A DNA stretch of 64,000 bases from Eledone cirrhosa. Lineage: Eukaryota. Shown piece by piece: positions 1 through 64,000 of the stretch (the first letter of the stretch is position 1; each line of letters begins with the position of its first letter). A program made the position numbers and the translations under genes. Location of the stretch: positions 15,376,001 through 15,440,000 of the forward strand of contig OZ024751.1 in the NCBI GenBank assembly GCA_964016885.1, in the 5' to 3' direction. Under the pieces are notes generated by a model that was not told where the DNA came from, did no database searches, and worked only from the letters and a program-made list of their open reading frames with translations.

Positions 1-2070
<2,070 letters not shown>

Positions 2071-2151
2071 TAAAAAATAGAAATAAAAAAGAAGATTGTT
2101 GTAAACAAAAAAAAACTGAAGTTGAAGAATTAAAATATGAAATAAACTTAC

Positions 2152-2422
2152 CATCTTCATAGTATTTATCAATCTGTTCAGTAGACGTCTGTTCAACACT
2201 TCCATAGACATCTTCAGGCAGAGGCTGCAGAAGATCATCAATTTTGTTGCTGGCAGATTTAAGACTTTCATTGGCATCTTTAAAATAATTTGTGATTTCT
2301 TCAAAATTCAATTTCTTCAGTTCTAAAAGGTATTGGTTCTGTTGATCCTTGCTCAGGTCATCCCAGAACTTTACAAGATGCTCTTGTCCATATTTCTCTA
2401 ACTGGGTTTTAATACTATCCAT
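2152..2422 (-). CDS. UAP1: UDP-N-acetylhexosamine pyrophosphorylase, first coding exon (gene continues off the left edge)
   Basis: Manual translation [90 protein letters not shown](G) matches the UAP1 N-terminus (GQEHLxxFW, NFEE, PxPxxVxGS). Acceptor tttttacag before 2426, ATG at 2422, phase-1 donor G/gtaagt at 2152/2151. Confidence 0.93.
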
Positions 2423-2640
2423 ACTTCTGTAAAAAGAACATAACCATACATTTTCTTAAAGACTCCAGTTGCATTTTCAACTTCGTTTTCATATATATAT
2501 ATTACCAAAACTATATTAAGGATGTCATGTCTGAGAATATCAGAATCATGCGCCATATCACCTGTGGAATATGCTCAAAGATTCCAAGTAGTAAATCCGA
2601 GCATTTATATTAAATCAAAAGTAGGATGGTATATATATAT

Positions 2641-2873
2641 AAAATAAACACATCAAACAATCACAGGGAATAATTTGTAAAGTGTGTAAGCACACACAGC
2701 TAGGTAGGTAACTAATTAAAGTTTAACTAGAACTTCATATATAGATACCTTTTAAAATGATTAAAAGGTATCTATATTTGAAGTTCTAGTTAGTTTAATT
2801 AGTTACCTACCTAGCTGTGTGTGCTTACACACTTTACAAATTATTCCCTGTGATTGTTTCATATGTTTATTTT
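2641..2873. repeat. Near-perfect palindrome (~115-bp arms) between (TA)n tracts
   Basis: aaacaatcacagggaataatttgtaaagtgtgtaagcacacacagctaggtaggtaactaattaaa... is mirrored by ...tttaattagttacctacctagctgtgtgtgcttacacactttacaaattattccctgtgattgttt. Confidence 0.93.
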
Positions 2874-2884
2874 ATATATATATA

Positions 2885-3258
2885 CGAGCAGATTTACCCG
2901 GCGTTGCCCAGGGTTTGAAATGCAAAAAAGAATAAACAAGAAACAAACGATAATATTAGTGATTTATCTTCAAATGAATCTGATGTTTATATTTCTGTCA
3001 ATAAAGTTGGTTATTTCCTTTTTTTATAAGGATTGTCAATAAAGTTGGTTATCTCCCTTACATTAATTTTGCTACCGATAATTTTGATATCGATTTTTTA
3101 TTGCTCAATGTGGGTCGATTTGAAAAATGTTTGTGATGTGACAATCTTAGCGACCTGTGCAACGTGCACAGAAAATGTGATCAAATTCGGTTGGTAATTG
3201 TAAAAGCAAAGTTGTACACAGCCACACACACATCCTCGCTTTTATATATATATAAAGA
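2885..3258 (-). mobile_element. Non-autonomous Helitron-like element
   Basis: Minus strand starts A|TCTTTATATATATATAAAAG and ends with a GC hairpin ccctgggcaacgccggg followed by CTCG|T (CTAG-like); no TSD. Confidence 0.65.
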
Positions 3259-3654
3259 TGTCAATCAATTTCTAGTTGATATAAATGCTCAGATCTATTC
3301 ATTGGAATCTTTGACCATATTCTACAGTGGATATGGCGCATGTCTCTCAGACATGACACCCTTAATTTAATTTTGGATATATATATATATATATATATAT
3401 ATTGAAAGGATAACAAGGACGATTGGTTACTCCTGCATTACATTTATTTTTGTCGCTCATAACTCCACCACCGCCACCACAAGGCACAACTCCATACCTC
3501 AACAATCATTAACTGAAGTTAATGATTTAGCTGTCGAAACGGCTCGAGCTCAGCCGTTGGGGTCCTACTCATTCCTATCACCCACTCTACTACCCTAAGT
3601 ATTGAGTACTTTGGTGCGTTATTGTCCATCTGGTTCCTTACCACATTTCCTTCG

Positions 3655-3691
<37 letters not shown>

Positions 3692-3900
3692 ATAAAGAAA
3701 TACACAGATACATGCAGACACATACATAAATATATCCACATATATCCCTGAATTTGTGGTGCCAACCTCACCGTTGTTGCAAAATAATCCGAATGCATTA
3801 GATTGATTTAGTATCAGAGCTATATAATACATTATAAAGGAAGAAGAAACATTAGATATAATTAATAATAAGATATACCATACCCAAATTCCTTCATTAG

Positions 3901-3955
3901 TCCTCGACTACGTAGTTTCATGGCATATTATGCAAAAACACTACATCACAGAGAT
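3901..3955 (-). ncRNA. Decayed hammerhead ribozyme motif
   Basis: Minus: atctCTG-TGAtg...GAAAC TACGTA GTC gagga; palindromic stem III and GUC site intact, core lacks one base, stem II poor. Confidence 0.45.
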
Positions 3956-4239
3956 ACAGTATTTTTGTGAGGTCTGCCAACTTATCAAGAGGATACCTCA
4001 TTTAGAGTTTCAAAACACATCCGCAGGACGCGAGATAGAATCCCTAAAGGCAGAGGGGGGAGTCAATCACGTGATACAGCGGTTAAGAAACAGAGCTAAG
4101 CCTCTTACAACCAAGAAAAAAATACCACAAAGGCGGCGGGGGTACTTATATCAAAGCCGTGGAAGAGATGGCTAGGATGGCGAGAAGTATGAGTAATGAT
4201 AGCTTTCCAGCAGTCACTACACTTCAATGGTTACTCTAC

Positions 4240-4525
4240 CGGGAACTGATTCTGGCTCGATTTCTACAGCTGAATTCCCTTCCTAACACCAACCTCATTT
4301 TCAGTGAGTGCTGGGTGTTTTTTTGCTGTGGCGCCTACACGTCCACTTTGCAGTGGAATGATATGGACTGGGGTCCCTATCATCTCATTTCTACAGCTGA
4401 GTAAACTGGAGCAATGTGAAATAAAGTGTCTTGCTCAAGGAAACAACACATCACCAGGTCTGAGAATTGAACTCTCAACCTTTTGCAGGCAAGGCCAATG
4501 TTCTAACCACTAAGCCATGTGCCTT
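4240..4525 (-). mobile_element. tRNA-derived SINE, family B (RTE-type tail)
   Basis: A box ggcttagtggttaga, B box gagttcaattctc, body gtgttgtttccttgagcaagacact; at least 8 copies in the window. Confidence 0.88.
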
Positions 4526-4790
4526 CACATATCATCATCATCGTTTAACGTCCATCTTCCACGCTTGCAATATATATATATGTGTGTATATACACATACA
4601 TTAGGGTTAGGAGAGCTTCAGTGGCTATATGTGTGGTCACGTCAGTGTTTATGTGTGTATGTAGTAACATCAGAGTGTGTGTGTGTTAGTGTCAGTCTGT
4701 GTGTGGTAGTGTCAGTGTGTGCGCCATACTAAAGTGTCAATGTGTATGTGTGGTAATGTCTGTGTGTGTGCGTGCGCCAAGCAATAGTGT

Positions 4791-4821
<31 letters not shown>

Positions 4822-5175
4822 CCATGCAGTAGTGTCAGTGTGTGCTATGCAGTAGTGTCAGTATGTCAGTGCGTGCGTGTGTGTGTATACATACATGTAT
4901 ATGTAAATATATAATATACAGTAGAAAGGAAAGACGACAGTGAAAGTGGTGTTTTCTCAGAAAACACTCCAGTTATTCAAGTTACCAAGGAGATGTCACC
5001 TCATTATCACCACCACCACCACCACCACCTCATTATCACTCACATCATCACAATATATATATATAACACCACTGTGGTATATATACAATACCACTGTGAC
5101 ATATACACAGCATCTGTGATATATATATATATATATAAACATAACCAGCACCTGTATATATGCGCAACACAACTG

Positions 5176-5219
<44 letters not shown>

Positions 5220-5468
5220 TGTAAGGTGGTCATGTAGGAGACACGGTGAAAAGGCTCCCAGTCCACACTGTAAATGTGGTTGGTGTTAGGAAGGGCATCT
5301 AGCTGTAAAAAAAACCTGCCAGAGACGCTTCCGTGCGACCGAGGCGTGGTCTCCCGACCATTCCTGCATCAAATGGAACAAAACCGTCTAATCTATGCTA
5401 GCGTGGAAGATGGACGTTAAAAGATGATGATGATGATGATACACAACCTCTTTTATAAACCACCTGTG

Positions 5469-5502
<34 letters not shown>

Positions 5503-5842
5503 ATGATGGACAATTGAAAGAGCTCAACTAAATGTATATGGGTTTATAAAATCATACATATATATGTTTATACATAAATATAAAATTAATACACACATAC
5601 AGTACAAAAATACGAATATTTCCGTGAAAATAGGAGCAAAATTATGTAGATAAATCTACCAAGAGTTTATGGTAGTGTCCAATCCGTATGAAGAACTCAA
5701 TGTATTCCGGATATCATGGAAAGAAGAGATGTAATGAAAAATCACTTTCGGTGAAAGATAAACGGTATACAGAGTCAAGATAAAATATTAAACAAATAAT
5801 GAATAAAACAATGAAACAGTTCCTTATATTAAACAAAAAAAG

Positions 5843-5997
5843 TTCATTATTTAACGATCGTTTCTAGGATATATATGTGTTAGAATTGGCATGCATATTC
5901 AACAGATCTATGTACAAAATTATACAAAATTATACAAACTATCAAGATTAAATATACATACCAAACACACATATACGCCGTCTTCAGAAATAATGAA
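5843..5997 (-). ncRNA. Type I hammerhead ribozyme with ~115-nt stem II
   Basis: Minus: UUCAUUAUUU CUGAAGA [long imperfect hairpin] GAAAC GAUC GUU AAAUAAUGAA; perfect 10-bp stem I, palindromic stem III. Confidence 0.8.
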
Positions 5998-6074
5998 ATA
6001 TATTTATATATATATATATATATATATATGATAAAGAACACAAGAGCGTCTACAACATCAAAAGATTTTTATTG

Positions 6075-6120
6075 GCTTACAATGTTTCTTCCTTACGGAA
6101 ACCGTAGGATTCATCAGAGC
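6075..6120 (-). ncRNA. Minimal type I hammerhead ribozyme
   Basis: Minus: GCU CUGAUGA AUCCUACGG UUU CCGUAAGGAA GAAAC AUU GUA AGC then cAAUAAA; inside a ~115-bp insert between (TA)n tracts. Confidence 0.82.
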
Positions 6121-6196
6121 TATAAAAGGGGTTTGATTGGTGTTATATATATATATATGAAAAATGGTGTGCTGCATTGTTGCAAATGGGATACAT

Positions 6197-6333
6197 ATGA
6201 ATAAAATTAGAGCAGAAGATAAGGCGTCCATCATCAGTGATCTTCCAGCCATCTTTAATGCGAAGAAATACCAATGACGGCTGGAAGATCACTGATGACG
6301 GACGCCATGTCTTCTCGCTCTAATTTTATTCAT
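6197..6333. repeat. Hairpin (~55-bp arms) abutting (TA)n, each arm containing CTGATGA
   Basis: atgaataaaattagagc..ggcgtccatcatcagtgatcttccagcc / ggctggaagatcactgatgacggacgcc..gctctaattttattcat. Confidence 0.85.
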
Positions 6334-6481
6334 ATTATATTATATATATATATATATATTATATATTATATAATATTATATATATATTATATATATATAT
6401 TATATATATATTATATTATATATATATTATATATATATATTATATAATATATTATATATATATATTATATATATATTATAT

Positions 6482-6514
<33 letters not shown>

Positions 6515-6664
6515 TATATAATATATTATATATATATATTATATATATTATATTATATAATATATTATATATATATATTATATTATATATATATATTATA
6601 TTATATAATATATATATATATATTATATTATATATATATATTATATTATATATATATATTATAT

Positions 6665-6740
<76 letters not shown>

Positions 6741-6920
6741 ATATATATATATATATATATATTATATTATATATATATATATATATATTATATATTATAT
6801 TATATATATATATATTATATTATATATATATTATATATATATATTATATAATATTATATATATATATTATATATTATATATATTATATATATATATATGT
6901 ATATATATACATATATACAT
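6334..6920. repeat. (TA)n/(TTATA)n microsatellite
   Basis: Nearly pure A/T simple repeat. Confidence 0.97.
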
Positions 6921-7103
6921 CTACAAAGTTGGTCTGTTTAGCAAAATATGAATAACTTTTAGAAAAAGGCGGGGAGTGTGATGTAGAATAGATTACAACA
7001 GATAGTGATGAGAGGGAAGGTGGATGAGATCAACATATTTATATCTAAATATATATATTACATATGTGTTTGTACATAGAACAATGATAAGAGACAGAAG
7101 TCA

Positions 7104-7373
7104 GACCACTTTGCAGTGGAATGATATGGACCCCAGTCCCTATCATCTTATTTCTACAGCTGAGTAAACTGGAGCAATGTAAAATAAAGTGTCTTGTTCA
7201 AGGAAACAACACATCACCCGGTCTGAGAATTGAACGGGTGATGTGTTGTTTCCTTGAGCAAGACACTGTATTTCACATTACTCCAGTTTACTCAGCTGTA
7301 GAAATGAGATGATAGGGACTGGGGTCCTTATCATTCCACTGCAAAGTGGTCGTAGAGGTGTCACGGCAAAAAA

Positions 7374-7419
<46 letters not shown>

Positions 7420-7560
7420 GAAGGGCATCCAGCCGTAGAAAACCTGCCAGATAGTCCTATATGAGCGAGACACGGTCACCCGACCAACCTTGCCTCAAAT
7501 TGGGACAACTCCCGTCTAACCCATGCTCGCGTGGAAGATGGATGTTAAACGATGATGATG
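7104..7560. mobile_element. Fold-back SINE family B (inverted arms 7104-7219 / 7236-7351) followed by (TA)n and RTE-type tail
   Basis: Same SINE body in opposite orientations ~16 nt apart; tail ends in (gat)n at ~7560. Confidence 0.85.
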
Positions 7561-7675
7561 ATATATACTCCAGGGAGTGTAACGTGAAGTTACTGTAGGT
7601 TCACCCGGGTGAGCACTCGTTGCTTAGGTTCACATCAGTATCGAGGTGTAGAGCTAGACAGAGTGTAATATAATA

Positions 7676-7815
7676 ATTGTTTCTACTTTTGGCACAAGGC
7701 CAGCAGTTACCCAGTACATTACTGGTACTTTATTTTATCGACCCAGTAAGGATAAAAGGCTAAGTTAACCTCGGCGGGATTTGAACTCAGAATGGCAAGG
7801 GCCGTAACTATGCGT
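7676..7815 (-). mobile_element. tRNA-derived SINE, family A (5'-truncated)
   Basis: Reverse complement of gagttcaaatccc...ataaaataaagtaccagtaatg...ccttgtgccaaaagtagaaacaattatt. Confidence 0.88.
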
Positions 7816-7817
7816 CA

Positions 7818-7984
7818 TGCAAGGATGAGTGGTTACTTCTTCATTACGTTTATTGGTTGGTGACAAGGTTCGATCTGGCCCAACTCGGACCAGATCGATA
7901 CAGATTGGACCTTGAGCTGATCAGTAGTGAAACACGTGTCACCAACCAATAAATGTAATGAAGAAGTAACCACTCGTTCTTGTA
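7818..7984 (+). repeat. Hairpin insert (~48-bp arms) carrying the 3' half of a hammerhead
   Basis: gagtggttacttcttcattacgtttattggttggtgaca / tgtcaccaaccaataaatgtaatgaagaagtaaccactc; GAAAC ACGT GTC accaacc AATAAA on plus. Confidence 0.75.
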
Positions 7985-8059
7985 TTATATATACCAGTAA
8001 TGCACTGGGTAATTGCTGGCCTTGTGCCAAAACTAGAAATAATTATATATATATATAAG

Positions 8060-8246
8060 GGGCGGTGGATTGGCAGTACTGGTAGAGGGTTGGACGCCAT
8101 GCTTTGTAGTGCAGAGTTACGACCCTTTACGGTCTGAGTTCAAATCCCACTGAGGTTAACTTTGCCTTTCATCCTTACGGGGGTCGATAAAATAAAGTAC
8201 CAGTAATGTACTGGGTAATTGCTGGCCTTGTGCCAAAAGTAGAAGC

Positions 8247-8250
<4 letters not shown>
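8060..8250 (+). mobile_element. tRNA-derived SINE, family A (full length)
   Basis: A-box-like tggcagtactggtagag, B box gagttcaaatccc, central gcctttcatccttacgggggtcgataaaataaagtaccag. Further copies near 18740-18970, 21460-21625, 24560-24710, 26945-27128, 30870-31040, 33017-33125, 37943-38155, 39155-39310, 40650-41045 and 47770-48455. Confidence 0.9.
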
Positions 8251-8286
<36 letters not shown>

Positions 8287-8474
8287 TTGATGGTTTAGCG
8301 AGACAGTGTGTAGATTTTGACTGGATATATATGTGTATATATGTATATATATATACATAAGAACGAAGTGGAGAAGCTACATTCTTATTATATACACTAT
8401 GTAACTCCTCCACTTTGTTATTATATACACTCTGCTCTGCATTGAGTACTTTCACCAATTTTCTTTGGACCTTC

Positions 8475-8505
<31 letters not shown>

Positions 8506-8509
<4 letters not shown>

Positions 8510-8897
8510 GGTGTTGGATGCTTAAGGCGTCTGTATGCGGTAGGCCGTATGAGCACTCAATGCTCTCATAGAGCAGAGTATGATATCACAGAAAAAAAGA
8601 GAATCAGTATTGCGACGAATGGAATTTATTGGACATATTACAATCGTTTCTCTGGCGACCAGGCACGATCAATGTGTTGATTGAACCTGACTCTGAAAAT
8701 CGCAAGGTCCTCAGATACGTCTTGATTCTACGATTCTACGAGCTGGTCGCCAGAGAAACGATTGTAATATGTCCAATAAATTCCATTCGTCGCAACACTG
8801 ATTCTCTTTTTTTCTGTGATGTGATATACTCTGCTCTATGAGAGCATCGAGTGCTCATACGGCCTACCGCATACAGACGCCTTAAGCATCCAACACC

Positions 8898-8901
<4 letters not shown>
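8506..8901. mobile_element. Fold-back insert (~157-bp arms, ~80-nt loop) between (TA)n tracts, probably a PLE pseudo-LTR with 5' inversion
   Basis: Arms 8506-8662 and 8743-8901 are near-exact reverse complements; contains a hammerhead. Confidence 0.85.
8632..8721 (-). ncRNA. Type I hammerhead ribozyme
   Basis: Minus: GACGUAU CUGAGGA cCUUGCGA...UCGCCAGa GAAAC GAUU GUA AUAUGUC cAAUAAA; 7-bp stem I with one G-U. Confidence 0.8.
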
Positions 8902-8928
<27 letters not shown>

Positions 8929-9164
8929 CCACCACCCCACTCTCAAGAGCGTGAAATTAATAAACATTCGTTGTACTGCCTCTCTGTCTTGTTCCTGTTC
9001 AAATTTTCCATTATATATATATATATATATATGCAAAAGTTTTATTTAAGATTGTTGGGTTACAACGAGTAAATATTTTATAACTGATATAAAAGCACTC
9101 AACAGTTTCTGGAGTAGGTTTACGATATTAAACAAATGGAAACTATATTTATAAAACCATATTT

Positions 9165-9228
9165 ATTTCGTTATATATATTTCTGGGATATCATATTAAA
9201 AATATGGTATGCCTTCCTCAGACAAAAT
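9165..9228 (-). ncRNA. Minimal type I hammerhead ribozyme (left-arm copy)
   Basis: Exact reverse complement of 9255-9318. Confidence 0.78.
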
Positions 9229-9254
9229 ATAATACATAAGCTGTTTTATATTGT

Positions 9255-9318
9255 ATTTTGTCTGAGGAAGGCATACCATATTTTTAATATGATATCCCAG
9301 AAATATATATAACGAAAT
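9255..9318 (+). ncRNA. Minimal type I hammerhead ribozyme (right-arm copy)
   Basis: AUUUUGU CUGAGGA AGGCAUACCAUAUU UUU AAUAUGAUAUCCCA GAAAU AUAU AUA ACGAAAU aaa; 7-bp stem I, palindromic stem III, AUA site, overlapping AATAAA. Confidence 0.78.
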
Positions 9319-9359
9319 AAATATGGTTTTATAAATATAGTTTCCATTTGTTTAATATC

Positions 9360-9423
<64 letters not shown>

Positions 9424-9658
9424 GACTTCTACAGGACTTATACTTTTTCATTCGTATGAAATAATCAGGAATGTTCAATCCTGGTGATTTCATACAATTG
9501 AAATAGTTCTAGTCTTGTACAAGTCACCCCCCCCCCCGTCTCTCTCTCTCTCTATATATATGTATATGCACCCCGACCACCTGGGAGTGATGGGAAAGGA
9601 GAGAAGACAGTATGTAACTGAACAGAAAGCGAGTTTTAATGCACCAATGCTCCTTTTA

Positions 9659-9718
<60 letters not shown>

Positions 9719-10162
9719 TAAAGTTATAGTAAATATAAACCACCCGATAAAAGTCCACTTATATTTTAAAGTATTTTGATCCTCACCTGAAAAATGTCAA
9801 ATTATGTACTAGGAACAAAGATAATTATATAGATAAAAAACATTCTATAATGAACCGAGGGAAAACCACGTAACTTTTATGGATTATGGAGAGAGAGATA
9901 GAGGGGGGGGGGGGGGTAGTTTAACGAGTCATTTAACGTGTAAAATGACAAAGTGACGATGGTGGAGGATATAGGGTGACGTGACATGACTGAGGAGATA
10001 TGGGTGACGGGGGGTAATTCTGGGTATTCCGAGATGTATAGGAGATATGGGTGACAGGTGACAATTCTGGGTACTGCGTGGTCTGAGTGATACACACAGT
10101 TCTGTTAGATGTATAGGAGACATAGGTAACGGGTGGTCATTCTGGGAACTGTGTGGTCTGTG

Positions 10163-10329
10163 CAGGGCCCCCAAGAGAAATTTTGCAAGGTGGTACAAGA
10201 CCCCTCTGGTGTCCGACGCAGGCAAAGATTTTTCTCAAAATGGTTGTTGCATGGTTGCTGTGGAGCCTTCTTAGCTCTTAGGCCCTGGAACGAAGTACCA
10301 GCAGGACCCTCCCCCTCTCATAGGCCCTG
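10163..10329. mobile_element. hAT-type MITE inside a degenerate minisatellite (~9960-10400)
   Basis: Ends CAGGGCC...GGCCCTG with 8-bp TSD ggtctgtg/ggtctgag (1 mismatch). Confidence 0.7.
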
Positions 10330-13300
10330 GGTCTGAGTGACACACAGTTCTGTTTGATGCATGGGAAAATTGGGTGACGGGTGGTAATACTGGGTAGTGT
10401 GTGAGTTTTCTGTTACCAACCAGACAACACCCAGACATTTATTTATAGGTTTGAAATTTAAATAGGAAGTTGTCAATCATCTGAAAAGTCTTCGATAACA
10501 GCCCCCCCCCCCACACCACCACCAAGACCACTTCCACCGCCATCACCACCAAGACCACTTCCACCAACTTTCCCCTCACCACCACCAAAACCACTTCCAC
10601 CGCCACCACCACCACCAACCTACCGCCAATTTCACACATTAATCACTCCATCAAACCTTTCAGTTGTCGTCACTGTGTGTTGTTGGTAGTGACAGGTTTA
10701 AGGGGTGGTTGTGGTGGTGATAGCTGTTGATTGGGTCACAACCAGACCCCACACCCCCACCACGTAAACTCAATTCGCCTCCGGTTCCATACACCACGTG
10801 TAACTGCCCACCTTACATTAAACGCTGGTCTTCCTACCACACAAAATATCTTTCTTCTCCAACCCCCGAAGGCTTGTCCCTACCACACAACATATCTTAC
10901 TCCCTCACCCCTCCAAGCCTGTACCTTATTCTACTCCCTCCCCGGGGATTCTTCCTACGACAGCATCACTGCCCTTACTCAAACAAACCATCACTTCACC
11001 ACACAATCATACATTCCAACAACTCTAATAACCAGAAAGACGTTTCCTTTGATATGATAACGCCACCAATAAAAGAGGTAGTGGAACGCCTTTCTCAAGG
11101 AGATGATATATCACCTGTAGTGAGAGGTCACCATGTTCCTATTTCCCATGTAATAAGGTTTGTCTTTTTAGGAGAAATAGCAAGCTGTGATGCTAATACC
11201 ATTCCTTAGAACACGATCGTAATAAATGGCATAAAATGGCGAAAAACTGGGAATCGAGGGTGCTTGGTTTTTCCAGCATTTTAATCTCGCTATCACCGGC
11301 GCCCTTGTTGTAACGTGTGATTTAGTGTTCGAGTCTTCTCCACCACTTTGTATGTATGTGTGTGAAAGAGAATTACTTTCAAATAACTGTTTGTGAAGTT
11401 TCAGCTTCACAAATAAAATCTATAAGTTATACTTAAATTACATTTATGAGCCAACATTTGCTAGAAATAGCAGCCATATTTTCCTTTAAAAAATCACACC
11501 CTACAGTAATTTTTTTTAAAGGACACATTGAATATAATGTCTGAATGAAAGATGGGATGGTGAAAACTGGAGTGACTTTGATCATATGTCTGCTCAATCA
11601 AGGCTGACCCGGGGGTGGGGATAACACCATAACATAAATACTTAGTTATATCCTATGTTCACGTTGCATGCAACTAAGACGTTAACAAAAGTCCTGTTAG
11701 TTCATAAACTACAGACACTGCAACCGAGGTTCAACCCAGCAAAAACCACCCACCCCAAAACCGTATCCAAAGAAAGGCCCTGTCATCGTATCTGTCTTCT
11801 CTCACTCTCTGTCTTTTCTAACTCTACTACTGTGGCCTCAGCTAGCTTCATTCAGATACTCCTTATTTGCCTATTTTCCTCATGATACCAGATCTGTCAA
11901 CTTTCCCCTTCGAACAGGGAGATCTCCCACCCACTTTGGGGTGGGTGACAGATGTCTTCTCTTGTGAAAATGGGTATAGCCTTCATTATGTAAAATCTCC
12001 CAATTCTGCCTCATTTCTTCCCGTTTTGGGACACTCCTTTTCATGGCACTCCCCGTTTGGGTTTTTAGAGGCTGGCAGGTCCATGACACTCATCTCATAA
12101 TGTCCCCTCTTCGTTCGCAATCATAAACTAATCACTACGTCCTAGTCATTTGACGCAGAACCTCGGGTTTCTCGAATTCGTTTCATTCAGTCGTCGACTT
12201 ATAACAATTTACACGGAACGTTAACAACACTAATATCACCGGTCTTGGATGGGCTGTAAACAACAGGCGCAGCCTCATCAGTCCAAACCAATAATTAAAA
12301 AACAAAAACAAATCCAGAACGGGTTATTACGTGGCTTGTGGGTGTTGCATGTAATCGATGTAACGATCATGCAAGAGTGAAGAAGTATGTAGAAAATTGA
12401 CATAAACCATAAAAGCGAATATATTATATTCGTACGAAAAGATTCAATAATTAAAATATATTTTCGTGTTTTTGAACGACGTGTTATAAATAAATATATT
12501 ATATTTAGTACATGCAATCATATACATTACACATACATGTAAATATCTTATAAATACATATATACATTATATATAAATATTTTATTAATACATACATTAC
12601 ATATATTTTATAAACATACATTAGATATAAATATTTTGACACACTATTACATATACATATATACATACACACTCGCATATAAGAGCAAGGCTTGTTTGGC
12701 TGTAACTAACCCAGGAAAAAGATTGCTTTTGAAAGCGTCGCACCAAATAAAATACATTGACAACTCCCTCTTTTCGAGTAAATGTAATATGAACTACCCG
12801 TAGTGGTTGTTTAAAATATCAGTGTCAAAGCCCCAACATGTATAGAAGTGTCCAGGTTAGGACAATGTTTAGGTGTAGAGAGGAAAACAAACTAATGTTG
12901 CTAACATTTAAAACGAAAACACACATTAAACACACCGTACACCTAAGCTATTTAGATTGAAATAGACAGGACTGTCAAAAGTGGCGATGTTTGTAGAGGT
13001 ATTCACTTTACTTCATGCATAAATATCTCGCTCTATCATCACACGGATTTATTTTCTTTGATAATACAATTTACATATTAACATATAAACATTATATACA
13101 TATAAAACAGAGAAAAACGTGAGAGAAGACACGTACGGTCAATCACGCATCTGGTGTTTCTAACAATGTTTGAGATAAGCCAACACACTTGCAGCATTGC
13201 CACAGGTAATGGCGAGGGTAAGATGTTGGAATAACCAAGCACCCTTACCAGGATTATCACCTGATACGTCGGTAAAGCGAGTCGCCAACAAGAACCTTGT

Positions 13301-13641
13301 TGTCAGCGGCCCAGCTCTCCCCAAAGACTCGAACTCGCGTGTAGTTTATTCTGTAATGTTTAGTTTTTATATTACACCAACGAGACTTTTAAATACACAA
13401 TACAGTCATCAATATCACATTCTATTCTTTGTAATGTGTCTGTAAAACTCTTGACAAAACACTGTCAACAACTAAGCCGGCGAGTAAATTAACGAAAATT
13501 AATTAATTAATTCAACTCTATGCATAGTCTATTTAAGCCTTTCTAACTCAATATGTGATTTTATCTTAAATATATTTCTGTTTGTCGTAATTTAGTCCTA
13601 AGGATTTAATGAAAAGAAGTGATGAAACGAAGAGATCTTAC

Positions 13642-13790
13642 CAGCTTCTAAAAAGAGTTGTCACTCCAACACGACGAAGTTAACTTACAGTAAGCCGGTG
13701 TTAATCTCAGGTTTTCCTTTTCAATACGTGGCACATACAATCCTTCCGCGACGAACAAACTAGTTCGTAATAAATTCGCTTCAAACAAAC
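13642..13790 (-). promoter_or_regulatory. Candidate non-coding first exon/promoter of UAP1
   Basis: Largely unique, locally CpG-richer block (~12.1-13.8 kb) with minus-strand donors ctg/gtaaga (13642/13641) and ct/gtaagt (~13688); the UAP1 ATG exon starts with an acceptor so an upstream exon is required. Confidence 0.35.
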
Positions 13791-14544
13791 AACACCAATT
13801 AAAAATAACAAATAAACTACTTTAAATAAGTGTCTCTAATAAATCATATAACATACATCTGATTTATATCTGTAAGAAATTAATGTTTAGGCTGAGTATA
13901 TTAAGGAAGAAGTTGTAATGAAGTCTGCTCTCAGGACAATTAGTGTATGAATACACGACTCCATCCTCTCCTAACTTCTGTGACTTTTGTTTACTTATTG
14001 GCATTGATTTTAAAAAATCAAATGATTCATTCGTGTTTTGTGTATATATATACCCACCTTTATATATATATATATATGTGTGTGGGTGTGTGTTTGTATG
14101 ATGATACATACACACAAACATATATATATATATATGTATATCTTCCTCCTTATCATTTTACGCCCGTTTTTTCCATACTTGCATGGGTTGGACAGGTTTT
14201 CATAGGTCCGAGGCGAGTTTGGAAACCACTTTTTGCTCATATGTTCTAATTTTTAGCCTGTTTTCTACTGCTGGATGCCCTTCCTAATGTCAATCATTTT
14301 ACCTCTATGTCTATTCCACAGCAGTTTTTATCCCCCCCCCCCCCCCGTAGATTATACTGAGTACATAGTACCAAATTTCTACTAACTCCTTTCCTGTGCT
14401 AGACTTACCTAGAAGCTGAATAAGCTATAGTTTAGGGCCACACACCCTCGGTGGCCTCATTGAAAAAAAAATATATATATGTAATTTTATTTTATAATTA
14501 GTTTTGGCCAAAGAAAAAAAAAATTATAAAATAAAAATATATAT

Positions 14545-14960
14545 AGAATCTTGGGTAATGACCGAAAGAATATGATCGTGAATACAAGCGGCAGAAATGG
14601 GATTCCTCTGAAGGGTCTTTGGGGTAACATTACTTGATAGAGTGTGTAGCTCGGAGATCAGCGAGTCACTACAAGTAGAGACGCTACTTCTCCGAATTGA
14701 GAGATCACAGCTCCGATACTACAGGCATGTGGTTAGAATATCTCAGGAAAGAATCGCTGGAAAGATTTTACAGGCAAAACCAACCAGGAAGGAATCCCGG
14801 GGTAGACTCCAAACACAAGATGGTTGGATAACATCCATGAGCTTGGCTGGTTACGCTTGGAGATCCAGCCGGATCAGTTGGAGACAGGGCCCACTGGAAG
14901 GAGTGTTTGAGGGCTCAGTGCCCATGACCCTCTCAGGAATAAGTGGAAGAAGAAGTAATT
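14545..14960 (+). mobile_element. RTE-type LINE 3' fragment nested in a hAT-like MITE (~14395-15121)
   Basis: IQAAEMGFL*R..ESLQVETLLLRIERSQLRYYRHVVR..RGR; (aag)n tail; related tail at 37742-37905; related MITE at ~44045-44212. Confidence 0.75.
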
Positions 14961-15366
14961 CATTTTTATTCTTTAACACTAACTCATAAAAAATTATATA
15001 TATATATATATATATTATTTATTCTTTATTATTAACATTAATATAAAAAATAATATTTTTTTAGAGAAGAGCCTCAAATTTCATATAGCTTAGGGCCTTA
15101 GCAGGTGAGTGTCCAGCCCTGTTCCTTTCCTACATATTGCTCAGGGTCACTTCCATATGACAGCTAAATTATATAAGGTATTTTATAGCATCTTCGCACA
15201 TGAGCACTCCATTATATGAAATGAAGTATCTTCACCAAGAACACAACACACCACTCAGTCCAGGAATTGAATCCATGACATTATGATCACAAGTCTAATA
15301 CCCTAACCACTTGGCTACATGCCTTCAAATGACCCAGGGATACTGTAATCTCTGTAAAGTGGTTGG

Positions 15367-15595
15367 TCGAACCCTTTAGCATTTCAACTGACCATATCCG
15401 TCCAAAATTCTCTCACCTCTTTCTGTTCAAATCGGCCGTAACTGGCCACTCATACCGATGTTAAGGAATTGTTCTCAAAATAAATAATATCAAAATATCA
15501 TAGATTTGATATTATGAGAAATATTATGTGAGATAAAGCCTTTACTACGAAAATATAATAGTATATATGGTGTAATGTAAATGCTAAAGGGTTAA
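15367..15595 (+). mobile_element. piggyBac-type MITE
   Basis: aaccctttagcattt...aaatgctaaagggTTAA. Confidence 0.8.
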
Positions 15596-15609
15596 GGAAG
15601 GGCATCTAG

Positions 15610-15945
15610 CTGTAGGTACAATACATTACTAGAGATAGGAGAGATCAAGAAATTTTTGAAACATTTTTTCACGCTCAGAGTTGTTGAAGCATGAAGCAAA
15701 CTACCTGCATCGGTTGTTAACTGTCGGGACACTGCATCCTTTAAAACTTCCATGTCTCCCGAAATTCGTCAACACTACACCTAATATTCCCCCTCTATGT
15801 ACAAACACACATGTGTCTGTGTGTATACCATGACTCATGCACTGTTCACTTTCCTGACTTTTATACATTATTATATGTACTATACATGCACCTTTGATGA
15901 GTTGTAGTGCACCTGAGCACTGTACACAATAATTTCCATTATTTT
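15610..15945 (+). mobile_element. CR1-type LINE 3' end (second copy ~19900-20155)
   Basis: FFTLRVVEA*SKLPASVVNCRDTASFK, a CR1 ORF2 C-terminal motif; 3' UTR shared by both copies. Confidence 0.7.
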
Positions 15946-16648
15946 AAAGACTAAACATCTTAGAGCTACTTGATTAGTCAGATTAATTAATTATGCTTAA
16001 TACTTGAAAGTCATTGAGTGGAATTGTCAAAAAACTGATAGAGTTCCAAGAAAATAAATATCTTTTCTATGAAAATGTTTCCTTTAGTTTAATATAATTA
16101 TCTAAATTATCTAATTTAATGAGGGTAAGCAGGAGGAGGAGGAGTAGGGGTAGTTTAAGACTATTTAATAAGCAATAATTCTAAGGCAGAGTTTTGGAAT
16201 AACTATATCATCATAAATGTTTCTAAATCTAAGGGTGCCCTATTGAAAAGTGTGTGGGTTGGTGGAGATGGGAGCAGAATCATCCAGTTCCCCTACCCTC
16301 TACTTCTCCCTTTCGTGACCGGCCCACTCAAGAGGCCCCAGATTTACTCCTGGAAAGTAAAGTTCCTCTCCAAGACGCAGGCCTCAACAACGTCCCCACC
16401 CCCAGTTTTTTTTTTTGCATGTAAAAATAATAGCCACCTATGCATGTAAGTCTCTCTCTTCTCCATGTTACCAATGTTGTCCAAAGAAAAGAAAGAAAGA
16501 CAAACACTGATACAACTTGAACTTAGTATTAATGATTAGTGATGCTGCAGACACGCTTGGAACACAAAGGGCTCAAAGAGATGCCAAAAGGGATCATGTC
16601 TGACTCTTTATCAATTTCACCACTCAACTGGTTCTGAAATATCCTGTC

Positions 16649-16702
<54 letters not shown>

Positions 16703-16737
16703 CATATATATATATATACATACATATATATATATAT

Positions 16738-17101
16738 CATCATCATCATCATCATCATCATTTTACGTCCGCTTTTCCCTGCAAAGGTGGGACGGGAACT
16801 GATTCTGGCTTGATTTCTACAGCTGGATGCCCTTCCTAACACCAACCTCATTTACAGTGAGTGCTGGGTGCTTTTTTCCGTGGCGCCTACACGACCACTT
16901 TACAGTGTGGGCTGGGTGCTTTTTTGCCGTAACACCTCCACGACCACTTTGCAGTGGAACGATAGGGACTCCAGTCCCTATCATCTCATTTCTACAGCTG
17001 TGTAAACTGGAGCAATGTGAAATAAAGTGTCTAGCTCAAGGAAACAACACATCACCCGGTCTGAGAATTGAACTCACAACTCTTCGATTGCAAGGCCAAT
17101 G

Positions 17102-17103
<2 letters not shown>
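16738..17103 (-). mobile_element. SINE family B
   Basis: Same body and (gat)n tail as other copies; head interrupted by (TA)n. Confidence 0.88.
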
Positions 17104-17161
<58 letters not shown>

Positions 17162-17192
17162 AGAACAAAAGATGGTTAAAGGAGTTCCATGT

Positions 17193-17261
17193 ATTTTATT
17201 ATGCGCATTTCAAAAACAAATATCATCATGCAATAATATTTGTGTTTTCATCAGATAAAAC
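17193..17261 (-). ncRNA. Minimal type I hammerhead ribozyme near the 3' end of an ~870-bp insert (17160-18030) between (TA)n tracts
   Basis: Minus: GUUUUAU CUGAUGA AAACACAAAUAUUAUUGCAUGAUGAUAUUUGUUUUU GAAAU GCGC AUA AUAAAAU; palindromic stem III, overlapping AATAAA. Confidence 0.83.
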
Positions 17262-18029
17262 AGGAGGACATGATATGAAGGCTAAAAAACACTTGTGGAT
17301 AGTTCAGTTTTAAATCAACATATGAGAAGTAGTTTTAGATTGATGTGTGATATTGGGAAAAATATTTTATTTAGAGGGGGTGGTGGGGGTGGAAAGGATG
17401 AAAAAAAGAGGAGGAGATGAGAGTGAAGGTGGAGAGGGAGGAGTATAGTGAGGAAGGATGAGATAGGAGGGGAGATGGGTGATAGAGAGAGAGAGATATA
17501 GTTTTTATAACTGAGAAAGATATATTGTTTTACATAGAGAGGTTGAAAACCGTTGGAAGATAATGTATAAATTAAAAGAATTTGAAAATTAACGAAGAGA
17601 AAAAGAGAAAAATATGTGCGAAGAAAGAGAAGGAGTTAATATGTATTGAGAATAATGAGTTAGATGATAGAGAGAAAAGAATAATGAACTGCGGATGAAT
17701 ATTCTAACGTCAAAAAAAATTGTATATGTTTACGAAGGATTTTTATAAGGTGATATAGAGTAAGAATGTGTTGTATTATGTAATAATTGATTCTATGTTA
17801 GGCAAGAGTGAGAAAAGGTACAGATTAGGGGTTAGATATTAGAAGAGAAGAAAAGGAAGTGATAAATATGGGTGATGTAGAAAGAGTAAAACAGGTATTA
17901 TAGAAATTTGAAAATTAACGAAGAGAAAAATAATGTAAAGTTAAGGTTTGTATATTGAAGGATTTGATAATATGTGCTTCTTATCCGATATCTTCATTGC
18001 TTTATTGTACTACAATAAAACTCACCTCC

Positions 18030-18079
<50 letters not shown>

Positions 18080-18103
18080 CACATACATACATATATATAT
18101 ATA

Positions 18104-18200
18104 TATATTGTTATACTTTGGGAGGGTTATCCTGCCAATAAAAACACAGGCACCTGTTGGTTTTTATTGGCAGCATGACCCTCCCAAAGTATAACAATAT
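18104..18200. repeat. Hairpin (~42-bp arms) abutting (TA)n
   Basis: atattgttatactttgggagggttatcctgccaataaaaac / gtttttattggcagcatgaccctcccaaagtataacaatat. Confidence 0.88.
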
Positions 18201-18972
18201 TTGCTTCAACAAACGTTTTCAGATAAGAAATCTCGCAAAACAAATTCAAAAACGAATTATATATATATAAATAAAAGGATTATTAACACGGACAAGCGAT
18301 ATATTAAAGTATTATTCCAAGCATTAACATATGTTTCATCACCTAATAAGCAATTAATTTATGTCTTGAAACCGCTATCATCAATAGTTGATTGGCTATT
18401 GTGAAATTCGATTTTTAATACACAAAACAATGCAGTCACTAGAGGAATTATCAAAATACTGAAATAATCCTCGGTACAGATTACTTGTAACCTGAGCTTA
18501 TATAACCTCAAACGATATCTCGTTTACTTTGATATATATATATATATATATATTTTTAATGATTTGGTGTTAGAGAATAAAAACTAATGATAAAATAAAT
18601 ATTTTTTTTTTTAGCCCCAACCCCCACCCACCCCATTCACAAGGGTACGTGACCCTAAGCTATGGCTTATTTAGTTTATAGGTAAGTCCAGCACTGCTCA
18701 CAGTTAAGACATTGTTCAAATTGGTACATCGAAAAGAACAAAAGGATGAAATATTGATTTCGAGTTTAGGCAAAAAGTCAGCAGATTTGGGGTATGGGTA
18801 AAGTTGATTAAATCAACCTTAGTACATGACTGGTACTTTATTTTATTGTCCCTGGAAGGATGAATGGCAAAGTTAACTTTGGCAGGATTTAAACTTAGAA
18901 TGTAAAGGGCCAGAACGAATACCACAATGGTATTTCATCTGGTGCTCTACCAATTCTGCCCGTCAACCACCC

Positions 18973-19176
18973 TTAACCCTATAGCATTTAAACCAGCAAT
19001 ATCTCTCACTTCTTTCTGTTCAAACTGGCTGTAACTAGCTGCTCATACTTATGTTAAGGTATTGTTCTCAAAATAAATAATATCAAAATCTCATAGATTC
19101 GATATTATGTGAGGTAAAGCCTTCACCATGAAAATATAATAGTATGTATAGCGTAATGTAAATGCTAAATGGTTAA
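18973..19176 (+). mobile_element. piggyBac-type MITE
   Basis: TTAAccctatagcattta...taaatgctaaatggTTAA. Confidence 0.82.
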
Positions 19177-20440
19177 AAGGAAAAAAATATTTCAATAATC
19201 CCCAACACTTCCCTGTGCTGTGTTGAGTTTTTATGGTAGTTGCAAAAGTTGTTACAGAATTCAGGGTAAACATCTTGGAGCTTATGTATTTACCTTAAAT
19301 ATGGGAAGTAACTGTCAGTTAATGGTGGTGGTAGGGGGTGGGTCGTGGTGGTGGGTCGCGGTGGTGGGTTGTAGTGGTGGGATGGTGTTGGTAGTGGAGG
19401 GTGGTGGGGGAGATGACATTTTCCTTGCTGACTTTTTTTTTACCCACCACCACCACCACCAGAATGTTGAGAATTTTTAATGATAGCATTTCTTTACCAG
19501 TATGGCTTTAAAGAAGAAGAAAAAAAGAGGAAGAGGAGAAACAAAACTTCCCTTGTCGAAACCTGTTTCTAAGCAAGTGTTATTACATATATATTTAAAG
19601 AGAGAGAGAGAGAGAGCAGGGAGGTTTTGTTTAGATAAATGAATTTCTTAGGTGGAGATAGGAGTTTCGGAATACATGACAGTTGTTGTGGTAATCATGC
19701 CTTTCCTAACAGGTTCCAACTGGAATTTGAAACCACTCTTTTTGTATATATATATTATATATATATATATTGTATTTTGTATATATTATATATATATATT
19801 GTATACTGTATGTATGGGCTCGAAACATGTCTAATGTTTTCCCACAGATACTGAGATAGCTGTGACATACTCACAGCTTAAAACATTTATAGCAAGACTT
19901 ATCTAAGTTTACTAAACATAAATGTATTGTATATACTTTCAAACTTCCATGCTTCCCGAAATTCATCAACAATACACCTGATATTTCCCCTTCATACACA
20001 TGCAATCATATCATGTATCTGTGTGTATATCGTTACTCATATACTGTTTACTTTCCTGACATTTGTACATTACTCTATGTACTATACATGCACCTCTGAT
20101 GAGTTGTAGTGCACCTGAGCACTGTACACAATCATTTCATTAATATTATCATTATATTAACCAGAGCCAGATCTGCCAACAATATTTGGCAGTATCTGGG
20201 ATAGCTGAAAACCTAAGATCTTGAATTAACATCTTGTCCTCACATATATGCTGTCATCAATGTGTCTTACTTTTATATTCATCACTGAGCACAAACTTTG
20301 CACATGTCCAGATCTTTATAAATAATCCTATGTGCAGTTACCACACCAATTCCCAACTATGTTTATTGTCTTTATCGACACATGACAGTTTTTATCTAAA
20401 AAATTGCAAATTTTCTCAACCAGTCGTGATGTTTTAATGC

Positions 20441-20472
<32 letters not shown>

Positions 20473-20853
20473 ACACACCTCTCTGCCATCCTTGAAACTT
20501 GTGTGTCTGTGCAAACACAGATGTATAGCTCATACAAGTTAATCTATAATCATTTTGGGGCATTTCATAAGTTCCTGTAGCATTTTTGCCCAGTTTAACA
20601 CAAACTTTTTATTGCATACAACGAACTTGCAACTTGTCTTTACATCCTAATTGTATTCTGTAAAATAGTCAGTTGCAGCAAGCAAGGTGTGTTCAAAGTG
20701 TGCTGTTACAGCTGACTTCTTTAATTTGGAATAACAAAAGTTGACAGGTGAGCTTATTAGATGCAAAGAAATGATATACTAAAATTACAACAACCCCGGA
20801 TAGTTATAACTGCCTATCCTAAAAAATAATCTTAAAACTTCTCAAATGCACCT

Positions 20854-20907
<54 letters not shown>

Positions 20908-20910
<3 letters not shown>

Positions 20911-21460
20911 TCATCATCCTCGTTTAACGTCCACTTTCCACGCTAGCATGGGTTAGATGGGAGTTGTCCCACTTGAGGCAAGGTTGGTCGGGTGACTGTG
21001 TCTCGCCCATATAGGACTATCTGGCAGGTTTTCTATGGCTGAATGCCCTTCCTAATACCAACCACATTTACAGTGTGGAACTGGGAACTTTTTACCGTGC
21101 TACCTACACGGCCACATTACAGCGTGGACTGTGTGTTTTTTTCTCGTGACATGTACACGATCTCGATCTCATTTATTTGGACTGGATGTTGTGGTACCAA
21201 CTTTATAGAGAGGGGGTGGTGTTGATGGGAGTGGGAGGATAGGGTAGGGGTAGTGGATTGGGGTGTATATTTGGTTAAGAGGTGCCTACTGGCTGTAGGT
21301 TTCGCTTTGTACATAGGCAAGGCAGGTCTTCTGTATTACTGCGTAGCACCAAAGATCTTGGTCCAGTGACATTGTCTTAGAGAGGTGTAAGTGTGTAAGG
21401 TCGGAATTTATCAGATCGTCCCAGGTTTTTCTGGGTCTACCTACTCCGTAACTACCATCA
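20908..21460 (-). mobile_element. RTE LINE 3' fragment (similar copies 23757-24372 and 43050-43380)
   Basis: Encodes GRPRKTWDDLINSDL; 3' UTR ends in (gat)n; homologous to 61748-62200. Confidence 0.82.
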
Positions 21461-21889
21461 AAGAGGGTCGGACGCCATGCTTTCCAGCATAGTTACGTCC
21501 CTTTACGATCTGAGTTCAAATCCCGCCGAGGTTGACTTTGCCTTTCATCCTTACGGGGTCGATAAAATAAAGTACCAGTAATGTACTGGGTAATTGCTGG
21601 CCTTGTGCCTAAAGTAGAAACAATTTTTTTTACACTCTTCCTGCATATCTCTACACCCTCTACGTCTCATTCTACATTTCCTCTTACATCTCTCTCTCTC
21701 TCTCATTACCACCTGATTCTGTTACCCGGAGATTTATCCATCTGCTTTGCTGAGGCTTCCAAAAAGACTAATTTTATATATATCTAAACCCATGCTAGCG
21801 TGGAAGATAGACGTTAAACAATGATGATGATGATGATGATGATGTCTGCTGTTGGAACTACAACTATTTAATGATTTCCATGTCAGAGT

Positions 21890-22141
21890 TTCCTTGAGCA
21901 AGACACTTTATTTCACATTGTTCCAGTTTACTCAGCTGTAGAAATAAGATGATAGGGGCTGGGGTCCCTATCATTCCACTGCAAAGTGGACATGTAGGCG
22001 CCACAGAAAAAAAGCACCCAGCACTCACTGTAAATGAGGTTGGTGTTAGGAAGGCATCCAGCTGTAGAAATCAAGCCAGAATCAGATCCCATCCCACCCT
22101 TGCAAGCAGGGAAAAGCGGACGTAAAATGATGATGATGATG
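21890..22141 (+). mobile_element. SINE family B, 5'-truncated
   Basis: tttccttgagcaagacact...gcggacgtaaaatgatgatgatg. Confidence 0.88.
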
Positions 22142-22215
22142 AGATCTGTGATTGCCATGCATGGTCAGCCTTTGTTCACGATACTCTGGATTCACGGGTT
22201 AGAGCTGATTAAACC

Positions 22216-22440
22216 CCTCCCAGGTAAATACCAACACACATACAAGTCCAACTCCTCCCAGGTAAATACCAACACACATACAAGTCCAACTCCTCCCAGG
22301 TAAATACCAACACACATACAAGTCCAACTCCTCCCAGGTAAATACCAACACACGTACAAGTCCAACCCTTCGCAGGTAAATACCAGTACACGTACAAGTT
22401 CAACCCCTCCCAGGTAAATATCAACACATGTATAAGTTCT
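22216..22440. repeat. Minisatellite, 38-bp unit x ~6
   Basis: cctcccaggtaaataccaacacacatacaagtccaact. Confidence 0.95.
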
Positions 22441-24784
22441 AGAACACATTTAATACGTTAACCTGTCAAACACCTTTTAACAGTATAAGCAAGTTAATAA
22501 CCCAGTCATTGAATAAATGTTGACGAAAGTCATATTGTAAATATATCAAAGGAAACTAAATACCTCAGTGACGACTAACGTAATTCCAGACTTAAAAATG
22601 TGTACTCATGATTTTTGAAATACAGAGTCTCCCCCAAAAATGTATACATGCTTCAACAGCATTCTAATAAATAACCCATGCCAGCGTGGAAGATAGATGT
22701 TAAACGATGATGATGATGATGATGATGATTGCCTGTACAGGTAATCAGTGTGTATACACTTTTGGGGACATCCTATATATTTTTTTTTTTTTTTAGGAAC
22801 GATCGACTTTCGTCAAATCGGACCGAGGGAACAATGTTTCCGTTGGTCTTTCCAATTGCTAATACTATCTATCGGTCGCAACTCCAGGTAGAAGGAGCAA
22901 CGTGAAATAAAGTGTCTTGCTCAAGGACATAACGCATCGCCTGGTCCAGGAATCGAACTCACAACCTTACGATTGCGAATCCAATTCTCTAACCACTCAG
23001 CCACACGCCTTCACTAATCCTATATATTTGTTCCTTTAAATATTTCTGTATTAAATGTCAGGCACAGAAACATCCTCCTTTTCTACTAAAAATTTGCAGG
23101 GAGGAGGGGAAAGAAAAGTTGGTTAAATCAACCCCAGTATTTGACTGGTATTTTATTTTATCGACTTTGGAAGGATGAAAAGCAAAAATGATTTCCAATT
23201 TTGGCACAAGGCCAGCAATTTGCAGAGAGGAGGGGAAAGAAAAGTTGGTTAACTATGCTGCACTTTCCTATAAATTGCTGATCTTGTGCCAATGTTAGAA
23301 AGTATTATTTTTTAATAACATAAGGAGCTGTGTAATCTTTTATTATTTCATGTTTATTGTTATTCATAAATATATCTTGTGCGTGTACATGGGTGTGAAA
23401 TTTATTCACACTTCACTAACTATCATAACTATGTTATCACCTGTAAACTATCCAACCAAATAGTTGCATTTGTCCAATGAACATTAGTTTCAGCTATATA
23501 TATATATATAAATACACACACAATACATTTTATATCCTGTTAGTCATAGACTACCAATAGCTGAGAGAGTTTGGTGGATTATTATGACAACCAATCTCAG
23601 ATCCCATTTGATTATATTCCAGACCTTTTAATCACTAATCAGTAACAAAAGCTTCTGTTTCCTGGTATTTAAACAATTCGAAAATCTATTACTTATCATT
23701 AGGTTTCCAGATTGCACATTTTGAGTGGCAGGGTAGAAGAGTTGATATATATATATCATCATCTTCCATGCTAGCATGGGTTGGACGGGTTTGTCCCACT
23801 TGAGGCAAGATTGGTCGGGTGACAGTGTCTCGCTCATACAGAACTGATTCTGGCAGGATGCCCTTCCTAACACCAACCACATTTACAGTGTGAACCGGGA
23901 GCCTTTTTACCGTGTCTTCTCTACGACCACTTTACAGTGTGGACTGGGTGCTTTTTGTCAAGTGACCTACATGACCACTTTACAGTGGATGGAAGTGGGA
24001 GTAGGGTGTGTGGGGTGTATATTGGGTTAAGAAGTGCCTACTGACTGTAGGTTTAAGTTTGTATGTAAGGGAAGGTGAGTCTTCTGTATAACTGCATAGT
24101 GCCAAAGATCTTGATCCAGTGACATTGTCTTAGAGAGGTGTAAGTGAACAAGGTCAGTTTTTATCACTTCGTCCCAGGTTTTTCTCAGTCTACCCACTCC
24201 GTAGCTTCCATCAATTTTTTATACAGCTGTTGTCCTTCATACACATCACATGCCCATACAAATGCAATCTCTTCTCTTGCACACATTTGATAGCTCTTAT
24301 CCTTAGTCAATTTGAGCATGCAAGTTTTGTTTCTTTCTAATCTACGCAAGTCTTCTGCACACAACACCCAGGTATATATATATGCTGTCCAACCTATGCA
24401 AGCATAGAGAAGCAGGTGTAAAAACGCCGATGATATATATATATATATATATGCGTGTGTGTGAAACTTCGTCTTTTTACACTTAATATCTATCTATACA
24501 CAGATACACACACACACACATCTCTACAACTTTGCATTTTCCTCATTCTAATTATACTAAGTTAACCTCGGCAGGATTTGAACTTTATGTTCTAAGTTCA
24601 AATTCTACTGAGGTTAACTTTGCCTTTCATCCTTACGGGGTCGATAAAATAAACCACCAGTAATACACTGGGATAATTGCTGGCCTTGTGCCAAAAGTAG
24701 AAACAATCATGCTTCATCATCCTTATTTTGAAGAAGCAACATGACATCGAGTGCTTGGATTGAATTGCATCAATGTCTACCGTA

Positions 24785-25079
24785 TCATCATCATCATTTT
24801 ACGTCCACTTTTCCCTGCTTGCAAGGGTGGGACGGGAACTGATTGTGGCTTGATTTCTACAGCTGGATGCCCTTCCTAACACCAACCTCATTTACAGTGA
24901 GTGCTGGGTGGTTTTTGCCGTGGCACCTACACGACCACTTTTCTATAGCTGAGTAAACTGGAGCAATGTGAAATAAAGTGTCTTGCTCAAGGAAACAACA
25001 CATCACCCGGTCTGAGAATTGAACTCACAACCTTTCGATTGCAAGGCCAATGCTCTAACCACTAAGCCATGTGCCTCCA
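24785..25079 (-). mobile_element. SINE family B with intact head
   Basis: tggaggcacatggcttagtggttagagcattggccttgcaatcgaaaggttgtgagttcaattctc. Confidence 0.9.
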
Positions 25080-26091
25080 TGTGTGTATATATATATATAC
25101 TCTCCTTATCCAAACTTTCCTCCAAGCGTGAACCTAATATAACTGTGTAAATTTGGCTCCTGCATTTTGTTTGTTTAATTTATTAACTATATATATATCA
25201 TTACTGTTTATTTTCTTTTGGTTTCTCTGGTTAGATACCCTTCCTAATACCATGACAAACATAGATGCAAAAACAGTCTTATCAGTTTCATGCTTAGAAA
25301 TGAAGATAAAGAAATAAAATATATACCATCATTATTTAACGTCCATTTTCCATATCTTGCTCATACCGATCTGTATTTTTGCTTGGTTTCTACGGCAGGA
25401 TGGCCTTCCTAACACTAACCATAATTCAATGTGGACTGGGTGGTTTTTATTGACACCAATCTAACCATCTAACATGGTGGACTGGGTGCTTTTTGTCGTG
25501 TCACCAGTACGACCATCTTACAGAGTGGTCACGGTGTTTTTTTCTTTATGTCACCAGCACATGAACTAGTGATACTAGCTAAATGAAATCCATTTAAAAC
25601 TTTATACCCCCATCTCACAAAAAAAAATATATAAATCAAGGGAAATAACTCTAGTCAACAGCGTGAGTATTAGATGCACAAAGACAAATTAGCTTTACAT
25701 TTCTCAATACCTTTCATTCTGCTCGTGAACAACAGCGAGGAAAATCCGATTAGGGATAATTTTTATTGTTATTATGAAAGTTCGTTGAATGAAGGTTAAC
25801 ATGTTGACATAACCTTAAACGACAAAACGAAATTTAAAGCTCTGTAATTTTACAATGTCTAGAGCCTTTAATGCCCCATTAGCTACATGGACAATTTATG
25901 GGAAGTACAACCAGCCACGAAACGTTTTAAGGCCTTTTCCCTCGGCCATGTAAGTCCTTTGACAGTCTTTATATATATATATATATATTTTTTTAATGTT
26001 GAACTATAATTTATTTATGATAAAAACTGTATAAACATATTATTTACAGTAACAGCAATAATAATAATTGTTTCTTCTTTTGGCACATAAA

Positions 26092-26856
26092 TCTATATAT
26101 TAATTTCAACAATGTCAGTATTCCGTGTCATAATCCTCGATTATCATTGGTTCATAGGTTTCAAACGACTCAGCCCACCTCAAATTAATATGCATAATGC
26201 CAATGAGGGAGTGAGAGGGGAGAGTAAGAAACAGAGAGGGAAAGTGAATGCTGTAACTATTACCATGTGTGCGTGCGCTTATGTTTATGTGTGTGTGCGT
26301 GCAGCGTTCCACAGAAAGTAAAAGCAATTCAAATTTATCAAACAGTGAACTACAGCCAGGAATGAAGAAAAACGGGCCGAACAGCGCCATCCGAACGCCG
26401 AACTTCAGAGGCGAAGACGTGCCGTCATGAATGAAGAGGAGCTGGTTGAACGCCAACGAAACACTGGAGCCAAGCAGCGACAGTGTGCTGCGATGTTTGA
26501 AGACGAACTGGCTGAGCATCATCTTTTATATTAATTATCTATATCTACATATAATATAAGATTGGAACTTCCATCATCCTTTTGAGAAACGTGGAACAAC
26601 CACGTCTATGCAATGATACACGTTTTACAGTCAGGCAGAAGATGAACGATCTCCTAGAGGTCACTATTCTAGGTGGGAGCACCTAAATTGTTCATATACT
26701 ATGCACAAACGGTACAACGAAGAATCTGGTATATCTGGAAGATTTTTTTTACTGTATTTTGTATCACACACACACCACGGACTTGCTTCATACTGTAACC
26801 AGACAAACATCCAATACAGTCATTTTCTCTTATGTTTACCCGGGTACGTCAGCTAG
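26092..26856 (+). mobile_element. Helitron-like remnants (5' piece 26092-26530 plus a short element 26538-26856)
   Basis: Two A|TCTATAT starts; end ..cccgggtacgtcagCTAG|T; 26360-26470 encodes EEKRAEQRHPNAELQRRRRAVMNEEELVERQR, like the charged N-terminal repeats of Helitron RepHel proteins. Confidence 0.55.
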
Positions 26857-27901
26857 TATACAGTAATGTAAATACTAAAAGTGCTAACACATAAAAATAT
26901 TTTTACTCCACAAGATTTAATTACAACTAAGAGATATTACTAGAAATAATGGTTTCTTATATAGGCACAAGGCCAGCAATTATCCCAGTGTATTACTGGT
27001 ACTTTATTTTATCGACCCCGTAAAGATGAATGGCAAAGTTAACCTCGGCAGGATTTGAACTCAGATCATACAGGGCCGTAACTCTTTGCTGCAAAGCATG
27101 GCGTCCAACCCTCTACCGATACTGCCCTATTAACAGAAATAATACCTGTGATTGGCTTCTGTTTGTGATGCCATGGGATTACTGGTTAGCGCCAGCCAAC
27201 TTATCCTGACTGAATACCAACACAAATATACTGTTATATATATGTGGACCTGTAAGTCCTGGTGGAGCCGTAGTGACATATAGCATTCCTTGGGCATTTT
27301 GAACCTGGCAGAGCCCATCTGTTTCCAAGTTTGAATGTAGCCAATTTCTTCCACTCACAGATAGAAAGGAAGAATTGACCCTGAAAGAATGAATGGCAAA
27401 GGCAGGATTTGAACAGATACCCAGAATGAATACTGCAAAGCATTCCAACTCTTCCAATTCACTGATACAAATATAACCAAGTACTTAGATTAAATAACAA
27501 GGTTGTCAAACAAAGGGCTGAGAGGACTCTTCAGCTGTGGCATAGACATGACAACCTCTCTAGCTTGCTGATCTACATGATAAATGATCATCCAGTACAC
27601 TTTTGTAAACTTGTTAGTTATAGGAAAAGCATCCGGCTGTAGAAAGCCTGCCAAACAAAGAGTTGGAAAGACTCTTCAGCTATGCTAAAGGACAACTTCC
27701 CTAGCGTTGTTGCTACGATAAAATGCACGATTGTATGTCAGGCCCCTGGCCAAACTGGAGTACTGACTGGTCTATGAGGACATGATCAACCCTTGATGTA
27801 GATGATGATGGTGACTGAGTAGTACAAATATGAAAGTATTGCACTGAAACTCTTCCTGGGTAGATACCAACACATGTAGAAATAAGTAAAGTTAACTAGG
27901 G

Positions 27902-28093
27902 TTAACCCTTTAGCATTTAAACTGGCCAGAATTCTCTCACCTCTTTCTGTTCAAACCAGCTGCTCATACTGATGTTAAGGTATTGTTCTCAAAATAAATA
28001 ATATTAAAATCTGATCCGATATTATGTGAGATAAACCCTTTTCTGTGAAAATACAATAGTAAATATAGAGTAATGTAAATGCTAAAGGGTTAA
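27902..28093 (+). mobile_element. piggyBac-type MITE, cleanest copy
   Basis: TTAA CCCTTTAGCATTTA ... TAAATGCTAAAGGG TTAA (14-bp TIR plus TTAA TSD). Other copies 30557-31085 (with SINE inside), 31443-31653, 42100-42315, 47355-47709, 48457-48671. Confidence 0.88.
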
Positions 28094-28829
28094 ACAACAG
28101 CAATGTGAGTTCCACAAATATGAATGTATTGTACTAGAGTCGATGTTCGACAGCAGATTCCCAATTCACCCTGTAAGGTGGTCATGATAGTGACATGACA
28201 AAAAGCAGCCAGTCCACACTGTAAAGTGGTTGTTTTGGTGACACGACAAAAAGCACCCAGTCCACACTATAGTGGTAATTTTGGTGACACAGCAAAAAGC
28301 ACCCAGTCCACACTATAAAGTGGTAATTTTGGTGATTCGACAAAAAGCACCCAGTCCATGCTGTAAATGTGGTTGGCCTTAAGAAGGGCATCTGGCTATA
28401 GAAACCAAGCCAGAAACAGTTTTGATCAAACTTGTCTCACATGGTCATCTAATCAAACTTGTCTCACAACGGGACAACTTATCGAACCCATGCTAGCGCA
28501 GAAAAATGGACATGTTGATGATTTACTGTAAAATTAAGAGCACAGAAACTGTTCACATTGATTGAAGACAAATGAAACAATTAAAAATATTTTTCTTTTA
28601 ATCAAATATAAATTTGATGATCACGTGTGTAATTTTGAAGTAAATATTCAATAATTAAACCAGTATATAAATGAAACATAACTGGTAGTTTTCCCATCAT
28701 CATACCACATTTTTGTTTTGTGATTTTATTGCAATTTTCAATTACCAAACTTTTTCATTTTTCACACTGGAATGTAAATGCATGTGGTCATCTAATGTAC
28801 GTGTGTTACTATATGTGTGTGTGTGCGAC

Positions 28830-30258
28830 TGGTCATTTTCTGTGTCTGTCTATTGTATAATGTGTTAGTGGACATCTAGTGTATGTGTGTTACTGGTCAT
28901 TTTAGTGTACGTTTGTTCCTAGTCATTTTCTATGTGTCTGTCTATTGTATAATGTGTTAGTGGACATCTAGTGTATGTGTGTTACTGGTCATTTTAGTGT
29001 ACGTTTGTTCCTAGTCATTTTCTATGTGTCTGTCTATTGTATAATGTGTTAGTGGACATCTAGTGTATGTGTGTTACTGGTCATTTTAGTGTACGTTTGT
29101 TCCTAGTCATTTTCTATGTGTCTGTCTATTGTATAATGGGTTAGTGGACATCTAGTGTATGTGTGTTACTGGTCATTTTAGTGTACGTTTGTTCCTAGTC
29201 ATTTTCTATGTGTCTGTCTATTGTATAATGTGTTAGTGGACATCTAGTGTATGTGTGTTACTGGTCATTTTAGTGTACGTTTGTTCCTAGTCATTTTCTA
29301 TGTGTCTGTCTATTGTATAATGTGTTAGTGGACATCTAGTGTATGTGTGTTACTGGTCATTTTAGTGTACATTTGTTCCTAGTCATTTTCTGTGTCTGTC
29401 TATTGTATAATGTGTTAGTGGACATCTAGTGTATGTGTTACTGGTCATTTTAGTGTACGTTTGTTCCTAGTCATTTTCTGTGTCTGTGTTATTGTATAAT
29501 GTGTTAGTGGACATCTAGTGTATGTGTGTTACTGGTCATTTTAGTGTACGTTTGTTCCTAGTCATTTTCTATGTGTCTGTCTATTGTATAATGTGTTAGT
29601 GGACATCTAGTGTATGTGTGTTACTGGTCATTTTAGTGTACGTTTGTTCCTAGTCATTTTCTATGTGTCTGTCTATTGTATAATGTGTTAGTGGACATCT
29701 AGTGTATGTGTGTTACTGGTCATTTTAGTGTACATTTGTTCCTAGTCATTTTCTGTGTCTGTCTATTGTATAATGTGTTAGTGGACATCTAGTGTATGTG
29801 TGTTACTGGTCATTTTAGTGTACATTTGTTCCTAGTCATTTTCTGTGTCTGTCTATTGTATAATGTGTTAGTGGACATCTAGTGTATGTGTGTTACTGGT
29901 CATTTTAGTGTACATTTGTTCCTAGTCATTTTCTGTGTCTGTCTATTGTATAATGTGTTAGTGGACATCTAGTGTATGTGTGTTACTGGTCATTTTAGTG
30001 TACATTTGTTCCTAGTCATTTTCTGTCTGTCTATTGTATAATGTGTTAGTGGACATCTAGTGTATGTGTGTTACTGGTCATTTTAGTGTACGTTTGTTCC
30101 TAGTCATTTTCTATGTGTCTGTGTTATTGTATAATGTGTTAGTGGACATCTAGTGTATGTGTGTTACTGGTCATTTTAGTGTACGTTTGTTCCTAGTCAT
30201 TTTCTGTGTCTGTCTATTGTATAATGTATTAGTGGACATCTAGTGTATGTGTGTTATT
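28830..30258. repeat. Minisatellite, 90-92-bp unit x ~15.5
   Basis: ctggtcattttagtgtacgtttgttcctagtcattttctatgtgtctgtctattgtataatgtgttagtggacatctagtgtatgtgtgtta; near-identical units, no spacers. Confidence 0.97.
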
Positions 30259-33200
30259 ATTGTTCATCTGGTGTATATGTGTTGGACAGCTTGTGAGTGC
30301 ATGTGTTTTACATTTCATCTTATGTGTTTAAGTGGTTAGTGTATATATATGTTAGTGGTCATCTAGCATGTGTGTGTTTTATCTTTTTAACCCTGCTAAA
30401 ACCAGCTCTGGTTCAATGATAGAAAACCACCGATATTAAAGGGTTTCTATTTAAATCATCATCTTCCAACAAAATATTATATAAGAATCATATATTAAGT
30501 TACTCTCTTAACAATGAAGTAATTAATAATCTAAGTAAATCCTTCAAAATTATTCATTAACCCTTTAGCATTTAAACCAGCTGTATCCAGCCAGAATTCT
30601 CCCACCTCTTCCTGTTTAAACCGGACATAACCAGCTGCTCATACTGATGTTAAGATGTACTCAAAATAAATAATATCAAAATCTCGTAGCTTTGATATTA
30701 TGTGAGATAATTATATGAGATAAAGCCTTTACTGTGAAAATACAATAGTAAATATACGGATAACTCCTTGTGGAGTCATAGAGGCACTGTTACACGGCAT
30801 GACTAGGGGACTTTTAAACCTGGTTGAGCCCAACCCTCTCCAGGTCTGAACACAGCCGATTTTTTCTATAGAGGAAGAATCAACCCCAGTACTGAACTGG
30901 TACTTTTTTTATCGACCTTGAAAGGATGAAAGGCAAAGTTGACCACGGCTGGGATTTGAAGTCTGAGCACACAATGAGGTGGGACAAATACCGTAAAGCA
31001 TTCTATCCGACGTCTTAATGACTCTGCCTATTCCTTGCCTTTTAATAATAGTAAATATAGAGTAATGTAAATACTAAAGGGTTAATTAACTGAAATAGAG
31101 AATATTTCATTAGAAATACAATTATGAAAGTGTTAGTTGATAACGTATAAGAGTTTTATATGTGACCTTGTGTTGTAGGTTATTTAATGTACTTCTTACA
31201 GTTTATCTGATGCAGTAACACACGTTCACACCAATATATTGGTTGTCCAGTAAGTGTCATAAGACTAAGAAAGTCAGTAATCGAAAAATCTAAATCAATT
31301 AAACCTTTCGTTACCATATTTCTAATGAAATACTCTGTATTTGAATTAGTTTTTGAAGTATTTAAAGGAATTTACTAAAATTATTAAAATAGTATTTGTA
31401 ACATACATAACTTAGTTGGCTGTGACCATGAGGAAGACTGGTCCTTTAGCATTTAAACCAGTCATAACAGACCAGAATTCTCTCATCTCCTTCTGTTCAA
31501 ACCGGTTGTAACTGGCTGCTTATACTGATGTTAAGGTATTGTTCTCAAAATAAATAACATCAAAATCTCATAGATTCAATATTATGTGAGGTAAAGCCTT
31601 TACCACAAAAATACAATAATATATACAGAGTAATGTAAATACTAATGGGTTAAGTCTCATTCATGGTGGTGGCATGTCAATGAGTTTTACTACCATAAGC
31701 ATGACTAGTAAAGTGAAAATATTTAATAGTAACTATCTTCCCTTCCTTTACTATATTTTAGCCATTCAAAAAATCTACACACTCACAAATTGTTAAATTC
31801 ATTTAAAAGTGCCCAGCCTACATTGTAAAGTGTAATGTAGGTGTCACAACAAAAAGCACCCAGTACACAGTAAATGTGGTTGGTGCTAAGGAGGGCATTA
31901 AGCTGTAGAAACCAAGCCAGAATCAGTTCTGTATGAGCAATGTAATTAAAAGTAAAGATATTTTGGTGGTGCATGAAGTTTGTAAACTACTTTCTGAATA
32001 AAGCTGTGCATCATTGGTTTAAAGTGTGTTAGTGACTCTTTACGTGAATTAGGTTATTGGTTCTGTAGAGCGGGCATATCAAACTGAGGGTCCCCCAAGG
32101 GCCACACATGACAACTAATTTTTAAAATTTTATATTACGAAAATAAAATATGCTAGTGCTGTGAAAAAAACCTTTGTGTAGGCTCCAGGTGTGCTTGTAA
32201 AGGGCTGCATATTTGACATACCTGCTGTAAAGTGTGTATGTTAATGGTCGTCTTGTGTGTAAGATAGTGGTTCTGAAGTGGGTGAGTGTTAGCAGTGACC
32301 TTGTGTGTCTGTGTGAGTGAGTGAGTTATTGTTTTTGCAGTGTATGCCTGTGTTATTGTTTATATATATATATATATATATAGTGTGTGTGCATGTGCGA
32401 GTTACTGATAATCTCTTGTGTGAGTGTACGAGTATTGTATAGGCTCATGTCAACCCTCATCAAACAGTCCTAGGGACCTGTGTATATTTTTGCATGGATT
32501 AAAAAGAAGAAAACTTCCTTTAACTTTTATATTATAACATGTAAAGAAACAAACAAAAAAAAGTCTTCAGAAATTGTAATATGCTTTTCACAGAATCTGA
32601 ATGTCATGTTAAAAATAGACAACATAATAGCAGAGAATTGATAACGCTTTGGTATATTTTTCTTTACTTTTCTTTTTAGATCAAGTTAATCAAACGTATT
32701 CTTCTCTTACTCAAGACTGTAGGATGTGATTTGAGAGAAATTTGGCAGCTATTTCTAGCATTACGAGCAAAAACAAAGGCTCTGGTCTCCTGGAAGATCG
32801 TCAATGGGATATGTAGATGAGAGAGAATATATACATTGTTGTACTACAGAGCAAACATATATACTTATGATATGAAACATAAAAATAAAGGGGAAGGTTC
32901 TATGCAGTCGCTCGGTTTTCTAGAAATACCAGCAAAAGTCCCTTCAAATCAACACCCTACAGTCTTAACAGACGTGGAAGGGAACAGGTGCATCCTGGTT
33001 ACATTATATCTTAAATAAATCCCGCCGAGGTTAACTTTGCCTGTCATCCTTACGTCGTCGATAAAATAAAGTACCAGTAATGCACTGGTGTAATTGCTGG
33101 CCTGGTGCCAAACGTAGAAACAATTATATCTTAAATAAAGACTAAATGATCACAGTTCAAATTAATAAGGACTGCCCTGGGCTGAAATAACAAATATAGC

Positions 33201-33408
33201 ATGTTGAATGTATGTTAGCTTAATGCAAGCTGCCTCAACGCAAGTTTTTTTTTTAAACTATGAAAAGTAGTCGAACAAGTTGGGCATATAAATATAAGCC
33301 CCTAGAAACGGGGGAAAAGTGGACAGTGTCGCCTGTGGGACTCGAACTCTCGCCACAGGTGGAAGTAACTTGCTTTAAGTTAAAATACATTCAAAATTTG
33401 CTCAGCTA

Positions 33409-33582
33409 TACGAGGATCGGCTAAAAAGTTCATAAGCTGACTATGAAGGAGTGATGCTAGAGCTGTGAAATCTTGCATGCATTAATTTCAACTTTTCTTT
33501 GCAAGACTATGGAAAAATAAATCCTCTTTGAATTACCATGAGAGAATCTTGGTTAGCCTACCAACGTTTTAGCCGACCCACG
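33409..33582 (+). mobile_element. Mariner-type MITE (second copy 37216-37382)
   Basis: TAcgaggatcggctaaaaagtt...ttttagccgacccacg termini; shared internal gaaggagtgatgctag..ctgtgaaatcttgcatgc. Confidence 0.65.
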
Positions 33583-34065
33583 CAGTTCTCAACAAATATA
33601 ATTATGTTTTTTCCCCAATTATTATTGATATATAAGCTAAGGTTTAGCGGACAAAGGGAAAAAACAAACAAACAAAAATAACGGAATATTAGAACAAAAT
33701 GGCGAAACCGAAAAAGCTAAGTGTCCAAATGTCAGTGTTGGAAGAAATTAAAAAGAGTAGAAATAAAGAAGAGGCTATGTAGCCGGTAAAAGTGTCAGAC
33801 ACCGAGTTAAGACAATTTGAAATCTTTTCCACCATCAATTGTTAAAATCATTTAGTCGTCCATTTATAACGTACTTAACACTTTAGTTACATACACATCT
33901 ACACGTAAATAGATAGACAACAGAAGGAATGAGCTGGTGAAACTCTGTAGTGACGTGTGTTGCCTCCCTTTATGGTTTACCGGTTACATAGCCTATTCGT
34001 AGAAATAACAAGTTTAAGACGATAGAACCAATGTTTAGATATTTAAGGTGGATGGGGGAAAATAT

Positions 34066-35199
34066 TTAAAGAAATTCAGTTTTTCTTAGTCTTACTTCAT
34101 CTTTTACACACATAAAACGAGGGTTCTTGGTAATTTTTTTGGTAAAAGTTGCCCGGAGTTTATCGTTTGATTCCGCATAACCTCCTTGAGCAAGATATTC
34201 AGCTATCGCTTTCTTACCAACCTTTTTCATATTCATTTTCTGTTCTTCTTTACTTTTAAGAATAGAAACGATAGTCTTTTCCCAATCGAATTTGATTTTC
34301 TGCTTCGATTTTCTATCTTTTTTCTTTTCTTCTTCTTCTTCTTCTTCCTCCTCCTCTTCTACTTCTTCGCTCTCTTCCCCATTGGTTCCTTCTTCCTCAT
34401 TTTCTTTTTCATCACTTTCCTCTTCTACTTCTTCTTCCTCCTCCTTTTCTTTCTTTTTCTTGGAATGTTCAACAGGTTCCGCACCATCACGCTTTCGTAT
34501 CTTCGACTTACCCTTTTCTTCTTCTTCATCACATTCCATATCAACATTATTATTATTACTTTCATCATCAACCATTTTCCGGCGATCTTTTTTCTCCTTT
34601 TTGTTTTGTTTTTCGGAACGTTTCGCCTTCTTGTCTCGTTTACTTTCCTTCTTGGTTGTATTTTCAACGATTTCTTCCTCGTCCGTACATTTCTCTGTGG
34701 ACATTTCCACGTTGCTTGTAACACCGGTTCCATTTTTGGACTTATCAACCTCCATACTTTCTGCTGTGTTATTACTCTCAGTCATCAATATATCCCAGAT
34801 TTGTTTAACCACCGATTTCTCACGAATCCGTAAACTATTCTGAACAAAGTTTTCAAATTTCGATTGTTTCCTGGGAATATTTGGATAATCTTTGAGTCTC
34901 TCCAGTAAGTTGCGAATATTAGGTTTCGAATTACAGTTATCGATGGCTGTTTGTACTTTCTGTAACCATGCATCTTGTTTAACTTCTCCCTTGTTTTGTG
35001 CCGGACGAGCTTTGTAATCTTTGCCGGAGTATTTCTCCTCTTCGCTGATACACTTGATGTGACTGTTGTAGTCGTCACCCCAAAACTCCTTGTTACAGTC
35101 CAAACACGACACCATGCTCATTCGACATCGGGCATAATGTTTATCCACTTGGTTCTTCTTAAATGAGTCACCACATTTAGAACAATTAAAGAATACCAT
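34066..35199 (-). CDS. LYAR: Cell growth-regulating nucleolar protein LYAR, 377 aa, single exon
   Basis: MVFFNCSKCGDSFKKNQVDKHYARC and SCLDCNKEFWGDDYNSHIKCISEEEKY (two C2HC fingers), PNIPRKQSKFENF, K/E-rich middle, C-terminal KFDWEKTI domain; true ATG at 35199 rather than the GTG at 35277. Confidence 0.96.
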   Translation of the reverse strand: MVFFNCSKCGDSFKKNQVDKHYARCRMSMVSCLDCNKEFWGDDYNSHIKCISEEEKYSGKDYKARPAQNKGEVKQDAWLQKVQTAIDNCNSKPNIRNLLERLKDYPNIPRKQSKFENFVQNSLRIREKSVVKQIWDILMTESNNTAESMEVDKSKNGTGVTSNVEMSTEKCTDEEEIVENTTKKESKRDKKAKRSEKQNKKEKKDRRKMVDDESNNNNVDMECDEEEEKGKSKIRKRDGAEPVEHSKKKKEKEEEEEVEEESDEKENEEEGTNGEESEEVEEEEEEEEEEEKKKDRKSKQKIKFDWEKTIVSILKSKEEQKMNMKKVGKKAIAEYLAQGGYAESNDKLRATFTKKITKNPRFMCVKDEVRLRKTEFL

Positions 35200-35585
35200 T
35201 ATTGCCGTCAAATTTTCACATAAAAGAATTCCGTTATCGGCGCCAACTTTGAAACGAATACGTATGCTCGGTGTCACACCAAATTACTCCCTCCTAACAC
35301 AATTTCCAATAAACAAAACATAAAAATGAATATAATTTAATTGGAAACATCACAATAATAATAAAATAGAGAAGAATATGAATCTATTTTAATTTTCTAA
35401 TTTTGAGACTTAACTTTTATAATTCAGTTAAATTGATTATCATTTTAGTTATTGGACCACGATGGTTTTACGTCACGTGATCCCACAGCGGTGTAAGCAG
35501 AAGTTAAGTTCCTTTAGAAGACTTTAGGCTGTGAAGAGAACTTATGCCTTGGCTTCTATATTATAAAATATTCTAAGTAAGTATT
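35200..35585. promoter_or_regulatory. Probable bidirectional LYAR/METTL6 promoter with METTL6 non-coding exon 1 (donor ~35577)
   Basis: Divergent genes; ttacgtcacgtga (overlapping CRE-like/E-box) at ~35468-35480; plus-strand donor ctaa/gtaagt. Confidence 0.55.
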
Positions 35586-36513
35586 TATTATATTTGTATT
35601 TATCATAATGTTAGTTTACACTAAGAAAAAAAAAATTCTTTTAACATCACAACTGGTCCTATTATATATTTTTGTGATTGAATTCTTTCATTCTTTATTG
35701 ATAACATACTTCGAATTTTAATGGTCTCTTATCGCGTGTGAATAGTAGATACATTGAAAGAATGATGAATGGCAAAAATTAAATTAAAAAAATGATTGAA
35801 GTTTATTTACAATTAGTAGTACTTAAACGTGATGGAGTTTTATTTAAAAAAAAAGTTTTTTTTATTGATTTGGTCCGACTTATGTATATACGTAACCATC
35901 GCAGGCCTTCCGAAAACAACGAAATAATTCTGTTAGCTTCCAGCTCTAACTGTTGCAACTATGCTAAAAAAAACTACGCGGAGAATATAGCTTAATGCAA
36001 GGTTTCCCAAACATTTTCAAACGTGAAACCCTTTTTGGCTCAGAAACTTTTGGGGAAACACCAAAGTCTAATATTGTTATATGGTCGTAATATAAATATA
36101 CCCCTCTACCTTTTTTTTACGGAACCCACTTTGGGAACCACTGCCTTAAAGTATTATTAAATGCAACACACGCATATATATATATATATTCAACTAATGG
36201 CTTGCCATTACATGAATTTATCTATATGAGGAGAAGAAACGTTGTACAGCGAACACCACGTGGTTAAAAAAGTCGCCATCAACATGTTCCCGCTGGGCAG
36301 TGGAGGCATTTCTGAATTGGTTGATGTGTGGTTAGTTTAGCTGTTATTATCAAATATCAACCAAGATAAAAAACTAAAAAAAACTTCGATATGCGATAAA
36401 CAACATGTACATAATTTTTTTTTTTTTAATAAATATTACAATTTTATAAAAAAAAAAATGATAAAGAAACGAAGAAGAAAAAAAAGGGGAGGGGCAATTT
36501 ACCACCAATTGCG

Positions 36514-36802
36514 ACAATCGCCAACACCTCGCATCTTGGGGGTTAATTGTACACTTTCACGGGGGTCAATGCTGCCGAACGGAATAAAATTCGGAAATAT
36601 CAAACAATTATTTTTTGTAGCCTGTGGAGTTCGGGCCCCCGACAGCGAAGTTCTTGTTCCCACTGGCAGCTTGCCTTACTCGTGAGGGTGCCTGGTTAGT
36701 TCAACGCCTTAGCCTCCACATCACCCGTGGTAATGCTGCAAGCGTTTTGGCTTGCCTGAAAGTGTACAATTATCCCCCAAAACGTGAGGTGTTGCCGATT
36801 GT
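36514..36802. mobile_element. MITE-like element with ~46-bp imperfect TIRs and GC-rich interior
   Basis: acaatcgccaacacctcgcatcttgggggttaattgtacactttca / tgaaagtgtacaattatcccccaaaacgtgaggtgttgccgattgt. Confidence 0.75.
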
Positions 36803-37486
36803 ATATAAATTATAGCGCATATACAAATGGATGTGTGTTTTGGTAGTTTGGGGAGAAAAACATCGTTATCTTTTGTTCTGGCAGCGGTTCGTTTGTCCAC
36901 CCTTGTTGCACGTGGTCCTAGATGTGTGTATTACCTGTTTGTGTGTTTTTATTCTTTTTTCCTTTCCCTTATCTTTCTTTTTTCTCTTTATTTGTAATAT
37001 GATGATGGTTATGTTGACAAATAAAGTTTTATCATATAAATATATCTAATGATTAAGTATGACCCTTTAACATCCTGTAATTATTTAGTAGAATATGTCA
37101 AGAAACGGGTTTGTCTATTCACATGTTTATAGTATCTTCACCAGTGGATAGATTGTTGTGAAAACATGCAGTGCTAGAGCAAAGATTTTGATTTTGAATG
37201 CCATGCAGTCGTCATGCAAGGGCCGGCTGAATTTTCATGAAGGAGTGATGCTAGTTCTGTGAAATCTTGCATGCTTTAATTTCAACTCGTCTTATTGATA
37301 ACTACTTTGTTTCTTTCCTGAGTTTATGTTGAAAAATAAACCTTATTTGGTCAGCCTATGCACTTTTCAACCAACCCTTGTATTGTTGCTTTGTACTTTT
37401 CAAGAATGTTTTGCTTCTGCGACTTCATGTGGTACAGGACGTTAAAATTTAAAATACTAACATTTTGTTTGTTTTTCTTTCTAGGT

Positions 37487-37732
37487 ATGTTGGAAACTGA
37501 GCCAGTGTTGAGTGAAGACAGTAAAATGTCTTCCCATATTTTGACACCCGAAGAAGTTGCTAAATTAGAGAAGGACCAAAAACTCGTATCTGAATACAAA
37601 CAAAATAAATTTGAGAAAGATGCTTGTAAAAACTGGGATTTGTTTTATAAACGGAATACAACAAAATTCTTTAAAGACCGACACTGGACAACTCGAGAAT
37701 TCCAGGATTTATTGAATGAGTCTGATTCTAAT
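37487..37732 (+). CDS. METTL6: tRNA N3-methylcytidine methyltransferase METTL6, coding exon 1
   Basis: Acceptor ttctag at 37484; MLETEP...KQNKFEKDACKNWDLFYKRNTTKFFKDRHWTTREF...DSN; donor gtaaga at 37733, phase 0. Confidence 0.95.
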
Positions 37733-39761
37733 GTAAGACTAATTCTTCTTTTCTTCGCCCACTTATTCCTCAGAGGGTCGTGGGGCAGAGACCTCAAACA
37801 CTCCTTCCAGCGGGTCCTGTCAGAAGCAACCATCTCCAACTGATCCGGCTGGATGCCCAAGCGTGACCAGCAAGCTCGTGGATGTTATCCAACCATCTTG
37901 CCCCAAGACTAATTAAAAAAAAAAATTGTATTATTTCCAAAAGGTGGTGGATTGGCAGAATTGGTAGAGCATCGGATAAAATACAATTGCTGTATTTGTT
38001 CTGGATCTTTACATTCTGAATTCAATTCCCACCAGGATCAACTTAGACTTCCATCTTTCTGGGGTTGGTAAAATATAGTACCAGTTAAATACTGAGCTGA
38101 TTTGATCAATATTGCCCTCCTAAATTTGCTGGCTTTGTGCCTAAATTAGAAATTATTTTTTATAATTTCTGGTTTCTTTTTGTTACCCAATGTCTTTTTG
38201 AAAATAGAGTGAAGTAATTTGAGTCCCTGGCTGAGCTGGCTCCGACTGACCAAACTTGGAATGGGCCCCTGTCACGCGTTGTGGACCCCACCACTTGATT
38301 TCATAACGTTGGTTTAGTTTTTAGTCTGTATTGAGAAGTGGGAGTGGATAGAGGAGTGTGAAGTTACCAACTTTACCTTTAGCTCCATTGATTAAAATTG
38401 CTTTAGAAACTTTATCACCCCAAGCTCCATAGGAAGCAAACGGAACTAAAGATGACGATTAGGATAATGATGAATGATTACCTCCCTTACACTCCTTTTT
38501 ATTTTCATCATTATAAAATCTATTTTCCATGCTTGCATGGTTTAGAAAGCTGCCATGTGCTGAGGCCAAATTGGTCAGGAGATTAGGGATCTTGCTCATA
38601 TGCTTTGTTTTGGCTTGGTTTCTATGATTGGATGCTCTTCCTAACGCCAACCACATTTCAGCTTGTATTTGAAGCATGGTTTCTATGGCTGAATGAATGC
38701 TCATCTTAACACCAACTTCTTTACAGCATGTACTGGAAACATTTTATTGTGGCACTAGCACTACCAACTTATATTGTGAACTAGGTGCTCTTGTTATGGC
38801 ACCATCACAAATATTAAGGTCCTACCGAGACTCATCTTTCAATCACTGGATTCAGAGTGCTAACTATTACACCATAGAACCTTTTTATTGTTTAGAAATA
38901 TTTATAAATTAATGATTTTCTTTTCTTCGATTCAGTATGGGTGTAATTTCAGTTACATAGCTGCATACATGATCCTGTAACTCCTGGGGAAGTCATAGGG
39001 GCGTTGTATTGATATACAAGGTTTCTAGGGCATTTTAAAACTTGGAAGAGCACATCTCTATTCAGGTCTGAATACAGTATATTTCTTCCAGGGGAAATTA
39101 AAGAGTGAGAGAATGGAAGTGAGGAAGAGATATAGAGGAAGAATCGATGATGATGAATCAACCCCAGTACTTGACTGGTACTTTTTTTATCGACCTCGAT
39201 TGGATGAAAGGTAAAGTTGACCTCGGTGGGATTTAAACTCAGAGCATAGAATTGAAACAAATACCATAAAGCATTCTATCAGACCTTCTAACGACTCCAC
39301 TAATTTGCCACCCAGTTACGTATATACTCATGTATAAGCCACACCTTTTTTCAGAAATAATAATCACTTAAAGAAAAGCAATCTATATTATTAATCATTG
39401 ATTAGTAATGTTCTCAGTGTGTTTATTCCTGATTTAGCAACTAAACTAAAATCATGTAGGGTTGAAAATAATCCTTTAGTGCTGCTGAGGGCATAACAAA
39501 CACTCGAGTGCTTGTGCTGTGATAAAATGTACCCTGTATACTCTGTAAAGTAGTAGCAAATAAACTAAGACCATGTAGTGTTGAGAGAGCCACTTTAGTC
39601 TTGTTGAGAACATAACCACACTTCTAGTGCTGGTGCTATGTTAAAAAGCTTCCAGTACACTCTGTAAAGTGGTTGGCATTAGGAAGGATATCCAGGCATA
39701 GAAACCAAGCCAAAAATGATTTAGACAACTTAACCCATCCAGTATTAAATTGTGACAACCT

Positions 39762-40090
39762 ATGGAGGCACATGGCTTAGTGGTTAGAGCATTGGCCTTG
39801 CAATCGAAAGGTTGTGAGTTCAATTCTCAGACCGGGTGATGTGTTGTTTCCTTGAGCAAGACACTTTATTTCACATTGCTCCAGTTTACTCAGCTGTAGA
39901 AATGAGATGATAGGGACTGGGTTCCCTATTATTCCACTGCAAAGTGGACGTGTAGGTGCCACGGCAAAAAAGCACCCAGCACTCACTGTAAATGAGGTTG
40001 GTGTTAGGAAGGGCATCCAGCTATAGAAATTAAGCCAGAATCAGTTCCCGTCCCACCCTTGCAAGCAGGGAAAAGCGGACGTAAAATGAA
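39762..40090 (+). mobile_element. SINE family B, full length (inverted copy at 42701-43043)
   Basis: tRNA head, central body, RTE-type tail. Confidence 0.9.
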
Positions 40091-40463
40091 ATGAATGAAA
40101 TGAATGAATATATATCCAATCCATCCATACCGGCATGGAAAGCAAATGTGAAATGATGATAATAATGATGATTTCTAATGTTAATATCAGTAATACACTG
40201 GGGCTCATTAAATTCATCTCTATTCTCACAACTATGAATTTATGACTGTATGGATGTCAAAAAAATATTTGTCTCAATGTTAATAATGATGATGATGCAT
40301 GTGAGTGTATATATATATATATATATATACATGTGTGTGTGTTTATATACGTCCAAACCCATGCAAGCGTGGAAGATGGATGTTAAACGATGATGATGAT
40401 GTGTATATATATATATAAATGATATAACAGGAATTTTATCTGTATTTCATCATTTTCTTTCAG

Positions 40464-40583
40464 CAGAAGACAGCACTGGAAGTTGGTTGTGGTGTTGGCA
40501 ACTTTTTATTTCCCCTGTTACAAGAAACCAGTTTGTTCTTCTATGCTTGTGACTTTTCAAAACGAGCTGTAGAATTTGTTAAG
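40464..40583 (+). CDS. METTL6: METTL6 coding exon 2
   Basis: [40 protein letters not shown] (SAM motif I); tttcag/cag acceptor, donor gtaaag. Confidence 0.95.
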
Positions 40584-41864
40584 GTAAAGTTTAGGATTAT
40601 TATTTTTTTTTATCAACCATCTCTTCTCTAACAAATTTCTTGCCTTGTGCCGGTGGATTGGCAGTATCGGTAGAGAGTCGGATGCTCTGCTTTGCAGCAT
40701 AGTTACGTCCCTTTACGGACTGAGTTCAAATCCCGCCGAGGTTAACTTTACCTTTCATCCTTACGGGGTTGATAAAATAAAGTACCAGTAATGCACTGGG
40801 ATAATTGCTGGCCTTGTGCTAAAAGTAGAAACAATTAATACTGGGGTGGTAGATTGACAGTATCTGTAGAGTGTAGGACACCATGCTGCGTGGCATAGAA
40901 TTACGGCCCTTTATGTTCTGAGTTCAAATCCTGCTGATGTTAGTCCTGCCTTTCATCATTACAGGGTCGATGAAATAAAGTACCAGTAATGCACTGGGGT
41001 CGATTTAATTAGCTTTCCCCTCTTCCCAAATTGCTGGCCAAAATTGAAAATCATAGTGTAAAACATTTAGTTAGGCTACACATGCATACATATACACACA
41101 TACATATATACAGGCTGGATTGGTTACCAAAACAAAAAGCATCCAATCAGCACTCAGTCCACTCTGTAATGTAGTTGTGCTGGTGACAAAAAGCACCCAG
41201 TCCACCCCGGAAGGTGGTTGTGCTGTTGACATGAGTAAAAAGCACCCAGATCACCTTGTAAGGTGGTCATGCTGTTGACATCACCCAGTCTGCCCTGTAA
41301 GGTGATTATGTTGGTGTCATGACAAAAACCACCAGTCCTCCATGTAAGGTAGTTGTGCTGGTGCCATGAAAAAAAGCACCCAGTTCACCCTGTAAGGTGG
41401 TTGGCATTTGGAAGGACCTCCAGTCATAGAAATCCAACCAAAGATTTAGCATACAATCAAGACATGACCATCTAACTAGCCAGGCCTCTACATAATAACC
41501 TGCCTCACCTATGGAAAACATGTTAATCTTTGATGATCTATATGATTAATTAATTGAGCATCATCATCATCATCATCGTTTAATGTTCATCTTCCATGCT
41601 AGCATGGGTTGGACGGTTTTGTCCCACTTGAGGCAAGATTGGTCGGGAGACCATGTCTCGCTCATACAGAACTGTTTCTGGCAGGTTTTCTACGGCTGGA
41701 TGCCCTTCCTAACACCAACCACATTTACAGTGTGGACTGGGAGCCTTTTTACTGTGTCTCCTGCACGACCACTTTATAGTGTGGACTGAGTGTTTTTTGT
41801 TGTCACCAGCACAACTACCTTATTAATTCATGTATCATTTGTATTATTCTGTTGTTCCTTTCAG

Positions 41865-42035
41865 CAAAATGAACTTTATGATGAGAAGAGATGTAAAGTG
41901 TTTGAATGTGATTTAACTAAAGATGATTTGGTGGCCAACATTCCAGCCCAGTCTGTTGATATCGTCTCATTAATCTTTGTCTTATCAGCAATCCATCCTG
42001 ATAAGATGCTTGAGTGTTTACAGAACATAAGAAAG
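41865..42035 (+). CDS. METTL6: METTL6 coding exon 3
   Basis: QNELYDEKRCKVFECDLTKDDLVANIPAQSVDIVSLIFVLSAIHPDKMLECLQNIRK; canonical AG/GT. Confidence 0.95.
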
Positions 42036-43438
42036 GTAATACAAAATTCTTTTTTGTGTAGTAGTAGTGGTGCTGGTAATAGTGAATGAGGTGATGTTAA
42101 TAACTCTTTAGCATTTGCATTACTCTATATTTACTATTGTAATTTTGTGCTAAAGGCTTTACCCCACATAATTATCTTGCATAATATCGAATCTGAGATT
42201 TTGATATTATTTATTTTGAGAACAATACTTTAATGCTGGTATGAGTGGACAGTTATGGCCGGTTTGAACAGAAAGAAGTGAGAGAATGCTGGCCGGTTTA
42301 AATGCTAAAGAGTTAATATTATTGTTGTTGTTGTTACTGGTTATGTAGCCCAAAATGTTAGACCTGTCGTTCCAACAATGAGTGTTCTAGTTTTTCAAAC
42401 ATTGGAACAGCCAGTTCGTGAAATTAACCTGTAAGTGTCAGAGTATTTTGCAGGCACATGCACTGTTAGTGTAGTTCTTAGGGAAATTCAGTTTGACACA
42501 GTTTGTGAAAAAGCTGTGAAGTGAATGGAATTAGGAAGCATACCCAGCTGTAGAAACCACGCCATAATGGAATGTATGAGCAAGACATTTATTTGACTTG
42601 TCTGTCTAGCTTCAGTGTGACAACCTAGCTAACTTACGCAAGTATAGAAAATAGATGTAAAACGGTGATGATGTTAATATATTATATATAATGTATATAT
42701 CATCATCATCATCATCATCATTTTATGTCCGCTTTTCCCTGCTTGCAAGGGTGGGACGGGAACTGATTCTGGCTTGATTTCTACAGCTGGATGCCCTTCC
42801 TAACACCAACCTCATTTACAGTGAGTGCTGAGTGCTTTTTTCCGTGGCACCTACACGACCACTTTGCCGTGGAATGATAGGGACCCCAGTCCCTATCACC
42901 TCATTTCTACAGCTGAGTAAACTGGAGCAATGTGAAATAAAGTGTCTTGCTCAAGGAAACAACACATCACCCGGTCTGAGAATTGAACTCACAACCTATC
43001 GATTGCAAGGCCAATGCTCTAACCACTAAGCCATGTGCCTCCATCACCATCATCATTTTACATCCCCTGTTCCATGCTTTCATGGGTTGGACGTGTCTTT
43101 CTCAGTTACTATGTTCTCTGAGCACCCTTCTTCACTGCTAATTATATCACTTATGTAGCAGAAGCCATCAACCACTTCTATAGGTCCTTCTTGGGATTGG
43201 AGAAGGTTTATATCAGCGGGGTGGCATTGATGGGAGTGGGGAGGGTCATACCACCCTAGGAGAGGAAGTGTTGGGTCATGGAGGTGATCTAGCAGAGTGT
43301 GAGTTGAGTCCGGTTGTATATTGTCAGGTGTGCCTAGCATTCTATGTTGGCATGGGTTGGACCAAGAACTAGGATGTAGGTGTAAATATAAAACTTCTGA
43401 TTGACTTGTAACCTTCTGTGTCTGTCTGTATATCCTAG

Positions 43439-43580
43439 GTAATCAAACCAGGTGGTTGTCTTCTCTTCCGTGATTATGGTCTCTATGACCATGCCATGTT
43501 ACGGTTTGCACCTGGTCATAAGTTGGCAGAAAACTTCTATGTACGGCAAGATGGTACCAGAGCTTATTATTTCTCGACAG
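43439..43580 (+). CDS. METTL6: METTL6 coding exon 4
   Basis: [47 protein letters not shown]; donor cag/gtaagt, phase 1. Confidence 0.95.
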
Positions 43581-44560
43581 GTAAGTTATTATGTATTAGT
43601 ATTTTATAGTGTTGTTATAGATAAGACTATAGTCTTTTTAAATCATCCCTCCATCAAATGTGAAGCATCATTCATTTTGCCTTTTGCATATATGCACCTC
43701 ACCACACCGGCATACTCATACACAATAGTGCCAATCCATTGTCGAATTAATAGTTGCTCATCTGCAAAGACACTGGTGTTCAAGACGCCAAAGTCATCTA
43801 ATTAAACTGATGGTTGTCGCATGAGCTGCTGTTTACTGTGAGAAACAGGATTTCTATTGAAGCTTACTCCTCTGGATTCAACCTGTTCTGCTAGATTATC
43901 CTATGATTGACATATCAGAGACACTTCGTGTAGGATGTGGCTTTTCACCACTCGGGTATATAGTATATGGTAGATATATGATATAGATATATAAACTATA
44001 ATACTACATAGCTATATTATATTCTAGAAACTATACTACATATAGTGCTGGATTTAACTATAATCTAAATAAGCTATAGCTGCACGCCCTTGGGAGTCTC
44101 ATTTTAAATAATATATTTTTATAAGTTTTTATTCTTTTATACTAAATCATCAAAAATTAGGGCCTCACATTTCATATAGCTTAGAGCCGCAGTTGGTGAA
44201 AGTCCGGCCCTGAATATATAGCTATATTATATTATAAGATATAACATATAATATTATTTAGCTATATTATATTATTGGTATAACCTACTATAGTCTATTG
44301 CTATAATATATAAAGTCTGTCTTACGGTTTGTTAGGTCGGTGTTTATTTATCCCGGTTTCATGGCGTGAAGCGATTGAGAGTACATGACTTCCTGGACAG
44401 GACGCTAGTCCATTGCAGTGTTAAACCCCCAGCTATTACTGGTACTCAACATGAAATGAAGTGTTTTGCTCCAGAACACAACATGCAATCCAGCCCAGGA
44501 ATCGAACCCACGACATTATGATCATAAGTCCAACACCCTTACCACTAGGCCATGAACCTC

Positions 44561-44598
<38 letters not shown>

Positions 44599-45424
44599 AT
44601 ATAATATATAGCTATACTATATTTTAGTATATAGTTGTAGTATGATGGTTGTCATCATTTAACATCCACACTTTATCTACAATGCATAAAAAAAAGCAAC
44701 CAGTAGCATTTATATCCTGCATAAACAATACGCCTCATATCAGTGTTTTGCTGATGCTGTGCAGTACACACCACACAGTATGGATTAGCCATGTGAAGGG
44801 CATCTGGCCATAGGAACTTTACTTTGTCAAATGTCATGTTTATATATGTACATTATTTTCAGACACTCAAGAAGGTTATCAACTATATTTGTTTGTAACT
44901 GAGTTAATTTTCTATGTACAGACTTGAAGTTTGTCAGTAGGTGTTTAAGTATATATGATTTAGAGTTATGTATTTTTACCTGATATTGTTGTTAAATTTG
45001 ACTTTTATTTGCAGCTAAGTAAAATTAATTAACAGGTGTAAAAGAAATGACTTTATGGATAAACAAAAAATATAAAAATTAAACTTTGTCTTATCTGTTA
45101 GTTATGTTACAAAAATTAGCCACAAATGATCCAAATGTTGACTTCACACAATTTTACCCTGTTTACGAACAGGTGAATTAATTAAAATGCAGGTATAATC
45201 ATTACAAGGTTTTAGTTTTTCTCTATATTTCATGCAAATATTTTCATTGAAAAGAAAGTATAAAAACCGTTTACCTGTCAATATACTATTGGCAATGTAC
45301 TCTTACACAATATACAGGTGTGACATACAGCAAATCATTACATATTTCTGGGTTTTGCATATAATTTGAGTTCAAATAATAATAATTTATTTTTGACAAC
45401 ATAATTAATATTGTTAGGTAATAT

Positions 45425-46900
45425 TTCTGTCATAAAATTGGCCAAACCAACCTTTACATAATGGCACTTTACAAAAGTAACACTTTAAAAAAGTAACACA
45501 TAAAAGATGTTTCAATTTGGTAACCTTTAGCAGTTCTTTTCTTTTGCAAAGAACACATTTTGCAAACTTTTCTTGCATCCATTAATTTTTCCTATTTTAT
45601 GAAAATCAATATTTTCTTTATTTACATCTACTTTAGTTAGTTTTGATTTTCTCCCAACTGTGTGTTTGCAGGAAGTGTACCCTCACGTAACTGTGATACA
45701 ACGTCCACATGAAATTTCCTTTGTTTGTGGCAGATCCTTGTGGCTTTTAGTGAATAAAACAAGAATTCACAATTGTTAAATTCACTAAAAACTACAAAAT
45801 ATCTCCACCATTTCTTTCAAGGACGTCCAACTGGGTAATAGGCACACTACTGATTGGATTTGTTGATCTCACCCATGTATTTATTATATGAAATATTTGC
45901 TAGGGGTTTACGTTCAGTCCCAACACCTGGTAGACAGGAATAACATTTGCTGTTTGTCCCTGTATGATGTGGCTAGCATGTTGCTTTTTTTGCACTTGGA
46001 GAATGTCCCCCCTTTTTTTTAAAATTTTGTGCATTTTAATTCTTGGGGATAGCCGTTTGCGATAGCCCATAATTGTACTGCAAGTGTACGTGTTTACGAG
46101 GGTAAGATGCTCTGCCAGAAGCTCTGAAGAAAAAATAATGATTGAAATAGACATGTCTGTGTTGTAAGTGGAAAGGTTCAGTTGGAGACCACACAATCCA
46201 TTTTGTCTCCATTAATGTTTTTTTTCTGTGTACACATCAAAGTTTGTACATTAAGCTGTGTCCATTTCACAGAGCTCCCACACCTTGATACCCCATTTGG
46301 GAGGTTAAGCTGGCATATATTGTCAGAAATGTACCCTACCCATATAGCCAATCATCGCTTCAACAACACAGATTTTTTCCAGGTATATACACAGTTTTAA
46401 ATTTCTCCGATAGTAAATTGAGCCTTGAGCGGACTTTGTAATAGAAGAACATAATTTAGTTCATTCCTTCTGGGGACATTGGAAATATCAACTAGATGCA
46501 AATATTGGTATATTTTCAAAAACCAGGTTTTAGGGCATAGTGCTTGATATATAAGGGTCACCATAACTTATTTCTTGGCTTCATTAAATCTAGAGTTTTG
46601 AAAATTATTTGATACTGAACATTATATTTATGGTAAAAAATGCTCAAATTTCTAGAGCATGTCAATTGCGATAATAGATCGGGTTTTACTCGATTACAAA
46701 TAGTTTGTTGAGCATATCAATTTGTCTCTTCTGCCACAGCTTTGCAGAAAGTCTGTGGCAAAACAAAAAGAAATAATCCAGTGGTTGAGAATCCAGTGTG
46801 GACAAGTTTTTAAACTGAAATCAGGAATATGTATTGCATCATGGAAATCTTCACTTTCATTGTTGGATGAAAATTGAGAAATATATATATACAGTGTTCC
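45425..46900 (-). pseudogene. Decayed piggyBac (PGBD4-like) transposase in the last METTL6 intron
   Basis: Collinear motifs across frameshifts: AEETN*YAQQ, QYLHLVD, YIPGKNLCVVEAMIGYMGRVHF*QYMPA*PPKWGIKVWELCE, TYTCSTIMGYRK, YNKYMGEINKSNQ..KKWWRY, C-terminal CKMC..ETSFMC..CKVPLC. Confidence 0.9.
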
Positions 46901-47515
46901 TGTTACGTTCGTGAAATTTTCCATAGAGACCTAACTAATAATTGTTCGTGGAAACCACTGCATATTCGTGAAAACCACTGCATATTCGTGAAATTATAAA
47001 TATCTTCTGCAATTTTTTAATGGCTTGTTCTTTTTCATGGCAATATATATTTTTTTTACACCTTTTAACGCTATATTATTAATAACAATATACCGTTTTT
47101 GCCAGCCTATGTCTTACGTTATGTAATGATGTTTATAGGCATTTTTATGGACCACGTCCAATATTGGTGGTTTTTCACTCTTCATGGGAGCGCTAGGAAT
47201 GTAATCCCCACGAATACCGGGGGACAACTGTATTCGATTCATTCAAAGACAAATTGCTCTTTTCTTTTTTTCCTTCTTCATTTTGAAAATGATCACGAGT
47301 GAAACCTTTTAAGAAGCCATATTGATATATACAAAAAAAATCTTTCTTCAGACATTAAACCGTCACACGTTATTATAAGTTTCACTATATTTACTATCGT
47401 ATATTCGTGGTAAAGGATTTATTTCACATAATCTCAAATCTACAAGGTTTTGATTGCGTTATTGTTTATTTTTAGAACGATATATTAACAAGTGTAAGGA
47501 GCTGGTTATGGCTGG

Positions 47516-47696
47516 ATTGAATAGAAAGAATTTTGGCCAGTTTGAATAGAAAGAATTTTGGCCAGTTTGAATAGAAAGAATTTTGGCCAGTTTGAATAGA
47601 AAGAATTTTGGCCAGTTTGAATAGAAAGAATTTTGGCCAGTTTGAATAGAAAGAATTTTGGCCGGTTTGAATAGAAAGAATTTGGCCGGTTTGAAT
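47516..47696. repeat. 25-bp unit x ~7 expanded inside a piggyBac-type MITE
   Basis: tttgaatagaaagaattttggccag. Confidence 0.93.
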
Positions 47697-48698
47697 GCTA
47701 AAGGGTTAAAAAGTCTCATGCAAACAATGCTAGCATAGAAAATATAAAAACAATGCTGAAGCTGGTAGTGTTGGTGGTGATTGGCAGAATCGGTAGAGCG
47801 TTGGAAACCATGCTTTGCAGCCTAGAGTTATGTCCTTTTATGTTCTGAGTTCAAATCCCTCCAGGGTTAGCTTTGCCTTTCATCCTTATGGGTCGATAAA
47901 ATAAAGTACCAGTAATGCACTGGGGTTGATTTAATCGACTTTCCCCTCTCCCCCAAATTGCTGGCCTTGTGCCTGTAGTAGAAATCATTCAAATCCCGTC
48001 GAGGTTAACTTTGCCTTTCATCCTTACGGGGTCGATAAAATAAAGTACCAGTAATGTACTGGGATAATTGCTGGCCTCGTACCAAAAGTAGAAACTATTA
48101 TTATTATTATTATTGGTAGAGCATTGGACACCATGCTTTACAGCATAAAGTTATGGCTCTTTACGTTCTGAGCTCAAATCTCGCTGAGGTTAACTTTGCC
48201 TTTCATCCTTATGGGGTTGATAAAATAAAGTACCAGTCACGCACTGGGGTCGATTTAATCAGAAACCATTATTATGGTGGATTGGCAGTATCAGTAGAGG
48301 ATCAGACAACATGCTTTACAGCATATAATTATGTCCCTTTACGGTCTGTTCAAATCCTGTTGAGGTTAGCTTTGCTTTTCATCCTTAGGGGCTTGTTAAA
48401 TTACTAGGGTCGATTTAATTGATTTTCCCTTTCCCACAAGTTGTTGGCCTTGGCGCTTAACCCTTTAGCATACGCATTGCTTTATATATACTATATTTTC
48501 ATGGTAAACGCTTTACCTCGCATAATTATCTCACATAATATCGAATCTATGAGATTTTGAAAGTATTTATTTTAAGAACAATACCGTAACATCAGTTTGA
48601 ACGACCAGTTACAGCCAATTTCAACAGAAAGAGGTAGAGAATTCTGGCCGGTTTGAACATTAAAGGGTTAAAGTAGAAACAATTATTATTATTATTAC

Positions 48699-49343
48699 TT
48701 ATATGCTTTCCAGCATAGTTACGTCCCTTTACGATCTGAGTTCAAATCCCGCCGTGGTTGACTTTGCCTTTCATCCTTACGGGGTCGATAAAATAAAGTA
48801 CCAGTAATGCACTGTGTAATTGCTGGCCTTGTGCCTAAAGTAGAAACAATTATTATTACTTATATACTTTCCAGCATAGTTACGTCCCTTTACGATCTGA
48901 GTTCAAATCCCGCCGAGCTAGACTTTGCCTTTCATGTTTACGGGGTCGATAAAATAAAGTACCAGTAATGCACTGTGTAATTGCTGGCCTTGTGCCTAAA
49001 GTAGAAACAATTATTATTACTTATATGCTTTCCAGCATAATTACGTCCCTTTACGATCTGAGTTCAAATCCCGCCGAGGTTGACTTTGCCTTTCATCCTT
49101 ACGGGGTCGATAAAATAAAGTACCAGTAATGTACTGTTTAATTGCTGGCCTTGTGCCTAAAGTAGAAACAATTATTATTACTTATATACTTTCCAGTATA
49201 GTTACGTCCCTTTACGATCTGAGTTCAAATCCCGCCGAGGTTGACTTTGCCTTTCATCCTTACGGGGTCGATAAAATAAAGTACCAGTAATGTACTGGGT
49301 AATTACTGGCCTTGTGCCTAAAGTAGAAACAATTATTATTACT
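48699..49343 (+). repeat. Tandem array of four 161-bp headless SINE-A units
   Basis: Units start at 48699, 48860, 49021 and 49182. Confidence 0.95.
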
Positions 49344-49409
49344 TAAAGTATCCAACTATAGTAAACACAATCTGCAGTTTTTTTTTTATTCATTCTTTCT
49401 TTCTTTCAG

Positions 49410-49552
49410 ATTATACTGAATATTTACTGCGTGATGCAGGTTATGACATCTGTCAACTTCACTATGTAAAACGGGAGACAGTCAACAAGAAAGAAGGACT
49501 TTGTGTACCCCGTATATTTATACAGGGGAAGTTCTCTGTGGCAACATCGTGA
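49410..49552 (+). CDS. METTL6: METTL6 coding exon 5 (last); full protein ~273 aa
   Basis: (D)YTEYLLRDAGYDICQLHYVKRETVNKKEGLCVPRIFIQGKFSVATS*; acceptor tttcag, phase matches exon 4. Confidence 0.95.
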
Positions 49553-49646
49553 AGCCCTGTGTGTGTTTGTCTGTATATGTATCATCATCTTCATCATTGT
49601 CATTTTTATATCTGTTTAAAAAAAAACGCTGATGATGATGATGATG

Positions 49647-49680
<34 letters not shown>

Positions 49681-49682
49681 TA

Positions 49683-52447
49683 TGTGTATGGAAGTGCAAT
49701 TGTACAATCTAAGCCACAAGCAGGTTCGAAAACCAACGGTAGCAATGAAAATGTATTGAAGATAACTGAAGATATTCTAGCTCTATTGTTTGCATAGAGC
49801 ACTCTGTTTCTTTTATCTATTTGAAGGAATCATTCAACACTAATCATACAGCACCTCATGAGGAATGATTGATGCAATGTCTTGTCTTTCATACCAAGAT
49901 TGGCATCTTTTAGCCCGGCAAGTTGAGCACCCTAAAATTACAAGGATATAAACCAACACAAGATGAATTTATATGAGCCCGATTATTCCACACACATAAT
50001 ATACCCACACCAACCATCACCACTTACACCACACTGCTGAGAGAGAAAGCAGGAAATGTGAGTAGACAAATATACCCACACCAACCATCACCACTTACAC
50101 CACACTGCTGAAAGAGAAAGCAGGAAATGTGAGCAGAGAAATATACCCACACCAGCGAACAACATTTATAACAAACTGCTGAGAGAGAAAGCAGGAAATG
50201 TGTGCAGACTGAGATGGACAGCACTACTTTTCAAAGAAGTGTTAGCTACGACCCACCACTGACCATTTTAATATCAGGTCAAGTCTGTTTCCTCCTAGAG
50301 ATAGACAACTAGCACCATTGGAAGTGGACTTGTTACACACAATTAATATAACATTCTGTGAGTACCATAACAATTTCCAAGCTAAACTTTCTCATGACAT
50401 TAACAAATTTAAATCTTCTAAACATATTTTTGTCTTCTCTGATGAAACAAAAAACTTATACTGAGTAGATACACTAATAGAATCAACTATTACTTAATAC
50501 TAACGAATATCAGAAAGCTAAACTAACCACCTATAATAATATTAACAATGATGTTAAACATTTAAATATAGATAAAAGAACGGAAAGCTGAGCCAAACGT
50601 AGTTCTTATATCACTTTGAAGGATCATAAAAATAAATTTAATAATAGGCCTAGTTGTAGATTAATAAACCCAACTAGAACTGAGATAGGACTAGCTAGTA
50701 AGAAGATACTAAGAGATATAAATAAACGTACTAACAGTAAGGCCAGCCAATTACAGTGGATTAACACATCCGTAATATCTTGGTTTAACAAATTCCTGTT
50801 AAAAATAGAGCTAGATTCAGACAGTTTGACATCATAGACTTCTACCATTCTATTACTCTTGCACTATTAGATTGAGCTTTACAATTTTCCTGCAACTCAG
50901 CCTGATCACTGACCGAGAAATATAATAGATGTAATTATGCATACCAGAAAAATGCCACCTGGGTTAAAAAATCAAACCCAGAGGTTCCTTTCGACATCTT
51001 GATGGTAGATGTCTGTGATTTGGTTGGATTATGTATCCTCCATACCCTCAAAGAGAAATTTCCAGACCATACCATTGGCCTCTATCGTGATGATGGCCTG
51101 GTTGTCTCCTATAACAATGGCCATTCCCTAGATAAGTTGTGTAAGGACCTAATACAGACCTAATGGTAGACACTACCTTAACTAATGCAAATTTCTTAGA
51201 CGTTAATTTAGATTTAGTCACAGGTACCTATAGGCCCTACCATAAATCCCATGAAAAATTAAGATATTTCAACAGAGGGCCTTGCCACCCTCCCAATAGT
51301 ACATAAAAACCTGGTTCTTAACATTAGTCGTAGGATCTCAAATTATTTTCTTTAAGGAAATATGTAAGGCTGCCCCATACTAAAATAGATTAGTGATCGT
51401 AGTTTCAAGGATAGGATTACATATATACTAAAAAGTACCAACCAAAATAAAAATAGGAATATCATCTAGTTCACACCACCCTACTCCTTAGCAGTGAAGA
51501 TTAACATAGGTAGAAAGCTCTTACAACTAATAGATAGGCACTTCCCCCTTTAGCATTGGTATATTTAATTGTCACTTAATGATAGTTAACTACTTTTGTG
51601 GTCCATCAATGAAGTCAAAAAGAACACCACAGGACAACCCAGGATGCTCATGTAGGAAAAATATAACTTAAGATTAGTAGTGTATGAAGCCATGATTATA
51701 GCAAATGGAAACGGCCAATCGGCTGCAAATCAATGATAAGTGGGCATGACACAAGACCTCTTTAAACAGTGGTACTTCTTGCATATGGCATCATTTAAGC
51801 ACCAACATCTGAGAAAACCAATGGCAATGGCCACTCAAGTATGGGAGCTTAAAGACTATACAAGATAGAATGGAGCATCTAGGAGAAAACCAAGTCCTAC
51901 ATTAAACGAACAAAATGGTGTTCACTTTATATTAGTGATAAATCCAGGATATTACCCGAACAGTAAAACTGGGGTGTTCCGAAAATGCCCACATATGAAC
52001 ACATATCTGCTTGCAGCATCAGCTAATTATATCACAAATCTACAGCCCCACCAAAATAGGTATAGTTACATATAAACACGTTTTGAGAACCAACCCTGAT
52101 ATGTTTACAATAAACTTAATAAGCAATATCACAGTAATATTACAAATATACAACTACCAGGAAAAGTATAATTGCATACACAAACTTATACTATCTTGCA
52201 TGCACACCTTAATAGAAACTTAATATGCACAACATTAGCAAGAGTTATTCCCCATGAATTAGGAAAAGCAAAATTATGTCATGATTAACCCCCTTGCAAC
52301 AAACACAATCTCATAAATAACGCCAGCCATCTTTCTTTTATAGTTGCCTGAAGGAAAATGACGCTTGTGGAAGTGCGACCATACAGTCTAAGCCACATGC
52401 AGGACTGGGAACCAATGGTAACAATGAAAATGTATTGAAGATAACTA
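49683..52447 (+). mobile_element. Decayed full-length Penelope-like retroelement (RT plus GIY-YIG-like C-terminus) with direct pseudo-LTRs
   Basis: TLKDHKNKFNNRPSCRLINPTRTEIG, FDIIDFY, GLYRDDGL, NFLDVNLDL, HPP, FTPPYS, VVYEA..GMT..VWELKD. ~85-bp direct repeats at 49683-49767 and 52363-52447; the right one carries TTGC CTGAAGG..GGAAC CAATG GTA (mutated hammerhead). Confidence 0.88.
49998..50205. repeat. ~70-bp unit x3 within the PLE 5' region
   Basis: atatacccacaccaaccatcaccacttacaccacactgctgagagagaaagcaggaaatgtgag. Confidence 0.88.
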
Positions 52448-52691
52448 TTCTATAATATGTATATATATATCATTATCATCATTGTTTAATGTCTATCTTC
52501 CATGCTAGCATGGAATTGAGGCAAGATTGGTTGGGTAACTGCATACATTACATTTCTCAAATCAACAATTCGGCAGTAAAAAGTTCGATATATATATATA
52601 TATATGTGTGTGTCTGTGTGTATATATATGTGATCATCGTCACCGTTTTACATCCGTTCTCCCATGCTAGCAAGGGTTAGACGGGTGTATA

Positions 52692-52818
52692 TATTAAAAT
52701 AACAGATTAAAGTTTAAGCAAAGAATCGCTGCTTTCACCCTTAACGGGATCTTCAGAAGATCCCGTTAAGGGTGAAAGCAGCGATTCTTTGCTTAAACTT
52801 TAATCTGTTATTTTAATA
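52692..52818. repeat. Perfect palindrome, 63-bp arms with 1-nt spacer, centred on a hammerhead core
   Basis: ...cccttaacgggatcttc A gaagatcccgttaaggg...; minus reads CUGAAGA UCCC GUUAA GGGU GAAAGCA..UGCUU. Confidence 0.92.
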
Positions 52819-52924
52819 AATATTTGCTCTACGGTTCTTATATATTTGATATATATTTATCCTTATCGAGCCCTCTTTGGATTTTAGTCTTCAAATTTAT
52901 TACTATATATATATATATATATTT

Positions 52925-53360
52925 TCTAGGGCGGGTAAAATTCCCGAGATCCATGGACGAGTTCTCTCCAACGGTCTCTGACCCTCACCATCGCTGCCAT
53001 GTGCTGCGTCTCCAATAGACCAGTGTCTGTCCTTAGGGTATCAACATACGTTAACCTTGGTCTTCCTCTTCCAGTGTGTCCATGTAGGGGCTCCTACAGG
53101 AGCACTGAATGCAATGTCAACTCTGGATGTCGGTGAGCATGTCCAGCTAACCTCAGTCTCCTCTGTGTCACTTTTGAGCTGACTTTTGGGAGGCTCCCAT
53201 ATAGCTCTGAGTTTTTCATCCTCAGTGTATACTGATTAATGTTCAGAGCCATCCTCAGCATTCTCGTGTAGCACCTATCCACCATCTGAGTGAGTTTCTT
53301 GGTCAGTGTCCAAGTCTCAGACCCGTACAGCAGCACAGACTCCACTACAGCAATGAAGAG
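52925..53360 (-). mobile_element. RTE-like LINE 3' fragment (related piece ~58290-58430)
   Basis: VESVLLYGSETWTLT..YTRMLRMALNI..RRLRLAGHAHRH..RGRPRLTYVD. Confidence 0.82.
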
Positions 53361-53364
53361 GCGG

Positions 53365-54185
53365 ATAGTAAAGTTTTCCTAGCTGTTATTATTATGTCTA
53401 CTTCTCTTCTAGTGAGGCTTGATCTGTTCATGGCTGAGATCAGTGCCTTGTTAAGGATGATTGGGGATATAGATGCGTAGTAGTTCGTAATGTCCAATTG
53501 GACTAATCGAACATTCGACTTAGTTTCAATGGCACAAAACCAGTCTATTACCTCCTTTGTACAAGACCATAGGCTGAGTTTAGTTCTAATCTTAAAGTTC
53601 AGGTAAGATTCGGTCAATGATTGATTTGCTAAGTCTACCAAGGTCCGATTTGGAGGGGTCTATGAGCCTGACCGGTAGTTTTGACTGGAAGTCCGGTTTA
53701 TGGTCTTTAATGGATATTCTCAGTGTCCTAGGGTTGTAAGGAAAGGTCCTGTCGTCAATACTCAGTTCGGTCATTATTGATTTCGCCTGCTTATTTATGT
53801 GTGGTAGGTTTTCTCGTGTTGATGTTTTGTATATTTTAGAGATTTCGTTTGTAATGCATTTGTTGTAGGTTTTGTACTCTAAATTATATAGGTTTCCAGT
53901 TTTATCCGCTGGTACAATAATCCCAGTGCTATTCTTGATCCGTTTTAAGGTAGAGGAGAGTCCAAGCAGGAATGCACTTCTGTCAGGGTTTCGCGGTGGT
54001 TTCCTGAATCTAATTTTCCGGATCATGGTAATGATCCTGCTCTCAAATTCCTCAAGGAGTGGGTTGTGCGGTGGGTTTTTCGTCGATTTGAAAAGTCTTT
54101 TTATGTGGTTGGTGGGATTGTTAATTGATCCAGGGGCCCTCCTGTTGTTGTAGTGGTAGGCCCTCCAACGGATCCTCCTGATGAT
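53365..54185 (-). mobile_element. Penelope-like element RT, N-terminal half (one frameshift)
   Basis: RRIRWRA, VPADKTGNLY, ISIKDHKPDF..PVRLIDPSKSDLGRLSK, LWSCTKEVIDWF, LDITNYYASIS; homologous to but divergent from the 49.7-52.4 kb element. Confidence 0.88.
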
Positions 54186-54348
54186 TTATCATCATCATCA
54201 TTTTACGACCGCTTTTCCCTTCTTGCAAGGATGGGACGGGAACTGATTCTGGCTGATTTCTACAGCTGGATGCCCTTCCTAACACCAACCTCATTTACAG
54301 TGAGTGCTGAAATTACATGAATCAAAGTTCTGTTCAAACCATTTATTA

Positions 54349-54393
54349 GCCTACAATTGTTTCGTCCAAACCGAGGTTTGGAGTCTTCGGAGC
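54349..54393 (-). ncRNA. Minimal hammerhead motif with U4C core variant
   Basis: Minus: GCU CCGAAGA C UCCAAAC CUCG GUUUGGA C GAAAC AAUU GUA GGC uAAUAAA. Confidence 0.7.
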
Positions 54394-55569
54394 AATTTTT
54401 CAATGATTGTTTACATACATGACCTCCTTTCCAACACAAGAGACATACAGAAACATATGTATATATCGATGCACAGTGGGGTGACATCCATTATAATATT
54501 TTAGCATGGCAATTTACATTCAAAAATTAAAACAAAATTAAAGTTAAAATACAACATCGGCAGTTTACGAAATAATGCAAGAGGGAAGTTTGAAGTAGTT
54601 AGTGTATGCAATAGTTACACGTGGGGCATGCACGTGTGTCTTATTTATATAAGATTATAGTACGGCAAGGTGTTATATGCAATACAAGCACTTTAAGCGG
54701 GTAATCAAGAGTATTATGGGGGTTGTATTGGTGAAGTATTTTTTATGTATGATAAAGAAGCTTGTGGGCAGAGAAATATTAAAAATGAGAAGCATAATAA
54801 TGTTATGGTTTTTGTATACACCACCATTTTCACAATCCAGGAGACGTAATATATAGATTATATGTCCTTCATATAATTAACGATGATTCAGTATTGGATG
54901 CTTGATGTATTGGTTAGATTATTACAGCTTGTTCTTTAATCCAATTTTATAGAGCAGGTTGTTTTTGTTGTGAGAATTTACATCGTTTTATTTTCCGGAA
55001 GTATGTGTGATTAAGGGGAGGTAACTAGCTGATTTCTATAACTAAATTTATTATTCCAATGTACATTAAACGGTGTTCCAATTGAGTCCCTTACATATAT
55101 GGTTATAAACAGTTTTTAAATTTAAGTATCCTATCTTTAAATTACAGTCTACTCTATCAAGAAGTACTAATATCCATATTAGGATGATTACCCTCTATCA
55201 TAGAGTGCCACAACTGAAAATTCCATATGAAGAGTCAGATCTCCAAATCAATGATCTTTGTAAATGTAGTCTACCCACAGAACCTGGCAGGGTTTTATTA
55301 TTAGAACCACGTCTATATACAACCCCTGGTAAGCTCTGGGTCAGTGCATGTCTGATTGCACGGCAAAGTTAAATATCTCTAGGGTAGACCAGAGAGCAAT
55401 TCTCACTTACAATGTCATTAATCTGTCTATCAAGTCATACATGTATGTATAACTCGTATACCACTTGTACATAATTCATTGTACTCAACATAAAGGTTAT
55501 ATAGCTCTTTTATGTTAATAAATTAATCTTCAATTTATCCATACATACAACAACATTTGCACAAATAAT

Positions 55570-56565
55570 TCAGTGTTTAAAGTTGAATGTGCATAGTAAT
55601 CTTATTAATAGTATTTGTTCGTCAGTGAAGGGTTTGTATTGGATGACTCTGTTTGGTGGTTGGTATACGTCTGGGTTTTTCCAAGTGAAGTCTGTTTCAG
55701 ATTTCCACCTGTAGACCTATGTGTAAGCTGTTAGATTGTGTCTGTTTGTTTGGTCGTTGAAGAATTCCTCATTAAACTTCTTTTTGGTTTCTTCATCCAT
55801 TTCTCCTGGCAGTGGTACGTGTGTTCGTAGTAGCATGTATGAAGTCTATTTGTTCAGAAAGTGGCCGCTGTTGTATTTATAGGCATTTGTAGCGTCCTTG
55901 ACATCTATTGTTCTTGCGTGTTGCACGTTTTTAACTTGGTGACCATGGAAATCTCTACCCGAATCAGTTACACAATTGACGTCATATCTAAAAGTCTTGT
56001 CTGTACATGTATTTGATGATGCAAGATTATTTAACGTTTGTATGATTTGTGGGTGATTCAGTTGATCGTAATCTACTTCAAGTGTAAGAAAATATTCTAT
56101 TTCGAATTGAAACATGAGACTTTGTTGGCTATTATTGCCGTTAATTTTCATAGGCACGTTTATTAACACCATCTCTGGCGGATCCTCTGACGTGTACAAA
56201 ACATTATTTATGAGTGTTCTGTCTGCCACGGTGTAAATGCCACCAGATGTTTCGTAATCACCAGCTACGATTGTAGATTCTCTAATACATTGATAATTCA
56301 GCCCGTAGTCATTGTGTTCTGCAAGGTTTATATCTTCCATGTATCCATATCTTGTAATTCTTCTATTGTTTTTATAGTCTAACCATTGTCCTCCCATTTC
56401 GAGGTTAGTCCCGAAGAATGGTGCTGAGGCTAGATTTATGCATCCATCCATTTTTACAAGTGATCCCGATCCCTGATGATGATTTTACTTGACTGTAAAA
56501 CTCTTCCTACCTTTCATCTTGTCTAGGGCTGAAAATGATCTTCTCCCCTGAAGTTACTGATAAGC
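55570..56565 (-). pseudogene. Decayed ORF, candidate endogenous parvovirus/densovirus capsid fragment
   Basis: The 201-aa ORF extends in frame both ways through isolated stops (~330 codons); N/T/Y/G/D-rich; motifs LDKMKGRKSFTVK*NHH and PPEMVLINVPMKINGNNSQQSLMFQFEIEYFLTLEV recall jelly-roll strands of small parvoviral VPs (from memory only). Confidence 0.45.
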
Positions 56566-56879
56566 CATTACTTCCGGTTTGTACCCGCATTTGCATAAAC
56601 AAGATTGATTGCACGCCCTTCCCCCCCTTTCCTTTCATTAATTTCATTATTGATTTTTTCACTTCCGTGCATTCCCTGCTTATCAGTTAGTTTTACTTTA
56701 AGATACAATCCTGTTCTATAATGGCTGATTGCACCAATTTTCATAGCTGGCCATTTCTTTCTATTGGCGTTCATTTTTGCTACGGCCTATTTTTGGGGCA
56801 TGGCTTATATTAAATCCATCCTGAAATATAGTGCTACGGCTTATTTTCGGGGGAGGCTTATAATGGTGGAAACACAGTA
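56566..56879 (+). mobile_element. Tigger/pogo-type DNA transposon end
   Basis: Repeated gctacggcttattttcgggg motifs ending ggaaacacagTA. Confidence 0.6.
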
Positions 56880-57129
56880 TATATATATATATACATATAC
56901 ATATACAAGTGGACTGTTGAAGTATACAGACGTGTTTTCATTTCTCTCTCCCAAAGTCAGTAGCAAGCTACACAGCTACAAAGTCTAACTGACCGTATAT
57001 ATATAATATATATATATATATATTTGTAACCATATGTTCACCTACAAACTCATAACCAAAGGCTCACACACTTAAGAAAGAATATACATATATCTAAAAA
57101 CCAAAAAAAAAGCATGACAACTAACCAAC

Positions 57130-58200
57130 AGGTTTACAACAAACGAAATTGGTCTGATAATGAAATCGACCTCTTAATAAGAGCATGGTTTGCGCTCTCC
57201 TAAATAGAAAACATAGATGCTTCGTGTCTGGATGATATTGGCAAAAAAAACAGCGCAAAAGCAAACTAAAACATATCGAGGTCTCTTTCAAACTGATTCA
57301 GATCCATTTTGAAAAACTTTGATATATTTACTTTTCAAATATTGGTCAAGCACAACGACAACAACCAGAAAATCTAGAACAGCAAGAAGAGGAAAGTGCC
57401 ACTCCTAAATTTCAGCATAATAGCTGATTTACTGAATGACAGTATCTCTTCACCACTCTCTCACTCACCACTCTCACAGCAACCACCACAATGACCACCA
57501 TCTGCATCACCACCGCTACCACCATCGTTTTCTACCACCTCAACTACTAATGATAAACCACTGCTTTCTTCCCCAACATCGCCACCTCAATCCTACTGTA
57601 CTATAAAAAAAACCTATCAAAATCTATGAAGCAGAAGCCCCCCCCCCCCCTCCTCACCCCCATCTATGACACAAACAAGAGTCCCCCAAAATATGCCGTT
57701 ATTCACTATGTCAAGGGCTCTGCACATGTAGTGACTGCATCTTCACACATCTATCTACCTGGCACTAGACGCACAATCCATACAAATACTTCCAGCCAAG
57801 GCCAAAGCACGCATCCCACAATAACATGAACATCAACGCCACCAAATAGTAAATTGAATGCTAAAACATGCATAACTCGGAATCCCAAAATCTGCCGGTA
57901 TTCCCAATGCGAGAGACTATGTTTGCTGCGTGACTGTCCCTTCACTCATCTTCCAGGGACCCAATGCATTAACAGAAACAAGGCTCCAAGCCAACACACA
58001 AACCGCAGTAAAAACACATCTGCTGTAGTAATGCTGGTCCAGTCTTTTCACAAAGACACAAAAACAACAAAAACCCTATCCAACAATGCAACTACACCTC
58101 CAGTCAAAAACTGCTCCCTAAGCAGGAAAATTCCTTTTTAGCCATGTTGAACCTGGCAAAAGAGATATAAAAAAAACCTAGCCATCACTCAACACTATCC
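57130..58200 (+). mobile_element. Decayed LINE ORF1-like remnant (Myb/SANT-like start, two CCCH-like fingers)
   Basis: KRNWSDNEIDLLIRAW; PKICRYSLCQGLCTCSDCIFTH and PKICRYSQCERLCLLRDCPFTHLPGT. Confidence 0.5.
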
Positions 58201-58744
58201 TATGCTGTTGTTACTCCAGTGCACCAAATCCCCACATCGTGTATATATCATCATCATTTTATGTCCGCTTTTCCCTGCTTGCAAAGGTGGGACTATTCAG
58301 CACAGCATCTCTCCACTTGTCACGGTCCTTCGTCATCTCCACCGTGAGCTTCTGAGGTCTGCTCTCACCACCTCCGCCCATGTTTTTCGTGGTCTTCCTC
58401 TACTACGTCTTCCTATAGGGAGCTTATAGATCGGACAACACACGCTGCCTTTTCGTGGGGGTAAGTTTTGTATTCTGAAACATCAAAATACAACAAAATT
58501 TTTGCTCACTAGACTCGGGGGAATATCCTGACAGAAGTGGAAGTTACAAATATTTTCATATATTTTCCCATAGCGATTTTTATTTACATTTTACATTTTA
58601 TATAACAGCAGTGGCTGTTAGGGCAAGACATGTTTTCTTGGGCTCTGCTAGAGTCAGCAGCAACACACAACCATGTGTTGCTAGACACAAGGGGAAAGGG
58701 AAAAAAAAAAAAATTATGAGACCAATAGAGATATGTACATTTAT

Positions 58745-59130
58745 ATCTAAATATTGTTATTATCATTTACAGTCCCTCTGTGTTTAATGTAAAAACATGT
58801 TCATTAGTATATGTGTTGTTATTTCTGTTTACATTCTACATACATATATATATCAATGCTTGCGTGGACCTCTCAAAATTCGTTAGATTTTCTAATTGGA
58901 TTTTCACCCCGAAACTGGATACCAACCCTGAGTACATCTAAATATTGTTATTATCATTTACAGATGTCCCTCTGTGTTTAATGTAAAAACATGTTCATTA
59001 GTATATGTGTTGTTATTTCTGTTTACATTCTACATACATATATATATCAATGCTTACGTGGACCTCTCAAAATTCGTTGGATTTTCTAATTGGATTTTTA
59101 CCCCGAAACTGGATACCAACCCTGAGTACA
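58745..59130. repeat. Tandem duplication of ~191 bp
   Basis: Units start at 58745 and 58936, near-identical. Confidence 0.93.
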
Positions 59131-59399
59131 CCTGAACTTCCACCAGGAAATCTTTCATATCATTGAAATTTTCTTTGCTTCTTATATATTATATATACTT
59201 GTCCGCCATTGCAAGGGGCCATAAATTCAAAATTTTGAAGAGAGAGGAAAGGAGACAAGTGAACTATGAACTTGTACATCTCACTGACCTCCGCCACCAC
59301 AATAACAATAACGTCTACACTCGCTCCCCACCATCACCACAGTACTCATTACTCTATCTAAGGTGGCTGACCTGTTCCCTGGTGACATACTGCTGACTC

Positions 59400-59905
59400 T
59401 TTTGATGTATGTATGTGTATATACATATATGTGTGTGTATATGTATATCTCAGTGGATGCGACCAGATTTCAACACAGCAACAACTACAACAACAACAGC
59501 AGCAACACCAACAACGGCAACAACACCATTGTCTGTGTTGAATGTGTGTGTATGTATGTATTTATATGTATGCGACTGCAATAACAGCATCAACACCATT
59601 GTCTGCAGCAACAGCAGCAGTGAAATGAACAACAACAGCAACAACACCATTGTCTGTGTTGAATGTGTGTGTATGTATGTATTTATATATATGCGACTAC
59701 AATAACAGCATCAACACCATTGTCTGCAGCATCAGTGAAATGAAGAACAACAACAGCAGAAGCAGCAGCAACAACAACAACAACAACAGCAGCAGCAGCA
59801 ACTACAATAACAACTACAGCAGCAACAACTGCCACCACCATCACTGACCATCCACCACCACCACACTGACACCATCCACCACCATTCACCACTACTACCG
59901 CCATT
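59400..59905. repeat. (CAA)/(CAG)/(CCA)/(TG) compound repeat with a ~120-bp duplication
   Basis: caacaccattgtctg recurs four times. Confidence 0.88.
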
Positions 59906-60199
59906 ACCAGCGTAAAGCAAACAATTATTATTATTATATACAAGCTGAACTGGGCTGGGAAAGGTCAACAGTAGACATGATTTTGATTTTGTATTTGTAT
60001 CAGTACTGCCGGTAATATATATATATGTGTGTGTGTTTGTGAGTGATGTGTGTGTTTGTATGCATGAATGAGTGTTAGTATGTGTGTGGTTGTGGTTTAT
60101 ATGCATGAGTCTTGGTGTGTGTGTGAGTGTGTGTGTGCGTCGTGTCAATAAGTTTTTTTTTTAATGACCATGCTGTAAAATGGAGGGGTAGAGAGGGCC

Positions 60200-60870
60200 C
60201 TTGAGTCTAGTAAGACATCCTCTCTAGTGCTGGTGGCACAAATAAAAGCACCCAGTCCATGCTGTAAAGTGGCGCTGGTGTTAGGAAGGGCATCCAACCA
60301 GTGTATCAATGCCAAAACGCTTATCAGCACAGCAACAAATAGGAACAACAACAAAATATGAAGACGTCGCATTTCAGAGTTGCAACACTTAATGTTGGCA
60401 CTCTCAGAGGTAGATCTGCTGAAATAGCGGAGATGCTGGAGAGAAGGCAGGTGGATGTGTGCTGCGTGCAAGAGGTGAGATGGAGAGGTGCCTCTGCGAG
60501 ACTAGTCATAGGCAAACGTCTTAGCTATAAGCTATTCTGGGTAGGTAAGGATGATGGGTTACAGGGAGTAGGCATTTTCCTGGCTGAGAAATGGATCAAT
60601 AAGACGATAGAGGTAGTTTGAGTTAGTAATCGAATAATTAAGCTGAGATTAGAGAGAAGCTAGACGTCAGGTGTACTTAGCACGCAGGGAGGCGGAGAGT
60701 AGGAGGTTTGCCAATGTTCTGTGACGGGAAGATCAGAGGTGTGCGGTGTTCCACATTGCAAGGCAGTGTGTCAATGCAAATCAGGATGTTGTTGGAGATA
60801 AATGTGTCCGGGATGATGCCGGTGTACTTAGTGTCACCAATGATCAGAAAAGGGAGGCCTGAAAATGGCT
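60200..60870 (+). mobile_element. Internally deleted RTE LINE 5' part (APE endonuclease start fused to pre-RT linker)
   Basis: FRVATLNVGTLRGRSAEI..VCCVQEVRWRG..GVGIFL then REARRQVYLARREAE..ARQCV..DVVGDKCVRDD. Confidence 0.87.
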
Positions 60871-60879
60871 TTGCTGAGC

Positions 60880-61745
60880 TGTGTCCTCAAAGAGGAAGGA
60901 AAAAGAAAAAAACAAACACTGACCACAAAGCGTCACCAGAGGCGCAGAAGGAACTGAGAACAACAGCAAGTAAGATGGCCGGCACCATAGTCGGGGAAGA
61001 CATGAATGTGGTAAAGATGGTACAAGGAACCACCAGACAAAAAAGGGAATCCAAGCAGAAAGGAACAAGTGGACAACTCCCCAAGGGAAGAACAAAACAA
61101 GATGCCGAGACACTGGGAAAAAGAAAAACCCAGGGTAACCTGCAAGTTCTTCAAAAAGGGTACCTGCTGGCATTGAGAAGCAGGGACAGGCTGCAGGTTT
61201 GTTCATCCCAACCCCCAGGTGAGCTTCGCCTGACTTGCTCATCCAAAATACCCCAACCAAAACCAGTACAAACACTTAACACAGCAGATAGGGCCACTGC
61301 CCTGGCGGTATACTGATGTTGCGTGTGCTGCTCCACCAAAGAGTAGAAGGCAAGCATATACAGACTGCGGCAGCAGAGCAAAGGTCATTTTCTAGAAATG
61401 GCGGAGATGATTGTGGGACAACTGACCTGGCTACAAGTGACACAACAACATCCACTGCTGATACCTCAAATGTCGCACCAACCCTGCTGTTGAATGTTAG
61501 AGGCTTGGTGAAACTCACCAACATGAGTAAAATTCCCTACCTGAAGAACCTAGAGACTAGCCCTACCTGAAAGACCTAGCCAATCCCTGGCAGAATTGCT
61601 TTGTACATCCATTAAGATGTCACACCCATTGTATTGTGATACTGATAGTACATGTAAAGCAACGGAAAATGTTAATGTGTGTCACATATCACCCACCAGA
61701 TGCCGCTAGTCATGAAAGTAAGTTTGAAGATAGCCTCAGAAAGAT
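60880..61745 (+). mobile_element. CR1/L2-group LINE remnant (ORF1 CCCH finger and ORF2 APE start)
   Basis: TCKFFKKGTCWH*EAGTGCRFVHP; LLLNVRGLVKLTNMSKIPYL; IALYIH; TYHPPDA. Confidence 0.65.
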
Positions 61746-61747
61746 AA

Positions 61748-64000
61748 TCATCATCATCATCACCGTTTTACGTCCGTTCTTCCACGCTAGCATGGGTTAG
61801 ACGGGTTGTCCTGTTGTGGGCAGTGTCTGGTCGGCTGACCATGCCTTGCTCATACAGGAACTGTATTGGCTTGATTTCTGCAGCTCGATGCCCTTCCTAA
61901 CACCAACCTCATTTACAGTGAGTGCTGGGTGCTTTTTCGTGGCGCCTACACGTCCACTTTACAGTGTGGGCTGGGTGCTTTTTTGCCGTAGCACCTCCAC
62001 GACCACCTTGCGGTGGGGGCATATTGTCTATATGCTTCAGCTTGTACCCATGGGAGGTCGGGTACTCTGTATTACTGCGTGACGCCAGAAGTCAGGGTCG
62101 TGTGTCAAATCCTTTGAGAGGTGTAATTGGGTAAGGTCGGCTTTTATCACCTCATCTTGGGTCTCCCCACTCCGCGGTTTCCATCAACTTCTAGTGCTCT
62201 GCACCTTTTTATGCAGCTGTCATCCTTCATACGCATCACATGTCCATACCAGCGCAACCGCCTCTCCTGCACACAGCATTTGATTCCTCTTATGCTCAGT
62301 CTCTCTCTCAATTCATTTATGCTTTGTCGTTCACGTATATTACTGTTACACATCCATCGGAGCATGCAGGCTTCGTTTCTCTCTAATCTACGTAAGTCTT
62401 CCACCTTCAGCGCCCAGGTCTCACTACCATGCAACATTGCTGTTCGGATACACGCATCATACAGTCTGCCTTTCATTCTGAGGGAGAAGCCTTTTGCAGC
62501 TAGCAGTGGTAGTAGTTCCCTAAACTTCTTCCATCCCGTTCTTACCCTAGTTATTGTACTTTCTGAACACCCACCCCCGCTGCTAATTCGGTCACCTAGG
62601 TAGCAGAAGCTGTCTACTGTTTCTACAGAGCCCTCCCAGAGATTGGTGGTACTTGTTTCCTGTGGCTGTTTCCTGCTTGCTGTCTCATCACAGCTGCTGC
62701 ATGTGAAGCCTACATTCTTAATTAAGCTTCCTGAGATCCCGCTACATCTCTTGTGTACCCATTGTTTGCATTTGGGGCAGAGAATGGAGTTCCTACCTAC
62801 ACCTTTCCTACATACTGAGCAAGGCCATTTCCCTGAGGGGATCTGGGTTCTGTTTTCTCGTCTACTTACAAGGACCTTAGTTTTTGTCATGTTGACTTTG
62901 AGACCCTTTCTTTCTAGTCCCTGCTTCCAAGTTTGGAATTTATTCTCTAGTTCTACCATAGATTCAGCTATGAGTGCGAGGTCATCAGCATACAGGAGTT
63001 CCCATGGGCATCCGGTCTTAAACTCCTCCGTTATTGCCTGCAGGACTATGATGAACAGGAGGGGGCTAAGAACAGAGCCCTGGTGGACCCCAACCTGTAC
63101 GCTAAATTCTTTGCTATACTCATTGCTAATCCTAACTTTGCTGACTGCTCCCCTATACATGGCTTGTACCGCTTTCACAAGCCATTCATCTACTCCTAGT
63201 TTTCTAAGAGCCCACCAGATTACAGCACGTGGAACTCTGTCAAAGGCTTTCTCAAGGTCAACAAATGCCAAGTAGAGTGGCTTACTTTTAGCTAGGTACT
63301 TTTCCTGTAATTGCCTCTCAAGGAAGAGGGCATCAGTGGTGCCTCTTCCTGGTACAAACCCAAATTGCATCTCGTCTATTTCCACCCGGTCCCTAATCAA
63401 CTGTGCTATAACTCTTTCTGTTACTTTCATGACCTGGTCCATCAACTTTATACCTCTATAGTTTCCTCTATCTAGTGCATCGCCTTTACCTTTGTAGCAG
63501 TTGACAATGATGCTACTGCACCAATCTTTTGGCATGACACCTTCTAGTATTACCTGGTTAACAATACGTGTGGTTATAGTGTGACCTACAGACCCAGATG
63601 CCTTCAGCATCTCGGCAGCTATACCCGATGGACCGGTTGTCTTCCCCATCTTCATATCTTTGATTGCCTTACTTACTACGTTGCTGCTGACTTGTACTGC
63701 TGACCCCTCTATAGGGTCTACTTGGGGTAGGGTCTCTTCTTCCCATGCATTCTCCTCATTTAGTAATCTATCATAATGACTCTTCCATGCATCTTTCTTC
63801 TCAGCACTTGTGAGGGCAAGCTCACCTTTATCATTCCGGATACACTTCCCTCCAATGACATCACAACTATCTCTGACACACTGCCTCACAATCTTGAATA
63901 CCTCCTGTTTCTGGTCCTGACGTTGCAAAACATGCTTGAATTTTCTATCCTCTGCTTCCCTCCTAGCTAAGTATACTTGTCGCCTAGCTTCTCTCTTGGT
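61748..64000 (-). mobile_element. Young RTE LINE, 3' 2.25 kb (continues off the right edge)
   Basis: Open RT frame plus 3' UTR ending in (gat)n. Confidence 0.95.
62147..64000 (-). CDS. RTE reverse transcriptase with inserted PHD-like zinc finger (partial)
   Basis: NYRGIKL, QFGFVPGRGTTDA, FVDLEKAFDRVP, GVHQGSVLSPLLF, LLYADDLAL, CSVC..CPKCKQWVHKRC..CSSC; frame open from 64000. Confidence 0.95.
   Translation of the reverse strand, partial: TKREARRQVYLARREAEDRKFKHVLQRQDQKQEVFKIVRQCVRDSCDVIGGKCIRNDKGELALTSAEKKDAWKSHYDRLLNEENAWEEETLPQVDPIEGSAVQVSSNVVSKAIKDMKMGKTTGPSGIAAEMLKASGSVGHTITTRIVNQVILEGVMPKDWCSSIIVNCYKGKGDALDRGNYRGIKLMDQVMKVTERVIAQLIRDRVEIDEMQFGFVPGRGTTDALFLERQLQEKYLAKSKPLYLAFVDLEKAFDRVPRAVIWWALRKLGVDEWLVKAVQAMYRGAVSKVRISNEYSKEFSVQVGVHQGSVLSPLLFIIVLQAITEEFKTGCPWELLYADDLALIAESMVELENKFQTWKQGLERKGLKVNMTKTKVLVSRRENRTQIPSGKWPCSVCRKGVGRNSILCPKCKQWVHKRCSGISGSLIKNVGFTCSSCDETASRKQPQETSTTNLWEGSVETVDSFCYLGDRISSGGGCSESTITRVRTGWKKFRELLPLLAAKGFSLRMKGRLYDACIRTAMLHGSETWALKVEDLRRLERNEACMLRWMCNSNIRERQSINELRERLSIRGIKCCVQERRLRWYGHVMRMKDDSCIKRCRALEVDGNRGVGRPKMR

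Follow-up and report, generated by a model that had tools for sequence, protein, structure and literature searches.

The window analysed here, a 64,000-nt stretch of the Eledone cirrhosa genome, contains short inserts beside (TA)n tracts that resemble minimal hammerhead ribozymes, which raises the question of what kind of element left them and what the ribozyme contributes to its spread. The original prediction named six intact motifs. A descriptor of the type I hammerhead (CUGANGA, stem II, GAAA, short stem III, UH, stem I) returned exactly these six, versus a mean of 0.02 and a maximum of one in 100 dinucleotide shuffles (500-nt blocks). The same descriptor found 42 canonical motifs in a 594-kb genome sample versus 0–2 in shuffles, i.e. 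~70 per Mb, and the 94 per Mb of the window (6 in 64 kb) is not out of line with this density. By extrapolation from the sample, the genome is estimated to hold ~2x10^5 canonical hammerheads; it may thus exceed the axolotl, which has 126,247 in a tenfold larger genome. Rfam reported 145 matches in the window, none of them to a hammerhead family, in agreement with the predicted dense ribozyme layer that annotation misses.

Requiring a base pair straight after A9 reduced the recovery to one of the six motifs, because the other five are mismatched there; in the five canonical window families this position reads C.A, A.A, C.A, A.A and A-U. The G10.1-C11.1 pair, a trait of minimal hammerheads in Penelope-like elements (PLEs), is absent from all six. 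The hammerheads at 5843, 9165/9255, 17193 and 3901 have a perfectly palindromic loop 3 and those at 6075 and 8632 an imperfect one; of the 42 sampled motifs, 28 are fully palindromic in this loop. Stem covariation, which had been anticipated, is visible across ten families, where pairing is kept at 37 of 40 positions of stem I versus 21.3 after permutation, a count that is partly circular as the stems were read by pairing, and among f4-like subfamilies, where an A-U pair of stem I is swapped for G-C.

The inserts belong to eleven families (f1–f11, Table 1), where roughly ten had been proposed, and several supposedly damaged copies had to be reinterpreted. What had been taken for a half copy at 3901-3955 is part of a complete U3-A8 hammerhead (fold z = -3.8), and the core of 54349-54393, regarded as a private mutant, is the family state, found in 30 of 40 copies of f6. 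The motif at ~52710-52756 is a minus-strand CTGAAGA created at the centre of a palindrome, whereas the family itself, f7, reads CAGAAGA (U4A) in 51 of 88 copies and has a 3-bp stem II and a 5-bp stem III. Altogether, five families show family-wide core changes. Longer copies of f9 read TTGAGAA or CTGAGAA. In the 594-kb sample, f7 is represented by 11 copies and the C3-A8 branch of f9 by 20, which ranks both with the most abundant ends. Luense et al. (2017) reportedly dealt with variants of PLE hammerheads and may cover these cores. A further possible U3-A8 motif lies at 18315-18466 (-), its core type being common in shuffles.

Table 1. Hammerhead-bearing ends and related pieces in the window.
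Feature	Position	Strand	Description
f8 remnant	3398..3513	-	3' end piece and rearranged upstream piece; BLAST to f8 reference
f9 end	3524..3655	+	Hammerhead 3' half; bulged hairpin from 3584; terminates in (TA)n
f9 half hammerhead	GAAA 3536-3539	+	6-bp stem III; predicted cut after 3558
f10 end	3682..4240	-	Complete U3-A8 hammerhead 3901-3993, core TTGATAA from 3988
f1 end	5501..6007	-	Hammerhead 5843-5997, core from 5987; hairpin from 5775
f2 end	6030..6146	-	Hammerhead 6075-6120, core from 6117; descriptor span 6068-6127
f8 tail piece	7559..7672	-	Without ribozyme
f8 end	7820..7983	+	Hammerhead 3' half (GAAA CACGTG TC); inverted 5' copy 7820-7864
f3 end	8506..8908	-	Hammerhead 8632-8721, core from 8714; descriptor span 8629-8724
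f3 end, further parts			Hairpin from 8579; inverted copy 8739-8908
f4 end	9012..9362	-	Hammerhead 9165-9228 with tail; descriptor span 9162-9231 (-)
f4 inverted copy	9249-9362		Mirror hammerhead 9255-9318; descriptor span 9252-9321 (+)
f5	17147..18030	-	Covers ~800 nt of the 3' region; from 17974, a tail piece in inverted orientation
f5 hammerhead	17193-17261	-	Core from 17254; descriptor span 17190-17264
f11 decayed element	49689..52458	+	End piece 49689-49848; RT fragments 50508-51343
f11 second end	52343-52425	+	Worn hammerhead
f7 end	52688..52906	+	Inverted at ribozyme core
RT fragment, Hydra-type	53372..54167	-	Broken; 40-57% identity to f1 ORF
f6 end	54309..54779	-	Hammerhead 54349-54393, family core CCGAAGA (U4C)

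Elsewhere in the 3.0-Gb genome, all eleven families are linked to reverse transcriptase/endonuclease (RT/EN) ORFs, f6 and f10 through a single locus each, and each has hundreds to thousands of candidate copies. The f1 end, whose hammerhead has a 116-nt stem II domain and whose copies are 98–100% identical, stops in the window a few nt short of the family's ATG; elsewhere it is followed after 360 nt by an intact 813-aa ORF, within tandem arrays of up to five units (~6.65 kb each), each unit with a microsatellite-rich spacer (3.7 kb, range 3.56–3.98 kb); spacers are 99.6–100% alike per array. Read by eye, this single ORF contains YRDD followed by IVY...YIG...R, that is, an RT with a C-terminal GIY-YIG endonuclease, as well as the Hydra-clade motifs RWR (K to R), SDKTG, CNCRNKANC, CRLC and CNH. 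The CxxC + CxH region recurs in fragments of other families, 118 homologues were found, and the endonuclease regions of nine families share 24–52% mutual identity. Pfam gave no match above cut-off for the intact f1 ORF or the two window RT fragments, and none for the ORF at 55846-56484, for which all Atlas matches were below 0.9. The window fragment at 53372..54167 is located downstream of the f6 ribozyme with a SINE-like insert in between, and we infer that it belongs to f6. At ~6.65 kb, the f1 unit far exceeds the length given for the Hydra clade ("generally <3 kb"), which is a tendency in the Hydra paper and no strict criterion; the 3' regions are long, about 0.9–1.3 kb in f3–f7 and f9 and 3.7 kb in f1. 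Placed by these motifs, the families are very probably Penelope-like retrotransposons with Hydra-clade features. A metagenome scan for DNA of relatives yielded 597 pattern matches, of which none was confirmed. In four contig sets mapped on f1, depth was higher over the ribozyme region; these contigs are uninformative on ends, splicing and expression.

The copies show the insertion structure of PLEs, with partial tandems (junctions seen in f1, f2, f3, f7, f8 and f9), inverted 5'-truncated copies and an optional tail. In each family the 3' ends fall into two clusters and run into (TA)n, f1 being exceptional in having a third end close to the ATG; the f2 end in the window terminates at the first fixed site and is flanked by (TA)n on both sides. 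Tails measure 65–170 nt versus 30–40 bp in the Hydra paper. The 5' ends range from +23 to beyond -500 and are partly clustered, in f4 and f5 at about -120 to -130 and in f7 at about -45. The cut site is spanned by 85 of 96 incidental copies, and two begin within 3 nt of it. As predicted, (TA)n is targeted: a (TA)5+ tract follows within 200 nt downstream in 31 of the 42 sampled motifs versus 21% of random places. Inverted 5' truncation of the PLE type, likewise foreseen, occurs in five of the eleven window families (at 8632, 9165, 52710, 7928 and in a tail-only piece of 17193), but it is an optional part and not a fixed component of one architecture, and among the 29 long-stem motifs sampled from the genome only 6 have it. 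A similar qualification holds for the AATAAA said to follow the motifs. In four of the six (6075, 8632, 9165 and the mirror of 9165) it occurs in exact form no more than 10 nt from the cut site, and it is absent at 5843 and 17193 and from families f9 and f10; in the sample it lies within 20 nt in 15 of 42 motifs versus a background of 1.5%. Considered as a candidate poly(A) signal, AATAAA overlaps stem I in f2 and f4, and inserted copies continue past it without a poly(A) tail.

The inserts had been described as sequence-unrelated, yet downstream of the ribozyme all eleven families share a hairpin of the form RCTC-helix-2-nt-bulge-GAGY (background frequency 1.9%). It begins between -1 and +6 nt relative to the first fixed 3' end, a site that was placed by eye for f8, f9 and f11. 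Its inner pairs are Watson-Crick in 29 of 33 cases versus 15.3 permuted, a value reached by none of 20,000 permutations, and its outer pair is A-U in six families and G-C in five. In f11, two of four inner positions pair, and in f5 the hairpin overlaps the family's end. A second hairpin follows past the far end in f1, f2, f3, f7 and f9 and, in worn form, in f8. The folding advantage of single hairpins over shuffles is modest (z -1.0 to -2.5), and the predicted fold of the copy at 8429 differs from the motif. By eye, the hairpin is also present in the published coral and sea-cucumber consensus sequences Hydra-2_Amil, Hydra-1_Ajap (twice) and Hydra-2_Ajap; Hydra-1_Obim and Hydra-1_Crog have altered forms only, and the Hydra-1_Amil consensus ends ahead of the hairpin position. 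The hairpin likely sets the start of reverse transcription. We lean, by a small degree, towards the broader proposal that the hairpin, usually doubled, is a clade-wide signal in corals, sea cucumbers and octopus-like molluscs that would recruit the Hydra RT, fix two internal starts and so explain the tail.

With this in mind, we consider it highly probable that the motifs represent type I hammerhead folds within pseudo-LTR ends belonging to eleven Hydra-type PLE families, and that the short inserts likely arose as 5'-truncated products, in some cases inverted, of copying begun just upstream of the bulged hairpin. In such a mechanism, the RT/endonuclease would nick (TA)n DNA and begin copying there, the element protein binding the hairpin and priming at AT-rich bases on its 5' side. 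A pair of hairpins would provide two start sites, with the intervening stretch as the optional tail, and a second priming event could yield the inverted copies. As reverse transcription would cross the ribozyme, the template RNA would have to be uncut or re-ligated. The ribozyme is probably active only in dimeric form or when protein assists it in tandem transcripts, and it is probably dispensable for insertion. Probably the majority of copies in the genome are silent, and for inverted pairs we predict long hairpins that abolish the ribozyme fold.

Other origins have to be weighed against this mechanism. Chance folding in AT-rich, palindrome-rich DNA might be suspected from the CTGAAGA at 52756, an inversion artefact, and from the relaxed cores TTGANAA and CTGANAA, which do arise in shuffles (0–5 and 0–3 matches, respectively); the shuffle controls of window and sample refute it for the six canonical motifs, and motifs recur at the same place within multi-copy families, leaving this explanation with practically no weight. 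Another idea, that the short inserts are non-autonomous retrozyme- or SINE-like units with own or read-through transcripts mobilised in trans, appears unlikely to us. Most copies do measure 100–300 nt, PLE-derived retrozymes are known (10.64898/2026.07.22.740005), and ORF-less tandem arrays with hammerheads (310 and 467 nt) exist elsewhere in the genome. However, these arrays carry other hammerheads and none of the window's motifs, no window motif lies in ORF-less tandem repeats with a hammerhead per unit, and longer copies reach 3' regions and ORFs in all eleven families; since each family is linked to an RT/EN ORF, the retrozyme reading offered in the original prediction was rejected for the window inserts. 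The 5'-end clusters of f4, f5 and f7 would fit such units, but 5' ends are otherwise scattered and the clusters may simply mark where alignments break off at inversions.

More serious, albeit still doubtful, is the possibility that the ribozyme is essential because templates are circular: dimeric hammerheads would cut tandem transcripts, a host ligase would close the resulting units, and reverse transcription begun at the hairpins would cross the re-joined cut site seamlessly and could circle repeatedly, generating arrays, as proposed in PMC4209133. The palindromes of loop 3, the stem I pairing retained across families and the highly uniform f1 arrays are in line with this, and cut-spanning copies are equally compatible with it. 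Moreover, with the hairpins located immediately 3' of the cut, a cut linear RNA would yield only ~50 nt of cDNA, which counts for circles. Against it, f7 and the C3-A8 branch of f9 are abundant despite cores expected to be weak, and an anole element inserts without cleavage (PMC11167929).

This genome bears on how PLEs choose internal start sites, why the tail is optional and what the hammerhead does: eleven diverged families share one small RNA element at their start sites, and natural core variants (U3-A8, U4C, U4A, C3-A8) come with copy counts. Together with the intact ORF of the young f1 family, this means that a standard in vitro assay could answer these questions; if the hairpin reading is true, this near-identical 813-aa family makes the model testable. 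At the same time, a large repeat layer is left unannotated by Rfam.

That Hydra-type ends carry hammerheads and lie in TA repeats is already known, octopus included: Hydra-1_Obim of Octopus bimaculoides has been described with a hammerhead and (TA)n targets (Craig et al. 2021, PMC8557442). The Hydra clade shares with our families RW(K/R), DKT, the CxCx5C linker, CxxC + CxH flanking the end of the endonuclease, (TA)n targets, a canonical hammerhead near the 3' end that is unpaired or mismatched after A9, inverted 5' truncation and an optional tail. It differs in that one family is listed there for octopus versus eleven in 64 kb here, in that the hammerhead row of Hydra-1_Obim is, by eye, matched by none of the window families, and in the long 3' regions and family-wide core changes seen here; the bulged hairpin lies within its published consensus sequences, and we found no mention of it in the accessible text. 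Metazoan PLE minimal hammerheads (Cervera and De la Pena 2014, PMC4209133) likewise are type I with a long stem II and short palindromic stem III, are largely solitary copies of truncated PLEs and include a U3-A8 variant core, whereas G10.1-C11.1, called conserved there, is missing from our six motifs, and about 2,000–9,000 hammerheads were counted per genome, with a different descriptor, versus our estimate. Metazoan non-LTR retrozymes (Cervera and De la Pena 2020, PMC7229834; Li et al. 2026, 10.64898/2026.07.22.740005) share type I hammerheads, PLE ancestry and high copy number, yet consist of ORF-less tandem units in contrast to the solitary or inverted ends of ORF-bearing families in the window. 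Finally, the Poseidon element PAc of Anolis carolinensis, in which internal RT starts flank the tail and the hammerhead is protein-assisted (Frangieh et al. 2024, PMC11167929), resembles our families in its two fixed ends around the tail, AT-rich targets and cut-spanning copies. It belongs to a different clade and has its starts in a stem-loop that is AC-rich and lies inside the ORF, while the window families have theirs in the 5' UTR, immediately upstream of the RCTC/GAGY bulged hairpin.

The window, AT-rich animal DNA with many (TA)n tracts (C11:15376001-15440000; genome size 2,996 Mb) of a host that is presumably octopus-like, judging by repeat types and genome layout, was originally predicted to hold six intact type I hammerheads. 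Our descriptor recovered all six and no others, against a mean of 0.02 motifs and a maximum of 1 in 100 block-wise dinucleotide shuffles. Because five of the six are mismatched directly after A9, as Hydra hammerheads often are (PMC8557442, supplement), a stricter descriptor recovers only one; Rfam annotation of the window lists no hammerhead family among its 145 matches. The motif at 3901, taken for a mutated or half copy, proved to be a complete hammerhead (fold z = -3.8) with core TTGATAA, which recurs in 20 of the 22 parsed copies of its family (f10), and a supposed CTGAAGA core at 52756 (minus strand) is created by an inversion centre. As for the architecture thought common to the inserts, inversion is found in five of the eleven families of the window and, in a genomic sample, in 6 of 29 motifs with a long stem II; AATAAA is indeed enriched (within 20 nt of 15 of 42 sample motifs vs 1.5% background), yet optional. 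For the inverted pairs of f3 and f4, folding predicts long, almost perfect hairpins (-308 and -168 kcal/mol, respectively), so that self-cleavage by these copies is unlikely. Inversion is not confined to ribozyme-bearing families, since SINE-like repeats adjoining (TA)n (7104-7351 and 7673-8252) form inverted pairs too. A near-perfect 250-nt palindromic insert without hammerhead core (2629-2885) has (TA)n tracts on either side.

Genome searches, with 40 candidates scored per search, showed every insert to be a repeat family, and the Penelope-like ORFs sought beside them were found in all eleven. Pieces matching the f1 protein lie beside f2-f11 in fitting position and strand. Many loci support the link for f1, f4, f5, f7, f8 and f9, two or three support it for f2, f3 and f11, and a single locus each does so for f6 and f10. 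Compared across nine families, the endonuclease regions share only 24-52% identity and thus represent distinct lineages. Family f1 forms tandem arrays that repeat about every 6.65 kb (five units on contig C6, two arrays of three on C1, and C2), each unit comprising a hammerhead, a 360-nt leader and an intact 813-aa ORF. Its protein has no Pfam match, and of 7996 candidates scored against it 118 are homologues (E <= 0.001); the protein carries RWR, SDKTG, YRDD, CNCRNKANC, an IVY...YIG...R region, CRLC and CNH, while the Hydra clade is defined by RWK, DKT, CxCx5C, CxxC/CxH and (TA)n targets (Craig et al., PMC8557442). The hammerhead inserts are real and mostly of a known kind, very probably new families of a known clade, the Hydra-type Penelope-like elements. 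The supplement of that paper lists Hydra-1_Obim of Octopus bimaculoides (2507 bp, (TA)n, own hammerhead); beyond it and a twister paper, we found no literature on hammerheads in octopus or cephalopods. For Octopus vulgaris, a repeat annotation from 2026 reports 31 recently active Penelope-like families, and its main text contains neither "hammerhead", "ribozyme" nor "Hydra" (PMC13282606).

From the f1 stop codon to the next ribozyme extends a spacer of 3.56-3.98 kb (eight spacers; 24% GC, 41-47% alternating purine-pyrimidine runs, 15-19 (TA)5+ tracts). Arrays on separate contigs, or far apart on one, share 95-98% identity in this spacer. The spacer moves together with the element, and f1 therefore spreads microsatellite-rich DNA along with its own target sequence. 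At L167:3921-6110, an f2 element spans about 2.1 kb between two ends; it seems to be without the endonuclease part, as its ORF match stops at residue 493.

Features of the window and genome. Candidate numbers are first-look lower bounds, not copy numbers.
Feature	Location	Strand	Candidates	Identity of best copies	Remarks
f1	5843-5997		at least 941	98-100%	
f2	6075-6120		at least 317	97-98%	
f3	8632-8721		at least 2930	about 92-94%	
f4	9165-9228, mirror 9255-9318		at least 464	98-100%	
f5	17193-17261		at least 855	98-100%	
f6	54349		at least 2153	98-100%	
f7	52710		at least 195		
f8	7928		at least 1885	88-91%	
f9	3524		at least 4372		
f10	3901-3993		at least 2449	about 92-94%	
f11	49689-52458		at least 64	68-86%	decayed end-ORF-end element
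f1 spacer	L084:4782-8520 (C1:183.74 Mb); also C6:49.53 Mb, C2:262.01 Mb, C1:126.84 Mb				(TA)/(TG)-rich
ORF-less tandem arrays, 310- and 467-nt units	L228:3350-4900, L232, L251:300-1750				short-stem type I hammerhead per unit; (TA)n at end
Tandem arrays of 92, 161, 38 nt	28832-30256, 48688-49345, 22212-22428				no canonical hammerhead
Single-exon LYAR-type gene (PF08790)	34066-35283	-			head to head with exon 37340-37843
Exon	37340-37843	+			translation presumably resembles a METTL2/6-type methyltransferase start
Open frame, 212 aa	55846-56484	-			no Pfam match; Atlas matches all below 0.9
Open reading stretch, 617 aa	62127-64000	-			extends past window end; we take it to resemble a LINE (RTE-type) reverse transcriptase

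Sixty 9.9-kb stretches taken at even steps along the large contigs (594 kb) contained 42 canonical motifs spread over 23 stretches, two or three of them spurious-looking by eye but kept, vs 0-2 in ten shuffles. This density of 71 per Mb (bootstrap 44-103) extrapolates to 1.3-3.1x10^5 motifs genome-wide; published totals, obtained with other descriptors, are 126,247 for axolotl and about 5000 for a mussel (PMC7229834). Stem II is long, as in the window, in 29 motifs and short in 13, the latter including ORF-less tandem arrays that look like retrozymes. A further family of short hammerheads, whose core is TTGAAAA (U3-A8) and whose loop is CCGG, recurs in the sample (L229:5826 (+), L261, L282 and L285). 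Scored by 3' halves and among the window's families, the sample is richest in f9 (20 copies), the f4 group (13) and f7 (11) and has no copies of f3 or f11.

Among 96 incidental copies of eight families (f1-f7 and f10; edges from BLAST), the 5' start precedes the predicted cut in 85, lies no more than 3 nt from it in 2 and follows it in 9. Copying may alternatively run from re-ligated RNA, a circular template on which the healed cut would leave no mark. In each family the 3' ends concentrate at two sites, for example +29/+118 in f7, +55/+139 in f3, +48/+216 in f6 and +72/+209 in f1. In all eleven families, RCTC lies at -1 to +6 nt from the first of these sites and pairs with the next downstream T(A/C/T)GAGY to form a stem that contains a 2-nt bulge; in shuffled DNA the same holds for 1.9% of RCTC sites. 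At the three inner positions, left free by the search pattern, 29 of 33 pairs are Watson-Crick vs 15.3 when permuted (0 of 20,000 permutations reach 29), with four pair types represented, and the outer pair is A-U in six families and G-C in five. Single hairpins have only modest folding scores (z -1.0 to -2.5), which counts against the motif. A second hairpin follows the far 3' end in f1, f2, f3, f7 and f9, worn in f8 and doubtful in f11 (readable tandem junctions). By eye, the PMC8557442 supplement contains the exact hairpin in the consensus sequences of coral Hydra-2_Amil and sea cucumber Hydra-2_Ajap and Hydra-1_Ajap (twice), and altered forms in Hydra-1_Obim and Hydra-1_Crog; the remaining one of its six new Hydra consensus sequences stops before the hairpin. 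A literature search for a published description gave only an anole paper (PMC11167929) and two on unrelated subjects, though supplements and subscription papers may mention it. At 8424-8452 (+), an RCTC...TTGAGT tail motif stands alone with (TA)n tracts on both sides and probably represents a twelfth family's end.

Counts of ribozyme cores may include one genomic copy twice where loci overlap. U3-A8, as in f10, is a known active covariation (PMC3088659); such a core and low dimer activity have been described for minimal hammerheads of Penelope-like elements, solitary ones of which derive from truncated elements (Cervera and De la Pena 2014, PMC4209133). Among 11 long f9 copies, five have TTGAGAA and five uncompensated CTGAGAA, and all 30 parsed cores retrieved with a U3 query have TTGAGAA. 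Family f6 has CCGAAGA (30/40), f8 a CCG-type core (12/16) and f7 CAGAAGA (51/88); U4C reduces activity in vitro (PMC3088659), and for U4A we found no report in the literature. That f7 and C3-A8 f9 are so abundant suggests that the ribozyme is dispensable. The fold is, however, under selection in most families, and the ribozyme thus probably acts in tandem transcripts.

Our study adds a cross-phylum hairpin at the probable start sites, core variants that occur naturally, and a young element that is still intact and can be used for tests. We infer that the bulged hairpins are likely landmarks for start sites, from which copying would mostly halt after 100-300 nt or flip, leaving short ends. In a Poseidon element, as described by Frangieh et al. 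(PMC11167929), the protein nicks AT-rich DNA and copying starts at two internal RNA sites flanking the tail; the hammerhead cleaves only with protein, and an element with a dead hammerhead inserts equally well. That scheme is compatible with our data.

Follow-up and report, generated by a model that had tools for sequence, protein, structure and literature searches.

The window analysed here is a 64,000-nt stretch of the Eledone cirrhosa genome (contig OZ024751.1, positions 15,376,001 to 15,440,000). On its minus strand, positions 56568–55570 form a frame of 332 codons from ATG to stop, which carries four internal stops, at codons 5, 28, 241 and 284, without any shift of frame. The longest stop-free run in this frame is 212 codons, and the remaining five frames of 55570–56568 contain 20–25 stops each. 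When the bases were shuffled, only one of 5000 shuffles had a frame, among all six, with no more than five stops. The plus-strand reading of 55570..56565 is rich in stops. A frame of about 330 codons with a few in-frame stops had been reported in a preliminary description of this DNA, and the peptides quoted there are found in it. The frame is not one gene. It consists of parts of two viral genes together with codons 1–34, and the features of the locus are listed in Table 1.

Table 1. Features at and around the viral locus (window coordinates).
Feature	Position	Strand	Evidence
Pogo/Tigger-like transposon end with subterminal direct repeat	56775..56879	−	terminal motif 56879–56868 beside a TA run
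Promoter-like stretch: 2 ETS, 1 octamer, 2 CCAAT, 1 GC-box	56569..56775	−	motif count
Codons 1–34 of the frame, including the stops at codons 5 and 28; a decayed transposase start is the most likely origin	56467..56568	−	
Capsid part: C-terminal third, ~206 codons, stop-free, natural stop 55848–55846	55846..56466	−	phmmer, profile, ends of relatives
Spacer, 45 nt, from capsid stop to ATG at 55800	55801..55845	−	sequence scan of 55780–55900
HUH-nuclease-like N-terminus (probable NS1), ~70 codons, one internal stop 55719–55717	55570..55800	−	P0014 match, tblastn
High-copy interspersed repeat, ~1.3 kb, ending in a minimal type I hammerhead-like motif (~54390–54345)	54310..55590	−	
Short interspersed repeat, many copies in the window	54187..54309	.	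blastn, 93–96% over ~120 nt

The locus is an endogenous viral element that holds about 0.9 kb of a PLA2-type parvovirus-like genome in the germ line, and there is hardly any doubt that it is a parvovirus-like viral fossil. The viral piece is intergenic. It locates about 6 kb beyond the last exon of a gene that we take to be METTL6-like, between the pogo/Tigger-like 5' end and the truncated hammerhead-ended retroelement.

In one sample, short-read contigs match the window over 55555–56233 and 56206–56539 without any difference, so the stops in the frame are not assembly errors, and this sample may be the assembly's own source. A second sample under the same organism label gave low-depth cover over 55815–56458. 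Contig depth, which is a rough guide only, was about 10–36 over 55654–56458 and about 80–170 over 56459–56941; downstream it was about 1,500 to 88,000, and within the repeat at 54310–55590 it climbs from about 3,000 to 88,000 toward 54366. The locus had been called non-repetitive, which is correct for about 55600–56460 and fails on both sides, where the depth rises. In each of two runs of the same sample, one contig joins 56014 to 56414 and skips 399 nt. They represent another copy, or another allele, of the viral element that has lost an internal segment.

The capsid part and its relatives

The window protein was searched with phmmer against 1.84 billion proteins. Fifteen matches were obtained and 14 of them fall within codons ~35–240, the best being P0003, a protein of 608 aa (E 1.2e-21). 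Consistently, a profile built from seven relatives matches only 56448–55849 in the whole window (E 1.4e-37). The window capsid shares 29–35% identity with the long relatives over about 205 residues. Pfam, PDB sequences, PHROGs and IMG/VR gave no match to the window protein, and a word-indexed search of 5.8 billion proteins gave none either. Of the 17 relatives in alignment A2, 10 have their last residue in the column of window codon 240; another four terminate before this column, and the remaining three have different ends close to it. Because these ten relatives end there, the stop at codon 241 is the natural end of the capsid and not a sign of decay. The stops had all been read as interruptions of a single capsid gene of about 330 aa; this reading fails at codon 241, since the capsid similarity is confined to codons ~35–240 and the 3' part belongs to a second gene.

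Two extensions of the capsid were tried and rejected. The upstream DNA was tested as further capsid, for which 228 and 130 of 400 shuffles scored as well, and codons 1–40 were tested as VP residues 325–399, for which 75 of 400 shuffles scored as well.

With P0003 as the query, further relatives were found: four are full-length, at 606–621 aa, and four are partial. PF08398 (PLA2) is present in all six scanned relatives that keep the N-terminus (P0003, P0032–P0035 and P0039), and this region is absent from the window. The sequences of single relatives gave no Pfam capsid match and no PDB sequence match. When a profile of seven relatives was compared with the PDB, VP1 was matched at E 0.0077, mainly via PLA2. 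The contigs bearing intact capsids, those of P0003 and P0032–P0034 among them, reach 3.8–4.5 kb, and P0003 and alignment A3 gave no loci in IMG/VR or in JGI metagenomes. In an unrooted tree of 15 rows, made without the frameshifted and very short rows (P0011 among them), the window sequence stands on its own long branch and most of the forks are open.

P0011 (CAE1233600.1) from the cuttlefish Sepia (Acanthosepion) pharaonis is the only named protein among the relatives looked up, and it is annotated "uncharacterized"; the others are Logan proteins without a name. It has 36% identity over window aa 43–171 and is far closer to the P0036 type than to the window sequence. Since it sits on a 1.5-Mb S. 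pharaonis genomic contig, it is probably another endogenous copy. P0032 and P0040–P0045 are seven near-identical intact capsids of 606 aa. Six of their seven contigs are 3,790–4,078 nt long, and five of these six are 4,065–4,078 nt. This cluster may represent a circulating virus and not a fossil. In P0038, about 210 internal residues are absent in frame and the PLA2-side half is joined to the C-terminal part, which suggests that internally deleted capsid genes are recurrent in the lineage.

A comparison of folds with parvoviral capsids had been proposed in the preliminary description. For the window protein it was uninformative, as the single-sequence model reached a pLDDT of only 27.7; for P0003 it led to AAV capsids at low confidence. 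In the atlas, aa 130–608 of P0003 matched the Denso_VP4 and VP1_2 clusters (0.95 and 0.94; 210 of 256 features at 0.95). The AlphaFold model of P0003, calculated from an 18-sequence alignment, was poor (pLDDT 37; TM ~0.2). With this model, all nine Foldseek matches in the PDB at E ≤ 0.001 were AAV capsids, a signal to which PLA2 may contribute. In BFVD, 48 rows were obtained at E ≤ 0.001; the named rows were parvoviral or densoviral and two had no name. The top six rows of VIA were also parvoviral capsids, and the best one, PARV4, gave a Z of 8.4 that is near the tool's stated noise level (rmsd 5.4, 202 aligned). Structural-alignment identity between the P0003 model and parvoviral capsids was 6–18%. 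The two motifs originally assigned to C-terminal jelly-roll strands fall on predicted strands 502–506 and 518–534 of a full-length relative. Among the predicted barrel strands these two come last, and they lie within the stretch that was aligned with the jelly rolls of parvoviruses, in agreement with the original assignment. With moderate confidence, P0003 is predicted to have the single jelly-roll capsid of Parvoviridae, which has eight strands and large loops.

The phmmer matches, the PLA2-bearing relatives and the viral fold and feature matches support what had been proposed, an endogenous parvovirus-like capsid of an unnamed lineage. A cellular pseudogene or a transposon ORF, for which the transposons flanking both sides could speak, has a negligible probability: none of the 15 phmmer matches has a cellular or transposon Pfam family above the cut-off, as the proposal of a capsid implied, and the best relative matches viral capsids in features and fold. 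A cellular or transposon protein at codons 35–240 is thus contradicted by the Pfam, feature and fold results.

The HUH-like second gene

The fifteenth phmmer match, P0014, covers window codons ~259–327 (E 6.4e-05 in the 1.84 billion proteins) with 40% identity over 63 aa. A cluster mate of P0014 was aligned by tblastn to 55827–55591, beginning 19 nt past the capsid stop. Because the similarity resumes so soon after the stop, both gene ends are intact and no foreign DNA lies between them. The support for this second gene comes from a single cluster of three proteins.

Beyond the part kept in the window, P0014 shows by eye a beta-strand, a Glu, an HUH motif (His-hydrophobic-His) and Tyr-x-x-Lys, an order which presumably resembles that of parvoviral NS1 nucleases. 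Its atlas neighbours are HUH Rep-like and include CRESS-virus and bacterial sets, with a recognition of 2203 that is below the guide value of 2300. P0014 gave no Pfam, PHROG-significant or PDB sequence match and no IMG/VR loci. A search for a longer relative with a helicase, which is a weak test, found none, and P0014 and P0030 both end at 210 aa without a helicase. As the atlas recognition is below the guide and neither Pfam nor the PDB gave a match, codons ~259–327 are rated as likely, by sequence similarity, to be the start of NS1. The earlier statement that no NS1 was visible has to be revised, since these codons match an HUH-like protein.

The ATG at 55800 is in a strong start context, and a weaker ATG is found at 55836. 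A TATAAA at 55881 lies within the capsid 3' end and is weak evidence in AT-rich DNA. No AATAAA was found between the capsid stop and the ATG at 55800 in a scan of 55780–55900. The window retains only the beginning of the HUH-like gene, which is cut off by the downstream repeat, and a helicase family was not found at E ≤ 0.01 in the six frames of 36–64 kb. The plus-strand stretch 55160–55520 was considered as an ambisense second gene and rejected; it gave no Pfam match and is within the high-copy repeat.

It is very unlikely that only the capsid is viral, with codons 242–332 representing either an accessory gene or host or transposon DNA of unrelated origin. The dependence on one cluster and the lack of a family match would allow such a reading. 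It is opposed by the 40% identity to a protein with HUH-like motifs and by the location of the second part in the single-copy stretch, as the repeat begins only at ~55590.

Flanking repeats and the state of the element

The viral DNA had been described as cut upstream by a Tigger-like end. Such an end is present, and we take it to belong to the pogo/Tigger family; it lies about 310 nt upstream of the frame's ATG. It carries a 21-nt direct repeat (56778–56798 and 56832–56852), and a matching opposite end was not found in the window. A 16-mer from the transposon end was compared with IMG/VR and hit 18 loci, where the longest blastn match was 23 nt; this was rejected as chance. The promoter-like stretch has six motifs in 210 nt, and none of 304 window tiles reaches six (maximum four; the motif set was chosen post hoc). 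This stretch probably belongs to the transposon itself.

Pogo elements (Tigger/Passer) have terminal inverted repeats and a transposase that starts with BrkDBD or CENP-B_N, according to the available part of PMC7386202. Codons 1–34 gave no Pfam match at E up to 10, and codons 1–63 gave none in three frames. A contig of organism B matches 56486–56613 with four differences in 128 (97%). The organism B run has no contig over 55654–56458, a gap in cover that proves nothing. The multi-copy zone ends at ~56460, where the capsid similarity begins. Codons 9–19 in our view resemble the N-termini of pogo transposases, and a transposase start is the somewhat favoured reading of codons 1–34. It is doubtful that codons 1–36 are instead the start of VP1, joined to the C-terminal part when the middle of the gene was deleted, and that the promoter upstream of them is viral. 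Their likeness to the VP1 N-terminus is weak, being equalled by 49 of 3000 shuffles and by 37 of 3042 tiles of the window, and the transposon fits better because of the depth step at ~56460.

On the other side, the hammerhead-like motif at 54390 was identified by its pattern; its stem II has 8 pairs and its core is imperfect. Its folding z is −1.2, and Rfam gave no match to it. Most other copies of the repeat carry the base at 54351 that completes stem I. A twin of minimal type I with a canonical core lies at 6066–6125 (minus strand; 6117) and has similar flanks. No RT or GIY-YIG coding match was found by Pfam in the six frames of 54310–55570, and tblastx gave no match between the repeat and other elements of the window. 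In the part of bioRxiv 10.64898/2026.07.22.740005 that was available, type I hammerheads mark the ends of Penelope-like elements, most insertions of which are 5'-truncated. The downstream repeat is probably Penelope-derived and 5'-truncated. Further copies of the adjacent short repeat are at 16748, 22140, 24783, 40089 and 42708. A long hairpin was not found near the viral locus.

Several other features were observed in the window. Decayed fragments at 53345–54185 (minus) and ~50000–51600 (plus), which from their motifs we take to be Penelope-like reverse transcriptases, gave no Pfam match. A well-preserved LINE reverse transcriptase occupies ~62100–64000 (minus; RVT_1, E 3e-31), an endonuclease remnant lies at ~60.4–60.6 kb (plus), and a piggyBac-like transposase remnant at ~45970–46410 (minus; DDE_Tnp_1_7, E 4.4e-08). 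Positions 58742–59136 hold a tandem duplication of ~200 nt with 96% identity. The exons of the presumed METTL6-like methyltransferase gene span ~37600–49800 (plus), of which the one at ~40.5 kb matches Pfam Methyltransf_12 and the others were placed by eye. Head to head with the start of this gene at ~37.6 kb lies an ORF of ~377 codons from its first Met (34066–35199, minus), which to us reads like LYAR. As it is intronless, it is possibly a retrocopy or a case of intron loss.

The viral element is most likely an inert fossil in its host. With neither the PLA2 arm nor some two thirds of the capsid, the viral piece cannot form a jelly roll; the nuclease active site and the helicase are absent too, and a capsid or nuclease product is impossible. 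Under the transposase reading of codons 1–34, two of the four stops lie upstream of the viral DNA and one is natural. Only one disabling stop then remains in the viral part, which thus looks well preserved. In the complete virus, the capsid protein would assemble into a T=1 shell, with the PLA2 arm serving escape from the endosome, and the HUH protein would start replication of the rolling-hairpin or rolling-circle type by a nick at the origin; for parvoviruses, the T=1 capsid, PLA2-mediated escape and HUH nicking are established, as covered by the available text of PMC13426907. In the host, read-through from the transposon promoter could feed small RNAs.

Integration probably took place by DNA end-joining, with later transposon hits. 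A template switch of a Penelope-type reverse transcriptase is a tentative second route. The viral piece abuts the truncated 5' end of the downstream repeat in the same sense. This same-sense junction fits a template switch, and a later independent insertion of the repeat fits it too.

Gene order and affinities

At this one locus, the end of the capsid gene precedes the start of the HUH-like gene on the same strand, 45 nt apart. Monosense parvoviruses carry the NS cassette upstream of the VP cassette, and this layout is not found here. We lean slightly toward an order, capsid before replicase in a linear genome, that is native to the virus lineage. The lineage would place its capsid cassette ahead of its replicase cassette, and the replicase would be transcribed from a putative promoter inside the capsid 3' end (TATAAA at 55881, start context at 55800). 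The gap between the two genes is typical of an internal gene junction, and neither a hairpin nor a remnant of untranslated sequence is present in it. A 6-mer that resembles the capsid tail occurs at the N-terminus of P0014 and at that of P0031, whose contig is 5.3 kb long; in a test chosen post hoc on these proteins of one cluster, 12 and 25 of 5000 shuffles scored as well. Its position before the P0014 start may be a weak hint at the same adjacency elsewhere. A profile test of the whole tail on P0014 and P0031 was negative (1114 and 895 of 2000 shuffles). No capsid-first monosense parvovirus was found in the openly accessible literature searched, and this lowers the prior for a native order.

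It is rather unlikely that the virus was an ordinary NS-then-VP parvovirus and that the junction comes from a head-to-tail concatemer, a circularised episome or a rearranged defective genome, with loss of the two terminal hairpins and the two untranslated regions either prior to integration or later. AAV and bocavirus are known to form head-to-tail episomes and defective genomes, and copies of the present element do rearrange, since another copy or allele lacks the 399 nt between 56014 and 56414. Endogenous viral elements often bear deletions, as stated in the available part of PMC13426907. Against such a history, both breakpoints must hit a few tens of bases without damage to either the capsid stop or the start of the replicase, the DNA between the two genes is free of hairpin and poly(A) remnants, and the capsid-tail-like 6-mer before P0014 hints weakly at adjacency elsewhere.

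A parvo-like hybrid or circular ssDNA virus, which would combine a PLA2-bearing parvoviral capsid with a Rep of another type on a circular genome, is improbable. The CRESS-virus and bacterial HUH Rep-like sets among the nearest atlas clusters of P0014, the stop of both P0014 and P0030 at 210 aa without a helicase, the nearly equal size of five of the seven P0032-cluster contigs and a 'parvo-like hybrid virus' capsid at BFVD rank 16 for the P0003 model are in line with it. In contrast, the atlas scores of P0014 are weak, and linear genomes also give contigs of equal size. The helicase fragments reported from cephalopods also have parvoviral best matches in the available part of PMC5013282, and they may belong to this lineage.

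The affinity to hamaparvoviruses suggested in the preliminary description did not hold. Hamavirinae (formerly Hamaparvovirinae) and parvoviruses of the penstyl/brevi type likewise have a single jelly-roll capsid, and several of their genera infect aquatic hosts. Their VP1 lacks PLA2, whereas the relatives of the window capsid have PLA2 and are, at 606–621 aa, about twice as long as had been assumed. One hamaparvovirus- or brevidensovirus-like capsid gene of ~330 aa with four disabling stops is therefore highly improbable: the relatives end at codon 240 and the remainder of the frame matches another protein. What it has in its favour is the coincidence of length, a chapparvovirus capsid at VIA rank 5 (Z 7.2) and the IHHNV_capsid sets that are also in the atlas list for P0003 aa 130–608 (0.91–0.93).

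There is a close likeness to VP1 of Parvovirinae and Densovirinae (AAV, bocavirus, PARV4, B19 and densoviruses). The relatives share with it the N-terminal PLA2, long loops between the jelly-roll strands, a Pro-Pro-x-hydrophobic strand that precedes the final strand of the barrel, and contigs of ~4–4.5 kb. They differ in a shorter VP1 (606–621 aa), and the locus differs in having the capsid before the HUH gene. In the available text of PMC13426907, a VP1-borne PLA2, as found in the relatives, is limited to Parvovirinae and Densovirinae, and family membership is based on the SF3 helicase of NS1. Because this helicase is missing here, the element is called parvovirus-like and is placed in no subfamily. 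The lineage of Swazi bat-associated megaparvovirus 1, as far as described in the same source, also has an atypical layout with a PLA2-containing ORF upstream of NS1, and it has endogenous copies. In that lineage, PLA2 is a separate ORF and the capsid follows NS1, whereas in the relatives found here PLA2 and capsid form one protein.

Cephalopod parvoviruses had been called poorly known, which is fair; fragments from Octopus, Sepia and Euprymna have, however, already been tabulated. The available part of François et al. 2016 (PMC5013282) lists a genomic NS of Octopus bimaculoides beside a transposon, a VP transcript of O. vulgaris and NS ESTs of Sepia officinalis and Euprymna scolopes. The paper also places marine mollusc sequences outside the known genera. 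These sequences come from the same host group as the cuttlefish relative, and they include an endogenous copy beside transposons, as here. They are short, mostly helicase fragments without a described genome layout in that part of the paper, and they may belong to the present lineage. No description of this lineage was found in the literature searched. The chances are about even that cephalopods have an as yet unnamed group of parvovirus-like viruses with PLA2, of the rank of a subfamily, in which the capsid comes first (swapped cassettes on a linear genome, or a circular one), and that this group is represented by intact contigs of ~4.1–4.5 kb in public sequencing runs and by fossils in several cephalopod genomes.

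Cephalopods are farmed and serve as laboratory models, and an aquatic-parvovirus review (PMC11357303) has, in its available part, no mention of octopus or cephalopod and no cephalopod parvovirus. Germ-line copies tie virus contigs that are otherwise without a host to a host group. If the gene order is native, it would break the monosense rule, with the early replicase placed away from its position beside the left-end promoter, and both the timing of early and late expression and the shuffling of cassettes in ssDNA virus evolution would become testable. If the order results from rearrangement, the element would be an ordinary yet useful fossil of an undescribed lineage.
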